Assembly: GCF_030684315.1 (NCBI RefSeq) | Contig: NC_081369.1 | Coordinates: 9,400,035-9,464,034, forward strand | Reading direction: 5' to 3' | Origin: Stegostoma tigrinum | Taxonomy: Eukaryota | Length of the DNA stretch: 64,000 nt | Shown: positions 1 through 64,000 of the stretch, one piece after another | How positions within the stretch are numbered: the stretch's first letter is position 1 | Layout of the letters: each line of letters opens with the position of its first letter | The notes under the pieces: generated by a model | Seen by the model: the letters and a program-made list of their open reading frames with translations, nothing else | The model's database searches: none | Told to the model about the DNA's origin: nothing | Made by a program: the position numbers and the translations under genes

Positions 1-103
1 AACCCACACAGACACAGGGAGAATGTGCAAACTCCGCACAGACAGTTACCCAAGGCTGGAATCGAACCCAGGTCCCTGGTTCTGTGAGCCAGTGTGCCGC
101 CCT
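1..103 (-). mobile_element. HE1-type SINE, tRNA-derived 5' part (cut by window edge)
   Basis: Matches the copy at 49.5 kb; box B GGTTCGATTCC on the minus strand. Confidence 0.85.
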
Positions 104-2574
104 TAGAATGTGTTAACGATATCACTAAAATGAAGTATGACATGGGCTGTATCGTAAGACTGTGTGCGTCACCATATTCAAGTACTTAAAAAAGGGTGTT
201 TTCCTCATTTAACAACTATTCAACAACATTAAAGTCAGCAACATGTTTATTTCATTGGCATGCACAGGGCATTGCTGTGTTCATTCTGACTATAATGTCT
301 ACCTAGAATGTACTCCATACATTTCAAAAAGTAACTGCTTTTAAGAAAATTTACGAGTTCTTGAGTTGCGAAATGTTGCACATTTCTATTTGCTGTTTTT
401 GCAGACCAAATACTGTGGAGAATATGCTGAAATCTTAAATTAATTTAAAAATCATTGCGTTGATCCAACTGGAGTATGGCTGTGGTTTTCTAGATGCCTG
501 TCAGTTAAGTTAGACCAATCACTTTCATTTGCATCTACTTTATGAAGAGCATTCCTTAGGTCTGGAGTACCACCTCACACTGTAATGAAGCAACCATAAG
601 TTAGTGTAACCAACAGTTCCATCAGTGACAAATTTGGTTGGCCTGTGCTTTGAGCTAGGAGCTAAATTACGTTTGCACAATTAAGTTCACGAATGATTAT
701 TTTAGTTAATGATGTGATACTGTGTTTACCCCATTAACTCATGTAGTTTGAAGAAATTAGTTAAAGGTTAAAGCCCATGCTCGAAACTATTTCAAACCAA
801 CGTTGGTTCTTTCCATGTAATTTTAACGGAAACCTCAACTTCCCTATCATGGCTATAACTTAAGACTGTGCTGAGATACTGTGACGTAAGAGATATGTTG
901 GGCATTGTGTTTGATTTTCATTACTGTCTCTTGGAGCCATGTTTTGATTATGTTTGGCTGTTGCAGAAATATTTCTTTCGTTCCCCTTGAATTATCTTAA
1001 ATTTTTTTCCTATTATCTCCACTTCTTTGGAGAATAGCTGACTTTTGTTGGAAGATGATGATTTGCATACATAGATGCTTAATTAGCAACTTCCCTTATT
1101 TTGATTGATCTTTCTAGTGTGTACTGGTCTCCATGCTGCAGTAACCGCTACCTGCTACAAATTGACCATGGAACGCAAAATGCTGACTGAGCAATGTCTA
1201 ATATCCCTTCAGAATTCCCATGGGTATTTTGGTGCATCACACAACTTGGGCACAGGAACACATCATTTAGTCCAAAGATCAATGCTCCACATATATTTCC
1301 TCACATTACTTCATCTCATCTCACCAGAACCAGATCCTTCTATTTCCTGCTCCTTTATACTTAGCTAGTTCCAACTTAAATATATCATTTCACATCGTTG
1401 AACCACGCCACAAAAAGCTTAATTATCCCTTTTGCAATATTTTCTAACAGATATATATCAAGTGAAAAAAAAAAAAAAGTTTGGGAAATTTTGTCTTCTC
1501 CTTGTCATCCCTTTTTGCGCTAATCAGGAAATGAATCTTCAATTGCTGGAGAACTTCAGGACAATCTAGGAAAGTTGCCAATTCTCAGGTATTCTAATTT
1601 TGCTTCTGTTTGGATGAAAAATGACCAAGTACCGCCTTCGTTACGAAAGACTTGAATATTGGAAAGCTCAAAATAAAGGAAGTTAATATTAAAATTACAA
1701 CATTCTGTGCTAACACACACTCAGCAGCGCCTGAAAAGCTCAACACAATCCACTAAAATTAAAATGAGAAACATAATTGCTGGATATTTGAAATAAGTGA
1801 AAATTATAGAAGATTATGGAGATATCGGTGAAGATCTGAAAAATAATAGGTCGGTTTGATTTTCGCCATCCTAATTCCCCCTTCATTTTAGGGACTCGTT
1901 GAAAACTGTTTGGAAATGTTTCATCTTCTGAAATTCTACAATTGTTAATCCTGCTTCATTTTATGGTGGTTATTTCATATAGTCTTTTCGAGAGCTTTCT
2001 CTTTCAGTTCAGTTTTAGTGACATGATTTCCTCATGTTTCTGTTTACAGAAAGGGCTGTTCTCTATTTCAAGCAAATCCCGTCCTTATATCAAACAATGT
2101 TTGCGAAGCCTGAGGCGTGATTTGATAAACAATTAAAATCAGTAAGACTAAAACTGTTTCAGAAGACATTACCACGTATGGGGCTGCAGGTCTAGAGGGC
2201 ATAAATACGAATCCTACGGGTAACTCTGGAGAAACTTCTTCATCTCGAGAGTGGAATGTAGAATTCCTTACCATACGTTGAGGTGAATAGAATGGGTACA
2301 TTTCACAAGAAAATCTATCTGAATGGACGAAGGAAATTTTAAGAGAATTTTCTTTCAAAAGATTTGGAAGGTGGCTTGTACGGAGCATAAACATGTGGAC
2401 TGATTCGTCCGAATGACGTGCTTTTGATGAAGTAAATTGTAAAAGCACACTGAAACAGTGAATGCAAAAGATGGTGTGTAAGAAGTCTGAGTAATGGTGG
2501 GACCTGAAATGTCCCCATTGTTTGAATTACTTCTCTTTTAATCGAAAAATTAAGTCATTTCTCCCTTTGCCTTC

Positions 2575-3091
2575 CAGTCTGTTGGTGAGAGGAGTAAATG
2601 GGCGTGTGCATGTGCTTGATGAAGGGGTTGCTTGCATATTTTGCTTCGTTCAAGTTTAACCCTTCCGTTCTGAGGTAGCTGGCCGAAAAGTATCAAGGGT
2701 TACGGTGGCGTTACCAGGTATTTTGAATTGGTATTGAGGAAATTCCACGTTGGGTGGAGGTGGGGGTACTCCAGTGTGTGCAGCTTTTGTGAAGCATTAG
2801 GTGTGAAAATCTTCTGTCTGGAGTTAGCACAACACACTCGTGAGTAAAGGAATTTTGGCTGGAAAACACAGTTCGTTCCTTTTTCTTTCTTAGTACACCC
2901 CGAGGCACCTATTGCTGTCACAAAAAAACGTAAACATTGACTTCAGTTACAGATAAAAAAAATTCAGTGTGTGCTACAAAATAAAACCGCTGTTATTTCT
3001 GCTTCCAACGCATATCATGATCTGTAGATCTTGCCTACCAACTCAGCATTGAAACCACAAGACATGCAAGCGTGATGGTGAATGATTGCAC
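2575..3091 (-). pseudogene. Possible leader + V-domain relic on the minus strand
   Basis: Leader-like VQSFTITLACLVVSMLS with donor TG|GTAGGC, a 124-nt intron, acceptor tttgtgacag, then fragments CVFQPKFLY, VVLT, HW, GNATVTLDT and ASYLRTEGLNLNEA in shifting frames. Confidence 0.3.
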
Positions 3092-3526
3092 TTCACATGA
3101 GCTTGAGAGAGTGAAAAAAAAAGTGATCGCCCTGGCCCTGCCGTCCAGCTCAAACCAGCCGGGGATCTGTTGCTCAGCTGGGGTTAGGTTCAAACTATCA
3201 GTACGTCCCAAGAAACACAACTTCACCCTATTCTCACCTTGATCCTTCCTTGTACAGGTACATGTCTTCAATTCAACAATTGCTAGATGGAAAAAGCTGT
3301 AAAATGTGTAGGTGATATTAACTATGTATGGGCATGACTATTTATGCTGATGTTGCGACAAGCTCTTTATGGAGTTTCTGGCCTTTCAGTGGAAGGGATA
3401 CATCTGTGCAATCATAACTGCTGCTCCTGAGCCCTAGTTGTTCCCTTGTTTGCTGCTACAAGTTCCCGACACTCTGTCGTTCTCTTGTAAATAAATGTTT
3501 CGTATTTTTGTTTGTTTTGGCAACAG

Positions 3527-3814
3527 TTGCCGCTCGTATGACTCAATTTCTGCGATCGCCCAATGTAACAGTAAGACAGACCGTGACTTTTCACTGCTCG
3601 TTGCTGCTATTCCGAGGTAGGAACCAAGTCGTGGTGCATTGGTGGAAAGCTGGTGACCAGGAATTCTTGAACTCAAAACAAGATTCCTGGAGAGTGTTTC
3701 ACATTGAGAACGAAGCCAGCGCAAACCCACAATGTGCGTTTTAGAAATGTTGGCATCTGTTATTGCAGTTTGAACAGACTGGAAATGGAATCGGCATACA
3801 GCTGAATGTAAGCG
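3527..3814 (+). pseudogene. Frameshifted VJ-type Ig V exon (paralogue 1)
   Basis: Acceptor ttttggcaacag; RMTQ...QTVTFHCSL...VVHWWKAGDQ...FHIENEASA / NVRFRNVGICYCSL / TGNGIGIQLNVS read across two frameshifts; donor decayed to G|GAGAGT. Possible decayed leader at 3344-3396. Confidence 0.85.
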
Positions 3815-3823
3815 GAGAGTAAT

Positions 3824-4100
3824 CAACCCCAGCGACTTTGAAAATACGGCAGTTAGATGGACAGGAAGTTTGAAATGGCAGCTCTTCTGCTAATGATAAT
3901 GCAAATGATTATTAATTTCTCCCCTATTACGGTAGGCTGAGAGAACACCCAGTGTGCAGCGGGCTAATGTATATGGAAAGGTGGAACAGCTTGGGTGCAG
4001 CATTCCCCAACATTACTCAGTGGCCGCAGGAAGTTGGCGCTCTTGTTGCTAAAATTTCAAATCGAAAAACTAGATGTTCAGCAATTGTCAGTGCAAAGCA
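3824..4100 (+). pseudogene. Possible decayed C1 exon remnant abutting the V pseudo-exon
   Basis: (A)TPATLKIRQ resembles the intact C1 start APVPLKITP; FSPITVG* and SGLMY fragments follow. The end coordinate is approximate. Confidence 0.35.
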
Positions 4101-6618
4101 AGAGGGGAAGTTGGCTACCACATGCTTCTGCTTAAGCTGCTATTTCGAAATCTTATACCGCTGGTAGTCAAATGCATTTTTCAAAATGTACAACTCACAG
4201 CCTTCTCTGACTCACAATTCGAATTGTGATCTTAAATTAAGTGACCCATTATCGCCCACCATCCACCCAGTGAAATCGCCAACTTATTCCAGACCATCCT
4301 TTACATGAGAATGAAACCCGCGACTTTCGAATACAATTCAAACATTTCATTGCTAACCCCTTGTTGGGGATGTCCGAAATGAAAGTCACACACTTACCAA
4401 TACCACAGCTAGATGTCTGCGGATCAGAATTATTTGAAACCCTTAGCGTTCAACATTCCATCAGTTTTGCAAGAAAAGTTGAAAAGATTTCTGCAGGTTG
4501 GCGGCTTCGATAAATCCACTCACGTTGAATTATGCAATCCTGCATCCGAACCATTCTGCAAGAGGGAGGGAAGGAAACATACATACGAAGTTCGTGAGAT
4601 CGTGAAAAATTCGGTTTCTTGCCAAGGAAACATTTAACAGAGTTAGAAAAACAGAAGCGAGAATAAGCGGTATTGTTAAAACCCAAACAAATAACCTGGG
4701 CGCGGCGGGTGAAGACTATTTGATTTTATTTTTTTCTCTCGTTGTGACCATAGAAACAAATGGAGATTTTCTTTTTTCTCTTGTTGGGTATCTGGAGCGA
4801 AATGTTTTTTTTAATTTCTCAACGTGTCACTCCAGCTAGCCAGCTATATTATTCTCAGGAATTCATAGGAAACATACACAGGAACATGAAGGAGTTTCAA
4901 AGTAATTATGGCCAGATTATGGCAATCAGACAATCTTGGTTATTGCTCACTTCTTGACCATCAAGCATCGACTATATGAACTGTACCTGTCGCTCTGCTG
5001 TCTTGATTTCATTTTTTAACCTGGATTTGCATCTTGGCGCAGGATCCAACATGGTTCGTGTAACACCAAGTGTAACGATTCAATTACTCTTTGTATGGCC
5101 AAAATACAATAACGAACCTCTGTGCTCACTTTGCATCTGTCCCAAGTAGCATTGTAATTGAGATTATCCATTTAACGCAACTGCAAAAATTCAGAAAATC
5201 TTCCTGTCACTCTTAACTGTTATTGTGAAATATTGAAGAAACCGTACTCCATTGACTGCCCAAAGCTGTGTGTTAAAGTAGTCATTTGACCAAACACAGA
5301 GATTATACGTGAGAGAATTGCCTCTTTAACTAAAGGTATAAACACTATTTGAAGCCTTGCTGAAGCCGTCATTTTGGGAGTGACAATTATGGGTGAGTCG
5401 TCCTGTGTGAGAAGGGTTTGCAAGTCTTTAGTTCTTAAGAAGGCATCACTGGACTCGAAACATCAAATGGTGCCAAACCAGTTGAGTTTCGCCAGCAATG
5501 TCTTCTTTTGCTTCAGATCTTTGGCATTCACAGTTCTTTGTTTTGTTTATTTAAAGTTTTCTTCACCACATGCGAGCGTTTCTGCATGTGTTGTCAGTGA
5601 AACACCAATTGGATGGGCTTCAAATCTCGGTTGTTTTTTTTAGAAAAGAAATCTTCAGGGTCGTAGCACATAGCATTCCAATCAGAATATTTAGTACCTA
5701 AATGACAAAAATGTTTAACCATACAGCTTCCAGTCAAATATGCAGTCATTCCAGATTTGCAGCAATTCAGAATGTTCAACTCTAACCACATTTTTCACAG
5801 CATTTCAAAGCTTGAATGAATTGAACAGTTCAAATGACCAGGCAATGATTAGGGAAGAAAGATCAAGAACTGATTTTGAGAACTTGTAGTTTTAATCATC
5901 ACGATCAAGCTGGCTATTTCATTTGTGATACACACCTTTTGGTGTGTATTTTTTATATAAGCTGACAACTAGTTTTTCTTTTCACTCCCATAATACGTTT
6001 TGATGCTGGTGTCTCTTAAAATACTGTCAGTACAATGTCTGGAAGCTAACCATATCAAATTCACCCATCATTAAATTGCAGGATCTGATCAGATTATCCA
6101 GGCTTCAGTATTTCCATTTTATTGGCAGGATTGGAATGTATATAATTAATAGTATCAGTAATCAGCCCAATAATTCATCTCTTGTCCATGGTTCCAAGCT
6201 ATTGTTTCATCGAAGAATGTTTTGCATTGCTGAGAGTGTAGCTTGCAAAGCCTAGAATTTGCATAGATGCAATGGGGAAATAGACTGTTCAGCTCCCCTA
6301 GATATTGTTAAATGTAAGGACGTAAAAAGCAGAAACTGCTGCATAGCATTTAATGCTACAATTCTTTTCAATATCCATTCATTCCTTTGGTCCCACTGAG
6401 ATTATTGATCTCAATCTTGACTAAATTCAACAAATGGACATCCACGACCCCTAGGATTCGAAACTGTCTGGCCTTTGATCAGAGATCACAGCCATGGGGA
6501 ATACTTTCCAATCTAACCATTCCCTCAAAATATTTTGCATGTTTCAATTAGATCAACTCTAAATCTTGCCAATTCTGGGCAGTAAAGGAGCAATTTGCAC
6601 AAACTTTTCAAAGGACAG

Positions 6619-6791
6619 AGATAGTAGAAACTGCCAGTTCTGGAGAATCTGAGATAACACGGTGTGAAGCTGGATGAACACAGCAGGCCAAGCAGCTTCA
6701 GAGGAGTCGGAAATTTTGACATTTCGGGTCTCGACGCTCCTCTGATGCTGCTTGACCTGCTGTGTTCATCCAGCCTCACGCCATGTTAGCT
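6619..6791. mobile_element. Palindromic Penelope-derived short element, family A, with 15-bp TSD
   Basis: Inverted arms gctggatgaacacagcagg/cctgctgtgttcatccagc; TSD CTTTTCAAAGGACAG at 6604-6618 and 6792-6806. Confidence 0.88.
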
Positions 6792-8169
6792 CTTTTCAAA
6801 GGACAGTTGCCTTCCCTTGTGAGCCCTAGAGTCTTTCTTTGAGTAAGATGGCCAAAGCTGTATGCAGTACCTCAGGTCCGAGCTGATCAGTGCCCTTTGT
6901 AGCTGTGGGAAGGCATTTTTATTTCAGACTTAATTAAATAATTGAATTTAAATCCATACTTTTGTATAATCTGTCCTAACTTAGTTGTCTGCTTTGGCTA
7001 TTACACGAGCTGCCTGCTTGAAGTACGAATCTCAGAAGATGAGAACAGAGAGGCACAACAAATAATTGACATAATAATTTGTAATAAGTGGCAATTAAAA
7101 AAAAATAAAACAGCACAGGCTACGGGTAACTGAGAAATGCTGTCTTCCTATCCATTCAAATTCTTTCAAGTCACAAAAATGCACTATGTAATTGAAATCA
7201 GTGGATGGTGCTCCTTTATGAGATTTAGTGTGTAAATATCGTTGCCATACACTAATCACAGTAGCATAAGCAAACAGGAACAATCAGCTTTAATGTTTGA
7301 TTGCACTTACTATTACAGGATTAAGATTTAATAATTTAGCAAGCAAAAGGTAAAATAAATTCCCAGTTACAATAGCCATGTGTTTTCTTACCTTTCCCAT
7401 GATCTTCTAAAGCTATTTGGCAAGTCCATATCAGTAGTTATAGAACATAGAATAATACAGCGCAGAATGTCCTTAAATTTTAAATTAATTTAGACAGAAT
7501 CTGTCATCAGAGATTTAAGACACAGAAGCTCTGAAACATAATGTGGTCCCTCAAGGAATTGTAAAGGATTCCTTGATCTTTTTATAAACAAGAGCAGAGG
7601 AAGTCTCGCAGTGTCCTGGCCACCACATTTCTCTCAACTCATCTTGTTGAGGCAAATGAACGTACTTTTATCCAGGTGAATGCTCTGGAAAAGAACATTT
7701 TCTTTATTTGAGCATTGAATACATCCAATTCAAATATGATGCGGATAATATCAAAAGCGTAACTGTCTTACCTCCATCTTTAGAAAAGTGCCATCATCAA
7801 AGCATTAACTCACCAGTTTTTTTCACTGCTGTTCATGTGGAATGTGTAAATTTTAAAACAAATCAATTGCTATGCTAATTGTTTTGGTGCACAGCATACA
7901 GGAGCTAGAATCAAATGTTCAAACCCATAACTCGGCTACTTAAAGAGGAAGTTCACGGATTTGAAGTTGTAGCCTGGTCCATATTGGAATATTGAATATC
8001 TGATGTGTTTTTGTACAGGCAGTTTATACTGCTTATACTTCACAACATCATCTGTATAGTGCCATCAGTACAAACTGGGATATTGAAGTTCATTAAGCAC
8101 CTGTCGATCTAAAACATGATCATTTTCCTTCTAAAATTAAATTTCTTTTTTTTTGTGTGCCTCTTGCAG

Positions 8170-8284
8170 ATTGTAGTCCCAATGCATCCATTCTTTGCCG
8201 GACGTACTTCTGTGTAGCAACATCTTTCTTATTACTGATTAGTCTTGCACATTTACAGTAGTTGTAAATGCTGAAAATATAAAG
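8170..8284 (+). pseudogene. Decayed transmembrane exon (paralogue 1)
   Basis: Strong acceptor tgtgcctcttgcag and donor AAG|GTAAGA. Phase-1 translation DCSPNASILCRTYFCVATSFLLLISLA, then a frameshift and stops. Size (115 nt) matches the intact TM exon (113 nt). Confidence 0.65.
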
Positions 8285-9329
8285 GTAAGACAGGCGTATA
8301 GTTACATTAATAGTTGGATTTCTAGACCTAATATTAATGAGTAATGTAAATACACAAATGATATCAAGTAGAAAAGTCACTTGAAACTAAAATTAATCTG
8401 CAGTAACTCATTTTTGGAAACAAATGCATTCCTTAACCTTGTAGTTCACATTCAATTCAACTTATTTTTGAGTTCATCAGAGTATAACATTACTGTTGTA
8501 AACATCAAGAACATCCAGATTAGATGAGCGCATTTACAGGCAGAGAAAAGTTCCTCCCACAGTCTGCACTGATATCATACAACTCAAAGGGTCAGAATTC
8601 CAGGTGCCGATGCAGGCAAGATTAGTCGTGGGAAACGCAGATGACTTGTCAGTTTTAGAGTTCCACTAGATTACATTGCTATTTCTCAAGTAAATGTAGT
8701 GCTAAAGTAAGTGGAAAAATGTAAACCTTCAATAAACAATAAGAACACTAGAACTAGGGGCAGTCATAGGCCATCTGGTTTGTATGGCCTGCTTTGCCAC
8801 TCAATAGAATTATGACATATCTTGATTTTTTACTTTATCTTTCTGGTAGTTCACCTAATAGCTTGATTCCATGAAACACCAAAAATCTAGCTTTAAACAT
8901 TTTTGAAGATGCCACACCCACAACCCTCTGGGAAGAAAATTCCCAATATTCAAAACCCATACTGAGGAATCACTATGGGAAACAGCCCGTTTAAAATTTA
9001 TGCAAACGGAGAGCTAGGCACAGAACTCTTCCATCACCTACAAATGCATTCATCTTAAAGTAGCCATGTACAGGGATAGTAATAATGAGTTGTATCCTAA
9101 CGTTAGGCTGGGCAGCTTTTGCTACCTACATGCAATTCAGGCCTATGATAAGATGGTAACATAGTATAGAGAACATTGCAGGCAGCATCACGACAAATTA
9201 GTTTGCTATCATACGAGAGAGTAATACTTTCATGGAGAGATTCCGCAGAATGCTTGTGGTACAGAAGGTTCTGAGTTTTTGTATGTACGAATCAAAAATA
9301 ATTAACACACGGATACAAAGATAATTAGA

Positions 9330-9980
9330 ATGTTCTCCCTTATTGTGAGAAGTGTGGAGTGTAAAAGTAGAGGCATGTTCTGTAGTTGTGCAAGCCATTG
9401 GTGAGACACATCGAGTACCCCGTACAATTTAGTCTCATAACTTAATTAGATGATATTTGCAGTGGTGGAAGTAGAGAGAACATTTATTAGCTTTAATCCT
9501 GATATGTACGGGCTGCCTTGAGATTGAACATTGAGCAAGTTGGATTTGTAGTCATTGGATTTTAAAAAAATGAAATCTGATGTTATTAAATTATGTAAGA
9601 TTCTGGGGTAGTTTACAGAATAGTTGCTGAAAGGATATCACCACAGCAGAGAATCAACAAAAAAGGACAGAGTTTTAAAAGAAATGGGTGTTCCATTTAA
9701 GATTGGCATGTGGAAGATTTGTTTTCTTGTCAGAAGGTAAGTTAATGTTTGGAATCTTTTACTTAGGAAGCTGTGGGGGTCAAATAATTGATTAGACAGA
9801 TTTTTGATGTACAAGCCAGTATGAGGTTAATGTCCATTGTGAGTTGGGTGTGGGGCATAGTGATTGTAATCAAGCATTGAAGTCATAGACTCAATCAGAT
9901 TAACCTTGATGTTATTGAATAGTACTGCAGGCTTGAAAAACCAAACGGCTTACTCCTTCTCCTATTTCATTTGTTTTTAT
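9330..9980 (+). mobile_element. Highly decayed CR1 3' region
   Basis: Colinear similarity to the CR1 ORF2 C-terminus and 3' UTR. Confidence 0.65.
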
Positions 9981-10334
9981 GAGGGAACGGGTATTTCTAT
10001 TCCCACAATTTGCCTGCAGGCTCATGACATGCCTACAGTTCCATTCTAAAAAAAAATTTCAAACCTTTTATTAATCCCTTTGCCCTAAGCTTTGCCAAAG
10101 GTTTCTAAATGCCTGAAATGGCTTTCCGAACTTTCAAACTTTCCGAATATTTGGCATCAATTGTGACTTTGCACTTAATTCTTCCTTTCAATCTGAGTGC
10201 ATAAATGTTCTCCTTCCACTATTACTTGTCTTTTCCATCTGCTTGACTCTAAACATTCCTGTGAATAGTTATGCAGATAAGTTCACATCAGAACTTTCAA
10301 TGCAAAAGAACGCTTCTTAACACTTCTTAGAACT

Positions 10335-10810
10335 CATGTTGCCAAGTTTGGAGTTTTTGAGCTATTGGGACAGGCTGAATGGCCTGAGGCTATTTTGCCT
10401 GGAGCATTGGAGGTTGAGAGTTGACTTTATAGAAGATTATAAAATCATGAGGGGCATGGATAGAGTAAATAGATAAAGTCTTAACTGCGGAGTGGGGGGA
10501 GTCCAAAACTAGAGGCAATCTGTTTAAGATGAGACGGGAAAGATTTAAAAGGGATGTAAGGGACATCATTTCATGCAGATCATGTGGCTTGTATGGAATG
10601 AACTGTCAGAGGATATGGTAGAGATTGGTCCAATTACAACATTTAAAAGGCATCTGGATGAATACATGAACAGGAGGGTTGAGAGAAATATGTGCCAAAT
10701 GATGGTAAATGGGACTAGATTAATTTAGAATATCTGGTTGGCGTGCAAGTGTTGGACTGAAAGGCCTGTTTCCGTGCTGTTTATTTCTATAACTCCACGA
10801 CTCTATAACT
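10335..10810 (+). mobile_element. CR1 LINE 3' fragment (older)
   Basis: Decayed ORF2 C-terminus plus tail ggactgaaaggcctgtttccgtgctg. Confidence 0.85.
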
Positions 10811-12269
10811 AGGTTTTCTTTTATGCTTCTTGCAATAAACCAAGTCTAGCCTCTTGTTTGATTGTGCAATTCATAGGCCTTCATGCACTGAATTATCTTG
10901 TCACCATTGGTCACTGAGTCTCCCAGAAGTCAGCCCGAAATGTTGCTTTCAAGAAGGTCATTTCCACTTTAAGACTGAATGTATATGTTGCTTTCAGCAG
11001 TTCCTTGTTTTAAATATTATCTTGGATTCATATCAATATAGGCTCCTCTACGTCTAATTATACAGTTCTCTCTTTTTCTACTTCATGTGTGAGATGTGGG
11101 CCTCACTGGATGGCCTATATTATCACCAGTCGCCAGCTGCCCCTGAACTGAATGGTTCACTAAGTATTTTGAACGGAAGTTGAGACTCAACAACATTACC
11201 TAAGATTGTTTGTATTTAAACCTGATTTATTTCAACTTTAGTTCATTTTCAGTTAAAATCTGTGAACTAAAATATCCAATGCTCCATTTATCTTTGGCTC
11301 GTAGCTGAAGCATCTCAAATTGATTATAATTAATGCAGTTTGATTTTCACTTTTGCATGTAATTTTTCTCCTGCATCTATTGTAACTTTCATAACTAATG
11401 AGTTATGGAAGTTACTGCATGATACAAGTATGATGTGTTCTCAATTATGTCACTATATCATAGATATATGTTAATGTTTTATATACACACATCTTTTATT
11501 TACATATTTGTTTATTTTATTGTATATCGGCAGTGTACTGTTAAAATGTCTTAAACTAAGGACATATTTGGAGAAGGTGTACGTTTTTATGAGTTTTCTC
11601 CCTCTTGCATCTGTAGCTTTTAGGGCAATTTATTTAAAAACACGTTGATAAACCTTTCTCCCCCCCCGAATCTCTGTGGTTCATTTGTCCTTTGACTTCA
11701 GTATAGTAGAAGATTGTCAAGGCTAGGTCATTAAGTGCATTCAAGGCTGTGATAAATACATTTTTAATCAGGAAGTGAATTAAAGGTTTGGGTGATGACA
11801 TTAGCTGGCAAGCTTACAATTAACTTGCAGACTCAGGGAATCAATGGGTGGATGGTGATCAAAAGGCCCCTGGTTTTCAATTCACTCATCAGGCTCAAAC
11901 ACACCTGCATTGGGAATAGATAATGCAGCTCCCAGCTGGTGTAGTATAAGTTAGGATTTGAAATGTGTTTGTAGCCAAGTTTTCCAAACAATCAAACAAA
12001 TTATATCAACCTGCTCACTATGTTCTGTTTAATATCTCCCATCGCTGGAGCCAATGAATGGATAGCCAAGCTAGACAACACAATATAAGCTTCTCCCATA
12101 ACATAATAGTAATAGATTTATGGAGAACTGTAAGAGCATTAATCAGTGTATCCTTGATTTATGTTTGTTGAAATCCAAATGCTTTCAGTATACTTTAACA
12201 GCAAATAAGAAGGTTTTATATAACTGTTTCTTTTATACAAACGGTAGCATTTTATATTTTAATGGGATG

Positions 12270-13030
12270 GGAAATCAATAATAAGGCCAACATTTGCAGA
12301 CCAGACCTTTTTGCTCTTGACAAACTTGTAGCATGCCGCATTTCTGTACTTCTGCAGACTATTTGATGTAGATAGGCACACTACTGTTTTTAGGAAATGA
12401 GTTCCAGGATCTCGCCTACCAACAGTGAAGGAATGATGATATAGTTCAAAAGCAGGATGGTGTGAAAAGGAACTTCCAGGCAGTGTTCTCCAGGGTATGA
12501 TACCCAGTCCTTGTTGACCTTAAAAGCTACAAGTTTTTAGTTAGTGAATGTATCTTTCATATAGTACACAATACTGCCAGTGCTGTTTTCTGTGGTGCAC
12601 ATATTATCAATGTCAGGAGGATTGAATATTCGATTTGGTAGAAGACAGGGTTTATTGGCCTGAATGATGACAAACCTCATGAGTGGGAATACTGCAACAT
12701 ACAGCCAGACAAGTGGAGAATATTCCATTACACTTCTGAATTGTGCCATGCAGACTGTGGATGTGCTTTGGGAAATCAGGACGTGAGTTACTTGCTACAG
12801 TCTTCCGGGCTTCTGACTTTCTCTTCCAGCTACGATAATTAAATGGCTGGTGCAGTTAAGTTTCTGGTCAATGCTAACCCCCAGGTTTTTGATGGTAGGA
12901 TATTAGCTGATGCTAATGCCATTGCAGTTCAAAGTGAAATGCTTTGATGCTCTCTTATTGGAGATGGCCATTGCCTGGCATTTGTGTAATAAAAACTGTT
13001 ATTGCCATTTAGAAGTCCAAGTCTGAATGT
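12270..13030 (-). mobile_element. Decayed non-LTR retrotransposon (L2/CR1-group) 3' region
   Basis: Shares sequence (gagttccagg...cagtgaagga...ggatggtgtg) with other decayed copies near 40.3-40.6 kb. Family assignment tentative. Confidence 0.5.
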
Positions 13031-13134
13031 TAGATCTGATAAGATGCTAATGTTACACATTTTAACAAATTAAACATAGTGATACTTGGTTTATAGATTA
13101 ATGTATGAATTCATAATGCAGTTATGCAAACCAA

Positions 13135-13357
13135 GCCGTGTAGAAACTCAGCAGCTCTGGCAGCTTCTGTGGACAGAGAAACAGAGTTAGTGTTTCAAGT
13201 CTGGTATGACTCTTTGGAAGTTCTGAAGGAGAGTCATGTTTGAGTCAAACCATCAACTTCACTTTTTTCACCACAGATGTTTCCAAACCTTCTGAGTTTC
13301 TTCAAGAACTTTTGTTCCCATTCCAAATTCAGCCAGATCCACAGTGTTTTGCTTTTG
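13135..13357. mobile_element. Decayed palindromic family B element
   Basis: Same arm sequences as the 22.7 kb copy, more diverged. Half copies also at 5430-5550 and 28697-28793. Confidence 0.7.
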
Positions 13358-14024
13358 ATTCAAGCTATGCATTGACTGGATTTTCTGTTTTATAATATTC
13401 CACTTAAAAATATTATGTTTATAGTATCTCCACTGCAACATTATTTTAATTTGATATTCTGTATCAATTATCTTTCATGGGGAAGGTTGATTCCCTTATA
13501 ATTTTTTGACTAATTTACTTTTCCATGTTATATCACAGTTAATTAGAAAGAGACTTGGGTACACAATCCACAATGAAATGCCAATGTGAGCAATTGGTTC
13601 AATGCTCAAAATGCCAAAATTCTGTAGTGCATTATAAAGAAAGTCCATCTACTCTGTAAGATGTACTTAAAAGACCCCAGAACAAAATTTTAAGAAGAGC
13701 AGAGATGCTATTCTTAGCGCTCCAATTGATATCTATCAATAGAAATGATGAAAATAGATAAATCACCATCATCTTATTTCTGGTTCAAAAGCAATTCTGT
13801 CGGCAAGTTGACTGTTTGTACTCTTACAATGTTGACTGTGTTTCCAAAATTATTTCATAGGATGTGGAGTACTTTCGGATAAACGCATCCATTCATTATT
13901 TTGACAATGCTAGCACTGCATCTTGATCAACACAGTCAAATACCATTCCAGGTTTTAAAACTGTTGGCATGTTAAATGTGTTCCCTGGATACTCTGTTCA
14001 TATTAATTTTTGTTTTCCTTCCAG

Positions 14025-14320
14025 CTCCCAAATATGATATTCCAAAGACGCAATGCATTTGAAGATCTGCAGCAATAACAGTGAATCTGAAATGCAAAGT
14101 GAAAGGTTGAAATCAAAGCAGTACTCTAGTGCGAGCCGTGAGCTCAGACAAAACATCAAATGTTAACCAACCTGCATCAAAATGTAAGAATCAGTGTAAG
14201 AATAGGAGGGAACTTGTGCATCCCAGATGGTTGAAGAAGAAATCTGAAGTGTATTCCATAACAGCCATAGGTTCTCTTTGCAGAACACCTACATTGTTTT
14301 GAGCAGCATAGTTCATAAGT
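14025..14320 (+). pseudogene. Possible decayed Ig C-type exon
   Basis: Strong acceptor ttttccttccag; AP...TVNLKCKVKG* and a later NTYIVLSSI fragment; several stops. Confidence 0.3.
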
Positions 14321-14839
14321 GTGTTCATAAAATAATTCCAGGGAGCAGCAATATCATAAAATCACTGTATTTCATCATATTTGCTTACTCATACAAAACA
14401 TTATTTTTGTGAATGAAAATCTCTGAATTGACAATACTCTTACCTCTGATCAGTTTTGGTAGTTAGGCCAATGTTTTCAATTGGATTTTCACATTTTCCT
14501 GTAATCATTGTGGGTTTATTAATTGTTAAAGGAAGCCCATACATAGGAAAGTACCATGAGCACAAATCAAATTTATTTCCTGTTGGGTAATTGGGAAATT
14601 GTATGATAATTTAAAATGGCTGATAGGGAATTGACAGCCGATTATCCATGTCTGAATTTGTATTTACCAAGGCTATGTAGAATATGCACAGCAAGAGCTC
14701 CTTCAATTATTGATACAGGAATAGAAAGTCACTGAAATGTACATTTTTCCTTTAGAGAATGTGAATTGGGAGTTAAAAAAATGGATAAATGGTGGTCCAA
14801 TTCAACAAATATTTTGCTTCTAATTTCGTTATTGAGAAT

Positions 14840-16025
14840 ATACAACCATTGCAGAAATAGCTGCTAATTAGAAGGCCGAGAGGAAAAGAGGAAATTTGTG
14901 AAATTATAATCATGACAGAAGCTGTGCTGAGAAAGCTATTGGATTTATAGGTTGAACTTCATCCTGTGGTCATAAAAGAGGCACCTAATGATGAAGTTGA
15001 TTAAAGTACTCAAGATTCTGGGAAGATTCCATCAGACTGGAAAGTCAAAAATGAATTGTCAACAGATTTTCATACTTTAAATGTGTGGGCAAAAATCTGA
15101 CATAGATCATAGAATTCCTACTGTGTAGAAATAGTTCCTTCTGACCAACAATTCCACACCACCCCTCAGAGCATCGGATCCAGACCCACCCCACTTAATC
15201 TATACATCCCTGAAAACTACGGGCAGTTTAGCACGGCCAATCCACCTACCCTGCACATCTTTGGACTGTGGGAGAAAACCGAGGAAACCCATGCAGACTA
15301 GGGGAGAATATACAAACTCCATACAGATAGTTGCCCAAGAACTTCTACTCCCTGATCAGGAAAATGTGAAGTTGTTCATTTTGGGACAATAAAAATGTGT
15401 ATTATAAATACAGAAATAATGGAGAAATCTACAGCGGGGAGGGGTCCAGGTGCTCTGATTCACAAATCAAAAATGGTAATGCAAAGATACAGCAAGTATT
15501 CAAGACCAATGGAATGGCATCCTTCACTATGAGAAAAAAAGTTAACATTAAAGTAAGCATGTTATGCATCGGTTACTTAGGGCATTTATAAGACCACATT
15601 TCAAATGCAATGTGTAATTTTTGTCTCTTTATTTAAGGGTGCAAGCATGTAAGTACATTGGAGATGGTTCTGAGGAGATTTAACATATTGACAACTTTCA
15701 ACGCCGATTGTCCTTTGGGGATATATCGGACAGGCTGGGCTTGTTTCCTCCAGGGTTTAAAAGAGCGAATGTCACTTTATTAAAGCTAATTCGTTTTTTC
15801 CTGGGATGGGGTTGTGTAACTCTGGTAATCTCTGTCTTAGAAATTAGTCACCAGTGTCATTGCATATATTTTTAAGTGGAGTTAGGTAGATTCTTGTCAG
15901 ACAAAGAAATCAAATGCAATCGAGAGGAGATAGGAATATGGAATTTAAAGCAAGCAAACCAGCCATTAACTTATTGAGAGGTGAAACACATTTGAGGAAC
16001 TGATTGGGCTTCTGCTACAATTTCA
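14840..16025 (+). mobile_element. Highly decayed CR1 with nested SINE
   Basis: Remnants of DWKxAN, KCEVVHFG and the 3' UTR. Confidence 0.6.
15105..15340 (-). mobile_element. HE1-type SINE, partial, inserted in an old CR1
   Basis: Core cacatctttggactgtgggag...gagaat...caaactcca shared with the 49.5 kb copy. Confidence 0.8.
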
Positions 16026-18321
16026 TACAAGTGTACATTCTTATTTTCATACAACATTTGGAACATCATGAGCTCTTTCGTATCCAGTGCGCAGAATTCA
16101 GCTGATTATTCAGCTACTTTACATTGTGCATCATTTCATGCCCCAGTCATTTACACTTTGTAGAATTTCATTTTCTTTTTATGTTCAATTGATTAATTTG
16201 TACGCAGACTTATAATATCCATGCACATCACTGCCTAGAATCTTCTACCCTTTATTTTCAGTATGCCCGATCTAATGCTCAATATTTTTAACACATTCAA
16301 CTATGAATTTCTGTGTCCTCACCAAATTCACACATTCTATTGCATTCAAAAGCTGAATGATGCAACTACTTACATTGCTGTGATAAAAATCATATTATGT
16401 GATTATGTTAACTTAATATTCAAGCCTAATTAAAATAATTTTTTAACAACATGTTGACCTTAACAAAGAGTTCAACAAACAGACCACATGGAATTATTTC
16501 AGCAGAATAATTAGAAAGGAGATGACAAAAGATTGTTTTCACCCCGAGGCCGGTAAGAATCTTAATATCACTGCTAGTAAGTGTGGTTGAGACCAGCAAC
16601 TTACACACTTGAAAAGTCTTTGGATGTCTGTTTTAACACCTATAACCTGCAAGGCAAGTGAACACATGCAGGAAGGTGTGATAATGCTAAGGAGCTTCTC
16701 GTTGACTGGCACAGACAAGATATGCACTGATGTTTATCAGTTGCTTGAGTCGTGTCTTATGACAATACTGCCTGGTTCTTGCCTCCAAACATTAGAACTC
16801 ACGTTCTCTGGCCATTTACTGTTAATTCATTCTTAACATGACTCCTGAGGGCCTGGTGCCTTGTAACATAATAATGCTAGCCTCCTGCCTATCCCCGTCA
16901 CTACTGACCCCAGCAATGCAGTTTTCAACTTGGAATCCTACCTCCTTTTCAATCATTTCATCTCCTCTGATGTTATTCAGTGAAACCACTGTGAAAGAGT
17001 GGAGAGCTGACTGTACCGCATGAGTTTAGCATGATTCAGTTCAGCTTCAGGCTGAATGCAGACAAAACAAACAGTCTTGGGAAAATCATTCAGCTTCATG
17101 CTATAGTCATGCTAATAAAGGTCTCTGGTGGAATGGGTTTGGGTAAGTCATGAGGCCTGTACCCGAGCCTTGGGGAAGCAAATTGTTCAGCCATAAAAAA
17201 AAACTCAACATTTGGAAATTTGCAGATCAAGGTGTCAAAATCTTAAATACAGCTGACTACATTTTAAAAAAGCAGGTTCTAAACTAGATATTACTGTATA
17301 TTATAATGCTAGTGAATCAATTCCCTTCAGCATACATACTGAAGCCATTTGTAATGATGAGGCTAAGAACTTAATTCATTCACAAAACATATTGTCTTCC
17401 CATATCATAAGGAACGTCAAGAGTAATTGAATCTCTCTTTGCTTCTCCACACAGAAAGGTGACATGTGGGGATAAGATATTACACGACTAAATTTACTTG
17501 AGTAGCATTGCTCTTGACTCAGTGTTGGCAATCAATATCATGTGACACATCAATAATGTGTGCTGTTATTGTCAATCTTGGCCTTGTTTCCTTTTAAGTG
17601 TTTTCATTGAATGGAAAATTTGTCGTTTGGTTACTTTTAGATATGTTGGCGCTGTAAATAAATGAAACCACCTGAAATAATTCAGTTATTGTGTGAAATT
17701 AGTAGCATGAGAGATTGTGCAATTCTAATGGTTTTCAAAATGTGTTGTGCAACTGAGCAATTGTAGGTCAGATATGAAGCTACTGCTTCCTGCCATTCTA
17801 CTCCAAAGACTGACTGATAAAAATCACGAAGGCATGTTTCTAACCTCGAAGGGTATGCAATAATACTTAGCTTATTGTTTTAATGGAGAAATTTGTCATG
17901 TCGTAGCTTAACTTAGGCCCAACATAATTAGGATCTTCTGCATCAAGATTACCAATCTAACTTGAATCATCAGCTGATACATTAGACACCATATAGGGTG
18001 CCCAATGAATGCTCCCAACCTTGTTGATCAGCTGCAAATTACTGTAATACTCGGTATATGTATTATCAGATGTGTTCATTTTTAGATTGAAGAACAAACA
18101 AAACACAATAGAGTACTGAATAGAGTACAATTTTCTGCAACTTAAATAAAAAAAACTCTCGATTCTGCAAATCATATGTTAGTTATTTTACGTGGAACGT
18201 GCCTTCACTTTCACAGAATTGGATTGCACTGTGACGATGCTGAAGTTCAGGCAAATTGAATAAGTAAGTAGACAAACAAATAAGTTAATAAGTAAATGTT
18301 ACAGCAAAATATCTGCAACTG

Positions 18322-18590
18322 GAGATAATAGGAACTGCAGATGCCGGAGAATCCGAGATAACAAGGTAAAGAAATGGATGAACACAGCAGGCCAAGCAGC
18401 ATCAGAGGAGCAGGAAGGCTGACATTTTGGGCCTCGACCCTTCATCAGAAAAGGGAGAGGGGAAGAGGTTTCTGAAATAAATAGGGAGAGAGGGGGAGGC
18501 GGATTGAAGATGGATATAGGAGAAGACAAGTGGACTTTGCCCCTGCAGTGGTCGAGAATGCCCTCGACCGTGTCTCCCGCATTTCCCTCA
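18322..18590 (-). mobile_element. Penelope-derived family A arm joined to an inverted Penelope ORF fragment
   Basis: Family A arm with a mutated hammerhead core, followed by cagtggtcgagaatgccctcgaccgtgtctcccgc, which matches the sequence near 56.1 kb. Confidence 0.8.
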
Positions 18591-19679
18591 ACATATATCG
18601 CTGGAAAACTCAGGGTATCATGGGCATTTGATTGGAGCCGTATATTAAGAGGGCAACTGAGTCCCACATGAAGGCCTGATTCAGAGTGGTCTCTCACCTC
18701 TTCCACATATATGGTAATAGAGCTTTGAATAAAGATCACTTATGCTGAGGAACATAGGCTGTAAGCCTCCTCTTTGGTACTTCTCCATGCAATAGTAGCC
18801 ATTGGGCAGTCTTCAGTATCTTCAATAATCTGGAAACCCAAACAGTAGCCGTCCATTCCACTTCAAGCAGATTGGATTAATTAATGGTGGGGCTTACTGC
18901 TGATTGAAAGGGGTGTGTTGAAAACTCCTTGACATCAATATATCAACAGCCTTCTTCATCCTGTTTGGAAATGTGTGTTATAATTAACAAAGGAAAAGCT
19001 TACATCTGTTGTTAAATTTCCCTTTTTGAAAACACCTTAATATCAGTTTTCTCAGATTTTAGAATCTAATTTTCTTCAAAGAAAATTGCATTTTCAAATT
19101 CTAATTTCTCGGCTACTTGCATACTTCCATACCAAAATACATTTAAGATGAGCAAATTTTTAACATCCGGAATTAGAGAGACACTTCATGTCTCGAACAT
19201 ATGTGGAAGTTCACTCTGGCCAGAAAATGAAATTTTAAACATAATAATTTAGAAATAGTTACCCATGAGTCCTTGCTTAAGCCAAACACAAGACATATTG
19301 TACACTAATTTGGGGAAAGAGAAAATAATTTATGCTCTTTCAATTAACTTTACTCCTTCAATTAACTTTAATCAACAATGGCCAAATACAAATTTTTACT
19401 TTTATAAAACTTTAACAAAAACATTTTAAATCAAATCATCATCGCAGATGTTTGCATTCAACATCTACTGGTAGATCCTTAAAAAGACAGTCCATTAATG
19501 GTACATGTTGCACACTGGCACAGGCACACAGCACACTTTCAAATCACTATATATTCTCAAAATTCAAAGTAAATTCAAAGTATTCACAGATCTTGACCCC
19601 CAGGAGACAAAACATACAAATTACACAAGACAACTTTTAACAACCAATAAATGAAAATGCATACAAATCATACCACAAA

Positions 19680-20246
19680 GAGCATAGAACATACATCGAA
19701 CATTACAGCACAGTACAGGCCCTTCGGCCCTCGATGTTGTGCCGACCTGTCATACCAATCTGAAGCCCATCTAACCTACACTATTCCATGTATGTCTGTA
19801 TGCTTATCCAATGATGACTTAAATGTACCCAAAGTTGGCGAATCTACTACCGTTGCAGGCAAAGCGTTCCATTCCCTTACTACTCTCTGAGTAAAGAAAC
19901 TACCTCTGACATCTGTCCTATATCTTTCACCCCTCAATTTAAAGCTATGCCCCCTCGTGCTTGCCGTCACCATCCTAGGAAGAAGGCTCTCCCTATCCAC
20001 TCTAGCTAACCCTCTGATTATTTTATATGTTTCAATTAAGTCACCTCTCAACCTTCTTCTCTCTAATGAAAACAGCCTCAAGTCCCTCAGCCTTTCCTTG
20101 TAAGACCTTCCCTCCATACCAGGCAACATCTTAGTGAATCTCCTCTGCACCCTTTCCAAAGCTTCCACATCCTTCTTAAAATGCGGTGACCAGAACTGTA
20201 CGCAATACTCCAAGTGCGGCCGCACCAGAGTTTTGTACAGCTGCAG
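19680..20246 (-). mobile_element. CR1 LINE 3' fragment, same subfamily as the 31 kb copy
   Basis: ORF LYKTLVRPHLEYCVQFWSP...DKHTDIHGIV is nearly identical to 32202-32810. Confidence 0.95.
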
Positions 20247-20877
20247 CAGTGGTAATGCTGGCACTCACATTCAACTCTGGACAAGAAAGAGTTATTACCT
20301 CTGTCAAACACGAACTCTGATCTCTCTCTCTCCCCTTCAAGATTTATAAATATTGAGAAAATCACAGTGCAGCTTCACATTCCAAGATAAAAGGGTGACT
20401 TTTGTTTTTATTTTCAGTGTTCTCTTTACCAGTGATCCCTCCTTTTTGTTTTGATACAAATGGGCCCTTTGGATCATTTGCTATCCCCAAGTTAAAATTA
20501 TGGGCTGCCCCATGGTAAATTAATAATGTATTAACATGGTACCTTTAACTCGTTTCATCTCTATATTTCTCGCTGTAGCTTGGGGTCTGGTCCTTGAATG
20601 CAATCATCCCTTGCAACCTTCTACAACTGTTTTTGCTTCAGTCAAAAGCGTTGTGGTTCCCTGTTACTATCCTCTTCATCAAGTAATTGATTTATCAGTC
20701 TCTGGGGCTTTGTCTTTGTGAACAGCTCCAGGGATCATTAACTAGCTAACACATGCCAGAAAATTTGGCAATGTTGGTCAGTTCCGACAGTCCAAAGCGA
20801 GTGGCATAGTTAATATCTTGATCTGTCCATCCTCTGCTCTGTCTTGTTACTACAGATGCCATCGGAGCGGATGGACA

Positions 20878-21515
20878 TGTGGCATGCTTTCCTTCAACGG
20901 ACGGGGTATTGAGTACAAGAGTTGGCAGGTCACGTTACAGTTGTATAAGACTTTGGTTCGGCCACGTTTAGAGTACTGTGTACAGTTCTGGTCGCCACAT
21001 TAGCAAAAGGATGTGGATGCTTTGGAGAGGGTGCAGAGGAGGTTCACCAGGATGTTGCCTGGTATGGAGGGTGCTAGCTATAAAGAGAGATTGAGTAGAT
21101 TATGATTATTTTCATTAGAAAGACAGAGATTGAGGAGAGACCTGATTGAGGTCTGCAAAATCATGAGGGGTATAGACAGAGTGGATAGCAAGAAGCTTTT
21201 TCCCAGCGTGGGGGACTCAATCACTAGGGGTCATGAGTTCAAAGTGAGGGGAGGAAAGTTTAAGGGAGATATGTGTGGAAAGTTCTTTATGCAGAGGGTG
21301 GTGGGTGCATGGAACGCGTTGCCAGCGGAAGTGGTAGACACAGGCACGTTAGTGTCTTTTAAGATATATCTGGACAGGTACATGGATGGGTGGGGAGCAA
21401 ATGGACACAGACCCTTAGAAAATAGATGACAGGCTTGACAGAGGATCTCGATTGGCTCAGGCTTGGAGGGCCGAAGGGTCTGTTCCTGTACTGTAATTTT
21501 CTTTGTTCTTTGTTG
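20878..21515 (+). mobile_element. CR1 LINE 3' fragment, second subfamily
   Basis: GIEYKS...RPRLEYCVQFWSPH; FFMQRVVGAWNALP; 3' tail. Confidence 0.93.
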
Positions 21516-21519
21516 GTCT

Positions 21520-23144
21520 TTGTTGATCTGGGTACTCCCCTTTTCTTTCAAAAGGGGCAGGCACTCCCTTTACTGTTTATCTTCTTTCGTGTACTGAGCA
21601 GAGTCACATGCTGAACTTTCTCAAACTACTTTTCCATCACAAGCTTTGCTCTACATTTCAGGTAAAAAAACCATACATTATTCTGTTCTAAGTAGCGAGC
21701 TGGCTTTGTCAATTTTCTATTTTGACATTTTCATGATCTCCAGTGTTACTTTTATTCTCCTTATCTGTTTAGTATGCTAGATTCGTAACAGTCTTCAAAT
21801 TATTGTTTTGCTTTTTCATTGCTTCTTCCCCCTCATGATCTTGTTTAAATACTTCCTCACTTTATTCCCCACCCTGTCTAATTTCTTGTGCCGTGTTTCA
21901 CACTCCTTCATGTCATTGAGATTATTTTCAGCTTTCTCTGTAAAACCCGTTTATCTCCCTTTGAAGGTCATCTGTCTTGGCTCGAATCTCCAGCCTTTCC
22001 CACTGGCTTTCTGCCAGGTCCTTCAACAGACTGCCTGACAGAGCATTCTGCAAGTTTTTATTTGTGACAATCTTCCAAAGGTTTCTCCCGTGGTTTTCCC
22101 TTCATCTCTGGCTCAATAAACAGACTCCCTGCATTTTGGCTACTTCCCAATTACACGCATTTGGAGGAAGTGCTCTAATGAAAATGCCCAAGTCCCCAGG
22201 ACTCCGGGGTCCCTTTTGCTTCATCACTCTGGATTAAGTCTGATTCGATTTGCCATTGACTCAATGGTCCTCAAATGGAATATTTCTGCCTGAGACAAGT
22301 CAAATTACTTAGCCTCAGATTTAAGTTCTCTCTGTGTTTTGCCAATCAGGCCCAACTTGAGTTCCTGCTGACTCAATGGTCCTTTAAGTCCACTGTCTCT
22401 TCCAGAGACAGTTGTTAGTGACAGTGGAATTTTGACTGTTTGTTGTAACTCCTTCTCCTTATTCATACCCCTTTGAAGCCCAAGTGAATGTTTCCATTTA
22501 GGAGTCGATCTGGATTTGTTGAATCAATGAAACTGCTTCTTCTAGACGGCCCTCACAGGGACGCCAATTCATGTTGCTGGGTCACTGCCCTCGAAAAAGT
22601 TACTGTCTTGGCATGAAGAGGACAAGTGCCAAGTTTGGATCAACTAACTGCTAACTTTATTAATTTAGTTAAGCAGGCATGCGATTCACGTGAAATAAAA
22701 CAGAAATTGCTAGAAAAGCTCAGCAGGTCTGGCAGCGTCTGGAAAGGTAAATAAAAAGAGTTAATGTTTCAGGTCCGGTGACCCTTCCTCAGGAGAGTTC
22801 GGAGGAAGTATCACCGGACTGGAAATGTTAACTTTGTCTTTTCCTTCTCAGATGCTGCCAGACCTGCTGAGCTTTTCCAGCAATTTCTGCTTTGTTTCCT
22901 GATTTACAGCATCCACAGCTCTTTCAGTTTTTATTATGCAATTCACATGGTTTGGTTAAGAAACTGTTAACAGCAGGCTTGCAATTCATGTAAGGCTAAA
23001 ATCCAAAAGCACATGCACTAATTTTCCAGTAACGTTGTGTGAATAGTCAATAAAAATAAAGGCTATTACCCAAGGATCACTGTCCAGGCCACTTCTCTCA
23101 AGTCTTCGGGCTATCTTTGTGTTTTCAGCATGGGGCTCACAACA
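21520..23144 (-). mobile_element. LTR element/ERV remnant: LTR 22572-23144, tRNA-Asn-like PBS 22549-22566, decayed internal region
   Basis: TGTTG...CAACA termini, AATAAA within the LTR on the minus strand, and PBS TGGCGTCCCTGTGAGGGC 5 nt downstream of the LTR. Confidence 0.6.
22693..22935. mobile_element. Palindromic Penelope-derived element, family B, nested in the LTR
   Basis: Arms gaaaagctcagcaggtctggcagc/gctgccagacctgctgagcttttc; 14-bp TSD ATGCGATTCACGTG / ATGCAATTCACATG differing by two CpG transitions. Confidence 0.85.
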
Positions 23145-23269
23145 TTGATTGCCAGAGTCTTCACTGACGACATGCCTAAATCATTCATTTTTATTCCTTT
23201 TCCTTATCATCTTAAACTGTAGTGTCTTCTCCATGTTGCTTCTTGGCTCATCTGATGAGGTAGTGTCTT

Positions 23270-26200
23270 TCCAACAGCTTCAGCTTGGGGGCCGTGGATG
23301 ACTCTGGTCGAGTTCAGCCAACATGTGGCGCGACCTTTGCTTCCAGAATCACCATGCTCCCCCTAATAATGCACCATCCTCTCCTAAAATCTATTCTGCC
23401 CGTGTCTAAAAACATTTCAGTTGTGGTTGTGACAGCCCGTTGGTTTCCCCCATCACTACTAGTTGTTTCAGCTTTTCCAGAATCTGGTCTTTCCACATCT
23501 GAAGCCTGAATCTTTCAGCTGCGAGAGAGTGTGTATAGAAAATTGAAATCATTTCAGATGCTTCCAGTGGCTGTACCACTAGTGGTGTAGCTGCCAGTAG
23601 GAGGCGGCGCAATTCACCCACATTTGTAAATTTGCCACCCAGTCAGTATTCCAATTTGAAATGATACACACTTATTATTAGACCCCACGACTGAATGTGG
23701 CCTGAAGCTATCAGCCTTGTCCTCTTTAATTGGACCTAGAAGGGGTTTGTGATTGGTTATTATTACAAATTTACATCCATGATGGTATTGATGGAATTTC
23801 CTGACTCCAGATATGACTGCCAAATCTCCCTTCTCTATCTGGGCATGTTTACACTCTGTATTAGCCAAAGTCCTGGAAGTATACGCTATTGGCCGTTCCT
23901 TTCCACTGGACCATCACTGAGCCAATAACACCCGGAGGCCATGCAGAGAGGCATCGTATGTACATCTCACTTGGAATTATAGTATGCCAACCCCTCAGCG
24001 AATGATAGCTATTTCTTCAGTTTTCTGAAAGATTTGACTTGGCCACGTGACCATTTCCAAGGCTGATGCTTTTCGGGAATTGATGCGAAGGTGCCAGGAT
24101 GGAAGCTAGGTTATGCGTGAACTTTCTGTAATAATTCGCTCGCACAAGGAAATACATAATTTCTTGTACAGCCATGGGGATAGACACATTCAATCATTCT
24201 CACATTATCTTCTGATTTCTGTAACCCTGTTTAGGCCACTTAGGGTGCCTGGAACACACAGTTTCACTTTCTAATGCATGGACACACCTGGCAAAAATGT
24301 CTAAGGAATATGTCCACCTTCCCTGAATGCTCCTGATTGGTCTTCCCCATTGTGACGTGACATTGACGTAAGTGTCAACTTAGACTGGCTATGCAGTATG
24401 TTCTGCATCATCCACAGAAATATTGCACAGGCTGATTGCACCTGAAATGGCAGTCTCGTATATTGGTCCAACTCTTATCTGTAATATTTGCAGCACACTT
24501 CTGGAAATCCTCAGCAAATTGCAACTGCAAGTATGCATGGCTTATGTCCAGGTTTGTGAATGGCAGTCCCCTACTATCTATATGTATAAATCCTCTGTTT
24601 GAGGGAATAGGCATTAAACGCTGCAAATATGTTTATTGTCTGTTTACGATCCCCATTAAGGTAAATTGATGCATTGGGTTTCAAAATTGATACAACCAAT
24701 GCTGCCTTTCTGCTAATTGGAGTGGTTTGATGGTTCATTTGCTTTTCAACCTTCTGCTTTCTGTCTCTACTTTTGCATGTAAGACCAACGGCTCCAGGCA
24801 GCCTTGCAGATTTGTGGAGTTTTTCCTGGTCAACATGCAAGGCTGCCTTGGCTCCTTTGATGGTCCCTAGTATTTCCTGAAAAACGTTCGGGTATTTGAT
24901 TAGGACTTCACACAGGCAGCAATACGTTGAACCAATCTAAGCGAACCTCTGTCAACCAATGTCGCCCCATCAAGCGTGGTCCCAAACTTTTTTCTACAAT
25001 CAGCTGAACCAGCTGCTTCTCATAAGGGACCAGAATTGAAATTGTTCTCTTAACCTGTAAAAATTTCCCAGTGTAGTGTTTCAGTGTAGCCGAGGTCTTG
25101 TGGAAACGTAAATATTGGAGACCAGAGCAAATTTTGTTCATGTTGGGTTCTGCAATCACTGAAACAGGCACACTATTATCAACCCCCATTATAATTGGAT
25201 GATTATTTCAACAGATGTTTATTTTGACTGCTTTCGTTTGCATGTTACTCAGCAATTTAACTGTCCCAAACCAGATGTAGGTTGACTTTCAAGGTTACGC
25301 ACTCTCCTGGATATAGGTGTATGAGTTGCCTTACTCAATTTAGGTCCAGTAGGACTGCTTCTCTGTCTCGGGTCTGTATGGCAACAGCAAATTCAATGGC
25401 TTGCTGACCCAAAACCTGAGGAAATTTTAAAATTTTGACCAAGGTTTGGCTTTGATTTGGGGTTTTGCTGTTGGCTGACCTAATGTTCCTCTATTCAGGA
25501 TATGTCTTGGCTGTGGTTATCCAACTGCCTTGACTTAAATATTCTTCCCCAAGCTCAGTCAGACTGGCTAGAGTCTCCAATTCCATTGAAATACCTTGCA
25601 ACACACTTTCTGCATTTTTCAATGAGAAAGCCTGTTGTAGTTTCTCTTTGACGTCCAGTTAGGCTTCAGTCTCCAGATGCTTTTGAATGGTGGCTTCATT
25701 AAACCCACATACAAACCAGTCTCTCGGTGGCTCATGGCTAAATAAACAAGAGCCACATGCCTCTTCAACCCGTCTTAACCTCGTCAAAAATCCTGAAATA
25801 GAATCTCCTTATTTTCGAATTGCTGAATAAAAGCCATCGAATTAGAGGAAGCTTTGTTTTTTAATATTATTTACCTAAATTGGTAAACTCTTTAAATGTT
25901 TTAAGATCTAGTGTCTCAGGGAAAATTAGGCACCTGATAACTGAAAAAATCTGAGGATCCTCAAGCTGTCAGAAGAATTACTCATTACATTCCATGTCTG
26001 AGAAAATAAAACCATTCTTTCTAAATATTTGCTGCAGGTTTCAACAGCAGGGTCAAATGACTCATGCTTCACAAATGATGGCCTGATGCCTGAAATTCTT
26101 CTCCCAACTCAAAAACATTGCATTCAAATTTCTTCAGGATTGTGTTTTACTATCATCACCTCAGAAATAACCCACAGAGGCTAGTATCCCATCACGAGAT

Positions 26201-26395
26201 CACCCTTTATTTACACTTGGAAAGTCTTTGACACTGATTGACTCTCCCAACGCTAGCCTTCAGAGTAAACAGAACCTCTGATACTCCTGTTTATACCTGT
26301 CAGCCAGGGTTCCCTGATCAGTATGATTATCGGCCCCAGTGAGGGAACTCATTTTTTATGTTGTCCACTTGGACGACCTTTTTACAATCAGTACA
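23270..26395 (-). mobile_element. Decayed Gypsy/Ty3 LTR retrotransposon (5' LTR about 26164-26395, gag-PR-RT-RNaseH remnants)
   Basis: Protease region (VSVI...YTG...GPRLMGRHWL), RT LDISHAYLQL, RNaseH KFVIITNHKPLLG. The LTR starts TGTA on the minus strand. No 3' LTR seen. Confidence 0.9.
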
Positions 26396-26939
26396 GCTGT
26401 CATTTACCAAGAAAAGGAAACAGGTGAAATTTCAAATTGTGTATTTTGTATTGTACTTCAGAGGCCTTCCAACTTGTTCATCTGTATTCAGAGATAATGG
26501 GAACTTTGTTTGGAAATGTTTATCTTAGGGTAAGAATGGAAATAATCAGGTGCTACTCACCTTCGGCAGATTTTTGAATTTGCCTTTTTGCCAGTGGGTA
26601 TGCTTATGGGATTTTACTATATTAGAACATTGAATTAGTAATGGTTACTCTATTTATTTCCGTTGAAGTTTCCTTCTTGCAACACAGCAGAAACAATATG
26701 CATGCCATTTTCCTTTGTTTGGGCCCGTTTCCCCAAATATATTGAGAAAAATACAGTTTCATCGATTTAATACAGGTATTTTGAACCGTTTGGAGCTGAA
26801 GACAAAATGTGTTCTGTCAAATGAAATAAAATAAACCCTATTCACACAGAACATTACAACCACATACACAGTGGAGAAAAAAGTGTATCAAGGAACAACA
26901 CAGAGGGATTTCAATTTCATTACAAATAAATCACAAAAA

Positions 26940-27640
26940 GATAGCATACAAGTTTAGCAGGTGATAGGGAAGGCAAATAAATTGGTGGCCCTCATTCCAA
27001 ATGTAATAGAGCATAAAAACGGAGAAATTTTGCCAAAACTATACAAAGCACCTGTTACTACAATCCTGGAAGACAGTGAACAGTTTTGTTTTAACAAACG
27101 TATCTGCACATTGAAATGATGGCAGTGGAGGCAGCCCAGTGAATATTATCCAAGTTGATCCATATACAGAAGTCCTGTCTTACAAGGAGAGGTTGTGTAG
27201 GTTGGGCTGTAACCATTGGAGTTTAAAAGAATGACTGGCAACGTCTTAAAGCATGTACAATTCTTAGGGACTTGACAGGATACATGCAAAAAAAGTTGCT
27301 TCTCCTCATGAGATAGTCTAAAACTATAGCCTACTTTAACCTCAGAGAAATGGTTCACTCATTTAAGAAAGTGATAAGGAGAAATTTCTCCTGTCAGAGA
27401 GTATTGGATCAATTGAATTGTTCACCATAGAGGGCTGTAGAGGTTGAATTGCTGAGTATGTTCACGGCTGAAATAGGCAGATTTCTAATCAGTAAGAGTC
27501 ACAAGGTTGATAGGGAAAAGTTAGAAGAATGAAATTGAAGATGATCAGATGTGTCACAGACTGTTTGAATAATAGGACAGACTCAATTGGCCGAATCACC
27601 TCCATCTGCTCCTAGGTATTATCTCTTATAGTGTTATGGA
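26940..27640 (+). mobile_element. Decayed CR1 3' region
   Basis: Colinear similarity to the CR1 ORF2 C-terminus and 3' UTR. Confidence 0.7.
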
Positions 27641-27959
27641 ACAAAGCCACTGAACTGATTAAAGCTATTGCCATGTTAATGAGAAAATCAATAAATTTGA
27701 ACAGGATTTGGAAAATGTAGGATAACAAAACAGTTGGGGAAAACAGTGAAAGTTTCTCAAATGATGACTAATTCAGAGGAAATGTGGGAGTGGGGTGTAA
27801 TTAACCTATGCAGAAGGCAAAAACATATCATGTGGATAAAATAGAAAATGATGAGTGAAAGAGCAAAGGTTTTGGAGCAGTTTTCTTAACCTGAAATAAA
27901 AAATTCTGTTAGAGCATTACACAAATGTTTGAAGAAGACAACCTGAAAGCTGATCAGCC

Positions 27960-28320
27960 CATTGAGTATTGGAGCTTGAGCCTACTTTTGGAGGACTGTA
28001 TGCAGCTCTGGTTGTTCTGCCAAATGAAGCATATTGTTAAATTGATGCAGCAACAGAAAATATTTGCAAGTAAGTTCCTGGGCCTGGAGTGTTTGAGTTA
28101 TAAGGAAAGGCTGGATGTTTTGCACCTCTTACCACTGGAGTATAGGAGATTGATGCATGTCCTTAAAGAACTTCATAAAATCATGCGGGGTGTACACAAA
28201 GTGAATAGCAATGGTATTTTTCGTAATGTTGTGGAGTTGAAAACTAGAGGGCATAATTTTAACGTGAGAGGAGAAGGATTTAATAGAGAACTGAGTGTTC
28301 GTATGTGAAATGAACTGCGA
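27960..28320 (+). mobile_element. Decayed CR1 ORF2 C-terminal fragment
   Basis: GLECLSYKERL...KIMRG...KTRGHNFNVRGE. Confidence 0.8.
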
Positions 28321-28942
28321 AAGATAGAAGCTGCTGAAGAAGTCAAACCTTTTTTCCCCTCTCTTGCTTCCTGCTAGAAAGTGGGGTTTCTCTTCATTCT
28401 ACAAATGTTGCATGTAGGAAAGCCTGATTTTTGAATTTGCCTTTTTGCCAATGGCTATGGTTATGGGATTTTACTATATTAGAGCAGTGAATTAGTAATG
28501 GTTGCTCTATTTATTTTCTGTTAAGTTTTCCAGTAGAATTGTTATTCCAAGTTCTTCCTTCTTTTGTTGAATTTAAACTATAGTTTTGAATACATTGTGT
28601 TTTGCTTAATATCAACTAGATTGACCATTCCAATTGCATTTGGACACAGCATCTCCCATTTACCGTTAAAATAAGAAAATGTTAGGTTCTGGGCTCAAAA
28701 GCAGAAATTGCTGGAATAGCTCAGCAGCTCTGGCAGCATCTGTGGAGATAGAACAGAGTGAGTGCTTTGGTTCAAGTTATCTTTCCTCAGAACTGAGGGT
28801 CTACATTACATTCTTAATACATTTTGACGGCTGGTCCATAGCAGTTGTCCTTGTGAATATGCACATCCATTGTTTTTACTTCCTCTCCTTTAGAGGATTG
28901 TGTAGACAAGTATAACTGCTGTTAGTATTCATTGACTCACAG

Positions 28943-29258
28943 TTACTATTGATGTATCTGTTCAATTAAAACAAGGCCCTGAAATCATGACTGCCACCAA
29001 AAACCGAGCCATTACCTTCTCCTGCACATTCCCTCTTCTGAAATAATCTAGCAGTGAATGTTTGCTTGATGAATCTTGGTGACACGACAATGCTGGGAAC
29101 AGGACTAAATGAAGGAAAGAATTTCACACCAAAAAGGGCAATGGCTCTTTGCAGCTGCTCAACATTAAGTGTGAAAGATGCATGGATCTATTTCTATGGA
29201 GTGTCATTTTAAAGCAAAGTAATTGGTAACTGGATTGCATCTCTGTTCATTGCACATG
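28943..29258 (+). pseudogene. Decayed VJ-type Ig V exon (paralogue 2)
   Basis: Acceptor gactcacag; VQLKQGPEIMTATKNRAITFSCTFPLLK* / VNVCLMNLGD / GNGSLQLLNI / SVKDAWIYFYGVSF*SKVIGNWIASLFIAH; donor decayed to G|ATATGT. Confidence 0.82.
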
Positions 29259-30764
29259 ATATGTATGATTACAGAAAAGAGATGAATAAGATGAGAATGC
29301 CCCACAACTCTGTTATAGCATTAGTGCAGGTTAGATTAGAATTGAATTGGTAAACCGCTCAGATTTGGGTGTGGAGGTTTAACATAAAGCCTAATTGAAA
29401 GGAGAATGCTTGGAATTTAATTCCTTAAAATTGATTTTTGATGGAATGTTCTTGCAAAAAAATTGCAGAAAAATGCATTTGTGTATTCAAAAGCTAAATT
29501 CCTGTCTATCTAAGGCACTCTTCTCCTCTTTAAAATATTTACAGTGCAAAATCACGTACAGTTGCTTTATGGAAACGTTTAGTCAGTAGTATGAAAAAAA
29601 GGAGATAGTGATGCACAATTTGTATTTTATTAATATAATGAAGCTTACAGAACTAATGTTAATGCAGGATGTTGCGTACGTCAGATGTAAAGAATGTCTA
29701 CTTATAAATATTTTAGAAATTAACTCGTTTAAAAACGTCTAAAACAATTCCATGCCATAATCTTAATCTGATCAGATTTCTCTTCATGACCTTCAAGATA
29801 ATGTTGTATTTGTGGTATTTCTTGGTCTCGAGAAATGTTAAAAAGATAAATTTTCACATCGTGGAAAATGTACTGCCTAGGTACGAATAATCAACAGTTC
29901 CTGCTTCATACAAACAGTATTTAATACCAAAAAGGGATCAACCATTTCAATTGAAGAATCACTCTTCCTTAATCGTAACTGAGAAGCATATAAAATGAGA
30001 AGAGTAGTAGGCTATTTGACCCATGAATAGAGACAATTTATTTAATTCATCAGCTTGTATTTATAAACTACACATTCTTTTTGGGTAAGATTTCCAAATG
30101 CTTGGAAATGATGCAACCACATTATGGAGAATTGTTAATGATTGAGAGCAACATTTATGTAATTGGGAAGATAATTGACAAAGGAGAGGTAATACTGAAA
30201 ATATTGTACATTCAGTGAAAGTACTTAAAGGAGCAATACTTTGGATTAAATATAAGTTTCGCAGAATGTTCAGAACAATGACTCGGAACTTCACATGAGA
30301 ATAACATCTTCAACTGTCCAGAGAACAAGAGTGAATTATTGATAAACCAAGTGGATGAAGAGCCAAATCAACATTTCCAGATAAGGACAGAGATTTCTGA
30401 AGCTTTGTGATGATCTGTTAAGAGCACTGCACAATGGGGATCATCATTTCACAAAAGACAAAGGCACTTGCACTGAACTGGGTGAATCCAAGTGTTATAG
30501 AAATGTTGGAAGATGTAAGAGTCTATAGATTGGGAGAGAAGGGAAAAAGAAATGTGATACAGTTAAGACACATTCAGCATTGATTCAGAACAATGGGCCC
30601 TTTGTTTAAATTAACAAAACTAATTTTTAAATTGAAAATTAGCCAAACACTCACTTATAAATATTTAGAGAACTTGCCATGGTTAAATGTGGATGAATGA
30701 AATTCTACATCAACAGGAATCATGAAAGAGTGAGATAACTTTTCTTGCTCTTGACTATTTTAAA

Positions 30765-32890
30765 GATTTAGGGAGCATAGGATGGGGAAGGAAACTGCAG
30801 GGGATGGGCACATTAGAAATGTGGAGCTTATTCAAGGAAAAGCTCCTGTGTGTCCTAGATAAGTATGTACCTGTCAGGCAGGGAAGAAGCTGTAGAGTGC
30901 GGGAGCCGTGGTTTACGAAGGAGGTGGAATCTCTCTTCAAGAGGAAGAAGAAGACTTATGTTAGGATGAGATGTGAAGGCTCAGTTAGGGCACTTGAGGG
31001 CTACGAGGTAGCCAGGAAAGACACAAAGAGAGAGCTCAGAAGAGCCAGGAGGAGACATGAAAAGTTGTTGGCGGATAGAATCAGGGTAAACCCTAAGGCT
31101 TTCTATAGGTATTTAAGGAATAAAAGAATGACGAAAGTAAGATTAGGCCCAATCAAGGATAGTAGTGGTAAGTTGTGTGTGGAGTCAGATGAGATAGGGG
31201 AAGCGCTAAATGAATATTTTTCAACAGTATTCACTCTAGAAAATGAAAATGTTGTCGAGGAGTATATTGAGATACAGGCTACTAGACTAGGTGGGATTGA
31301 GGTTCACAAGGAAGAGGTATTAGAAATCCTACAGAGAGTGAAGATAGATAAGTCCCCTGGGCCGGATGGGATTTATCCTCGGATCCTCTGGGAAGCCAGG
31401 GAGGAGATTGCTGAGCCTTTGGCATTGATCTTTAACTCGTCATTGCCTACAGGAATAGTGTCAGATGACTGGAGGATAGCAAATGTGGTTCCCCTGTTCA
31501 AGAAAGGGAGTAGAGACCACCCTGGTAATTATAGACCAGTGAGCCTTATCTCAGTTGTTGTAAAGTGTTGGAAAAGGTTATAAGGGATAGGATTTATAAT
31601 CATCTAGAAAAGAATAAATTGATTAGGTATAGTCAGCACGGTTTTGCGAAGGGAAGGTCGTGCCTCACAAACCTTATTGAGTTCTTTGAGAAGGTGACCA
31701 AACAGGCAGATGAGAGTAAACCGGTTGATGTGGTGTATATGGATTTGGGCAAGGCGTTCGATAAGGTTCCCCACAATAGGCTATTGTACAAAATGCGGAG
31801 GAATGGATTTGTGGGTGATATAGCAGTTTGGATCGGAAATTGGGTTGCTGAAAGAAGACAGTGGGTGGTCGTTGATGGGAAATGTTCATCCTGGAGAGCA
31901 GTTACTAGTGGTGTACCGCAAGGGTCAGTGTTGGGTCCACTGCTGTTTGTCATTTTTATAAATGACCTGGATGAGGGCGTAGAAGGATGGGTTAGTAAAT
32001 TTGCAGATGACGCTAAGGTCGGTGGAGTTGTGGATAGTGACGAAGGATGCTATAGGTTGCAGAGAGACATGGATAAGCTGCAGAGCTGGGCTGAGAGGTG
32101 GCAAATGGAGTTTAATGCAGACAAATGTGAGGTGATGCACTTTGGTAGGAGTAACCGGAAGGCAAATTACAGGGCTAATGGTAAGATTCTTAGTAGTGTA
32201 GATGAGCAGAGAGATCTCGGATGTCCATGTACACATATCCTTGAAAGTTGCCACCCAGGTTGACAGGGCTGTTAAGAAGGCATACAGTGTTTTAGCTTTT
32301 ATTAATAGAGGGATCGAGTTCCGGAACCAAGAGGTTATGGTGAAGCTGTGCAAAACTCTGGTGCGGCCGCACTTGGAGTATTGTACACAGTTCTGGTCAC
32401 TGCATTATAAGAAGGATGTGGAAGCTTTGGAAAGGGTGCAGAGGAGATTTACTAAGATGTTGCCTGGTATGGAGGGAAGGTCTTACGAGGAAAGGCTGAG
32501 GGACTTGAGGCTGTTTTCATTAGAGAGAAGAAGGTTGAGAGGTGACTTAGTTGAAACATATAAAATAATCAGAGGGTTAGATAGGGTGGATAGGGAGAGC
32601 CTTTTTCCTGGGATGGTTACGGCGAACACAAGGGGGCATAGCTTTAAATTGAGGGGTGAAAGGTATAGGACAGATGTCAGAGGTAGTTTCTTTACTCAGA
32701 GATTAGTAAGGAAATGGAATGCTTTGCCTGCAACGGTAGTAGATTCGCTAACTTTAGGTACATTTAAGGCGTCATTGGATAAGCATATGGACGTATATGG
32801 AATAGTGTAGGTTAGATGGGCTTGAGATTGGTATGAAAGGTCGGCACAACATCGAGGGCCGAAGGGCCTGTACTGTGCTGTAATGTTCTA
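30765..32890 (+). mobile_element. 5'-truncated CR1 LINE, ORF2 reverse transcriptase with two frameshifts
   Basis: ORFs 30804-31583, 31565-32263 and 32202-32810 carry KSPGPDG, NYRPVSL, GVPQGSVLGP, FADD and RPHLEYC, followed by a CR1 3' UTR. Confidence 0.97.
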
Positions 32891-33974
32891 TTTTGCAATA
32901 TGTTGACACTAATTCGGTCCATATTAAACCATTCATTTTAATGATATGATTTGAACCATATGCTCACTTTGTAAAGAAATTGAAACCTCTACGGAGAAAA
33001 AGATGCATAAATTTACAGTCAATGGTTTTTCAGTTTGTTTGAGCTTTGTTCGTTCATGAGTATTATATCATTTCACATTCAAGCATTCTTTGTGGGCTGA
33101 AGGGCCTGTTCTGTGCTGTACTGTTCTATGTTCTCTATGTTCTATATCATGCCTGGAGAACTCAGCTATAAGGATCTGATGTATCATGATGTGTATGCAT
33201 TATTTTGTAAGATTTGCATTGCAATAAATCTTGGACACACTGACTGTATTTGCTAGCCATTCGCACAATTACTTAATTCGATACAGAATCTAAAATCACA
33301 CTGGGTTTTGATGTCATTTTCTCGGAGAAGCCATGCTTTCATCTGACTTCAGTCAAGTTTTCCTCAAACTGAATCCAGCAGCTTTTAATCATTTAAAAAA
33401 AGGACAATGGTCTGCAACAGCTGATGGCCCATTGTTTTCAATATCCAGTGGTAAACTCCCAATGTCTAAAAAATCATGAGTGCTCCAGACGTTGTTAAAC
33501 TTTCCTGTTCAGTATAACTCAGGAAGCCCGACTGGAAAGGATCATTGTATTTTGTTGAATATTAAAGACGAGCCGATGCTTGGGATATGCAGAGACTACT
33601 GCCAAGCCAGAACAGACAATTCTGCAGATGCATTCTGAATCTGCTTCTTTTTTTTCCTAAAAGAAAGATTAACCTGCTTTTGTAAGCAACATGTTCAGAG
33701 ATGTTTGTATGCAGCTCGGGAGTAGGTGGGACAAAAAGTTGTGTCTTCTGGTCCAGCAATAGGGACATTACCACTGTTCCACCAGAGGGTTCTTCCGTGT
33801 CTTTTAAAAAATCTAAATGTCATGCAACAACCATACACCATGAGACAAAAGTAAAACACTGATGCCGAAAATCTGAATTAAGCACAAAGAATGTTGGAGA
33901 AGCTCAGTGGCTCTGTTGATTTTTCAGTCCATGTGATATATCCCCATTGCTGTGAGGGAGGTTGTTTTAGCATT

Positions 33975-34990
33975 CCAGATAACATTTGAATTCATACCTA
34001 ACAAAGGGTTAATCAAAATGTAAGACCCGTGATGTTGCAGATAGTATATTGGTATGGATGGAAAATTGGCTCAAGGGTTGCCAACAGTGATTGGGGAGCA
34101 GGTGTTCTATTTCAGGATGTCAACTTGTAATCAGTGGGGCTCTACAAGGATCAGTGCTAGGACCAAGACTGTTTACAATACATGTTAATAACTTAGAAGA
34201 ATGAATTGAATACATTGCAACCACATTTTCAGACAACAGAAAAATGGGTAGAACAGGAGATGATATTGGAATCATCTAGGCCTGAAACATCAGCTTTTCT
34301 GCTCCTCTGGTGCTGCTTGGCCTGCTGTGTTCATTCAGCTCTACACCTCATTATCTCAAGATCATCAGGTAAATAAGTGGGAAAATTCTTGCAAGTAGAG
34401 TGTGAAATCAGAAAATGTGAAGCTTTTCATTTTAAAAGGGAGAACAAAAGAACAGATAATTCCTCAAGGTGGAACAAAAGGCTCCAAGATGCAGGGATTG
34501 GAGGTTACCTGTGCAAAAAACACAGAAAGCAAGTACACAGGTGCAGCAGGTAATTTGGAAAGTTAATGGAACATTGACCCTTATTCCAAGGGAGTTTGAA
34601 TATGAGCGTTAGGAAATCTGAATGCAACTGTCCAAGGTGATGATGAGACAATATCTGAAGTGTTATGAGCGGTGTTGTCTATATATAAAAGGAAAAATAT
34701 AGTTTCATTGAGGCTAGTTCCGTGAAGGTCCTCTAGGAATATCCCTGTTATAGAGATAATGTCTTATGAGCAACCACTAATACAGATTAGGAGTCTATTC
34801 ACTGCAGTTTGGAAGAATAAGAGATCATCTCATTGAAACACCTAGGACTCTTAAAGGGCTCGACAGGATCGATTCAGAGATGTTTCTCCTCCTGCGAGAG
34901 TCTACATGCAGAGTACTTAGTCTCAGAATAAAGGGGAACAAATTTTAGGGTCAGATAGGAGGAATTTCTTCTCTCAGAATGTTGACAGAG
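33975..34990 (+). mobile_element. Decayed CR1 RT region with nested Penelope-derived fragment (34272-34338)
   Basis: SGALQGSVLGP-like and FSDN (from FADD) remnants. Confidence 0.75.
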
Positions 34991-37654
34991 CTCCTTTGCT
35001 CATCATTTGTTAAAAAATAGTAAACTGAGTCCAGTCCATGTGACAAGAAATTTAAAGACTATTAGTAATTACTTCTGGTCATATTGGACATGTGCCAACT
35101 GTTCCTTCTAAGTCTCTGGGTCAAACTCCTGGGTCAACTTACAAAATGGAGGACTGCAGCTTTTCAAGAAGTCAGCTCACCACTGCCTTTTCAAGGGGAC
35201 CTGGGGACAAGCAAGAAATACTGACCAGCCAGCAGTGCCCATATAATAAAAATGAGAAACAAAGTTTGCCATCCCAGATTTTTATTTTATATCAAATTCA
35301 AATTTCACCATCAGTCATGACAGAATTCAAATCCGGGTCCATGGCTCATTATCTGATTTTATGGGTTAATAGTCTAGTGATAATACTACAAAACCAATAT
35401 CTCCCCAGTGGGTTGCCTGTTCCACCTATCTCCATCCTGCCTCGTCATGTTCTTGTTATTGTAAACTGAGACCAAAGGGCTAAATAACATCAATTTTCAC
35501 AGTGGGCTCCTTGGCTAATTTCATGATCTTGCATATGCACTAATCAATTTTAAACATAAGGCCTCCAATCTACAATAAAGTGATGCTGTGCCCATTTTGT
35601 CCAAGTAGTTTTCCAATGATACTTGTGATAACCTACTGTTGTTTCTTTGTGAGGAGGCGTTTGTCGGTTATAGATGGCGAAGGATCTTGTCTGAAAACAT
35701 TGGGCTAGGATTCACTTACAATGCATAGCAATCATCCTACAGTCCTCCGTCATAGTTGCGTTTGGTGTTGGTGTTAGTGGTGGATCAATCTGTTTCCCAG
35801 AGCCCACCTTAAGCAATTCTGTGCTTTCTTCTCATTCTTGCAGACCCTTGTTTTGACTCTTGTGCCCTTACTTTCTGCTTCATTTCCTGCCCATCAACCA
35901 ATAATCTGCTCAATTTGTGGCCTAATTCCTTGCAGTTTCGACACTTCAGGTGATGTTTCTCCTTCTTGTCTTATTCCATAATATTGGATATGCAGTCATA
36001 GAGTCATATGACAAAAGAGGCCCCTTGGCTGATCGATCTATTTACACTATTGCCGCTTCAGAGCATTTGGTCCATAGTCTTAAATGTTATGATTTCAAAC
36101 AGTTATTGAAATACTTTTTAAATGTTGTTTTACCAACTCAAAAGGTTTACCAACTCAACTACCCTCCTGGACAGTGGAATCCACAATCCTATCATCCTCT
36201 GGTTGAAATTAGTTTCTCCTCAAATGCCACTAAATCCCCCCTTCCTTTTCATTTAAAATTATTGCCTCTCCTAACAGAATCTTTCACGAAGAGGAATGCC
36301 TGTTTCCTATGCACCCTGTTAATGCCTCTCATAATCTTATACACCTCTGTCAGCAATTACCACTATCACCACCACCAGCCCGGATACTGCTGCTCTAACT
36401 TAAACAAGACGAGCCTGTTGCAGGGAGAAATAGCGAAGAGTATTCTTGAGATCTGTGTTCCATAATACAAGCAATTTTTATCTTGTGCGCTTTTGCTACA
36501 TATGTGGAAGAGGCCAGCGACGAATTTGAAGCTGACTTTCACATGGTACCCAGATGCCTTCTTAATACAGCCTAGATTGGAAGAGATGTCAATGATGGCC
36601 TAGGTTCCAAAACTGAATAGAACAATATTATACGTTTTGTGTTACAATAATCACACACGAAATTGATGTCATTGTTAGCCACATCTTCATAATATGAGCA
36701 TCCAATCTAGTAAACATATGATGAATGATGGATAATTGTATGGAGTCCCACATTCATTACCAATAACCTAAATATTTGTTTATCATTAAGAACTTTTCCA
36801 AATTTTGTATGAACTTCAGTGTGGCAGACTAGGAACGCCATTAATTTCTAGCATATATAACAAAATGTTTGAAATCAATAGTAGTATAAATTTTCTACAA
36901 TTTTGTGGCACAGATGACAAATTGAGAACAACTTTTCTCTGATTTGAGACGGGGGGGGGGGGTCAAGCAAACAGTCCTTCTGACTTGCAGCTGAAGTTTA
37001 TAACTCCTGCTGTTTGTGTGCTGTAAGTGACTTTTTAAAAAAGTTTCATTTTAAGATACATCTTTACTTTTTCTACACTTCCCATTACTAATTATCTTTT
37101 CTTAATAGAAAGCATGCATATGAATTCCACTGATGAGGGTGAAATTCAATCACTATACAGCTTTAAAAAGCTATTGTATGAAACTTGTTTAGATTGCACA
37201 AATAACTAGGGCAGATAACCATATGTTGCTCTGTATTTTGCAATTAAGTCTCACATGTTTGTTTCTCCTCTGTCGTCACCTCTCTTCTTACAACATTTCT
37301 CTGCCCTCCTTCTATGTCAATGGTCACTTGGAGATCATGTTTACACCATTTATTACTTTTCTCTAATAATGTTATAGGCCTCTTTAGTGCCTACAAACTT
37401 GATTACACTAATTTGTTGTTGCATTTCTAATTCTAAAATTACCTTAAAAGCTCAGAATACTTCAGCATCAACATTTTCCTTTCATTGTTTACAAAATCAT
37501 AAGTTCAGGACTGTGGTTTAACTGGGTCTTTCAAAAATGCCCCTTACTAAAATGATTATGTGTTTAGAACTGGTATAGTGATAGTAGGAACTGCTAATGC
37601 TGGAGAATCTGAGACAACATGGTGTGAAGCTGGATGAACACAGCAGGCCAAGCT

Positions 37655-38165
37655 GTCCAGTTTTGGTCGCCTCATTGCAGGAAAGATGTGGAAGAGGTGT
37701 AGAGGAGATTTACCAGGATGTTGCCTGGAATGGAGGGAAGATCTTAAGAGGAAAGGTTGAGAGAGCTAGGGCTGTTCTCTTTAGAATGGCAAAGGATGAG
37801 AGGGGGCTTCATAGAGGTGTACAAAATGATCAAAGGTGTAGATAGTATGGACAGCCAGAGGCTTTTTCCTAAGATGGAGGTAGCTATTATGAGGGGCATT
37901 GTTTTAAAGTGAGCGGAGGTAGATATAGGGGAGATGTCAAAAGTAGGTTCTTTATTCAGAGAGTGGTAGGGCTGTGGAATGCATTGCCGGAGAGGGTAGT
38001 GGAGTTGGCCTCATTAGGGCATTTAAGCAGCTATTAGACAGGCATATGGATGATAGTATATGGTAGAGGTGGAGGTTAGCTAGACCTTAGGTTTAGGATA
38101 AAACTTCGGCACAACATTGTGGGCTGAAGGGCCGGTACTGTGCTGTACTGTTCTATGTTCTATGG
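37655..38165 (+). mobile_element. CR1 LINE 3' fragment
   Basis: ORF2 C-terminus remnants plus tail ggctgaagggccggtactgtgctgtactgttctatgttct. Confidence 0.9.
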
Positions 38166-41100
38166 ACCACACTGGTGCTGTAAACTGAACTCCTCATTCA
38201 AAACATTGTTTTTCTTTCAGATTTCCACCACCATAGTTCTTTGAGTTATTTTTGTGTTTACGCACCTTCAAAATGTTTATAAGGAATCATCACCTCTCTC
38301 CTGGTTGGTAGTACAAATGAAATTTCATTTGGTAGTGACTGTTCTCCTTGACAATCATATCGGCTTCAGCTTTCTTTTGTATTGTGCCAAATACAACAAA
38401 CCAATGACTGCTGGTTCTATGAGCCTCCTTTGCATTTACTCTGAAATTGTCTTTTGTTTTATTTTTAATCTCCGAGACATTGACCAGTTCTGCAGCAACT
38501 GTGTTTAGCCTGGCTGCGATTGGGGGCGTATCTCTTCCTAAAGTGTCTGGGAATCTTTACCCCAACTCTCACATACATGTCATGGAGATTATACATGTAT
38601 TAATCTTCCATTACCTCAAGTTTATTCCAGAAATCCATATTTAATTTTTAAGAGTTGAATTGGCGAGCATTCCCATCGCCATCTGTTCCTCAACCAGTGT
38701 GAAGGGGGTGGATTCCACCGTTGACTGGCATTAATTACCCCGTTTATATGTCATTCCTTCTTGTAACATGAGGTGCACATCTGTTAGTGTGTTTGCTTCA
38801 GAGAGGCTATAGGAACTACCACATCATTGTTTGATGCTTGCTCCAAATCATCACAACATATGTTGTACTCTGTTGTTTATTTTTCTAAAACTTCTACGGC
38901 TCAAGTCTTTTTTTTATCAGCAGGCAACAGCAAGATGAGTCACTGTCTTGTAGTCTTTATAGCACTCATTACATTTTGTCTCATCTCAATTTGATTTTGT
39001 CATTTGTTTGATGGATTTTAAGCAGATAGTAATACTTAAAATATTCATATCACGCACTTCTGTCCCCTTTTGTCATTTTGAGTTTCTCAATATTCATTCA
39101 ATTGAACTGGAGATCTTCTGGGCTTTGTTCTCCCTTTTTCAACTGATTTATTTGTGTTTTGTTAATGTTGATCTATTATAGATCTGTTTCATGACTCCTA
39201 AAGTGATCATACACTATCAATGGTGCTGAACAAAGTTATTTGTCATTGGCTTGTGCTCATTAACCTTTGGCCACTGTCTCTCCATATGTTTCAATTTCAC
39301 CCATTTTGCGGGAAGATTTTGCCCAATTTTGAAAACTACTGGCTGCCAACTGCACAGATTCTGCATTCTCAGTTCCAGCCAACTCACAGGTTAATGGCTT
39401 TTGCAATCTGGGTCACATAATTCCTGATTTACACCTTAACTACATGTGGTAAAATAACCTGGCTGGTGTCTCCTGCAGTTAGTCTATCAGTTGCCTCAGG
39501 GACCTTGCTCATAGTGACAATTGTTGGGAATCTCAAGATACTCTGCAGGAGTCACTTTTAAATACAAGCAAGAAGCATTTTATTATTTGTGGAATGTATA
39601 CATTACAGGAACTCTCAAATTTCTCTGAGAGGCATCTCAAGAACTTAACTCATTTCTAGTGCTTTTTGACCACGCCATGTAAGATTACCCAATGGACCAT
39701 GATAAACTATATTACCTCGTTCTGACCAGTGCTTAATGTAATCCTAAACCAGTCACACAGGTAGCATACTGCAGAAGAGAACACAATTGCATGATTTGAG
39801 TGATCGTAGGTGTTCAGCATCATTTACCATGACTTTCCAGTGACTAACCCAGGTTTGTGATTCAATCTCTAGGTGACAGCAGTGATTTGACAATAGATGC
39901 ATTAGCCAGATGAGAGGAGTGGATTGATGCGCCACAGACTCTAGAAGTTGGTTGTAACATCCCTGAGCATTTTAATGAAAATAATAATAATAACAGATAG
40001 CTGCCCCTAGTGATCTTGACATGTAACAAGGAAGAGGAAGGTGCAGTGATTATGTCATTAAACTGAAATTTTTGAGGCTCTGTTGGTGTGGTTCAAATCT
40101 AACCAGAGCAGTTGGTAGAGTTTGAAATAACTAAAAATAAACAGGACTAACGTGGTTCCCTGGATTTAAGTCATCCTTGTTCAACAGGCTTGTAATGGCC
40201 TTTCTAAAAATTGGTTAGGAAGTATTTAAGATTTCACCTCAGTGACTGACGATAATGGACAACAAACAAAAGTCTTTGCTGAGAGGCAGTTTCCTAAGGA
40301 GATCTGAATCCTTGAACTACCAATGAATCTACCCAAGCTGATTGGCAAGAACTATATGACAATTGAAAGAAAAACTTCTTTGTTAACAGTTTGCCAGGCA
40401 CCTGGAAACAGACTTTAAAGGAAGGTTTCGGTGATACATGATAACAGCAATTCGGGACTGGGGTCTGAGGGTGAATGTTCATCATTGGACGAGAATTGTT
40501 TCCAATTTAGGTTCAACCAATCATTTCCATTTCCTCCCTTGGCATATTGTTTCCTGAACTTCAGGTGAGCTACAATGGAAGGTGATGTGGTGAACTCAGC
40601 CACTCAGGTTCAAAATGTAATCCTGAGGTGTGGCTGTACAGCCAAACTAGCGTGTCCACATCTTCAATTCCAGGAAATAAAAGTCAGTATGAAATCTCTT
40701 GGGCTGCCATATGAGGCAGACCAGACTTGGCTTTGACCACCCAGTTGGGGCGAGATATGTCTGTTTACAGTTTTAAGTCCGACACTGGAAATAAATTGTA
40801 CCTTGGGCTAAATGGGTTAAAAATGCAGAAGTTAATGCTTGAGTTTTCATGGATACATGCTATACCAAGCTTGCTGGATTTTTAGAACAATTTAGGGCTA
40901 ATACCCTGTTAGGTTGTGGGTCATCAAAATAAAGCTGGGAGAGGAAAAGTGCTCATCTCGGGGGGAGTAGTTCTCCTGATAATAACAGATATCAGGTTCG
41001 ATTCAGTATCACTTCATTAATCTCAGTCTTGAAATACAACTCAGTGATTCAAGGAGATGCTGAGGGATTGGATTTTTATTTGAAAGTATGAAGAAAATAA

Positions 41101-42123
41101 TGAAGAATCAAAAGCCAGGTTTAACTTACTTTTTCGGAAAGAAGCGTTTGAGGAACAGAGCACTGAGATGTAGTTGTGGGCCATTAATTGATTTTACAAG
41201 AAATGTACGTGCATTTGAGAAAATACCAACTTTTTGAGATGTCTGTTGAAGCTTTCTGAAGTGTTTCCTTTATTTCAATCCCTGCATTCATGTTACATTA
41301 GTCGCATTAGTTATCCCACAACAGCCAGTGCCTTGAAAGCTTCCACTGTTTTTGCCCTGGTAACATTGCATCCATCTCATCTACTCTTGATTCCTAATCA
41401 ATGTGACATAGATGGCCTTTTCAGTGCCTCCTTGTTATCTATTTTATTTAACTAAAATGCACGAAATACCAACCATTTCATTATGAGTAGAGCAGTGCTC
41501 TCTTGGTGATAATATTTGCAAAGTACCAATAAGCCGTGCTAACTTCTTCAATTGTTCAATCCACTGTTTGGATCGTAATTCATCAGAATCAATCATCCAC
41601 CAACCCTTTAGTCATTGTATTTCAACAGTATCTTTTTGGACTGCCTTTTCACCTTTCAGTCTCTCTTTTGGTTTCTTTAATCTGTTTTGTTAATTTAACG
41701 TAATCTAACATATTTGGGCCTGATTCTTCATTCTGTTAACCACTTGGCTTCTGTCACATGTTGCTCCATCTGGCTGCTGACAAAGACTCTGGGCCAAGAA
41801 TTAATAGTGGCATCTAATTGCTTAGTATTCTGAACTTATCTGCATCATTTGACATGCTCAACAAAACAGTCATCCATCAATTGTCCTGTGTCACACTCAA
41901 AGTGGTTGCACAAATGTGACTTATCAGCAAACAATTCCTTAGCATTTAAAATTTAACACTGGCCCACTTCCTTAATGGCTGCTCTCTTGTACACTTTTAC
42001 CTTGCTAGTCATCTTCGTCACACAGCCCCATTTTTGGTTCGAGGAGAAGGGAGGGTGGGAAGCACCAATGTACTGTTTCAGTTTTAAACACATCTTGATA
42101 TCAGGTTCTCTCAGACATGCAGT

Positions 42124-42412
42124 ACAGTCATGATGACTGTGGCAATGTCTGCCAGAATTCTACTGTGATGACTCTCAGCTACCCTCTGATTCACTGTGCT
42201 TCTTTACTGGGTCATGCAGTTTGTCCTGTGGAGGTCTCCTGTGTGGTCATGATGACTGTGCTGATGTGTCCCCGAATTCCACCATGATGACTCTCAGCTG
42301 CTCTCTGATTTGCTGCCCTTCTTCTTCATCTGGCAGAGGGTGTCCTGCGGATGTCTACTAAGCAGTCATGATGACTGTGGGGGTGTCTCCCTGACTTCCA
42401 ATGTGATGACTG
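42124..42412. repeat. 119-bp tandem repeat, about 2.4 copies
   Basis: GTCATGATGACTGTG recurs at 42127, 42246 and 42365, and the intervening sequence aligns. Confidence 0.85.
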
Positions 42413-43426
42413 TTTGTCACGCCTCCACAGCCTGCTGTGGCAATGATTCCATACATTCTCCTTTCTCTGGATGAAGAAGTCGTGCCTTAATTCCTTTCTA
42501 AAGGACTTTTCTCTAAGGCTGTGTCCTCGGGTCCTAGTCTCTCTTGCCTTCCGGAGCATCTTCTCATTGTCCAGACTGTCCACGCATAACTCACTGCAGA
42601 CTCCAGCTACTGTCACACATATGGCCCCTGAGATATGAAGCTAACAGTGCAGAGGCGAGCCAGCTCTTGATTAAATTATGTAGAATCACAGTGTAAACAT
42701 TGTAACTGTTACTATTCAGGAAGATTGTTCTCTGAAATCCTCTTGGAAACATCGAGACAAATATTAAAACTAACCTGATTTCTTGTGAATACTTTATATC
42801 ACCAACGATTGGAAATTCTCTACAAACATTCTTTCTTTTGTATTCCATTGGTTTTACACAAGAAATTAATTGCAAAGAAACTCCATAAATTCGATCAAAA
42901 TGTATGTATCTGCACCTGCTTATCATTGATACTTATCTGTCTTGTTTTTGTGACCACTGCCTGCCATCTTTGCACCCAGGCTATTATAATAAGTTGATAT
43001 CCTTATGCCTGCACACAGATGTCTCCCAGTGTAGAGTCCAATCTCAAAAGCAAAACATCACACAAGCAGAGAAGGAATGCTTGAGAATATGATGCCTCTC
43101 ATTTTCAGAAAATTACAATAACACATTTGTTTTAAAAAAGTGAAAACAATGGATTAAGCCACCTGGTTACATAGAATCTGCAATACTGCCATTCAATTTT
43201 CAATAGTAATTTTATGAGATTGCCTAACTAGCAATCCCTTTCATAGATTCTGAACGTGTGTCTCTTTTATGAAGACCTTACGTTGAATATTACCTCAATT
43301 ATGTTTTGCCATCCGGTTTTATGGCAATTTCAACAGACATACTGAAAACCCCAATTTAGCTAATCAATGTTGCAATATTTTTCAGGCAACACTCACCATA
43401 ATGCAATCATTCTTTCACTCTTGTAG

Positions 43427-43540
43427 CTAGTGTAGGAATACTACTTCACTTTGGGACTATTGGGAGTGTGGCCACTGGACTAATGTTCCTGGCACTCATG
43501 ATCAATGCTGAAACGTGGTCTCAACTGATGAATAACAATG
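43427..43540 (+). pseudogene. Probable decayed transmembrane exon
   Basis: Acceptor tttcactcttgtag; phase-1 ASVGILLHFGTIGSVATGLMFLALMI, then LKR in a shifted frame; about 114 nt with a degenerate donor. Confidence 0.45.
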
Positions 43541-46189
43541 TTAAGTTCTACTGTACCCTCACCATTTAAATGCAAACTTCAGTGTCAGTGATATCTTCTT
43601 ACCTGAACTGGAAATGAGAATTCAAATGAAAGTTAACATTGATAACGATATTATCTGTCATCAGCGAATGTCAATTATTTTGAAATACAGTTTACGCGAA
43701 TGGTATGATTGCAGAATATTAAAAAAACTTTCATAGCAATATCGATAGTTATTTGTTTGATAAAGATGTCCCTATTGAAAGATGTTAAATTAAGTGTGCC
43801 CTCCTCTACAATCAGTTGCTAACTCATTCTGTTGTGGTTCAAACCCGAAAGTGAAGAAGGACGGGTGTCTGGGAAACGTAAACTGTAAAACAATGCAATA
43901 TCTCAACTTATCCATCTTACAATGCCAACGGGACTGATCTCCCATACTAACTCCAATTCTCTACCTATCTCCATATTTGTTGACACTTTATTCATTTTGT
44001 TGTCGTGTGTTTTGCAAGAAAGTTAAATATTTCTCGTTTATCTCGATGTACCTGTGAGATATTGGCGATGAGGTGATTGGGCAGGACGGGGTTACAGTCA
44101 GAGATTTTTTACGGTCGCCGATGGAATTTAGAATAGAACGGCTGATACTCAAAATAAGCAGTGTCTCATTCGAACATCTACAACTAAGTTAAGGAGAAAC
44201 TTACTTGGTTTGAATATCTACAAACTTGACTACCTCAGCCAGTTGCGTTTGCTCTATTCTTAAATAAATTAAACACTATGATAGAAAATTTCTGAACTTT
44301 CAGGAATTAAAGAATCTGTACTGCGTGGCAGTAACTGCAGCTGAGGTGGAAAACCAGGCATGTTTGCCTGCAGAAGGAGAAACTGTCTTCAGGGGACTTA
44401 TTATCCGGTCTAGGTCTAAACGGTTACTGTGCTGTGTTTGCTCAGTGCAAAACCATTTCAGCCAATAATCAAGAGAAACCTCGGCGAACCTTTCTCTGGA
44501 GCTACAGAGATATCAGGCAGGCTAAGAACCCCCGAAGTTTATGCAATGAAGACGTTCAGCAATGAGATGGTTTTCCTTGGTCCGCAAACGATGCTCTCTT
44601 ATATTTCAAGTAAAATGCAGAACAAAAACCTCCAAGTTGCGATAAGATGCAGCTTTGCAAAACCCTTGTTGCAATCCAGACTTGTCAATCATTTTTGACA
44701 TTGCTTTCACGTTTCATGTGTATTTGCATTCGGGAATATGAGAACTAAGTAATTATTTCAAATATTACTACATTTTATTTATTCCAGGATATGCAAGACA
44801 TAAACAAGAGCTGGCAGATTCTGAAACGGCAACGAATTTTGCTGTAATAGAAATAGTATAACATAGTCATTCCAGAATATTTCAATCTACTGGCTGAAAT
44901 ATCGGTCAGCTGACAGTAACTCTTTCAAACTATGGTGAGAAATGATGGTGCAAGTAATTATTTTTTAATATTTCATGGAAATTTTCCGGGTTACTTAAAG
45001 ATGTGCCGAGGTACTAACTGATTGTTAATAAAACGATGCTTCCTCAGGTTTGAGGAAGCATATCTTAATATTGTAAATTTGCTGCTCATGTCAGTAATAC
45101 TGCCCTCTTGCGTAAACGCTGGCAGTATTATATATTATCTATAGGCAGCACAGTGCTCCAATGATTGCATTTGTGTACACATGTATAGGTTATCGTTTGT
45201 GCGCCTCATCTCAAATTCTTGTCAACTCTTGTTGCAAATTGGTGAAAACCCACAGCTGTATATTTGTATTCTGGCACGTGTAGGGATAATGTACTAAGGC
45301 CGTGCATTTTATTGCATTGGATTTGATCAGAAGCAAGAAGTTATCCCGCCACAAATATGAAGGGGAAAAATACATTTATGCCAAGGTTGATTTATTGGCA
45401 TAGATCACCAACATACGATTAACATTTATGCAAATATGAAGGCAATGGATTCTTGTGGATTGACACTGTTCACAACTGTGGCGTTTTGCAACCCTGCTGA
45501 TAACAACTTCGAAGCACTGCCTAAAGCTGTGAAAATGATAAATTGGGTATATTATTATGAAACATTGGATTTGCAAGAAAGTGCAAAAATTAAGAGAAAT
45601 ATTCGAGAATGTGCCCAATTGTAGATAAACAAGGGAAAGTGGACTACTGACACTGTCCACGTGGAAACAATATAAATGAGTAAAAAACGTATACGCGCAA
45701 ACGTCATTCTATTGTTGTCGATATTTTCTGATCAATATGTTAATGAATGATATTACACAACCTCTTTAGCAGGAGGGACTTGACGCCAAACATCTAGCCC
45801 AGTAGCAGCAATACCGACATTTCTCCACAGGAGATTTTGGCTTTATTTCTGTGTTGTGTCATGTCAACTCAGGTTTGTGAATAGTGGGTGATAACATTCA
45901 ACAGAGATATAAGACATTACATTGATGTCATTACATGGAACGTTATCTACAGTAAAACGAAAATGCATTCAAGTATTTGTTTTATGTTCCGCTAAAGGTT
46001 TTTATGAATGAAAACTTTCTCACAAAATCTACTGCTATAATTTTTATATGAACTGAGTCAATATATTTCTCTGATTGTGGTTTCGCAATACTATGGTATT
46101 ATCTGGTTTGTACAAAGTTCTGAATTCAACAAACACAGAAGCTATGCTACCTGCTAAAAATCAGCATGCTACCTACTGAAAATCAGGGT

Positions 46190-46548
46190 AGCTGATGGCC
46201 TGGTGGAATTATCATCAGACTGTTAATCTAGAGACCCAAACCATGTTCGGGGGACCTGGGTTCGAATTTCCCCACGTCAGATGGTGGAATTTGAACTCGA
46301 TACGTACTTGGAGTTACGAATCTAATGGCTATGAGTACATTGTCGATGGTGAGTTGAAAAATCCTTCTGGTTCACTGATGCCCCTTAGGCAATGAAACTA
46401 CCGTCCTTACCTGGTCTAGTGTACATGTAACTACAGCCCCACAGCAATGTGGCTGACTCTTAACTGCCCTCTGGACAATTAGGAATGCGTAATAGATGCT
46501 GACCTAGCCAGTGATTCTCGCATCGTGTGAATTAATAATAATAATAAA
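46190..46548 (+). mobile_element. tRNA-derived SINE of a second family (SacSINE1/DeuSINE-like)
   Basis: Box B GGTTCGAATTT, body gcaatgtggctgactcttaactgccctct, (aat)n tail. Decayed relatives near 35.1-35.4 kb and 40.05-40.27 kb. Confidence 0.7.
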
Positions 46549-49509
46549 TCCTGCTTTTTTCCCCTTGGTAAGTGATATTCTCAGGTCAGTGATTTGATTT
46601 CTGTTGTATTTTGCAGTCTTGTGACTGCCAGTCTTGTTTATATTACTGATATGAGATGGTTGAAGGTTCAGTCTATGGAACAATCCAAGAATCTCCTGTT
46701 TCCGATTCCCCCCCCCCCCCCACCTTTTTGCTAATTTTAACCGTTTACCTAACTCTTATGTATTTATGTGGAATCATAAAATATCAAACCTTTTCTGGGA
46801 TCTGACACTTTTCAAAGAATCATCCAAATGATTCCTCAAACAGCGCAGTTTTCTAATTTTGAATTTATAACTAATTCTTCACGTATTCTGCTTGCAATAG
46901 CGATTACACTTCGGTATTCCTTTGCCCTTTAATTAAAGAATCAATTGAATCGACTTAAGTTATGTGCCATTTTAAACTATTGTTAATTCAAAGTTATTAT
47001 GATACAAAGTAAAACGAAATTTCTTTACTGGAATCTATGAAGCTATGATTTGATTGGGCACAGCTCTCTGCCAAAGGTACCGTGTTTTATTTTGCCACAA
47101 TAGATTTTCCTGTAGCCATCTATTGTTTCAATATCAAAGCGATACAAATCATCGTGACAATGCATGAACAGAAGTGGTGGTCTACGTTAAAGACCACTGG
47201 ACCACTGGACATATTGACCACATCAATATGTGGGTGAAATGTTAGCTTGACAGAATGCTGGATATTTTTTAACTTGATTGACGTAATCATCCGTAAAACC
47301 AATATCGACAATGGTCAGATGCTAATCAAGCTTGCTAGTTGCTAACCAACCAACACATTTAATGCTAAGTTTAATTTTGTTTATAGCAGGATACTGACAA
47401 TATGTCTGGTGACGAATAGTAACAGCTTTGCCTCTGCATGTTTTGGTACTATATCTACACACACTGTTCAGATCCTACAAATATGCCATTTCATACTTTT
47501 CTGTCTAAATTTTCAAAATGTTTTCTTGATATTGCCGAAAATGTGAGTGCTTCAGCTTATATGATATCGATTTCCATTTTAGACAATCCATTTCCTTGTT
47601 CAAAACATTTTGACTGCTTGTGGAGAATTGGTCTGTTTTCTTATCCCAATCCCAATATTCCTCTGTGCATAGCGTATTTTAAATTTAACCATGTTTGGGT
47701 TTGGTTCGTTATATAAATTGCAGCCTCTCTAATATTCGGCGCTGAGGACAAGTCAGCACATTTCCTTTACTCAACAAGAAATTTTAGAGTAAGACAAAGT
47801 ACTGACATAAAGAGGGAACGTTATTGACAAGTATCGTATTGTTAACAACAAACCTATCCTTAATAAATCTATTACAGGAAGATCAACCTCTTCTGAGGAG
47901 AAAAAAGATGAAAAATCAGAAGTCTTTTAACTTTAACACACTTTGTTCAAGTGACAGTTTAATGAAAAAAAGTAAGAAATCACAAGTTATCCCATTTACT
48001 GTTCTGATTCAGTAATTAATCTACACACACCGAAGCTGCTCGAACTGACTGTCTTCCTTGAACCACTGCAATTGGCTGATTTCTCTTTACGATGATAATG
48101 ACCTCGATTTCAAGAGAATCCTCTTTAGGAACCACTTCGCAGCGATAAAAATGACTTTTGATGGTCACCAACTCTCACACATATTTGGGAAGAGTTTCAA
48201 AGAAGGCAAGTGTAATAATTGGCTATTGCATTGAACGTTTTAGGAGGCTTACACTCAAATCTGAATATGAGTTTGCTACTTTAACATATTGAGGCAGTTC
48301 TTTGCAAGTTCGATTAACGAGAGGACACCTTATGAAAACATTAAGAAAGCGTTTCTTTGGGAACTTCACGGTACAACGCGAATGCGATGTTTGACTTCGC
48401 AAGAGAATTAGGACCAGAGGAGCATAATTTCAGGGTACAGGAATGGTCATTTAAGACACACATTAGATCTTTTTTTCATCCAGAGGGCAGTGAATCTCTG
48501 GAATTCTGTGCCACAGAGCATTACTGAGGCAAACTGAAGGCTGACACAGGCAGGTATCTGGACCAAGGGCTAAAGGAACATGGCAAAAGGAGAACTCGAG
48601 GATTAACAGGCCAACAATGATCTAATTGATTGGAATGATAGAGTCAATGGGTTGAATGGCTTAATTCGGCTGTTATGATTTATAATTGATTAAGTTTTGA
48701 GCAGGAGGAATAGACAGACATGAGCATTTCATGAGAGAGAAAGCAAATACTGACATTACATGATGTAATAAAAATACACTTTAGCTATAGAAATTGGAGA
48801 AAATTACAGTCATGAAGTCCATCAAGGAAATTTTAAAGTTTCTATTGATTCTCCTTATGGAATAGGAAGAAAAGAATGTGAAGGTATTGATATGTCAATT
48901 GACATATCATTGGGTGAAATGAAGTGGCAAATGCCACTTGGATATTGCCTCTGCAGAACAGATGGCAGATAGAATATTTGCAATTTTGTATCCCCATCGA
49001 AGAGGTTTATATGAATTGTGATGCAATGAGCAAGCTTGTATCGAGTGCATGCGTCTTAGTTCCTGAAGCATGCTGGCAAAAATATCGAAATCCAAAGACC
49101 GAAAATGTCAGGGATCAACATGAAACGACCTAGACACAATAGCCGACATGATGCTGTCACCATCTCAATATGGCATAAAAACAATTAATGTACAGCAGCA
49201 TTGACTGGATGAGTATGGAAGCGATGTATCTCCAAATAAAACACGAGACAAAGCATGACCAGCAGGTGGTGCTAAGTGCTTTATATCTGGCCATTTGGAA
49301 CAATCTAAGAAATATCATGAAGAACAACAACTGCAAAACCTCAGTGAAGAAAGGCCAGGGGAAAGAAAATCCAGTTTAATTGAAATGAATAAAAACAAAT
49401 ATGATTCCAAGGAATTACTGAGACAGGATAAGGAGAAAGACAACTTTCCTAGGTAAAGTCAAACAGAATGAAACCAGAAAATAGATCATCATCTTAAAGT
49501 CGCAGTTTA

Positions 49510-49817
49510 ATTTTAGATTACCTACAGTGTGGAAACAGGCCCTTCGGCCCAACAAGTCCACACCGCCCCTTGGAACATCCCACCCAGACTCATCCCCCTA
49601 TAACTCACACACTCCTGAACACTATTAGCAGGGCGAATCCACCTAGCCTGTACATCTTTGGACTGTGGGAGGAAACCGGAGCACCCGTAGGAAGCCCACG
49701 CAGACACCAGGAGAATGTGCAAACTCCACACAGACGGTTACCCGAGGCTGGAATCGAACCCGGGTCCCTGGTGCTGTGAGGCTGCAGTGCTCACCACTGA
49801 GCTACCTTGCCGCCCCA
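49510..49817 (-). mobile_element. HE1-type SINE, near full length
   Basis: tRNA-like head with A and B boxes, conserved core, and a CR1-like 3' tail (ggccgaagggcctgtttcc). Confidence 0.9.
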
Positions 49818-49859
49818 AAACGAGATTCCTCGAAGCTCAGCCCTAACCAGGGCAGTAAC

Positions 49860-49932
49860 TGGCTGCACCCGGAGTTGAACTCGGATCGCAGAGCTCAGAA
49901 GCCAGCGTGCTGACCACTATACCACAGCTGCC
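49860..49932 (-). pseudogene. tRNA-Gln(CTG)-like pseudogene or SINE head
   Basis: GGCAGCTGTGGTATAGTGGTCAGCACGCTGGCTTCTGAGCTCTGCGATCCGAGTTCAACTCCGGGTGCAGCCA aligns colinearly with vertebrate tRNA-Gln, but the acceptor, anticodon and T stems are mismatched. Confidence 0.6.
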
Positions 49933-50309
49933 AGATTCTGTCGTACAGGCAAGCACTTTACCATCGCTGATGTGTGTGACAGTCAGGCAAATTAATACAA
50001 AGATAACAAGATAGACGTGTTGAAAATATAAATAGAAATAACTGAACATGAGTTAGAAGCCAATTCAGGGACATCTTTGCAGAGTGGCCACGTTTGGTAA
50101 CTCCATATTCAAGGGTTTTCAGTCTCCTGGAAGAATAGGCAAAATTGTAAAGGAGATGAAGTAGTTTTGTTCACGAAGGCGAGTATCAGTGTACAACCTG
50201 GAGTGGATTCAGTTCAAGTGAAAATGCAAAATAGCACGGCAAAGACTTCATGGCTGGGGCTTTTCTACATGCCACTGATTTGCTTCACTATTGGGCATTT
50301 TGCGCTGTA

Positions 50310-50975
50310 AGTACAGTAGACTAGATTCGGAGAAGCGGTGCTTCACTTGGAAGGTGTGTCAGAGACCTTGGATATTGAGGAGGAAGGAAGTAAATGGTCA
50401 GGCATTACACCTTCTGTGCACAAGATGAAGGGTCTAGGCCTGAAACGTCAGCTTTTGTGCTCCTGAGATGCTGCTTGGCCTGCTGTGTTCATCCAGCTCC
50501 ACACTTTGTTATCTGGCACGTAAGTAAGCGACTGGTTCTCGCATCCTGTTGAACGGAGTGGAAATGGCAGTTTACAGACCTTTGGGTGTGGGTTCTGGTG
50601 ATCACAATGTCGTCGCCTCTACATTGCAGAGATTTTTTAATGATTGAGATTAGATTAGATTCCCTACAGTGTGGAAACAGGCCCTTCGGGCCAACAAGTC
50701 CACACTGCCGGTTGAAGCATCCCACCCAGACCCATCCCCCATAACCTGAAGCGCAGACTGAGGAATTGATTTGAAGAACATGTGCGTTTTTGTCTGCAAA
50801 AATGATCTTGAACTTGCTGTTGCCGATCACTTCAATACGCGAGTGTTCGCTTGCGAGTATCTTTGAATCGGGCTTGCTGCAGAGCTCCAGCGAAGTTATT
50901 GCAAGCTGGATGAGTAACATCTCATTTTCTGTCTTGGGACACTGGAGCCCTCAGAACTCAATATAGACTTCAATC
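50310..50975. mobile_element. Decayed Penelope GIY-YIG region fragments with nested family A half element (50424-50513) and SINE
   Basis: Similar to the Penelope 3' region at 56.4-56.8 kb (catctcattttctgtcttgggacactggagccc). Confidence 0.55.
50646..50745 (-). mobile_element. HE1-type SINE 3' fragment
   Basis: (attag)n tail plus cctacagtgtggaaacaggccc, as in the 49.5 kb copy. Confidence 0.8.
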
Positions 50976-53522
50976 CTTTAAAAGGATAAGTACCTTCTCC
51001 CCTCTCCTTACCCCAAACTGCAAACAACATGAGCTGCTATCATAACCAACCCATTGTAAGCTACCAATGGTCCAGGTCATGAGGAAGAAGCTGATTTTGG
51101 AAGAAATGCTGACAAGAGTGTACAAAGTTATTAGAAGTTTTAGTAAAATTGAAACAAAAGAATCACAATGCTCTGTAAAATAGTCTAACGCACCTGCTTG
51201 CATTGTGCCAGGAATTTCCACATTGCTTGATTACAATGAAGATTTTTTCCTGAGCAGGATATTTTGTGATCTAGGTAGTTTAAAATCAATATTGTCAGGG
51301 GCATTGATGCACACATGTAGAGCAGATGAGCCGCGAAGCTGGCCTGCCTGGCTTACAGTTAAGGAAGCTATTGTGCAACACTAGATCGCTACCCCATGTC
51401 CTCCATTGCATCTACACAAATTAAGTGCACGTGTTTTTATGGTTGCATAATTTAGCAAATATTTCGAATTAATGATTCTCCAAAGGGAGAGTCACCCTTT
51501 ATTTGGACGGAGTGCTTCGCACCACTTCTCATAAGGAAAACATGCAGGTTGCGCCCTCGAGATGCAACGTACCGCTGCATTTTGTCTTTTTTTTCTTTTT
51601 CACTATTACTTCATCAGAATTTGTTGCATTTCTCCGCTCAATTCAACGTGTTTTCTGCTCAGTTTTCAGTCTGTCACATCAAACTCAAATGACTCCATTC
51701 GAAGGCGCATGTCTGTTATAAATCCCTATGACAGTGGCTGGTAATATAATCACCATTTCTCGATGGATCCTGCCCTTCGGCATTTCAAACTATTGATAAT
51801 GCTCTGCAGCTTCTCCTCTATTATCCATTACAATCAGGTTGCATTCATTGTCAGGCCGTGGAACAATATCAGAAAGTATAGTTCTGAGAGAAGTTTGTTC
51901 ACCCAGACATTGTGAGCCTGTGGAATATTCTGTAACAGAAAGCAGTTGAATGTTTTCATGAAGGCGTTAGATCCCCTTTTCTGAGGGATAAAGAGGTCAA
52001 AGAGTGTGGGAAGGAAACAGGAACAGGGTATGAATTGGATCATCGGCCACGATCATATTGGATGGAAGAGCAGGCTTGCAGAGCCAAATGGCCTTAACCC
52101 TGCTCCTATCTGTACCAACCTGGGTTTCGAAAAGGCAGAACATATCTAATTTATATGATTATGACTTTACTAAAGAATGGGCAATGTTGATGAGGACAAT
52201 GCGAGTGTTTTGGTATCTGTGTAATTTCTAAACATTTCAAACACTGTTACAAAATAGGGCAGATAACAGGCCCGTTATTCATGGAATCAAAGCAAAATGG
52301 TCGTAGTCGCAGCAATGTCAGATACCAGAGAGAATCGCAAGCATACAATGTCAAATTAAAGGAACACTTTCAAATGGAGTTCTGCAATTGGGAGGACCTG
52401 AGACTATCTGCGCACTGCTTGGTGAAATTGGCAATGTTCAGAGAGCAAATGATTAGTGTGATATCCAATTTCAACGGCGTTACTATAATGATAATAACAG
52501 TGTACCAAGGCAAGGATATTGTGGCGCAGAATTTGCAAGAATGATAAAAAGAATTGAAATTCTTGGCGTTTTGTGGAACGATTTAAATTCCAACTTCAAG
52601 CTGCACTCAATTGATTATTTTAGAAGTGCATTCATTGTCATTAAAAAGAAACGCGGCAATCGACGTGCGCTGCCAAAATCTGCGAAAAGCAATCAGCTAA
52701 AAATATCAGGGAGTCTCTGTTTTTATGATGATCGGAGCATAAATACTAGAAAGAACGCCAATAATTCCACAACTCTACTTTCATAAAATGAACTCAATGG
52801 ATTGCTTAACATTTGTTCGACCTTGCACAAAGTTTAAAGTTGCATTGGAAATCCGGCATCCCTGCCGTTACAGCGTGCCAACGTGTCTGTCCTGGTTTTT
52901 GTGTTGCTTTACAGAACTGTATCTTCCACCCAGAAAATTTTAGCACTGAGGAAAAATTCCAACTCACTGAGAGATTACTTCCCAAAAATTTGCCTGATTC
53001 CATGGATGGAAATGAGTGGTGAAGCCCCGTCTATTGCCGTTCAAGACGAAAAAGTTGAGAATTCAAACCACGAGAGTTCTGAAGGGAATGCATAATGGCC
53101 AACTGAGCCCATTGACAGAAACTCCAAGCATCAAAGCCTCCGATTATCGAAAACGTGAAAACGATGCTACGTGATCAACATCTGTGGTCAAGACCTGGAT
53201 GTCCTCATTAAAACAGTGATGGAGCCAGATCTACCTGCGTTTAGAAAGAATATGGGCATTAGCAGCGTTAGTTAACTCTGCATTTGAAAATCAAATGTCT
53301 TTTGCTCTTTTGCATTACTTGATAAACACGATTTCAGACGTGACATACACACAGAAACTGCAAAATAGCATTGACCATACGAGACTCAAATTACCGACCG
53401 CACTCACAGGATGTTAAACGTCATTGCCACGTATCTGATACAGTGAGCAAACTGGAAACCCGTCTTAGCAGTTACTAAAGCGCGTAGCTGCACAGCGTGG
53501 TTAGAACAAACCATCATTAATA

Positions 53523-53577
53523 ATGCCAGCGAGGATGATTTTTTTCTGCCTGACACTACTCGAGTTTATTCTTGCTG
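53523..53577 (+). CDS. Signal peptide (leader) exon MPARMIFFCLTLLEFILA
   Basis: ATG, hydrophobic core, phase-1 donor G|GTACTT, and a 166-nt intron before the V exon, as is typical of IgSF leaders. Confidence 0.8.
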
Positions 53578-56500
53578 GTACTTTGGTTTTTGATTCACAG
53601 AACTGCTTTAATTCATTAAAGACTTTCGATGCAGCTCCTCCTTCCATTAAATAATCTTAATTCATCTATCTTGTTAAGAACTTAACTCTCCTATCTTTAT
53701 GCCGAATACGACAGTTAACTATGTTTTATTTTGTTTCTGACAGCTGCGGACCACACTTGTTTTAGGGTTACTCAAATACCTAAAAGAGCAGCTGCGAACA
53801 GACGGGAAGACATTACCTTCTACTGTACATTCTCCATTTGTCAGCAAAGTTCAAAGCCAAATGTAATTTGGTGGAAGCAGGTTGGGAATGAACGTGTTCA
53901 GATTGAAGCCAGTGGTAGACAACAATTTGGATTTGAAAATGAAGCAACAGCGTTCCTTAGCTTGCTGCGCGTTGATATCCAAGATTCTGGACATTATCAC
54001 TGCACGGTGAATTACCAAGGAATCGGTCAAAGAAGCGGAACCCCGTCCCAGCTATTTGTGCGTGGTAAGTGAGAGCGACACTGTCTGAAATAATTTGAAA
54101 TAACAAGATATTTCCTGATCGCTGATTTCACCAATATTGGCGGTTAAATCGTGTCCAGTTATCATTTATACAGGAACCTACCCTTGATATTTCAGTTCCG
54201 TTGAAAAAAAGTAAAATTACACGATCAATATCACCGGTAGAAAACTGAAGCTTTTATAAATATTAACAATTTACGCTGTAATTCTAAAGACAGCCTATAC
54301 ACTATGTGCTTTTTGCCGATATACAAAACTTCCGATGTACATAGGCAACAAGAAACCGCTTTGTCAGGCTATTCGTCCACAATTCTTAGTCCCTGGTATG
54401 TTATTGAAGTCGTGTGACTGCCCGACAATTATTTTTTCTGAGATTGAAGATTCTAGAAATTTATTCTCACATTAATTTCACGTCATAATTTGAAAATCAG
54501 CATGAACTTATTTCATGAGTGAAGGAATCGATGCAAAAGAAACACAGTTTGACAGATACAAGTAGGTACAATCACTGACCTAGAATAAATAAAACAACGC
54601 AGAGAATCTGTAGCAATAACAAATTTGCTGGAAAAGCTCAGCAGGTCTGGCAGCATCTGTGGAGGACAAAACAGAGTTAACGTTTCGGGTCCGGTGACCC
54701 TTCCTCAGAACTTAAAGTTCAACTGATTCAATGTGTTTTGTCAATTGAAATGCCTTGTTTTTGAAATCCGACTGATACAGTGATCTTGGGGTAATCGGCA
54801 ATCTGCAACTTCACCGCCGTTATGCACTTGAGCTTAAAAAAAACACCAGGGCAGACGAGCACAATTTGCTTTGTTCCTTTCTTGTGCGCAAGCTCAATTT
54901 AATTAATTTATTCAAATATGCGACATAAGCATTGCGAAGCATTTTGTAGTTTTGTTCTGCCGAGGAAGGCCAAGTATTGGATTTGATAATTCAAGTAAAA
55001 ATGGATAAAAGCCGCTGCCTGGAGAGCTATTTGTTTCATTAACTGAATGCTTGTGCATAAAATTAAGTTGAGAAGAAACTGCACTTCTGAGCATTGTATT
55101 TCTAGGAAAGCATAGCGTCTGTAAATCAGCCTCAAATTTAACAATTTCTGATTTGTTCCAGTAACTTGGCTTTGTTCAATCTCTGCTTGCAGTTGCTCCA
55201 GTCCCACTGAAAATTACGCCCAAGTTTCACGAAGAAAATTCACTTGTGTCTTTGACCCTTCTGTGTGAAACAGCTGCATTTTATCCGGAGGATTTCACCC
55301 TCGCCTGGTATAAAAACGGCACGAAAACTACAGTCGGTATAAATACGAGCAAGGTGCAGAACAGTGAGGGACTGTATGAAGTATCCAGTTCTTTGGTTGA
55401 TCCTCATCCTCCCTCAAGTAATCTCAAGTATACCTGTGAAATATCTCACATCTCCCTCAAGACGCCTGCTGTTGTAACCCACAGTATTTCCACATTTGGC
55501 GGATTCCAAAAAGGCGAGTTAGTTGCTGTCAGTTTTGTTACGAAATGCATCGTAGAATAGTGCAACGTGTGGGCCTAATCCGCAGTGGTTTCATGGAGAT
55601 GTATTTAAATGTATTATACTAAGTTGACATCTCTGTTGTAAGAGCATCAAAACTTATTTGGTATTCTATTTCTTTGACTTTTGAAATAGTAATTATGTTC
55701 AGAATTGAGCTGATCTATCCATTTGTTTCTTCCTATCATTTTGTCCACGTTCACCTTCTTTGCCCAAGCTATGCCTACCTCTTTGTAGGTTACGTGGCAC
55801 AATCCCTCTTCTGTACCTACACTGGTCCTAAACATCACTTTTTCCTCTGTTACATTGATGACTGCATTGCCATCTCCTTGTGCTCCCATGAGGAGCTCGA
55901 GCAGTTCATCCACTTCACCCACAGACTCCCACAGCTACCTGGAATACACCTCCTCCCACCCACCTTCCTGCAAAAATGCCATTCCCTCCTCCCAATTCCT
56001 TTGTCTCTGCCACATCTGCTCCGAGGATGAGGCATTCCACTCCCGTACATCTCTGATGTCCTCGTTTTTCAAGGATCGCAACTTCCCTGCTCAATGGTTG
56101 AGAATGCCCTCGACGGTGTCTCCCGCATTTCCCACAACTCATCCCTCACACATCCTCCCTGCAAAAACAACCAAAACAGAATCCCCCTCATCCTCATGTA
56201 CCACCTCACCAACCTCCTGATCCAATGCATCATCTTCCGACACTTCCGCCATCTGCAATCCGACCCCACCCTTAAAGACGTTTTTCCCACCCTCATCTGC
56301 TTTTTGGAGGGACCACTCTCTCCATGAATCCCTCGTCCGCTCCACACTCCCCTCCAGCGCTACCACACCGACACTTTTCCCTGCAACCACAGGAAGTGCT
56401 ACACCTGCCCCTACACCTCCCCCTTCACCCTCATCTCAGGTCCCAAGAAGACTATCCACATCAAGCAGATGTTCACCTGCACATCTGCTAATGTGGTATA

Positions 56501-59500
56501 CTGATCCACTGTTCCTGTTGTTGCCTCATCTACATCGGGGAAACCACGCGGAGGCTTGGGGACCACTTTGCAGAACACCTATTCTCAGTTCGCACTAAAC
56601 AACTGCACCTCCCAGTTGCGAATCTTTTCAACTTCCACTCCCGTTCCGCAGGTGACATGTCCATCCTGGGCCTCCTGCAGTGCCGCAACGATGCTACCTG
56701 AAGGTTGCAGGAACAGCGTCCTATATTTCACTTGGGAACCCTGCAGCCCAATGGTATCAATGTGGACTTCACAGGCTTCAAAATCTCCCTCCCCCACTGC
56801 ATCCCCAAACCAGTCACTTTCTGGATTACCCCAATCCAGAAATTGAAGTGGACAGTTGAGAAAATGCTTGTGATATCATTCCTCTAAATTTAAGAAAGCA
56901 TAATTAGTAAGTAAGAAAGCTCGAGAACAACAGTATTTTGATTCATGGGGAATTGACTTATCTCATATTCCTACCTTTCCGAAACAGTCCTTTGTGTTCC
57001 ATAAATTGACAATCTATTCCAGAGATTGATTCAGAATTTGCCATGTTGGATCAAGAATTCACTTCGATATTTAACAGAAATAATCTTTGGCAGTTCAGCT
57101 TTTTCATTGTCCTTGAATAGCGCTGTGCAGTTGAAAGTATCATCACATTTTAAGCAAAGAACTAAAGTGACAATATTTTTAATTTAATGATCACATGCAA
57201 ATAATGTCTTCTTTATCCTGCAGACAGTATCAACAATTCACTGGTCATCTGGCCTTCAGTTCGTTATGTGATTTTCTCGGCGCTTGTTGTAATTCTGTTC
57301 GTGTTTGGGACTACAAAGTACTTGAGGATATCAGAAGTAAGGTCTACTATCAAAGCTTGCTTTTCGCACAGGGCCTGGGTTCATTTGCCATTTCTGGAAA
57401 ACAAGCAGGATACTTATTAGGGATAATTCGAATTGGTTGAAGACTGAAAAATGCAATCATTTTGTTCTTTTTTCCCCCGCAAACGTGGATTGCTCCAAAG
57501 CCACTTAAAAACACAAGAAGGTTCTTGGAAACATGAGTGAACCATTCAGCCCCTTTGGGCCTGTTCTGCCATTCAAAGAGATCATGGTTGATGAATGGCT
57601 TAACTCTATATCCTTGTCCCTAAACACTTTGCTTAACAAAAATAAATCGATCCCAGATTTAAAATTAAAATTAACTTCTATTTGTTGAAAAGTCTTGCAA
57701 ACATGTGCATAGAAGAGCTTCCTCACATCTTTCTTGAATGATCTTGTTGCAAGTTTTAGAGTATGACCACCAGTTCTAGAATCCACAACCAGCAGAAGTA
57801 GTATATGTTACTGACAAAGTGTGAAGAGGGTCTTCGGTCCGCCTCCTCCTCTCTCCCTATTTATTTCAGAACCCTCACCCCATCCCCCTCTCTGATGAAG
57901 GGTCTAGGCCCGAGACATCAGCTTTTGTGCTCCTGAGATGCTGCTTGGCCTGCTGTGCTCATCCAGCTTCACACTTTGTTATTTGGATTCTCCAGCATCT
58001 GCAGTTCCCATTATCACTGATACTATATTACTGACACTCTCTTTTGCTGTTAATGTCGTAAAGCCTTCAATTAGATCATCTCTCAACCTTCTAAATTAGA
58101 GAGAAAATAGTCTTAGTTTGTATAATCCCTCCATGTAATTAAATCCCTAAAGTCCACAATTATCATTCTGGTAATTGTACATCATACTCCTTCCAAGGTC
58201 AATGCACCTTTCCTGTGGTATGCTGCTCAGAACCGTTCACAGCTCACCAAAATGTTTTCAAATGTAAACAATGCTCACGTGTGTTAATTTCCAAAGGCAC
58301 ATTTCAGTTTTCAACATGAGAAATGAAATTTATCACAATAAATATGAAGTAGGTAATTCGATGCTTCTGTCAAGTAATGATTGCTCCTTGAAAGAATGGA
58401 GGATTAATAGCAGATTCTGATGTTGCAACCGTCTGATCTCTGCGAGCAACATAATCAAATGTATTCTGCCTCAACGGAACATTCACATCCTTTCTCTAAT
58501 ACTTTGATTCAGAAAAATGCGCTCATTTTCTGCATGGAAACTGAGTCAATATTTTCATCACTCAATGCAATTATATTTCATTGGTTTGCAGGTAAAGAAG
58601 AATGCACAAGGCAATCAGACTGCCATGTCAATGTGGTAAGTTCATATCATCATCATGCTTGGAGTTTGAAATGTTTGGATCAATGGCAATAATGGAAGAA
58701 ATATACATTAATAATGACAGAACATTTTATATCTATTTATTGAAAGACTATTCATCTGGTATGTGTGTGTTTCAGAGCCAGGTTTGAAGCGCAATTTGTA
58801 CAACTTGTATTACTGATGAAGGTTGGCAAGTGGATCTTCTTTAAAAAAAAACCGTAATCATATCTTTGAGAATGTTGCAAGGTTGAGTCACGTTTTAGGG
58901 TTGAGAACAAATTTACTGTCTAAACCCATTGCATCTAACACTTAACATTATGTTTCAGCATGAATATGAGGAAGTTTGAATTGTTGCATTGAACACTGAG
59001 ATTAACATTGTCTTCATGCAGATATATCTATAATATGGATTCTGCAAGGGATGTCGAGTCTTGGTTAAATATGCTTAGTCCTTGATGTAGAAAATCTTCG
59101 AGACAATGAAAAGGACACTTATTGAAGTGTTGTTCTTGTCCTCACAGGAAGCCATGGCGGAGGTTTCCTGCAATAGACTTAGGCAAAAACAGGAGAACTC
59201 CTAGACATACGTTTGAAATAGAGAAAAACATGCCTATTGAGGTAGGGCGGAGTGGGAGAACACAAAATCAGGATAAAATTGTGATTCAAGATAATAAAAT
59301 GTGAGGCTGGATGAACACAGCAGGCCAAGCAGCATCTCAGGAGCACAAAAGCTAATAAAATGTGAGGCTGGATGAACACAGCAGGCCAAGCAGCATCTCA
59401 GGAGCACAAAAGCTACTTGGCCTGCTGTGTTCATCCAGCCTCACATTTTATTATCTTGGATTCTCCAGCATCTGCAGTTCCCATTATCTCTAAAATTGTG

Positions 59501-59802
59501 ATTCAGCCTGACAATGAAGGCATTTGCTTCTATGGACATTAGCCAAATGTCATTTTGAAGCCTATTTTTGTGTCCTTCTGATTAGTGCTTTGCAGAAAGT
59601 TTATAAAAAAGGCCAATTAATAACATTTCCAAATAATATCTTTACAGCTCTCCATGTTGCTATCGGCAGTAAGATGACATACAGTCCTCTAAAGTTCTCT
59701 GTTTCTGCGAAGAAGGCACAGAGATTGCTTGAGCTGCAGACTGAAAAACAAAACAAAGTAACAGAAGATATCCATGCACAAGCAAGAAATAACAAGGCTT
59801 AA
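53523..59802 (+). CDS. Spliced gene: non-rearranging VJ-C1-TM Ig superfamily receptor (SIRP-like / NCR3-related architecture)
   Basis: Phase-compatible exons 53523-53577, 53744-54064, 55193-55513, 57224-57336 and 58592-58635, followed by either 59148-59304 (336 aa) or 59148-59241 + 59596-59802 (384 aa). Both models are open throughout. Two AATAAA signals at 59895 and 59911. Confidence 0.8.
53744..54064 (+). CDS. Ig V-set domain exon with germline-encoded J-like G strand
   Basis: Acceptor tttctgacag and donor G|GTAAGT, phase 1/1. Motifs FRVTQ, ITFYC, VIWWKQ, AFLSLLRVDIQDSGHYHC, GQRSGTPSQLFVR. Confidence 0.93.
54612..54720 (-). mobile_element. Family B half element in the V-C1 intron
   Basis: ttgctggaaaagctcagcaggtctggcagcatctgtgg...cccttcctcagaac. 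Confidence 0.85.
54675..54712 (-). ncRNA. Minimal type I hammerhead ribozyme (Penelope-type), intact consensus
   Basis: Minus strand AGUU-CUGAGGA-A-GGGUC-ACCG-GACCC-GAAAC-GUU/AACU: both core boxes, 5-bp stem II, 4-bp stem I, and the palindromic AACGUU stem III remnant. Confidence 0.8.
55193..55513 (+). CDS. Ig C1-set domain exon
   Basis: Acceptor ctctgcttgcag. VAPVPLKI...LTLLCETAAFYPEDFTLAWYKNG...GLYEVSSSL...YTCEISHISL contains the C1 hallmarks (CxxxxFYP, W, YxCxxxH). Ends at a GC donor, AAG|GCGAGT. Confidence 0.92.
55755..56812 (+). mobile_element. Penelope-like element fragment (RT + GIY-YIG endonuclease) in the C1-TM intron
   Basis: PSYAYLFVGYV...YIDDC; PTDSHSYLEYTSSHP..CKNAIP.SQFL; LIYIGET.RRL..FAEH; frameshifted. 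Confidence 0.93.
57224..57336 (+). CDS. Transmembrane exon DSINNSLVIWPSVRYVIFSALVVILFVFGTTKYLRISE
   Basis: Acceptor tctttatcctgcag with phase-1 entry matching the C1 exon; hydrophobic stretch followed by basic residues; donor GAA|GTAAGG. Confidence 0.85.
57500..58250 (-). mobile_element. Decayed CR1 3' region in the intron after the TM exon
   Basis: SRTGGHTLKL...FKKDVRK plus 3' UTR; split by a Penelope-derived insertion. Confidence 0.7.
57817..58023 (+). mobile_element. Penelope-derived family A element with about 13-bp TSD
   Basis: TSD TATGTTACTGACA (57804-57816) / TATATTACTGACA (58024-58036); hammerhead core mutated. Confidence 0.85.
58592..58635 (+). CDS. Short (44 nt) cytoplasmic exon
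   Basis: Acceptor ttggtttgcag and donor GTG|GTAAGT. Its length bridges the phase-0 TM donor to the only open frame of the next exon. Confidence 0.6.
59148..59802 (+). CDS. Terminal cytoplasmic exon region, interrupted by a Penelope-derived insertion
   Basis: Acceptor ttcttgtcctcacag; open frame KPWRRFPAIDLGKNRR... The distal segment carries MTYSPL and the decayed motifs IFTAL and IHAQA, stops at 59802, and is followed by polyA signals. Confidence 0.55.
59289..59490. mobile_element. Palindromic family A element with internal 61-bp tandem duplication and 15-bp TSD
   Basis: TSD TAAAATTGTGATTCA at 59274-59288 and 59491-59505; 61-bp unit at 59292-59352 and 59353-59413; ribozyme core deleted. Confidence 0.92.
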
Positions 59803-59894
59803 ATATTTCAAGGCAAAAGATTATTCTTGGACTTGGACTGATCACAATCGTTGGCACTTAGAGCTTCAGGCCTGCACAGTCTCACCTCTGTGCG

Positions 59895-59916
59895 AATAAA
59901 GCATTACCGCAATAAA
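59895..59916 (+). terminator. Tandem AATAAA polyadenylation signals
   Basis: AATAAA at 59895 and 59911, about 100 nt after the TAA at 59800-59802. Confidence 0.5.
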
Positions 59917-60039
59917 GCAGATAGACATAGCGAGTACCTATCCTTTTAATGGCCAATTAATCCCTATTATTGGTTTTTAAGAACACCAACAACCTGCTTT
60001 GAAAGTATGTTTGAAAGACACTTTGCTTGAAGCAGAGTA

Positions 60040-60507
60040 AATGAGAATTGCAGGAGAATCCAAGATAACAAAGCATGAAGCTGGATGAACACAGCAGGCC
60101 CAGCAGCATCTCAGGAGCACAAAAGCTGGCATTTTGGGCCTAGACCCTTCATCAGAGAGGGGGATGGGGAGAGAGTTAGGGTTAGAGTTAAACCCTAACC
60201 CTATCGCCTGTCCCCGTCCCCCTCTCTGAAGAAGGGTCTAGGCCTGAAACGTCAGCTTTTGTGCTCCTAAGATGCTGCTGGGCCTGCTGTGTTCATCCAG
60301 CTTCACACTTTGTTATCTTGGATTCTCCAGCATCTGCAGTTCTCATTATCTCTGATCACAATTTTAACCGCACTGTGAAGCCTCTTCCAGGGATGCCTAA
60401 CCTGAAGAAGTTACCTTCCTCTCTCTGGACCAACCTTAGGGAATCTCTCTCCAACTGCAACTCTCTTGTCCACCTATCTTCTCCTCTATCCATCTTCAGA
60501 AGTTGCT
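60040..60507. mobile_element. Palindromic family A element followed by Penelope-like internal sequence
   Basis: Inverted arms around a loop at about 60171-60210; plus-strand hammerhead core CTGAAGA...GAAACGTC at 60226-60253. Confidence 0.85.
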
Positions 60508-63500
60508 TGAAGCAATTGGCTGCCTCTCAGAGCTTCTTGCTTGCTCTTATTGCATTTGTCTAATCAGAATCTAGTTGCTTGCTGTCTGCATCCATGCCTT
60601 GCCTTGATTTGTACTGTGTTTGCAGAGCCACACAGCTACCTTGCAAGTGAATACTTCATAGTCAATGAGGTATGCAACCTGTAATACGCAATGTGTGACA
60701 TGAGTGTCGCAGCTGCGACTTGTGTCAGCAGTTTATGCACCAAACACACATCATGTGTAGCCAACAGGCAGCCATGTCTCAAAGTCAAAGGGAAAGAGAC
60801 GGGTGCGACATCCTTGGAGGTACCTATCAATTACAGTGACCCAGGAGAGTAATGAACAGCTGTCTCCCATCCCAGTCCAACCATCTGCGGAAGGTCAGGC
60901 GTTTGGCCAGGGTGGTGTTGGTCAGGGTCTGCAATCCGGGGACTGGGTTATGGTCAGTCCAGTGCCTCCATAGCACTTAGGACAGTGGGAAGTGCAAAAG
61001 ACAGAAGGGAAGGCAGTGATATGAGAGGAGGACTTAATCCCCAGTCAGGATCACACTGGCATTTAGGGGTGAGAGGTGGGGAGTGAGAGACGGGTCTATG
61101 ACCACTCCTGGCAAGGTCACCTCATATGGCAATGGTGTGGTGATGATCGTAATTGGCACAAGCAGACTCGAGAAGATGGGCTGCTTGTGGACCTCTGCAG
61201 GTGTAAAGCCTATGGGGTTCATGAGATGGGCAAGCAGTGAGAGAATGCAGACGTTCAGAGGCTCACAAACGTTCAAATGGAATCTAGAAGCCATTGGCCT
61301 AGATTGATCATTGACAGCTTCCATCCTAGTGGAATTTTAATGTGTGCAATGTGAAGCCAAATGGCAGAAAATTATACTTGGATGAAGTTCGTAAGTTTAT
61401 TGAACTGTGAAGGAAGGGGCTGCAGGACTCACCAGTTTGAGACTTTTTAATTGGAAACTATATTACTTGCAGACCAATGAATGTTACAAGGCAGAGATTT
61501 GCAAACTCCTTGATCCTGGGCAATAGGCATGCACTGATCATACGTGTGAACTGTATGTCACTGTCTTGGATATGAATGATTAGCTTATTTATGCCAGCAC
61601 CTTTGCACTCAGGTGCGAGGGTGTTAATATCGTAACATTTCACCTCGGGAGGCGACGGTATCAGCAGAACCCTGTGCTTAATTCTCAACTCTTCATTTTG
61701 TCTCAATAGTTTCCCTTTGTCTTTCTGCCCCTCCGACAGCTTGTCTGTGCTGTCCTTGGTAACATAATTGGGTGGAGCGTACCTGCTTGGCAATGGATTC
61801 CATTGACAATGACGATTTGGGTCAGGCAATCCTGAGAGCATTTATATCTGATATGAATACCATTTCCATTGTATTGTTTGTACCTTGAGTAACTCAGTAG
61901 CACTGTAACAATCATATAAATTAGAAAAATTGTTCATGGCATTTCAGTTACACATCTAAAAGGCACAGATCGTTGAAACGTCAACATTGATGTTAGTCAT
62001 TTTTGAATCTTACGTCCCTGCTCATAGTTTTAATGAATAGTGAACTTCAATTTCGTGAAGCATTTGCATGTCCCAAAAGGCTTGAAACCATCTGATGGTA
62101 TTTAACACATCCACTCACTTGCCACTTCGTGATGTGTTGCAACAATTTCGTCATAGCAAATTTTTATTCGCAACAATTAGATCATTCTGTCTCTGATATT
62201 CTTCACTGAATTACCATATCTATGTAGGTTTGTAAGTTTCTTCTGTAGGTCTTTATGTGACCGAGTACGCTGCCTCATTCATGATTGGCAGAGTCTATGT
62301 GAACTCTCGAATAACGATAACATAATTAGCAAAAACATCTGGAAAATAAATAATTGTCAAAGCTCAGTGGCAATAAAAATACAGTTGGTTGAATGCTGTC
62401 ATAAGATAATTGATGTTTCCTTACATATATTCATAACATTTTCCAACTTCTTATTTGACTCTCTGAGATCCATTCAAGCTCATTCTCATACAACTAAGAT
62501 CACTAATTTTGGCCTTTATCGTACTGAATATCTTCTCCAGCGTCAAGTTTCCTCTGTTGCTGAACCATCATCTGTGATTTAATTCACCTGTGCTCAACGA
62601 TTCCAGTACACACATAGCTGAACTCCCATATTTTATCTTCTGTAAACTGCAGCTAAACCTTTGTTTTTAATGTTTTAACAAATATGGGAGGTATGCTGCT
62701 AGATATTTTGGCTCCCAGTCAAGTGTAATATTAATTTTACAATTCCTATCATCGTTAAAAACTGCCATTTAATTGCCTCTCCTCATCTCTCTAATTGCTC
62801 TACCACTGGCAGCTATCCAAAAATAGTCTCAGCATCTAAGTTATGGAAACATCCTTACATCTCTCCACTCTCATCATTGCGTTAATCCGTAAATGCTTTT
62901 TAAAAGGTACCCATTTCAACGAGTGTTTGGCAGTGTAACCTTACACACCCTGATTTGTTCAATCAATGCTTCGTTTTGTGTTCATTTGATCTGTTTTGGG
63001 AGGCTTAAACATAGGTTTGTCTTCAGATATGCTTTCTTTCCACAGCTCTGAAAGGTCAACCGTGTGAAACCTGAATGGCTCACAAAATAAACAACCTCTT
63101 CAAAGAGAGGCACGTGTGCTTACCGCTAAACTACTGCTGACCATGTATTCTCCTTATGGGTAACAGAAGCCCATTCTTAAGGTAATTTGGTCAACCAATT
63201 GAATTTGCGACAGCACAAGTTCGCTGTAAAGTGTGGACATTTAATTTACTGACACCATTATTTTTCGATTATGAAAATTTATTCTTATTTTGTCAATATA
63301 ACCTCTGGAGTTAAAGAGTCAACCATTATTAAAGTTATGAACTTTAGTGTATATCCGCACTGTAAACAGTGAAAATACAGCAAAGAAAAAACACTTGTAC
63401 TCCCAACCATTACTTCTGACTAATCTACCTCAACTGTTCGAATAATCAATTTAGACACTGGTTTATTGCTTCAACAAAAGACTTCCCGATCTATTAACAA

Positions 63501-63605
63501 CATAATAACCACAATTGAGCGAAACCGAGCAACAAAATAATCCAAGATAATAAAATGTGAGGCTGGATGAACACAGCAGGCCAAGCAGCATCTCAGGAGC
63601 ACAAA

Positions 63606-63639
63606 AGCTGACGTTTCGGGCCTAGACCCTTCATCAGAG
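63606..63639 (-). ncRNA. Minimal hammerhead ribozyme core (minus strand)
   Basis: CUGAUGA-A-GGGUCUAGGCCC-GAAAC-GUC, the mirror copy of the plus-strand core. Confidence 0.65.
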
Positions 63640-63643
63640 AGCT

Positions 63644-63677
63644 CTCTGATGAAGGGTCGAGGCCCGAAACGTCAGCT
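63644..63677 (+). ncRNA. Minimal hammerhead ribozyme core (plus strand)
   Basis: CUGAUGA-A-GGGUCGAGGCCC-GAAAC-GUC; only 2 bp of stem I are evident. Confidence 0.65.
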
Positions 63678-64000
63678 TTTGTGCTCCTGAGATGCTGCTT
63701 GGCCTGCTGTGTTCATCCAGCCTCACATTTTATTATCTTGGAATCTCCAGCATCTGCAGTTCCCATTATCTCTAACAAAATAATCCAATCTGTCTGTTTT
63801 ACTAATTCAAAACCCTTTGTTTTTCGCACCATTCATACAAAGGGCAAACAGACAAACAAGCACAGCTAAGGGACAAATACAATCTACAAGCAAAACTAGC
63901 GAGATTACTTCAGTGATTTCCGTGATGTGTTGTTCCCTGAGCATAGGTGATGTTTTCTTATTTATTTTCTGAACGCGCTGATCAAGGTCAGCTTTCAGTT

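Follow-up and report, generated by a model that had tools for sequence, protein, structure and literature searches.

This locus raises two questions: how a largely open immune-receptor gene came to lie beside broken members of its own family, and what that gene now encodes. The window (the whole stretch of 64,000 nucleotides of Stegostoma tigrinum, the zebra shark, analyzed here) contains three members, all on the same (+) strand, of a shark and ray family of membrane receptors with a non-rearranging V(J)-C1 structure: copy A (3203-14240; leader, V, transmembrane (TM), and Cys-pair tail), copy B (28943-45675; V, C1 remnant, TM, and ITIM-type exon), and gene C (about 53.5 kb; leader, V, C1, and TM open, and a tail out of the family phase). 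Copies A and B are broken, and C1 is mostly or wholly missing from both. In gene C, the outer part is open and the tail is frame-shifted.

A family profile search returned 99 clusters (50% identity) at E < 1e-30. Among the 79 family proteins examined, 53 contain V and C1, 57 have a TM call (two of them false), 31 carry an ITIM-like motif, and four are V-TM-tail proteins without C1; the type with a TM Arg and a short tail accounts for six family proteins. The family is thus shown to be large and to have three tail types: tyrosine motifs, a TM Arg with a short tail, and a CxxC tail. Inhibitory and activating tail types occur within the same ectodomain clades, and the V tree contains sister pairs with unlike TM types (for example, P0025/P0030 and P0045/P0019). 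The G strand is of the GxG type in 65/69 relatives and in relic A, and GxP in gene C. Automatic database names in the family (MHC class II beta-like, SIRP-like, tapasin-related) are misleading. The family exon phases used below were inferred from predicted proteins, by their read-through ends, and not from exons in genomic DNA.

The broken copies and their detection

The V relics at 3527-3814 (copy A) and 28943-29258 (copy B), both on the + strand, had been proposed in an initial annotation of this DNA, and they are real: a frameshift-aware search with a 71-sequence V profile scored 163 and 109, respectively, against shuffled maxima of 38-49, and a profile built from four relatives of other species scored 87 and 66.5 (nulls 30-43). 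An AG acceptor precedes each of them. The gene C V used as a lone query was significant at 3.5 kb (score 82 against shuffled maxima of 41-50; tblastn E 1.7e-5) and not at 29 kb (score 46; tblastn E 1.5), where significance is reached only with family profiles. V exons are spaced 25.4 kb (A-B) and 24.8 kb (B-C) apart, in agreement with the 25 kb first described, and the stop-to-stop ORF list indeed contains just the first part of relic A V and omits relic B V. The proposed sharing of sequence signatures holds in part: ENEAxA is absent at 29 kb, and the gene C G strand is not GNG, having Pro for Gly. A word-index search seeded with residues 1-64 of relic A gave five unscored candidates.

In copy A, the leader exon relic (3203..3257, +) is 55 nt long, as is the gene C leader, and keeps its phase-1 GT donor, and its start codon reads ACG. 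It is identical to the P0050 leader at 9/17 residues (score 42 against a null maximum of 29, 0/15 shuffles), and was not significant in a window-wide search. The V(J) pseudo-exon (3527..3814, +) matches P0050 with a tblastn E of 1e-26 and 57/104 identical columns; it is about 11 codons shorter than the gene C V, carries two frameshifts (near 3719 and at 3766-3778), and has lost its donor. The TM exon relic (8170..8284, +; 115 nt) has intact splice sites, a +1 frameshift near 8240, and a stop at 8272, and it is the best match of the P0050 TM within 3830-14000 (score 49 against a null maximum of 38, 0/4). The cytoplasmic exon relic (14025..14240, +; 3' end approximate) is of the CxxC-tail subfamily, without ITIM, and contains stops at 14060 and 14108; it matches the P0050 tail with E 3.3e-5 and 22/63 identities (54.8 against a null maximum of 43.6). 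No trace of C1 was found in the scanned intervals of copy A.

Copy A was checked against contigs from four short-read runs (at most two samples, one study), which cover 2400-6658 without interruption and 6759-9000 with no more than a single 1-base gap (intronic, 7261). Its V and TM exons are unchanged in these contigs, with no indel or substitution within the V exon; recurrence of the V and TM lesions confirms that they are genuine. Lesions in copy B and gene C were read from the assembly alone, and copy B has at least four V lesions plus lost donors. The explanation that the lesions are assembly errors and that A and B are live genes, in favor of which no evidence emerged and which these contigs refute for A, is extremely improbable.

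The copy B V(J) pseudo-exon (28943..29258, +) contains three frameshifts (about 29042, 29113, and 29166) and a stop at 29210; its second Cys, its donor, and, as first described, its WW are all lost, and its best identities are 34-35%. A search of 27000-28942 gave no convincing match to a leader. A 3' remnant of C1 (42576..42654, +), with a phase-1 GC donor like that of gene C, lies 772 nt before the TM exon. Its score (40.1) was equaled or exceeded by 4/40 nulls window-wide, 1/100 in the V-TM interval, and 0/100 in the last 3 kb; the GC donor is one of eight such GC motifs on the + strand, and the match at the DNA level alone is weak (36/1592 windows score as high). The TM exon relic (43427..43540, +; 114 nt) is uncharged and of the ITIM-type class, with an open frame and a donor that reads TT. 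It is followed by a tyrosine-motif (ITIM-type) exon relic (45284..45385, +; 102 nt, phase 0-0) with a stop in codon 2, which matches several relatives (tblastn E 0.001-0.02) and scores 46.8 against a null maximum of 45.1 window-wide and 68 against 28 locally. The best-fitting of four acceptor candidates for a candidate small spacer exon (44788..44828, +) is not above chance, and family alignments did not recover it. A probable, weak relic of the last coding exon (45550..45675, +; ends approximate) is the second peak of the last-exon profile, with a score (45.2) inside the null range (33-48) and not significant locally (7/15). A LINE-type retroelement fragment with reverse transcriptase (30726..32810, +; RVT_1 E 4e-31 plus repeat matches) lies within the V-TM interval.

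Matches to the TM exons, the C1 remnant, and the ITIM-type exon exceed their own nulls narrowly. Each TM relic is the top window match of its own subfamily TM profile by a small margin: copy A scored 51.6 against a null maximum of 51.3 (10 shuffles), and copy B scored 50.3 against 49.6 with an 11-sequence type-I TM profile (30 shuffles). The TM starts first proposed, 8170 and 43427, were exact, and the sizes (115 and 114 nt against 113 nt in gene C) agree, but neither relic matches the gene C TM above chance, including at the DNA level. A crude screen for an acceptor plus a hydrophobic run gave eight candidates on each strand and so cannot call TM exons alone. An Arg-type second TM exon, at 38921 or elsewhere, was rejected, as the top score (44) falls inside the null (38-53) and 38921 is not among the peaks.

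Two or three dead copies had been counted, and two were found: across five scanned intervals between the known exons, no further V or C1 rose above the null save the copy B C1 stub and one peak, at position 48053, whose score of 43.7 exceeds 10 local shuffles but falls inside the window-wide null. Best C1 scores in these intervals were 28-44; the gene C C1 decayed by 20% with three indels scored >50 in 20/20 trials, which gives the C1 negative good power. Apart from the copy B stub, no second C1 domain was found in the window. The initial annotation had overlooked the leader and tail exons of copy A, two exon relics of copy B (the C1 remnant and the one of ITIM type), the lack of C1 in A and B, and the out-of-phase tail of gene C.

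Relationships among the three copies

V identity is 26/95 between A and C, 21/100 between B and C (21-27%), and 20/91 between A and B. In contrast, relic A is identical to the intact protein P0050 at 55/95 V positions (58%). In a V tree of 62 rows (family rows with a V region of <85 or >125 residues were left out), the sister of A is P0050 (99/92), and the pair falls within a 100/96 clade. Gene C, P0002, and P0080 share a 99/98 clade with proteins named Heptranchias, Heterodontus, and Hypanus (sevengill, horn-shark, and ray members), and B joins a third group weakly (95/79). Judged by their sequences, the V domains of A, B, and C are thus shown to belong to three separate subfamilies. AU tests on a chosen 31-row subset rejected A+B+C as one clade (p-AU 1.6e-5), as well as C+A (1.4e-4) and C+B (0.008).

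The initial annotation had explained the locus by recent tandem duplication of the 53.5-kb gene and quick decay of the copies. We consider this very improbable. It would account for the common strand, the even 25-kb spacing, and the membership in one family, and a truly recent copy does exist outside the window (P0002, near-identical to gene C, 92% in V), but it is contradicted by the low V identity to C and the AU rejection, and by relic A, which most resembles an intact protein of another subfamily and has the tail of that subfamily. Moreover, self-blastn of the window gave no match joining exons, introns, or flanks of A, B, and C, its matches being read as interspersed repeats and local duplications only. 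The broader proposal of birth-and-death in an immune-receptor cluster was borne out: open and broken genes of the same family lie on the same strand, and P0002 lies outside the window.

The history that we regard as likely is that of old paralogues, produced probably by tandem duplication before the shark-ray split and dying, probably independently, much later, an age estimate limited by a 106-column tree with several weak forks, the long branch of B (1.12), and four relatives with organism names. Each relic keeps the exons of its own subfamily in the right order. The window sequence is compatible with a tandem origin and with later gathering alike. The array would have been built by unequal crossing-over. 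The V domain of each subfamily would recognize its own surface ligand, and signaling would be set by the tail type. In paired receptors it is established that tyrosine motifs recruit SH2 phosphatases and that a TM Arg pairs with an ITAM adaptor; the tyrosine-motif tails and the TM Arg of this family may act likewise. Since relic A is sister to the intact P0050, the A lineage remained functional for a long time after the split. Both A, of the CxxC type, and B, of the ITIM type, would have been lost in the zebra-shark lineage; the stronger decay of B makes it probable that B went first.

It is also conceivable, though quite unlikely, that A and B dropped C1 while working and were V-TM (NKp30-like) receptors before their death. 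The lack of any C1 trace in A, the mere 3' stub in B, and the four C1-less family proteins agree with this order of events; on the other side, the B stub with its donor fits a deletion in a dead gene, the closest intact relative of A has C1, and exon skipping in the models may account for the C1-less proteins, P0079 and P0075 having one TM and tail in common.

Exons and products of gene C

Gene C, all on the + strand, has a leader exon (53523..53577) identical to the P0001 N-terminus, an open V(J) exon that includes the G strand (53744..54064; Pfam I-set/V-set; 100% to P0001), an open C1 exon with a GC donor (55193..55513; C1-set E 1.1e-10), and an open 113-nt TM exon with one Arg near its outer end (57224..57336); splice sites of these exons are good. 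The tail comprises a 44-nt spacer exon (58592..58635; score 32 against a null maximum of 29, 0/15), a former tyrosine-motif exon (59148..59241; 94 nt against 102 nt in B; 51 against 26) in which both tyrosines are lost, and a last exon with one TYxxL motif (59648..59802; 61.5 against 47.6; E 2.7e-4 to P0033), past which AATAAA occurs at 59895 and 59911. The TM exon ends in phase 0 and those of relatives in phase 1; the spacer exon resembles those of relatives when read in the phase-1 frame, yet splicing enters it in phase 0; and the last exon is out of frame from acceptor 59648, one base off, and in frame only via a cryptic acceptor at 59596. With three junctions or exons of the tail departing from the family phase, the normal splice path lacks a tyrosine motif, and the description of gene C as the one intact gene is right for its outer exons and not for its tail.

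Among the splice paths tried, canonical acceptors give products of 273-325 aa, and an open path of 338 or 384 aa that keeps one tyrosine motif exists only via 59596; the 336-aa protein first reported was not reproduced. The first two phase shifts cancel to give the 325-aa path, although, roughly estimated, chance alone would leave a frame of this kind open about one time in three. Read-through of C1 stops at 55560, giving a 247-aa form without TM; the database model, also 247 aa, omits the TM and tail exons. Neither AATAAA nor ATTAAA was found in the C1-TM intron, and a conserved secretory tailpiece was rejected, as the ends of 11 other models stopping soon after C1 are not conserved. A 46-nt exon at 58776 was also discarded: it has no family match and introduces a stop directly behind the spacer exon. 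The GC donor was dropped as a lesion because P0002 ends alike and the copy B stub has a GC donor. A two-domain structure model (pLDDT 61) retrieved antibody light chains in a fold search at a TM-score of about 0.4, a generic V-C1 likeness, and Atlas searches led to generic Ig-family clusters.

Gene C would descend from an ITIM-type receptor whose tail has since gone out of frame. We tentatively see in it a surviving membrane receptor without inhibitory signal, either a decoy or an Arg-dependent activating form; the TM Arg need not mean activation, since the ITIM-class relatives P0006, P0034, and P0069 carry Arg at a neighboring position. A mainly soluble V-C1 form appears unlikely, and rescue of the tail through the cryptic acceptor decidedly more so. 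We also hold it unlikely that all three genes are dead or dying, gene C then being a young pseudogene with outer exons still free of lesions. The three tail faults (113-nt TM exon, 94-nt motif exon, and shifted last acceptor), the two lost tyrosines, and rare residues at conserved V columns (Pro where 70/73 have Gly, His where 0/71 have His, Gln where 49/67 have Lys) are in keeping with such decay, but the open outer exons with good splice sites, the 325-aa path from canceling shifts, and the two AATAAA signals speak against it. Gene C differs from P0002 at 1/107 residues in C1 and at 9/106 in V (Fisher p 0.01), a contrast that argues against uniform decay.

Known receptor systems and significance

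NCR3/NKp30 shares with the family a non-rearranging joined-VJ exon and a GxG G strand, and some family members have the TM Arg; the NKp30 ectodomain is V only, whereas the family carries C1 (gene C and the V-C1 majority of relatives). NKp30 is not among the best 60 of 613 PDB matches of the V profile, those listed being generic V/I-set domains, and none of the four relatives with organism names is labeled NCR3-like. Shark NCR3 subtypes are said to have been defined by Kinlein in 2021, and the present family may overlap with them. Clustered NCR3 genes occupy five supplementary rows of PMC10751288 on white shark chr19 and three on sawfish chr34. MHC linkage and B7-H6 binding are further characteristics of NCR3/NKp30.

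PRARP and VJ-C1 genes, likened here by description only, have a single-exon VJ plus C1, a TM, and an ITIM/ITSM-type tail. The PRARP tail was reportedly assigned to this type by Fu in 2019; relic B keeps an ITIM-type exon, and the normal path of gene C has no motifs. The present family exceeds them greatly in size, and its tails are of three types. These genes appear in the relevant part of PMC10751288 with reference to Fu 2019 and Ohta 2019.

With SIRP, the family has in common a VJ-type V, a C1-set domain, and inhibitory and activating tail types sharing ectodomain clades. SIRP-alpha is the best PDB match of the full profile (E 1.5e-21; SIRP-gamma 1.4e-17), a score owed chiefly to C1 and the end of V, with antibody chains close behind; two relatives bear automatic SIRP-like names. 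SIRP ectodomains are V-C1-C1, with Lys in the activating TM; gene C differs in having one C1, and the activating TM residue of the family is Arg. UrIg and UrIg2 are likewise elasmobranch non-rearranging VJ-C1 genes, as described in the part of PMC12227049 compared. The UrIg2 structure matches the profile (E 2.4e-21), but its entry is V-C1-C2-C3 and antibody-like, unlike the single C1, TM, and signaling tails found here. KIR, NITR, and LILR form tandem arrays with pseudogenes, in which activating or tail-less members derive from ITIM ancestors. The window resembles them as a tandem array with pseudogenes and differs in its Ig domain set and in its neighbors, which are very old paralogues and not young near-identical ones. 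Two identities were rejected: MHC class II beta (the automatic name of P0001), as there is no N-terminal peptide-binding domain and the first domain is an Ig V/I-set, and a rearranging Ig/TCR, as gene C V and J are unsplit, a single exon including the G strand and ending at a phase-1 donor.

Pseudogenes are expected in immune-receptor arrays, and the finding as written is therefore ordinary, a case of birth-and-death evolution in a large family of VJ-C1 receptors with wrong automatic names. The searches run found no published description of the family, which may already be described in work on shark NCR3 and PRARP. According to the parts of PMC12227049 and PMC10751288 considered, non-rearranging VJ-C1 genes are relevant to how antigen receptors originated. 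The family is of some value for its large size and its misleading automatic names, and the loss of a tail by an inhibitory receptor can be tested on gene C and its twin P0002. A wider reading, which we think rather doubtful, is that gene C is switching from an inhibitory to an activating or decoy receptor, that its GC donor is a conserved switch between a membrane form and a soluble V-C1 form, and that the family is an undescribed large paired-receptor system. It draws on the out-of-frame ITIM exons, the outer TM Arg, and a V that has diverged from P0002 nine times more than C1; the GC donor after C1 is common to gene C and the anciently separated copy B. If true, the GC-donor switch would be comparable to that between secreted and membrane immunoglobulin, and the paired-receptor system would be one built on an antigen-receptor-like VJ-C1 module.

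Relic exons of the two broken genes

The V pseudo-exons that the initial annotation had reported at 3.5 kb and 29 kb, belonging to the broken genes copy A (3203-14240) and copy B (28943-45675), proved to be real. With the V exon of gene C, the third copy (53523-59802), as sole query, a frameshift-aware scan scored the 3.5-kb relic at 82 and the 29-kb relic at only 46, against shuffled maxima of 41-50, and tblastn gave E values of 1.7e-5 and 1.5, respectively; by this query the former was recovered and the latter was not significant, so that the refuting condition set in the initial annotation would have half failed. A window-independent profile of four relatives (Heptranchias, two of Heterodontus, and Hypanus) scored them at 87 and 66.5 against a null of 30-43. 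Searching 1.84 billion representative sequences with a profile yielded 99 clusters at E < 1e-30, and the family set was defined as 79 of 153 database proteins (ids up to P0095, shorter than 480 aa, minus P0001 and P0002). A V profile keeping 71 of the 79 gave the relics scores of 163 and 109 against a null of 38-49. The TM relics start at 8170 and 43427, as annotated; their likeness to the gene C TM was not above chance, and each was the top window match of its own subfamily TM profile, narrowly over the nulls. No third V was detected in the scanned intervals between known exons, and the third dead copy that had been allowed for was dropped. A hydrophobic exon-like stretch inside copy B (38921-39000, acceptor present) matched neither TM profile and was rejected.

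The nearest intact relative of copy A is the family protein P0050 (E 1e-26; 55 of 95 V residues identical), of a subfamily that includes P0051, P0081, and P0090 and has a CxxC tail and no ITIM. Using P0050 as guide, a leader relic with ACG as start codon (3203-3257, plus strand) and a tail exon relic with two stops (14025-14240, plus strand) were located. The V exon carries two frameshifts and has lost its donor, and the TM exon contains one frameshift and one stop. Short-read contigs of one study (four runs, no more than two samples) spanned 2400-6658 gap-free and, apart from a single 1-base intronic gap at most, 6759-9000. Both exons were unchanged in them; these lesions of copy A are not assembly errors. 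In P0050, P0051, P0081, and P0090, and in the dead exon at window positions 14025-14240, the cytoplasmic tail carries a CxxC and terminates in basic residues, in place of tyrosine motifs. Cytoplasmic CxxC motifs have an analogy in the CD4 and CD8 tails, by which that of the copy A subfamily could possibly be a zinc-clasp or palmitoylation site.

In copy B, the V exon shows three frameshifts and one stop and has lost the second Cys and the WW, the latter loss, noted previously, being borne out in V alignments. Downstream of it lie a retroelement with a reverse transcriptase domain match, a 3' C1 stub (end at 42654, plus strand; phase as in gene C, GC-donor motif), the TM exon starting at 43427, 772 nt after the stub, and a 102-nt tyrosine-motif exon (45284-45385), both on the plus strand. 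Of 40 window-wide shuffles, 4 reached the score of the stub, as did 1 of 100 confined to the interval and 0 of 100 confined to its last 3 kb; taken alone, the stub is modest evidence. GC-donor motifs of its type number only 8 on the plus strand of the window. The order V, C1 stub, TM, and motif exon marks copy B as a single gene spanning about 17 kb. No convincing leader match was found in 27000-28942. Upstream of the V exon there is a direct repeat of 103 bases with 90% identity (26569-26671 and 28426-28528), and a tandem repeat (42125-42411; period 119, 2.4 copies) is located just upstream of the stub, where the rest of C1 is expected. LTR-type retroelement fragments (23614-25207, minus strand), including an RNase H-like domain (E 3.5e-14), lie between copies A and B.

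Deletion of C1, and a GC donor after C1

Across the intervals of the two relics, C1 profile scores were 28-42, at null level save for the copy B stub. When the gene C C1 was randomly decayed, given three indels, and rescored, all 20 of 20 trials at 20% decay exceeded a score of 50, as did 15 of 20 at 30%. The relic V exons score as V decayed by 15% or less, so C1 was deleted, not eroded, either before or after copies A and B died.

A GC donor follows C1 in both gene C (55514) and copy B (42655), members of anciently separated subfamilies. P0001 (the database model of gene C), P0002, and 11 other listed models stop soon after C1, without a TM; such early-ending models may represent missed GC-AG introns or soluble forms.

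Exons and tail of gene C

Gene C comprises, on the plus strand, a leader (53523-53577), a V exon (53744-54064; Pfam V/I-set), a C1 exon (55193-55513; Pfam C1-set, GC donor), a 113-nt TM exon (57224-57336), and a 44-nt spacer exon (58592-58635), which, joined by coordinates, form a single open frame. P0001, with source label Stegostoma tigrinum, is a 100% match to the V exon, and P0002 is a 92% paralogue whose contig, like that of P0001, has 68,031,557 bases; the GC donor is read through in both P0001 (247 aa) and P0002, and both lack a TM. Because the first domain is an Ig V, "MHC class II beta-like" is a wrong name for them. Between gene C and its recent duplicate P0002, the V domains differ at 9 residues of 106 and the C1 domains at 1 of 107 (Fisher p 0.01), which suggests that the ligand-binding domain is under diversifying or relaxed selection. 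At a V column that is Gly in 70 of 73 relatives, gene C has Pro.

Exon phases for the family, inferred from the read-through ends of predicted relatives, were phase 1 for the end of the TM exon and phase 0 for those of the spacer and motif exons. Unlike these relatives, the TM exon of gene C ends in phase 0, and the spacer exon is therefore read out of frame; it matches the relatives in a frame other than the one in which it is read. In the assembled sequence, the motif exon has 94 nt versus 102 in copy B, both tyrosines are lost, and the last exon is entered one base out of frame from the acceptor at 59648. Because the first two frame shifts cancel, the predicted normal path remains open for 325 aa, with no tyrosine beyond the TM exon. 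Use of the cryptic acceptor at 59596 would keep one TYxxL motif, in products of 338 or 384 aa. The intact 336-aa protein proposed by the initial annotation was not obtained by any splice path tried. An Arg lies at the outer end of the TM, in the position seen in six Arg-TM relatives, and an Arg also occurs nearby in some ITIM-class TMs; by alignment, the gene C TM derives from an ITIM-type TM. The window yielded no Arg-type TM exon. Inverted pairs of short interspersed repeats, up to 99% self-complementary, occur at 6616-6792, 22692-22898, 59284-59493, 60033-60354, and 63541-63742, and the last intron of gene C contains one such element.

Age of the cluster and relation to known receptors

V identity to gene C is 26/95 for copy A and 21/100 for copy B; gene C shares 50/106 V residues with a Heptranchias protein and 48/106 with a Heterodontus protein. 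In a V tree of 62 rows and only 106 columns, gene C fell in a 99/98 clade with Heptranchias, Heterodontus, and ray proteins, copy A was sister to P0050 (support 99/92), and copy B, which has a long branch, joined a third group weakly. AU tests (31 rows, quick tree) rejected a single clade of the three copies and P0002 (p-AU 1.6e-5), and gave p 1.4e-4 for gene C with copy A and p 0.008 for gene C with copy B. Self-blastn of the window listed no DNA match joining the three copies. Sharks and rays split more than 250 million years ago, and the duplications would be older than that split if the tree is right.

The best matches of the full family profile were SIRP-alpha (E 1.5e-21) and UrIg2 (2.4e-21), with antibodies close behind; a V-only profile gave generic matches, NKp30 being absent from the best 60 of 613, and the structure model (pLDDT 61) was a generic V-C1. 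The family differs from NKp30, whose ectodomain is V-only, and from SIRP-alpha, which has two C1 domains. A description of the family was not found in the literature searched, a weak negative, as Kinlein 2021, Ohta 2019, Janes 2023, and Fu 2019 may contain it. In the part of the PMC10751288 supplement covering reedfish chr12, a gene run at 7.6-11.7 Mb is auto-named tapasin-related-like and SIRP-alpha-like, the same automatic names as family relatives carry, and the supplement's sawfish MHC chromosome sheet holds no same-named genes; the run may be the family's counterpart in a basal bony fish, as a name-level lead only.

Among the 79 family proteins, 53 contain V and C1, 31 an ITIM-like motif, and 6 an Arg-TM with a short tail. 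The anatomy, lesions, subfamily membership, and three tail types of the family were established. Close relatives with differing TM types (P0025/P0030, P0045/P0019, P0047/P0062/P0065, and P0038/P0048) show Arg and a short tail versus an uncharged TM and an ITIM tail, and may be paired genes or products of alternative TM exons. Paired receptors signal according to tail type. By analogy with SIRP/KIR-type systems, the family would work alike, on a VJ-C1 scaffold resembling that of PRARP as described: the V domain is predicted to recognize a ligand, and signaling would follow from the tail type. An old tandem duplication would have produced copies A, B, and C, of which A and B would have been lost late and independently of each other, and gene C would have lost its inhibitory output. 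The cluster is real, old, and ordinary, consisting of two pseudogenes and gene C with a damaged or re-wired tail.

Follow-up and report, generated by a model that had tools for sequence, protein, structure and literature searches.

Where inhibitory and activating receptors come in look-alike pairs (SIRP, KIR, PILR, CD200R), this is taken as the footprint of an arms race with pathogens that exploit the inhibitory ones. PRARP combines a V domain, a C domain, a transmembrane (TM) segment and an ITIM; Fu et al. 2019 reportedly describe the PRARP genes, which occur in birds, reptiles, amphibians and fish, as VJ-C genes that do not rearrange, and an 'NCR3 family' of the nurse shark is said to have been described by Kinlein et al. 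2021. The supplement of PMC10751288 presents the shark NCR3 family as multi-copy, with five white shark genes adjoining AIF1/PRRC2A, and passages of PMC10751288 and PMC11599192 list PRARP as a germline-joined VJ gene beside NKp30 and SIRP. SIRP itself was placed at Tetrapoda by a 2026 survey (PMC13262535). Finally, the shark-specific UrIg and UrIg2 comprise a single-exon VJ, a split leader and a C1-type constant domain, and are automatically annotated as light chains; UrIg has several C domains (at least three), UrIg2 nine to eleven, and they are conserved or single-copy (PMC12227049).

The 64,000-nt stretch of zebra shark (Stegostoma tigrinum) DNA analysed here, referred to as the window, contains a real V-C1-TM gene, with exons in the region 53523-59802. 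The encoded product is predicted to be a cell-surface immune receptor with one V-like and one constant-type (C1) immunoglobulin (Ig) domain, which would reach the membrane through a separate TM exon. Directly observed are the exon anatomy of the gene, its domain types, its membership of a family, an ectodomain nearly identical to that of an inhibitory paralog, and a lost ITIM frame. Borders, phases and stops were read from the window DNA and its translations; the four runs covering the locus all consist of genomic DNA contigs, and we therefore infer the exon junctions from sequence. Searches were made with the separate exons, and P0003 and P0152 served for comparisons at full length. The features are as follows:

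53523..53577, + strand: leader exon; ATG, MPARMIFFCLTLLEFILA plus 1 base; donor G/GTACTT, phase 1; equals residues 1-18 of P0003
53744..54064, + strand: V/I-type Ig exon, 321 nt; germline J-like G strand (…GQRSGTPSQLFVR); donor G/GTAAGT; phase 1 to 1
55193..55513, + strand: C1-set Ig exon, 321 nt; …LTLLCETAAFYPEDFTLAWYKNG…YTCEISH…; phase 1 to 1; then GC donor G/GCGAGT at 55514
55514..55560, + strand: read-through of the GC donor; …FQK-GELVAVSFVTKCIVE, then stop; ORF 55246..55560
57224..57336, + strand: TM exon; (D)SINNSLVIWPSVRYVIFSALVVILFVFGTTKYLRISE; acceptor tttatcctgcag/, donor GAA/GTAAGG; phase 1 to 0
58592..58635, + strand: cytoplasmic exon, 44 nt; homologous frame KEECTRQSDCHVNV (P0152: KEECTRQPDDRDKV); spliced frame VKKNAQGNQTAMSM
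59148..59241, + strand: cytoplasmic exon, 94 nt; RRFPAIDLGKNRRTPRHTFEIEKNM aligns to P0152 VQYSAVHFSRDKTASTHTFQTERNM
59289..59491, no strand: SINE-like insertion; 14-bp target duplication AAAATTGTGATTCA at 59275-59288 and 59492-59505; downstream of the 59241 donor
59648..59802, + strand: last exon; LSMLLSAVR in the spliced phase, stop 59675-59677; phase-1 frame …VAIGSKMTYSPLKFSVSAK…, stop 59800-59802

The initial annotation, made from the DNA alone, had described a leader, a short intron and a single-exon V domain ending in GTAAGT, and these were recovered at 53523-53577 and 53744-54064 with an intron of 166 nt between them. Its outline of a non-rearranging V(J-like)-C1-TM gene likewise holds: the C1 exon matches the C1-set family PF07654 (E 1.1e-10; 42.1 bits, where the cut-off is 21) and carries the hallmark YTCEISH, and the TM exon lies at 57224-57336. 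The V exon reads through the J-like strand straight into the splice donor, where a rearranging Ig or TCR gene has an RSS and a separate J. As proposed, neither a heptamer nor a nonamer was found at either V flank, and the sole CACnnTG (54003) sits inside coding sequence. The J-like G strand is indeed encoded in the germline V exon, but its motif is degraded, with the second Gly of the family motif GTGSxLxV replaced by Pro (SGTPSQLFV). Compatible phases were found in part: the frame stays open through the tail exons, but it stops at 59677 instead of 59802, and the C1 donor is GC, not GT. A tblastn search of the window with 98 family proteins gave no second C1 exon between V and TM, and no other genes were found in the window. 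It does contain three family relics with stops, at 3460-3867, 28918-29223 and 45215-45388, and the locus is therefore part of a cluster under birth-and-death turnover.

The gene belongs to a V-C1-TM family of sharks, rays and chimaera that numbers more than 60 proteins. It falls inside the family tree and aligns with the family consensus VTQxP…FYC…WWKxGE…QDSGVYHC…GNGTGSxLxV-PPTPLKI…LVCETAxFYPEN…WYKNG…GLYEVSS…YTCxVSHxSL. In the searches run here the family was not found outside cartilaginous fish: its profile scored 231-491 bits for cartilaginous-fish members versus at most 77 bits for anything else, and the profile search, which depends on a word index, returned no strong bony-vertebrate relative. 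Three types of members can be distinguished: inhibitory ones, which combine a neutral TM with several ITIM/ITSM motifs; activating-type ones, whose tail is short and whose TM has an Arg or Lys in its outer third; and truncated ones. Among 69 surveyed members, 18 had an Arg/Lys-TM without ITIM, 16 a neutral TM with ITIMs, and 15 no TM at all. Inhibitory and activating pairs with near-identical ectodomains recur (Callorhinchus P0043/P0165, Heptranchias P0190/P0198, and the pair P0077/P0110), and placing the activating label on the ectodomain tree needs at least seven changes.

The family is already present in public protein sets; it is large and its members are mislabelled, and the gene is therefore not a new kind of gene. 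Nor is the gene unannotated, as RefSeq models it as P0003. The prediction that automated annotation would mislabel it was borne out: its RefSeq name is 'H-2 class II histocompatibility antigen, A-D beta chain-like'. For its relatives at least nine unrelated names are in use, among them MHC class I, MHC class II, TCR-beta, Ig-lambda, tapasin-related, CD276, B7-H6-like and SIRP, many being SIRP-alpha-, beta- or gamma-like in NCBI. The likeness to class II beta is limited to the C1 domain; in place of a beta-1 peptide-binding domain, the N terminus has an Ig I/V-set domain. That the family is poorly characterised stands insofar as no paper describing it was found in the literature searched, which yielded nothing relevant on shark SIRP or on PRARP, but not as regards its size and public availability. 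Going by their description, the shark NCR3 genes already published may be the same family; the likeness to PRARP is likewise one of description.

The V exon is closer to the I-set (6.9e-8) than to the V-set (2.5e-4, below the Pfam cut-off). Compared with polypterid NCR3 by hhalign, the family V profile gave a probability of 97.1% (E 7e-11), the gene's V matched P0086 at 5e-10 in BLASTP, and polypterid NCR3 proteins match human NKp30 at 1.5e-14. NKp30 was absent from the best 60 PDB matches of both the gene's V and the family V profile, the list for the latter being swamped by multi-Ig proteins (titin, Robo, DCC). CD79b was the best single-domain PDB match of the gene's V (5e-4) and was rejected because it lacks a C1 domain and the profile of the family leads to other proteins. 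By profile comparison, the family V domain appears NKp30 (NCR3)-like and I-set-like; it does not appear Ig/TCR-like, contrary to the antigen-receptor-like V of the initial annotation. Features that appear to be shared with NKp30 are a non-rearranging VJ-type domain with the G strand pattern G-x-G-N-G-[ST]-G-[ST]-x-L-x-V and a TM arginine. The gene differs in its C1 exon, which is spliced in the RefSeq model, whereas mammalian and polypterid NKp30 lack a C1.

The C1 exon matches Ig C, UrIg2 and SIRP C1, and the C1 domain and ITIM tails of the family are most like SIRP-alpha. As in SIRP, a germline V with a J-like strand is followed by a C1-set domain, and inhibitory members (ITIMs xTYAxL / TEYAxI) occur beside activating ones (basic TM, short tail) with near-identical ectodomains. 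SIRP-alpha was also the best contiguous V+C1 PDB match of the family profile, at 64.6 bits. The gene, however, has one C1 domain and not the V-C1-C1 arrangement of SIRP, and the family V is short, I-set-like and nearer to NCR3 than to the SIRP V; the likeness is one of sequence. Structural searches show a V+C tandem fold without telling families apart: the Foldseek matches in the PDB were all Fab light chains apart from a TCR, and in a non-redundant search B7-H6, Rst, PD-L2, nectins and butyrophilin were tied at Z 14-16.

With UrIg and UrIg2 the gene shares the single-exon VJ-like domain, the split leader and the C1-type domain, and UrIg2 was the second-best PDB match of the family profile. 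These features, the phase-1 exons, the presence of UrIg2 and Ig lambda among the best PDB sequence matches of the profile and the fold match to Ig light chains are what a UrIg-type relic of a pre-RAG antigen-receptor precursor would show; the gene would then be directly sister to Ig/TCR instead of an innate paired receptor. We consider such an origin very improbable. Against the three or more C domains of UrIg and UrIg2, which are conserved or single-copy (PMC12227049), the gene has a single C1 and is part of a multigene family with fast turnover; UrIg and UrIg2 also lack the dichotomy between ITIM and Arg-TM members and do not form a large birth-and-death family. Furthermore, the V profile matches NCR3, which PMC12227049 places outside Ig/TCR/UrIg, the best contiguous V+C1 match is SIRP-alpha, and signalling types with ITIMs or a TM Arg are features of innate paired receptors. 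As for the pre-RAG link suggested earlier, nothing here connects this gene to such an ancestor any more closely than SIRP, NKp30 or UrIg are connected to it already.

The gene is one of four near-identical copies (P0003, P0151, P0152 and P0172), all located on one 68-Mb Stegostoma contig and forming one clade (100*) in the ectodomain tree. Its V domain is 100% identical to that of P0152 and its C1 domain 97% identical, with three residues differing. P0152 has a neutral TM and three ITIM/ITSM motifs in its tail (VQYSAV, VTYTTL and TEYAAL), and in language-model features the inhibitory paralog lies nearest to SIRP-alpha clusters (0.97). The gene departs from this ITIM-bearing paralog only from the TM exon onward, and it looks like the non-inhibitory twin of an inhibitory receptor on the same chromosome. 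Together, the gene and XP_059507523, the inhibitory twin, suggest a concrete, testable inhibitory/non-inhibitory pair. The initial annotation missed what we regard as the main point, the four near-identical copies and the ITIM paralog that differs only from the TM exon onward.

The form in which the protein is made would depend on the donor of the C1 exon. The GC donor (G/GCGAGT) is present in the DNA contigs covering that stretch (X3, X4; one sample), and no variant at it was reported in any run. P0003, a V-C1 protein of 247 aa with read-through past this donor, joins leader, V and C1 exactly at the borders read here, and its residues 20-125 match the V exon at 100%. P0003, P0151 and P0172 all end in GELVAVSFVTKCIVE; RefSeq chose read-through, not the TM exon, for the gene and two sister copies. 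Read-through would give a secreted V-C1 product. It is possible, although well short of probable, that this 247-aa form (stop 55558-55560) is the only product, a soluble decoy competing with the inhibitory twin for ligand, in which case the TM and tail exons would be dead remnants of an ITIM receptor. The GC donor, the frame-broken tail exons, the shared read-through end of the three models and the 15 of 69 family models without a TM all favour this explanation. On the other hand, the donor AG/GCGAGT, C at +2 aside, fits the consensus needed by functional GC-AG introns, no polyadenylation signal was found in the DNA just downstream of 55560, and gene models without RNA support often read through.

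The TM exon also argues against a decoy only. Its acceptor and donor are strong, and it encodes SLVIWPSVRYVIFSALVVILFVFG in an open frame with a clean helix of 22 residues; the Arg of SVRYVIFSALVVILFVFG lies in the outer third of this helix, as in activating-type members, should the exon be used. The same R/K placement occurs in 15-18 family members without ITIMs, and the TM motif R-Y…(17)…[K/R]-Y (R1-Y2…[K/R]19-Y20 spacing) is common to the gene and the catshark activating-type P0023. Likeness to the TM of P0152 is weak (local alignment score 47, ~30% identity), and a 113-nt frame would stay open at random with a chance of about 1 in 6. The DNA contigs contain a second copy or allele of the TM region that differs by 1.2% and in which the frame stays open and the Arg is retained; in C1, the variants F>L and V>F of these contigs match residues of the paralogs. 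Copy-specific SNPs that would tell the four copies apart lie at 55227, 55396, 57253 and 57313.

The cytoplasmic exons, in turn, are clearly decaying, and the whole 3' half could therefore be a relic. The 44-nt exon is 62% identical to P0152 residues 272-287 (tblastn), and the 94-nt exon matches the P0152 tail at 59161-59232 (tblastn), with a frame change near its 5' end and Phe in place of the first ITIM Tyr of P0152. Both exons (58592-58635 and 59148-59241) stay open and lead into the last exon in phase 0, with its stop at 59675-59677; the phase-1 frame of that exon (ORF 59524..59802), homologous to the VTYTTL ITIM exon of P0152, is out of reach of the splice phases. No [ILVST]xYxx[ILV] motif was found in the spliced tail frames. 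The DNA-contig depth over the SINE-like insertion (59289..59491) is about million-fold. The gene as a whole could be a functionless duplicate, made up of a 5' half (promoter, leader, V, C1) that was copied or gene-converted recently and a 3' half that is old and dying; the GC donor, the J-strand Gly>Pro, the tail frame breaks with the Tyr>Phe change, the SINE insertion in the tail region and the three stop-bearing relics in the window would all fit. We hold this to be unlikely, as the frame is unbroken in the leader, V, C1 and TM exons alike, the apparently functional inhibitory P0152 has the Gly>Pro change too, RefSeq has several isoform records for the gene, and the second TM copy or allele is frame-intact as well.

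We favour, at a probability of roughly one half, the reading that the gene is the activating-type and/or soluble, non-inhibitory partner of a matched inhibitory/activating pair within a cartilaginous-fish V(J-like)-C1-TM multigene family. With splicing at the GC donor after C1, the protein would be placed in the membrane, where the TM Arg may pair with an acidic ITAM adaptor of the DAP12, FcR-gamma or CD3-zeta type, and binding of the same ligand as the inhibitory twin would then give an activating signal. Read-through of this weak donor would yield V-C1 in soluble form. The RefSeq read-through models, the GC donor, the J-strand Gly>Pro, the roughly 1-in-6 open frame and the decaying tail exons count against the matched pair.

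A broader view, which we regard as doubtful, is that the family is the surviving ancestral form from which both NKp30, having lost its C1, and SIRP-type paired receptors descend, and that in this family repeated gene conversion holds the ligand-binding exons of inhibitory and activating genes identical, whereas the TM and tail exons of these genes remain ancient and distinct. If this were true, the zebra-shark quartet (V 100% identical, TM ~30% identity, catshark-shared TM motif) would be among the earliest-branching vertebrate examples of pathogen-driven matched receptor pairs. The locus alone leaves the picture of antigen-receptor origins unchanged. For comparative immunogenomics, at least nine unrelated names for one family will mislead gene counts. 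Finally, the locus suggests that the paired arrangement known from SIRP, KIR, PILR and CD200R is also present in a shark, with a VJ-like plus C1 ectodomain that mixes NKp30-like and SIRP-like features.

The receptor gene comprises the following exons:

53523-53577, + strand: leader exon, encoding MPARMIFFCLTLLEFILA plus one base, with donor G/GTACTT
166 nt, + strand: intron 1, leader to V
53744-54064, + strand: V-type exon, 321 nt, ending in …GIGQRSGTPSQLFVR and followed by donor G/GTAAGT
55193-55513, + strand: C1 exon, 321 nt
57224-57336, + strand: transmembrane (TM) exon, 113 nt
58592-58635, + strand: first cytoplasmic exon, 44 nt
59148-59241, + strand: second cytoplasmic exon, 94 nt
from 59648, + strand: last exon

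The V-C1-TM architecture had been read correctly in the initial annotation, including the V exon that ends directly in GTAAGT. Read from the sequence, the exon phases chain as 1 / 1-1 / 1-1 / 1-0 / 0-2 / 2-0, which places the last exon in phase 0 and the stop at 59675-59677. The stop proposed earlier, at 59800-59802, lies in another frame. As also stated there, neither an RSS heptamer nor a nonamer was found when both V-exon flanks were searched. Pfam assigned the second Ig exon to the C1-set (E 1.1e-10), while the first matched the I-set (6.9e-8) better than the V-set (2.5e-4, under the cut-off).

In an exhaustive HMMER search, the V exon matched a 247-aa Stegostoma tigrinum protein, P0003 (RefSeq XP_059507815/818/819, on a 68-Mb contig), with 100% identity over the exon. 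P0003 consists of leader, V and C1, with junctions equal to the exon borders read here. The gene is therefore already annotated in RefSeq under a wrong name (an H-2 class II beta chain-like antigen), the mislabelling by automated annotation that had been anticipated. Past C1, the RefSeq model reads through a GC-type donor (G/GCGAGT) into …FQKGELVAVSFVTKCIVE and stops at 55558-55560. AlphaFold models P0003 confidently (pLDDT 84.9), as two β-sandwich domains followed by a disordered read-through tail. The covering contigs of two public DNA runs (X3, X4) carry the reference sequence at the GC donor, with no variant reported there in four runs, so the donor is not an assembly slip.

Four Stegostoma proteins, nearly identical to one another, map to one contig: P0003, its sister copies P0151 and P0172, and the inhibitory paralog P0152 (XP_059507523, 363 aa). 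The V domain of P0152 is identical to that of the window gene, and its C1 domain differs by 3 residues. P0152 has a neutral TM, VVLWALISIMVGFALVVLMAVIA, and a 102-residue tail with VQYSAV, VTYTTL and TEYAAL. The window TM carries an Arg in its outer third, SVRYVIFSALVVILFVFG, and aligns weakly with that of P0152 (~30% identity). The window tail exons are nevertheless recognisably homologous to the P0152 tail, as seen in KEECTRQSDCHVNV versus KEECTRQPDDRDKV, RRFPAIDL…RHTFEIEKNM versus VQYSAVHF…THTFQTERNM, and VAIGSKMTYSPLKF versus DAIGNTVTYTTLML. No one frame runs through them consistently; Phe stands in place of the first ITIM Tyr, and the frame corresponding to VTYTTL is out of phase. The window gene therefore has its ligand-binding half in common with an inhibitory receptor, whereas the half that inhibits has been lost.

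The four public runs containing the locus are genomic DNA. Their contigs show two C1 variants, 55227 T>A (F>L) and 55396 G>T (V>F), which are exactly the P0151/P0152 residues. Contigs from sister copies thus land on the window gene, also over its introns, and outside the exons the copies are ~99% alike. A contig over the TM exon differs by 1.2%, with P>S and T>A substitutions (57253, 57313), an unbroken frame and the Arg kept. Since the P0152 TM is too different to be placed at 95% identity, this contig represents an allele or an additional copy, whose TM is likewise Arg-type and whose frame is also kept.

Dozens of V-C1 proteins were recovered with the V-exon HMMER search and with a profile search, from a chimaera (Callorhinchus), sharks (Heptranchias, Heterodontus, Scyliorhinus, Mustelus, Chiloscyllium, Hemiscyllium, Rhincodon, Cetorhinus) and rays (Hypanus, Hemitrygon, Mobula, Narcine). 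Their pipeline names include SIRP-alpha-like, SIRP-beta-1-like, SIRP-gamma-like, tapasin-related-like, NCR3LG1-like, Ig-lambda-like, TCR-beta-like, CD276 homolog, H-2 class I-like and H-2 class II-like. Cartilaginous-fish members scored at least 231 bits and the next proteins, mammalian tapasin-related, at most 77 bits, in a word-index-dependent search that leaves room for a bony-vertebrate relative. Motifs resembling those of SIRP-alpha, such as VTYAALDL and NTEYAEIQ, occur in the family tails. The consensus J-like strand is GNGTGSxLxV; the window gene has RSGTPSQLFV, with Pro in place of the second Gly, and P0172 retains GTGSQLFV.

Sorting 69 family proteins by TM and tail gave 18 with an Arg/Lys TM and no ITIM (activating type), 16 with a neutral TM and ITIM/ITSM (inhibitory type), 15 lacking a TM and 20 others. 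An ectodomain tree covering 60 distinct rows, built by a quick search whose starred supports should be taken cautiously, unites the four Stegostoma copies in a single clade (starred 100). Inhibitory/activating sets with near-identical ectodomains recur in Callorhinchus (P0043/P0165), Heptranchias (P0190/P0198-P0200) and the pair P0077/P0110. The starred branches require the activating label to have changed at least 7 times. The type switch may arise repeatedly, or else ectodomains may homogenise within species while TM types persist. The latter reading draws some support from the TM spacing R1-Y2…[K/R]19-Y20, common to two sequences, the window gene and the catshark activating-type P0023, which share an 11-row clade (starred 97).

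The best match of the V domain outside cartilaginous fishes was a Polypterus protein (E 4e-7), which clusters with a model fused to PRRC2A. The reedfish relatives of this protein bear the name NCR3 and match human NKp30 at 1.5e-14; profile-profile comparison of the shark V family with these NCR3 domains gave 97% probability (E 7e-11). NKp30 was absent from the 60 best PDB matches of both the window V and the V profile, and the comparisons point to a real but distant V-NCR3 relation. Kinlein et al. in 2021 reportedly described eight divergent MHC-linked NCR3-family subtypes in nurse shark. Some family genes also yield V-TM-ITIM proteins without C1 (P0095/P0108 in Heterodontus, P0056 in Narcine, P0066, P0126), a layout like that of NKp30. 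P0095, listed as isoform X4, equals P0108 minus its C1 domain, which hints that C1 loss could occur via exon skipping.

For contiguous V+C1, SIRP-alpha d1-d2 was the best PDB alignment (64.6 bits), followed by Ig lambda (58.4) and UrIg2 (50.0). Language-model features placed P0152 nearest SIRP-alpha clusters (0.97), a lead only. One structural search returned Ig light chains and another gave tied Z values for tandems of B7-H6, PD-L2 and nectin; these matches confirm the V+C1 tandem but go no further than that. UrIg and UrIg2 have at least three C domains (PMC12227049), ruling out either identity for the window gene.

Elsewhere in the window, a relic of a second family member, of another subtype (3460-3867 and 13982-14212, + strand), has its nearest relatives in the 323-aa proteins P0146/P0182 of Hemiscyllium/Chiloscyllium (50% identity). 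Its V exon (…HWWKAGDQEFL…, J-like TGNGIGIQLNV, then gtaagc) contains a stop and needs two frame changes; the TM/tail remnant 10 kb downstream is stop-ridden, and no C1 exon was found between them. A V-like relic at 28918-29223 (+ strand) reads …ITFSCTFPLLK before a stop, and 16 kb downstream an ITIM-exon remnant (45215-45388, + strand), VHFIALDLIRSKKLSRHKYEGEKYIYAK, has its first Tyr replaced by Phe. The two are probably one dead inhibitory member of the family, interrupted by a LINE at 30.7-32.8 kb. The window, with these relics, is therefore a birth-and-death cluster. The C1-TM intron holds a very high-copy retroelement fragment (55650-56850, + strand; contig depth 10^5 to 10^6), one frame of which, CCLIYIGETTRRLGDHFAEH, has a GIY-YIG nuclease-like motif as in Penelope-like elements. 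One SINE-like element, at roughly million-fold contig depth, occurs at 54600-54700, 57800-58020, 59289-59491 and 60060-60330 in both orientations, sometimes as an inverted pair.

The window gene may itself be a decaying duplicate: its GC donor, the Gly>Pro change in the J-like strand, its broken tail, the SINE inserted at 59289-59491 with a clean 14-bp target-site duplication and the three family relics all favour this. Its anatomy, domain types, family membership, ectodomain twin and ITIM loss are established. If the GC-AG intron is spliced (its donor, AG/GCGAGT, agrees with the strong consensus required of GC donors), the product would be a membrane protein of type I; through its TM Arg this protein would recruit an acidic ITAM adaptor, giving an activating signal. 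Read-through of the donor, as RefSeq models for three of the four copies, would instead yield a soluble V-C1 protein. In both cases the product would counteract or buffer the inhibitory twin. We regard the gene as real and as a likely paired Ig-superfamily immunoreceptor with NKp30/SIRP affinities, the pair being putative; its most interesting feature would be this matched inhibitory/non-inhibitory pair rather than its antigen-receptor-like shape.

Follow-up and report, generated by a model that had tools for sequence, protein, structure and literature searches.

The pairing of inhibitory with activating receptors is a textbook principle, known from KIR, Ly49, PIR, Siglec and FCGR2C. FCGR2C signals through an ITAM of its own. 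The SIRP ectodomain has the order V-C1-C1 and SIRP-beta1 carries a Lys in the middle of its transmembrane (TM) segment. NKp30 has an Arg at the N-terminal side of its TM and no C1 domain, V being followed directly by stalk and TM. In the activating KIR and Ly49 receptors the inhibitory form is ancestral, the TM gained a basic residue, ITIMs were lost and the module is spread by recombination, and activating receptors are often short-lived, as set out in the relevant passages of PMC2213150. For PIR-A/PIR-B and Siglec-11/16, parts of PMC3210942 and PMC5701461 describe homogenisation of the ligand-binding domains and the presence of several Arg forms alongside a single ITIM form. FCGR2C is a hybrid formed by unequal crossover of an inhibitory and an activating paralogue, its 5' part inhibitory and its 3' part activating, with a repeat unit of 82 kb according to the portion of PMC6786274 concerned. 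Among non-rearranging genes with an unsplit VJ-type exon, UrIg is a secreted protein with three C1 domains and UrIg2 carries at least nine (passages in PMC12227049), while PRARP denotes chicken V-C1 genes mentioned in parts of PMC10751288 and PMC11599192. No description of this shark V-C1 family was found in a literature search in which subscription journals were mostly absent. Here we describe such a gene from the zebra shark (Stegostoma tigrinum), located in a stretch of 64,000 nucleotides, hereafter the window.

The gene encodes a V–C1–TM receptor with one C1 exon per gene (Table 1), and it shares the non-rearranging, unsplit VJ-type exon with NKp30, UrIg, UrIg2 and PRARP. An additional exon at 58778-58822 was considered and dismissed, as its acceptor score is negative and non-identical paralogues have no counterpart. 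Since a C1-set exon lies between V and TM the gene is not NKp30 (NCR3); identity with UrIg or UrIg2 was likewise rejected, given one C1 against three or more. The ectodomains of KIR, Ly49, PIR and Siglec are unrelated to the shark V+C1, and KIR differs further by its use of Lys and DAP12. With SIRP the gene shares a single-exon VJ plus C1 and a paired ITIM/ITSM tail, the ITIM and T/S-E-Y-A-x-L/I motifs of inhibitory members being present in P0155, an intact inhibitory paralogue hereafter called the partner, and in many homologues. SIRP-alpha clusters were the best feature matches of the partner protein (0.96-0.97), SIRP-alpha was its second PDB match by sequence (E 7e-14) and many homologues are automatically named SIRP-alpha-like. 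The shark gene differs in having one C1 instead of two, and from SIRP-beta1 in that its Arg lies near the outer face. SEP-domain genes (PF08059), the class that includes the SIRP linkage marker NSFL1C, matched on C5 and C23 and not on C19, for this one marker and with counts that are lower bounds. With neither V-C1-C1 organisation nor NSFL1C linkage found, identity of the shark receptor as SIRP is not shown.

Table 1. Features of the hybrid receptor gene, in window coordinates
Feature	Position	Strand	Remarks
Upstream region (likely promoter)	43421..53522	+	99.7% over 9907 nt to the partner's upstream DNA (L065)
Leader exon	53523..53577	+	Matches start of RefSeq proteins P0001 and P0155; 0 differences to partner
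V(J)-type Ig domain, single exon	53744..54064	+	Pfam I-set/V-set
C1-set Ig domain exon	55193..55513	+	PF07654, E 1.1e-10
GC donor directly after C1 exon	55514-55515	+	Common to L040, L041 and L042; used by RefSeq model P0155
Recombination breakpoint	55520..55530	+	Partner identity falls from 94-100% to ~65% (100-nt identity profile and alignment)
TM exon with Arg (57262-57264)	57224..57336	+	113 nt, paralogues 1 nt longer; same in all 5 Arg copies
Cytoplasmic exon 1, shifted reading frame	58592..58635	+	44 nt, as in 7/7 genes compared
Cytoplasmic exon 2	59148..59241	+	8-nt deletion; first-ITIM Tyr to Phe; second Tyr lost too
Possible alternative acceptor and 52-nt extension	59596..59647	+	Contains start of IFTAL; would bring MTYSPL in frame
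Last exon	59648..59916	+	Predicted stop 59675-59677; ITIM and ITSM remnants predicted in 3' UTR
AATAAA in last exon	59895 and 59911	+	

The two halves of the window gene have different nearest relatives. The partner (RefSeq XP_059507523; C19:9.61 Mb) lies 156 kb downstream of the window gene and combines an uncharged TM with three intact ITIM/ITSM motifs. Identity to it is 99.7% in the upstream 10 kb and 99.2% in the V and C1 exons, and drops to about 65% just past C1; the V domains are identical, with 3 residue differences in V+C1, and the same V protein occurs at 4 loci, including the partner at C19:9609919. Against L040 the ectodomain is 99.2% identical and the TM plus tail part 63.9%, and the DNA 5' of the first Arg gene (L064) is only 66-74% identical to the window's upstream region. 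In the ectodomain tree the window gene groups with L040 (support 99/98), whereas in the TM+tail tree it joins L051 and L041, all Arg-bearing (support 96/96), and AU tests on the discordant halves gave p values of 4.9e-50 and 0.0013. Short-read contigs fork at the breakpoint and contain both junctions. These sequence comparisons indicate that the inhibitory partner recently contributed the promoter region, leader, V and C1 to an older Arg-bearing TM and tail. The Arg-bearing TM/tail clade is nested among ITIM-bearing genes, the outgroup is ITIM-bearing, and dS between window and L041 is about 0.4 in this lineage. An inhibitory-to-activating switch had been proposed for the gene: its ITIM-bearing ancestry and the Arg kept in L041 bear this out, but the switch did not take place in this gene itself: both its Arg-bearing TM and its eroded tail stem from the older lineage.

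Four hybrids, the window gene among them, lie in a tandem array with copies spaced about 78 kb; the array extends from the intron between V and C1 in its first copy to a point directly behind C1 in its last. The unit resembles the FCGR2C repeat in size; FCGR2C differs by its C2-type domains, while in the shark the junction lies before a TM with Arg and there are four tandem hybrids. In none of the 5 Arg copies is the reading frame of leader, V, C1 or TM interrupted. Depth of contigs on the Arg and ITIM branches was 30.7:12 and 68.7:19.7 in different samples, ratios that are not copy numbers. The hybrids could be by-products of a young segmental duplication that give no working membrane receptor, silent or pseudogenic descendants of a once functional Arg lineage. 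Dead genes and orphan exons occur several times in the cluster, activating receptors tend to be short-lived (passages of PMC2213150), extra single nucleotides are lost in the TM and last exons, and three of the four hybrids do not differ in any exon, so that there has been no time yet for selection to show. We nevertheless regard this as unlikely, given an intact leader, V, C1 and TM, conserved splice sites, an upstream region copied from an intact partner, a reading frame predicted to avoid nonsense-mediated decay (below) and constraint on the TM since the split from L041. The open frame of the ectodomain is poor evidence of selection on the hybrids, since this part was copied only recently.

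That constraint concerns the part of the gene that holds the arginine. The Arg reported by the first-pass annotation at the N-terminal side of the TM (codon CGT within WPSVRYVIF, 57250-57276) is present on the + strand and is conserved in the older paralogue L041 and in all 5 Arg copies. The next 17 residues are uncharged, and the Arg falls within the best-scoring 19-residue hydrophobic windows (KD 2.0-2.14), its placement in the helix being based on hydropathy only. A 1-nt deletion of the exon's own, past the helix (113 nt instead of 114), had been overlooked. The juxtamembrane TKYLRI fits TxYxxI but was rejected as a signal, being a frameshift product two residues from the helix, and it reads AKYLRI in 2/5 Arg copies. 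A weak search with a profile of the three Arg TM exons scored no protein among 175 candidates and found no orthologue of the window's Arg TM in other sharks. Compared with L041, dN/dS was 0.71 in the TM, on only 29 codons, and 1.01 in the tail in its ancestral frame (55 codons), against 0.51-0.73 for tails among ITIM-bearing paralogues. Under a crude model of neutral drift, open frame and hydrophobicity of the TM were both kept in 1.4-2.3% of 20000 runs, and the Arg as well in 0.4-0.9%. A tail dN/dS of about 1 next to a TM that has retained both Arg and hydrophobicity argues against plain decay. Early pseudogenisation, offered earlier as the alternative, explains TM conservation poorly, but this copy may still be non-functional. 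Ectodomain dN/dS against the partner is uninformative (5 differences in 212 codons); the V domain gave 1.46 against L051, on 15 changes.

All strings quoted by the first-pass annotation were found on the window's + strand, and alignment with homologues confirms that tyrosines sit at ITIM positions there. The ancestral multi-ITIM tail is spread over three exons instead of the one terminal exon supposed. In the stretch from 59163 the presumed loss of 5 nt is in fact one of 8 nt, because cytoplasmic exon 2 has 94 nt against 102 nt in the ITIM-bearing L040, L042 and L043; MAFFT places the gap immediately 5' of the Tyr codon, TAT/TAC in paralogues and TTT (Phe) in the window. IFTAL (59638-59652) is no near-ITIM, since it straddles the acceptor TTTACAG, conserved in 6/6 aligned paralogues and used by the partner's RefSeq model, and lacks a Tyr homologue. 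MTYSPL (59674-59691) is a real homologue of VTYTTL, but it is probably untranslated owing to a 1-nt loss after the acceptor. The His of IHAQA (59770-59784) does align with Tyr in paralogues and other elasmobranch members, but these mostly read YxxA, which is no ITIM, and in the intact partner the equivalent site comes after the stop. Two more decayed tyrosines had gone unnoticed, a fourth Tyr at the end of cytoplasmic exon 2 and that of an ITSM-like TEYAAL in the last exon, altered in the window by Tyr to Ile, a 25-nt deletion and a 1-nt insertion. By themselves the near-motifs are weak, because among 2000 shuffled frames of 69 codons 70% gave one loose match or more and 32% gave two or more. 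Assembly error does not account for the lesions: gap-free short-read contigs cross the TM exon and both tail exons in 4 runs, from at most 2 samples and possibly including the assembled animal, and all four behave as genomic DNA.

With the conserved splice sites the tail comprises 63 residues without an ITIM, and its stop falls in the last exon. Stops so placed escape nonsense-mediated decay, which the gene would therefore avoid, the -1 and -8 frameshifts jointly bringing the frame to that stop. RefSeq names the array copies MHC class II beta-like and models a 247-aa protein that reads through the C1 donor and has no TM, a listing that is probably an annotation error. Taken at face value it would make the main product a secreted V-C1 decoy, in which the weak GC donor is skipped, 23 intron codons are translated and a soluble ligand-binding copy results. 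We consider this improbable, as the partner's RefSeq model splices at this very GC donor with identical first intron bases, common to other paralogues, and the TM acceptor has the highest score among the acceptors of the gene.

A bifunctional receptor, like KIR2DL4 or some rat Ly49, would arise if the acceptor at 59596 restored the frame, giving a 122-residue tail with the ITIM-like MTYSPL beside the TM Arg. The translated tail has no ITIM in 4/4 splice combinations with the conserved acceptor at 59648, where MTYSPL is out of frame, and contains MTYSPL in 2/4 combinations with the upstream AG. A rough acceptor score is similar at both sites (5.8 at 59596 vs 4.7 at 59648), an open in-frame extension has a probability by chance of ~0.06, the -25/+1 indels of the last exon compensate each other, and M-x-Y-x-x-L/I occurs in 6 family records. 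However, the AG at 59596 is an ancient site within the intron that inhibitory paralogues have too, though their RefSeq models skip it, tail dN/dS is about 1 and L041 has lost the MTYSPL motif altogether. We regard bifunctionality as improbable.

The preferred reading, to which we give a probability of roughly 60%, is that the window gene unites the upstream region, leader, V and C1 of an inhibitory receptor with the Arg TM and decayed tail that an older paralogue supplied, and that it encodes the activating member of a pair; an inhibitory-type ectodomain on an Arg anchor with a decayed tail would make it a likely activating twin. Judging from the sequence relationships, an ITIM-bearing ancestor would have gained the Arg, likely by TGT-to-CGT, and been stripped of its tyrosine motifs. 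Next, the Arg gene at 9.22 Mb would have come to match the inhibitory gene at 9.61 Mb almost completely in the C1 region, and unequal crossover in the shared C1 tract would then amplify a 78-kb unit, each extra unit yielding a hybrid, four in the assembly. Such hybrids would be co-expressed with the inhibitory gene, share its ligand or a pathogen mimic, and signal via the TM aspartate of an ITAM adaptor of FcR-gamma or CD3-zeta type. Precedents for this reading are described in PMC2213150, PMC3210942 and PMC6786274.

More tentatively, cartilaginous fish may possess a so far undescribed, fast-evolving family of paired receptors with non-rearranging VJ-C1 structure, of which the zebra shark would show the youngest stage, a copy-number-variable activating array that arose through unequal crossover and shares its promoter and an identical V with a single inhibitory partner. 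By analogy, this could be a shark counterpart of the 'counterbalance' process of FCGR2C and activating KIR, though we would not yet favour it. If the hybrids are expressed, the repeated rebuilding of activating from inhibitory receptors, and their renewal by exchange of ligand-binding domains, would extend to cartilaginous fish and to antigen-receptor-like VJ-C1 domains, and a pair with identical V and opposite signalling halves would offer a clean handle on the ligand and on FcR-gamma/CD3-zeta coupling in sharks.

Across the family, an ITIM-type motif was found in 2/11 Arg-TM proteins vs 32/51 others (p 0.016; median p 0.031 for independent pairs), on predicted tails that may be incomplete and by a stricter rule chosen after a looser one had given a null result (9/17 vs 24/44, p 1.0; 61 of 113 proteins), the latter having used a loose Arg window and counted motifs right at the membrane. 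Stricter rules gave p 0.003-0.022 on 64 of 112 proteins and 0.016 on 62 rows. FCER1G-like and CD247-like TM exons with Asp were found in the zebra shark genome.

Judged from its sequence, the V-C1-TM gene in the window, which spans C19:9400035-9464034, is probably a recombinant activating receptor, a reading to which we give a probability of roughly 0.6. It comprises seven exons on the plus strand, and the first-pass annotation, which proposed an inhibitory receptor turned activating, covered only the 3' half. The RefSeq model of the inhibitory partner L040 (C19:9.61 Mb; XP_059507523, P0155) confirms where the exons begin and end, among these borders the GC donor that follows C1 and the acceptor of the last exon. 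The TM of this partner is uncharged, and its motifs are VQYSAV, VTYTTL and TEYAAL. The GC donor (window 55514-55515) is common to four of the five distinct paralogues compared, and may be why the TM exon is missing from RefSeq models of the array copies.

Coordinates of the exons of the gene (window positions) and of the C1 exons of the tandem array (C19 positions)
Feature	Position	Strand
Leader exon	53523-53577	+
V exon	53744-54064	+
C1 exon	55193-55513	+
TM exon	57224-57336	+
First cytoplasmic exon	58592-58635	+
Second cytoplasmic exon	59148-59241	+
Last cytoplasmic exon	from 59648 onward	+
C1, array copy 1	C19 9222618	
C1, array copy 2	C19 9300575	
C1, array copy 3	C19 9377284	
C1, array copy 4 (window)	C19 9455229	
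C1, array copy 5	C19 9533418	
C1, array copy 6	C19 9611370	

The two halves of the gene have different relatives. Between 53330 and the C1 3' end the window matches L040 at 94-100% per 100 nt, falling to ~65% a few bases into the following intron, and over the 10 kb that precede the two genes identity is 99.7%. In trees of 8 rows, V+C1 pairs the window with L040 (99/98) and TM+tail places it with the Arg-bearing L051 and L041 (96/96); AU tests (p 4.9e-50 and 0.0013) rejected trees in which the two placements were exchanged. The Arg-bearing TM+tail group sits within ITIM-bearing genes, with ITIM-bearing L048 as root, so that by parsimony the ITIM tail is the ancestral state.

Array copies 1-5 have the TM with Arg and the eroded tail, and copy 6 is the inhibitory gene. 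In copy 1 both V (92%) and the upstream region are more distant, and it enters the shared array sequence within the V-C1 intron; the repeated unit thus runs from C1 of an Arg gene to V of the inhibitory gene, which makes the four middle genes hybrids. A V-type Ig exon with a frameshift (window 3540-3820) also belongs to this unit. Short-read contigs branch where C1 ends, one path leading to the Arg and the other to the ITIM continuation, which shows that neither junction is confined to the assembly; the Arg branch is deeper, depth not being equal to copy number. At this fork (L040:2168-2197) the Arg:ITIM depth ratio is ~2.5 and 3.5 in two samples versus 5 in the assembly, which hints at copy-number variation.

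All strings quoted in the first-pass annotation are present, and the TM Arg was confirmed: it is encoded by CGT at 57262-57264, precedes 17 uncharged residues and falls within the best-scoring hydrophobic windows. ITIM-bearing paralogues have Cys (TGT; L043 and L042) or Ser (L040) at this position, and their TM exon measures 114 nt in L040 and other paralogues versus 113 nt in the window. That the gene lacks function is unlikely: RefSeq models of the array copies without a TM point that way, and the hybrids are too young for selection to show, but the TM has kept its open frame, hydrophobicity and Arg since the split from L041 although 25 of 87 nt differ, an outcome reached in only 0.4-0.9% of runs of a crude neutral simulation of this short sequence. 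That the product is a secreted decoy is quite improbable. For a recombinant activating receptor, adaptor-type TM exons with an acidic residue are present, which from their resemblance we take to be FCER1G-like and CD247-like.

In the tail, a 5-nt deletion had been proposed in the first ITIM; the loss is real, and paralogue alignment gives 8 nt (exon of 94 vs 102 nt), the Tyr codon being aligned to TTT behind the gap. Relative to paralogues, the last exon has lost 1 nt just behind the acceptor and 25 nt ahead of the ITSM, gains 1 nt behind the ITSM, and has Ile for the ITSM Tyr of L040 and other paralogues. Short-read contigs built from 4 runs (at most 2 samples, which may include the assembled animal) cross the TM and tail exons with no gap at the lesions. 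The -25/+1 lesions recur in the orphan last exon L044, and in L041 the deletions overlap them and the insertion is identical, hence tail erosion is old; dS between window and L041 is ~0.42. Tail dN/dS was 1.01 for window versus L041 in the ancestral frame, compared with 0.51-0.73 among ITIM-bearing paralogues (short sequences). L044 itself (G000:C19:9198529-9198015, minus strand) can be read through when entered in the ancestral frame, and its ITIM Tyr has become His.

The supposed near-motif IFTAL straddles an acceptor conserved in all six aligned paralogues. IHAQA does align with a terminal Tyr, which in most cases does not belong to an ITIM; of the 23 family records (isoforms included) that have a T/S-E-Y-A-x-L motif at their end, 12 show this Tyr. 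MTYSPL, described as intact, is present but out of frame in 4/4 splice combinations using the conserved acceptor, where the predicted full-exon product has a 63-residue tail and ends within the last exon, its stop lying at 59675-59677. Were an AG at 59596 used as acceptor, MTYSPL would be in frame in 2/4 combinations; this AG scores 5.8 versus 4.7 for the conserved site on a rough matrix (29-33 family acceptors, homologous sites left out of training), so it may be used. A bifunctional receptor is improbable. Both the observation and the interpretation of the first-pass annotation thus hold in part. A further orphan ITIM-type cytoplasmic exon lies at window 45302-45385, with Phe replacing Tyr (VHFIAL vs VHYAAL in the related protein P0033).

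[quoted passage not shown] The gene would function as the activating partner does in KIR, Ly49, PIR or Siglec pairs (PMC2213150, PMC3210942, PMC5701461). Identity with NKp30 was ruled out by the presence of C1, and with UrIg or UrIg2 by comparison with PMC12227049. The L040 protein resembles SIRP-alpha; membership of SIRP is left unassigned because the shark partner has one C1 and no linkage to SEP-domain genes. No description of the shark V-C1 receptor family was found in the literature searched, but PRARP and the VJ-C1 genes of Ohta 2019, mentioned in PMC10751288 and PMC11599192, may already cover it.

Related V-C1 genes on C19 form two clusters, at ~2.1-3.0 Mb and 9.18-10.26 Mb (counts are lower bounds), the first with >25 related C1 exons. 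A family set collected by profile search spans, according to its source labels, chimaera, sharks, skates and rays. Across it, a loose rule gave no Arg-ITIM association (p 1.0); stricter rules, set after this null result, gave p 0.003-0.022, and also a count of 2/11 Arg-TM rows with an ITIM-type motif versus 32/51 others (p 0.016). Independent pairs gave a median p of 0.031 (range 0.008-0.625). On the ectodomain tree the Arg rows call for 11 changes, consistent with the Arg having arisen more than once or with several rounds of homogenisation. Stop codons interrupt C1 and the TM exon of the inhibitory-type paralogue L042 (C19 ~10.03 Mb, minus strand), and a further one occupies the place of its ITSM Tyr; from its sequence it is an inhibitory gene in decay. 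Another, distinct type of Arg TM (IVIARF...IVDH) occurs at L059:5348-5464, minus strand (C19 ~9.655 Mb), in a gene with a very short tail, an intact V exon and an apparently frameshifted C1 exon; similar TMs are present in catshark, horn shark, sevengill and bamboo sharks.

Follow-up and report, generated by a model that had tools for sequence, protein, structure and literature searches.

The palindrome at 63531–63788 of the 64,000-nucleotide stretch of Stegostoma tigrinum DNA analysed here (the window) is a real, young, 5'-truncated inverted insertion of a Penelope-like element (PLE). We consider it very probable that the pLTR end of an endonuclease-positive (EN+) PLE of the Neptune/Nematis type was inserted here as a very short piece flanked by a TSD, likely through double target-primed reverse transcription. 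The palindrome is an ordinary product of the known PLE integration pattern, and its value lies in being a minimal and readable record of the integration mechanism.

Layout of the palindrome and its hammerhead motifs

The 228-base insertion is built of two 101-nt arms (63541–63641 and 63642–63742) that abut with a spacer of 0 nt and differ at a single pair of positions (A at 63624, G at 63659). It is bounded by an exact 15-bp direct repeat, with copies at 63531–63545 and 63774–63788. Arms, mismatch, absence of a spacer and TSD were all as described in a sequence-only reading of this DNA made earlier. An exact 15-bp repeat was found in 13 of 20,000 random window pairs of the same spacing, a count that includes real TSDs. 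The same reading had called the structure a perfect palindrome. The arms do mirror each other, but the right arm continues for 31 nt (63743–63773) without a mirror as a one-sided tail (35 nt when counted from the inner 3' end), and the left arm enters the TSD by its outer 5 nt. Because these 5 nt sit within the left TSD, the last 7 nt of which equal the family sequence at that place, the element-derived left arm measures about 96 nt. The two copies (96 nt, short; 132 nt, long) comprise the pLTR end alone, with no ORF, and the long arm differs from the family majority alleles at 2 positions besides the subfamily marks. This copy is non-coding and probably inert. The features of the locus are as follows.

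63531..63545, no strand: left TSD copy, 15 bp, 80% A+T; the final 7 nt agree with the element sequence at its inner 3' end, a possible microhomology for priming
63546..63641, minus strand: short inverted pLTR copy without tail, whose 5' end precedes the hammerhead core by 4 nt
63608..63639, minus strand: minimal type I hammerhead motif, core 63637–63610; stem II loop as in the family consensus, T being the 89% allele at the mirror site
63642..63773, plus strand: long pLTR copy that includes the tail and whose 5' end likewise precedes the core by 4 nt
63644..63675, plus strand: minimal type I hammerhead motif, by its core nucleotides and the descriptor features in the excerpts of PMC4209133
63739..63773, plus strand: tail between two family-wide 3' ends (63738/39 and 63773), by loose ends of contigs and the excerpts of PMC11167929
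63774..63788, no strand: right TSD copy, exact repeat of the left copy

The back-to-back cores, one per strand, were also confirmed. They follow the pattern CTGATGA-A-GGGT/GCCC stem-GAAACGTC and start at 63646 (+) and 63637 (−), each 4 nt from the centre. The plus-strand motif comprises CUGAUGA at 63646–63652, an extra A at 63653, a helix II of 4 bp and GAAA at 63666–63669; a palindromic ACGU replaces helix III, and the predicted cut lies between 63673 and 63674. The conserved core, helix II and the palindromic minimal helix III expected of a minimal hammerhead were all present. The metazoan PLE minimal hammerheads described in the excerpts of PMC4209133 (Cervera and de la Pena 2014), where dual minimal hammerheads on opposite strands are noted, likewise have an intact core, an extra base after position 9, a G10.1–C11.1 pair, and palindromic 15.2/16.2 without a helix III. 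They differ in helix I, which has 4–5 bp there, whereas 2 contiguous bp, as in the D. virilis PLE, were found here and in both parent-type contexts. They also differ from the present motifs in helix II (4 bp here) and in the distance between the cores, which is 8 nt here compared with about 100–700 bp.

The covariance-model search proposed in the sequence-only reading was negative. Rfam hammerhead models gave no match at the gathering threshold over the window, and the 17 rows obtained at E≤10 over 63300–64000 included no hammerhead and none reaching its gathering score; the hammerhead identity is that of the core nucleotides only. The miRNA-type rows were rejected as generic hairpin matches below gathering scores.

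RNA reading through the insertion in either direction was predicted to form a hairpin of −203 or −210 kcal/mol. In the predicted fold, the five core and cut-site bases that were checked paired with their mirror bases with P>0.999, and the tail lay outside the long hairpin. A read-through transcript is therefore predicted to bury both cores in the 101-bp duplex. The self-sequestering hairpin of the earlier reading is retained to this extent, as a prediction, while being a by-product of the inversion. The monomer was predicted to fold into an inactive hairpin that pairs CUGAUG with CGUCAG and is no better than shuffles (z 0.26), the hammerhead-like fold having −3.6 kcal/mol compared with −11.4 kcal/mol. 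Since the cores lie on opposite strands, no cis dimer is possible. The two cores in this copy are best read as passengers, a passive result of inversion.

Parent element and the dispersed pLTR family

A remnant of the parent type was found within the window:

55758..56830, plus strand: decayed RT–thumb–CX4CXXC linker–GIY-YIG fragment of the parent PLE type, with frameshifts and stops

Its closest proteins among those listed were gene models of whale shark, zebra shark, bamboo shark and rays. An RT and GIY-YIG protein, P0001, with Pfam GIY-YIG above and RVT_1 below the cut-off, matched 55758–56501 (E 8e-63). Alongside it was found P0003, a Stegostoma tigrinum gene model whose C-terminal read-through translation matched the pLTR/hammerhead at 57832–57933 (73.5%, 34 aa, E 1.7e-7). 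Because P0003 runs from RT–EN into the pLTR, the arm is tied to an endonuclease-positive PLE. A pLTR contiguous with an ORF for RT and C-terminal GIY-YIG was thereby found for the family, through P0003, and not in the palindrome copy. By eye, a CX4CXXC linker, matching the CX2-5CxxC pattern expected of this PLE type, was seen between RT and EN in the remnant (56328–56501) and in the P0001/P0003 region. The CX4CXXC-type linker is assigned to Neptune/Nematis in the excerpts of PMC8557442, and on this basis the linker points to a putative Neptune/Nematis-type parent. In addition, an inverted piece of the PLE RT–thumb region directly adjoins the upstream portion of a pLTR copy at 18505–18592, the ORF piece and the pLTR copy abutting at 18541–18592. 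A second, more diverged GIY-YIG fragment was located at 50789–51031 (+), about 280 nt downstream of the tail-less pLTR copy 50424–50514.

The RT–GIY-YIG link and the published form of PLEs support the earlier assignment to a Penelope pLTR with minimal hammerheads and inverted pLTRs. The excerpts of PMC3846280 (Arkhipova et al. 2013) describe TSDs, palindromic junctions and inverted pLTRs, one of which has a 31-bp tail, and the plan of inverted pLTR plus tail is given as general for PLEs in those of PMC8557442 (Craig et al. 2021). Like the EN+ PLE insertions in these two sources, the present one has an inverted 5'-truncated copy at the 5' end, a head-to-head junction, a tail of 30–40 bp at one end and a TSD. 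Unlike them, both of its copies (96 and 132 nt) are reduced to the pLTR end, with no ORF and no spacer. The TSD of the rotifer examples is 8–10 bp, compared with 15 bp here.

The family is dispersed, with nine loci in the window (about one per 7 kb), five of which are inverted pairs with TSDs of 12–15 bp and five different centres. Relative to the first base of the core, the 5' ends of the arms lie at −4/−4 in the insertion at 63546–63773, about +8/+38 at 6604–6806, −61/about +80 at 57804–58036, +29/+53 at 59274–59505, and −22/−18 at 60023–60514. Sharing of breakpoints among copies had been proposed earlier as a check on mobility; among the window loci, each of the five inverted ones had a centre of its own. 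The sister insertions are listed below.

6604..6806, no strand: older sister insertion, 15-bp TSD, tail; asymmetric inverted arms (about +8, about +38)
57804..58036, plus strand: sister insertion, 13-bp TSD (1 mismatch), inverted arm of about 13 nt; long pLTR starting at −61, which carries the tail and the upstream sequence of the parent
59274..59505, no strand: TSD-flanked sister insertion from the young subfamily of the palindrome, lacking a hammerhead core; its long arm carries the tail, and its short inverted arm occurs twice, each time ending at the predicted cleavage nucleotide
60023..60514, no strand: sister insertion, 12-bp TSD, telomere-like spacer; inverted arms end about 18–22 nt upstream of the core

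The two arms of each inverted locus share subfamily marks, and one template and two templates were not told apart. Each of the other four loci (18.4k, 34.3k, 37.6k and 50.4k) consists of one arm. Of these, 18.4k and 37.6k were searched for a TSD and showed no clear one, and 34.3k and 50.4k terminate at the inner 3' end. The inter-arm spacer of the insertion at 60023–60514 contains TTAGGG/CCCTAA telomere-like repeats in both directions (60174–60207), a possible telomeric filler from the joining step.

The segment 63629–64000 was compared with contigs of four public sequencing runs: X1 and X2, from one sample; X5, with another organism label; and X6, a run of unrecorded kind whose depth is no measure of expression. 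At least 84,711 contigs were placed in X1. Loose ends at 63738, 63739 and 63773 were found in 500, 280 and 464 contigs of X1 and in 418, 229 and 380 contigs of X2, respectively. The family therefore has two 3' ends 35 nt apart, and the short arm begins at the inner and the long arm at the outer one. These tail ends, 63738/39 and 63773, would be two RT initiation sites. For PAc (Poseidon, Anolis), the excerpts of PMC11167929 (Frangieh et al. 2024) show in vitro that the tail spans the distance between two internal start sites of the RT. PAc resembles the present family in its two 3' ends set apart by a tail, its A+T-rich target and a hammerhead in the pLTR upstream of the initiation sites. It differs in that the zebra-shark family has the Neptune/Nematis linker, and PAc initiation is described in these excerpts as non-homologous, compared with a 7-nt target–template identity at the left junction here.

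The left-arm bin (13 bases) had a depth of 41,706 in X1 and 25,231 in X2, compared with 2,884,971 and 2,371,663 in the next bin (1.4% and 1.1%); the share was 0.3% in X5 and 0.1% in X6. These are shares of depth, not of copy number, and they include chance extension by 1–2 bases and near-identical centres, of which a one-base variant was listed. The −4/−4 centre recurs in many copies, which form a small minority (about 1% of family depth); about 99% of the core-covering depth is without it. The description of the insertion as stereotyped is accordingly true of the two 3' ends, while the centre recurs and yet is a minority. Depth on the unique flank in X1 was 9–63, and 215 (X1) and 157 (X2) contigs ran past the ends of the segment. 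Loose ends ahead of 63642 yielded the parent's upstream tract, and a 91-nt contig of X2 with 9 differences spanned 63630–63720. Further inversion joints linked 63645 with 63677, 63682, 63691 and 63744, and both 63647 and 63688 with 63740. No empty-site contig was found among the loose ends listed, and the unique flank was not covered in X5. Multiple copies of a tandem duplication that takes in the hammerhead region, from 63683 to 63644, were also present (depth 85 and 64); it would place two cores on one strand and could permit a cis dimer.

A search for the same plan in metagenome contigs gave 42 loci with back-to-back cores, 27 of which had a hammerhead-like motif on at least one arm, some being repeats of one locus. 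The pattern admitted spacers of 0–30, which on average limits the centres found to those less than about 15 nt from the core. Since it selects centres near the core, it shows the generality of the structure and not the frequency of centres. In ten of the 22 loci examined, an 11–18-bp direct repeat bounded the arms, and in most of these ten one arm exceeded the other by about 40–55 nt. They represented at least three families that have no sequence relationship with the shark family. Helix I in the metagenome loci ranged from 0 to 6 bp (mostly 2–4). In a comparison of arm against arm at 14 loci, one and two templates were not separated, and the arms shared subfamily marks in most. Minimal hammerheads placed back to back, together with a tail and a TSD, were observed in several unrelated PLE-like families, at L003, L007, L013–L018, L027, L029, L031, L035 and others. 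The contigs are probably animal host DNA. The family pattern had 0 matches in prokaryote genomes; one match in viral contigs, of 18 nt only, was taken as chance.

Formation of the palindrome

The shared PLE form, the varying centres and the centre depth of about 1% indicate a truncated PLE insertion and not a retrozyme. In the scheme that we favor, whose order of events we infer from the observed ends, tail and TSD, the GIY-YIG nuclease would nick both target strands with a stagger of 15 nt, and the two 3'-OH ends would each prime cDNA synthesis on element RNA, the one from the inner and the other from the outer initiation site. Both cDNAs would terminate 4 nt upstream of the hammerhead core, at a recurrent but minor stop, and the two cDNA ends would be joined head to head. 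Cutting and extension of both target strands in vitro are reported in the excerpts of PMC11167929. The symmetric, spacer-free centre has no microhomology, and a C run borders the stop. The recurrence of a near-identical centre speaks against this scheme, in that an inherited palindrome would give it too. A transcription start at −4 was considered and set aside: a pyrimidine-rich initiator motif matches at −4, and the upstream tract is so pyrimidine-rich that the match says little.

An alternative with the same PLE origin is fold-back (self-priming) of a single template or cDNA, which we regard as rather unlikely. For the palindromes at PLE junctions, self-priming on an antisense template, and not twin priming, was proposed in the excerpts of PMC3846280. 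It agrees with the termination of both arms at the same nucleotide, with their shared subfamily marks and with the zero or near-zero spacers in several metagenome loci (L029, L010 and L012). On the other hand, a simple fold-back should leave its loop as a spacer, the outer ends are the two family-wide 3' ends, both strands are extended in vitro (excerpts of PMC11167929), and the arms of the loci at 6.7k, 57.8k and 59.3k are strongly asymmetric. The arm mismatch, a common minor allele of the family (T 89%), is a weak hint of two templates. Self-priming explains the asymmetric pairs and the natural outer ends less well than twin priming does.

The palindrome might also be a self-perpetuating non-autonomous unit, in which a hairpin RNA with a single-stranded tail is copied in trans by the PLE RT–EN and the centre is inherited. 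Because the tail stays outside the predicted hairpin and could still be recognised, such a unit is possible, at a low probability. The centre or near variants of it recur in X1/X2 and faintly in X5, and non-autonomous PLE derivatives exist (excerpts of PMC8557442). Against these points stand the five centres at five inverted window loci, the roughly 99% of core-covering depth without this centre, and a duplex of about −200 kcal/mol that the RT must unwind.

Of the two options left by the sequence-only reading, an abortive (5'-truncated) Penelope insertion was supported over a retrozyme-like unit. The latter, taken as independent, has against it the absence of a tandem cleavage-to-cleavage unit, the five centres among five window loci and the small share of the centre in family depth. 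A retrozyme, that is, a hammerhead-processed circular RNA replicon, is very improbable. It would account for the type I hammerhead core, and animal retrozymes are reported to be derived from PLE pLTRs. Non-LTR retrozymes (excerpts of PMC7229834 and bioRxiv 10.64898/2026.07.22.740005) resemble the palindrome in being small, non-coding and PLE-related with a type I hammerhead. However, the known ones described there are head-to-tail tandem repeats with canonical type I hammerheads, whereas the arms here are head to head, with no head-to-tail tandem unit and no canonical hammerhead; the motif is minimal, helix I has 2 bp, and the cores are sequestered in the predicted fold.

An assembly artefact, by a fold-back read or a de Bruijn palindrome, is equally hard to credit. 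No single contig in the four runs covered the whole of 63629–64000, and the window may itself derive from the X1/X2 sample. The exact TSD, the one-sided tail at the natural ends of the family, the single arm mismatch, four sister loci of the same plan and contigs that cross this centre all argue against it.

Joints at the predicted cleavage nucleotide and the neighbourhood

Among the 12 rows of head-to-tail joints listed (93 in all), 5 connected a 3' end precisely with 63674, which directly follows the predicted cut. The 3' ends were 63773 plus 2 or 4 further bases (X1 and X2) and 63740 plus one base (X1), with a depth of 28–44, and no microhomology was seen. Given that a single sample underlies X1 and X2, and that the two 63773 forms may have a common origin, these joints perhaps represent only two independent events. 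In addition, both copies of the short arm at 59274–59505 end at the cleavage nucleotide with no core upstream; this is weaker evidence because both junctions have short imperfect microhomology.

The chances that the family's hammerhead cleaves in vivo are about even. We give the same weight to a specific account in which the hammerhead would cut RNA in vivo despite its 2-bp helix I, and the RT, with the cleaved RNA as its template, would run to the cleaved 5' end at 63674 and jump to the initiation site of another RNA; head-to-tail joints at precisely this position would result. Alternatively, the joints may be insertions into older pLTRs at an endonuclease hot spot (self-targeting). Such self-targeting is allowed by the excerpts of PMC11167929, and a single-copy opposite-strand joint of 63688 to 63740 would fit a 15-bp duplication from 63674. 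None of the 24 loose ends listed, with 600 more beyond the listing, was at 63674, and starts at the cut site are therefore not the dominant 5' end. RNA-seq of PAc showed no RNA ends at the cut site (excerpts of PMC11167929), in contrast to the genomic joints at the predicted cut site here. The function of the hammerhead in EN+ PLEs is given as still unclear in the excerpts of PMC8557442, and those of PMC6765202 cite Lunse et al. 2017 on PLE hammerhead dimers.

If upheld genome-wide, the 63674 joints would be evidence of cleavage in vivo, and the family would then be a large sample for separating twin priming from self-priming. If cleavage and jumping are real, shark PLE micro-insertions would document both the activity of the hammerhead and twin-primed integration on a genome scale. 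A literature search that covered few subscription journals and was made without Repbase/Dfam returned no paper that treats hammerhead palindromes of shark PLEs or genomic junctions at the cut site of a PLE hammerhead.

An immunoglobulin C1-set exon (Pfam E 1.9e-10) was found at 55195–55490 (+), with a likely transmembrane exon at about 57224–57337 (+). The palindrome, about 6 kb downstream of these exons, may be read through. Many near-perfect hairpins of this kind in introns could supply dsRNA.

A second hammerhead-bearing repeat family, with a CUGAGGA core and a GUU triplet, was represented at 22704–22886, 54622–54712, 28705–28790 and 13132–13218. Its helix I has 4 bp at 54708, and its inverted pair at 22.8 kb is centred just upstream of the core. 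Broken LINE-type reverse transcriptase frames, presumably CR1-like, were present at 30726–32810 and 19695–20264, and their 3' ends form an inverted pair of 554 nt separated by 12 kb.
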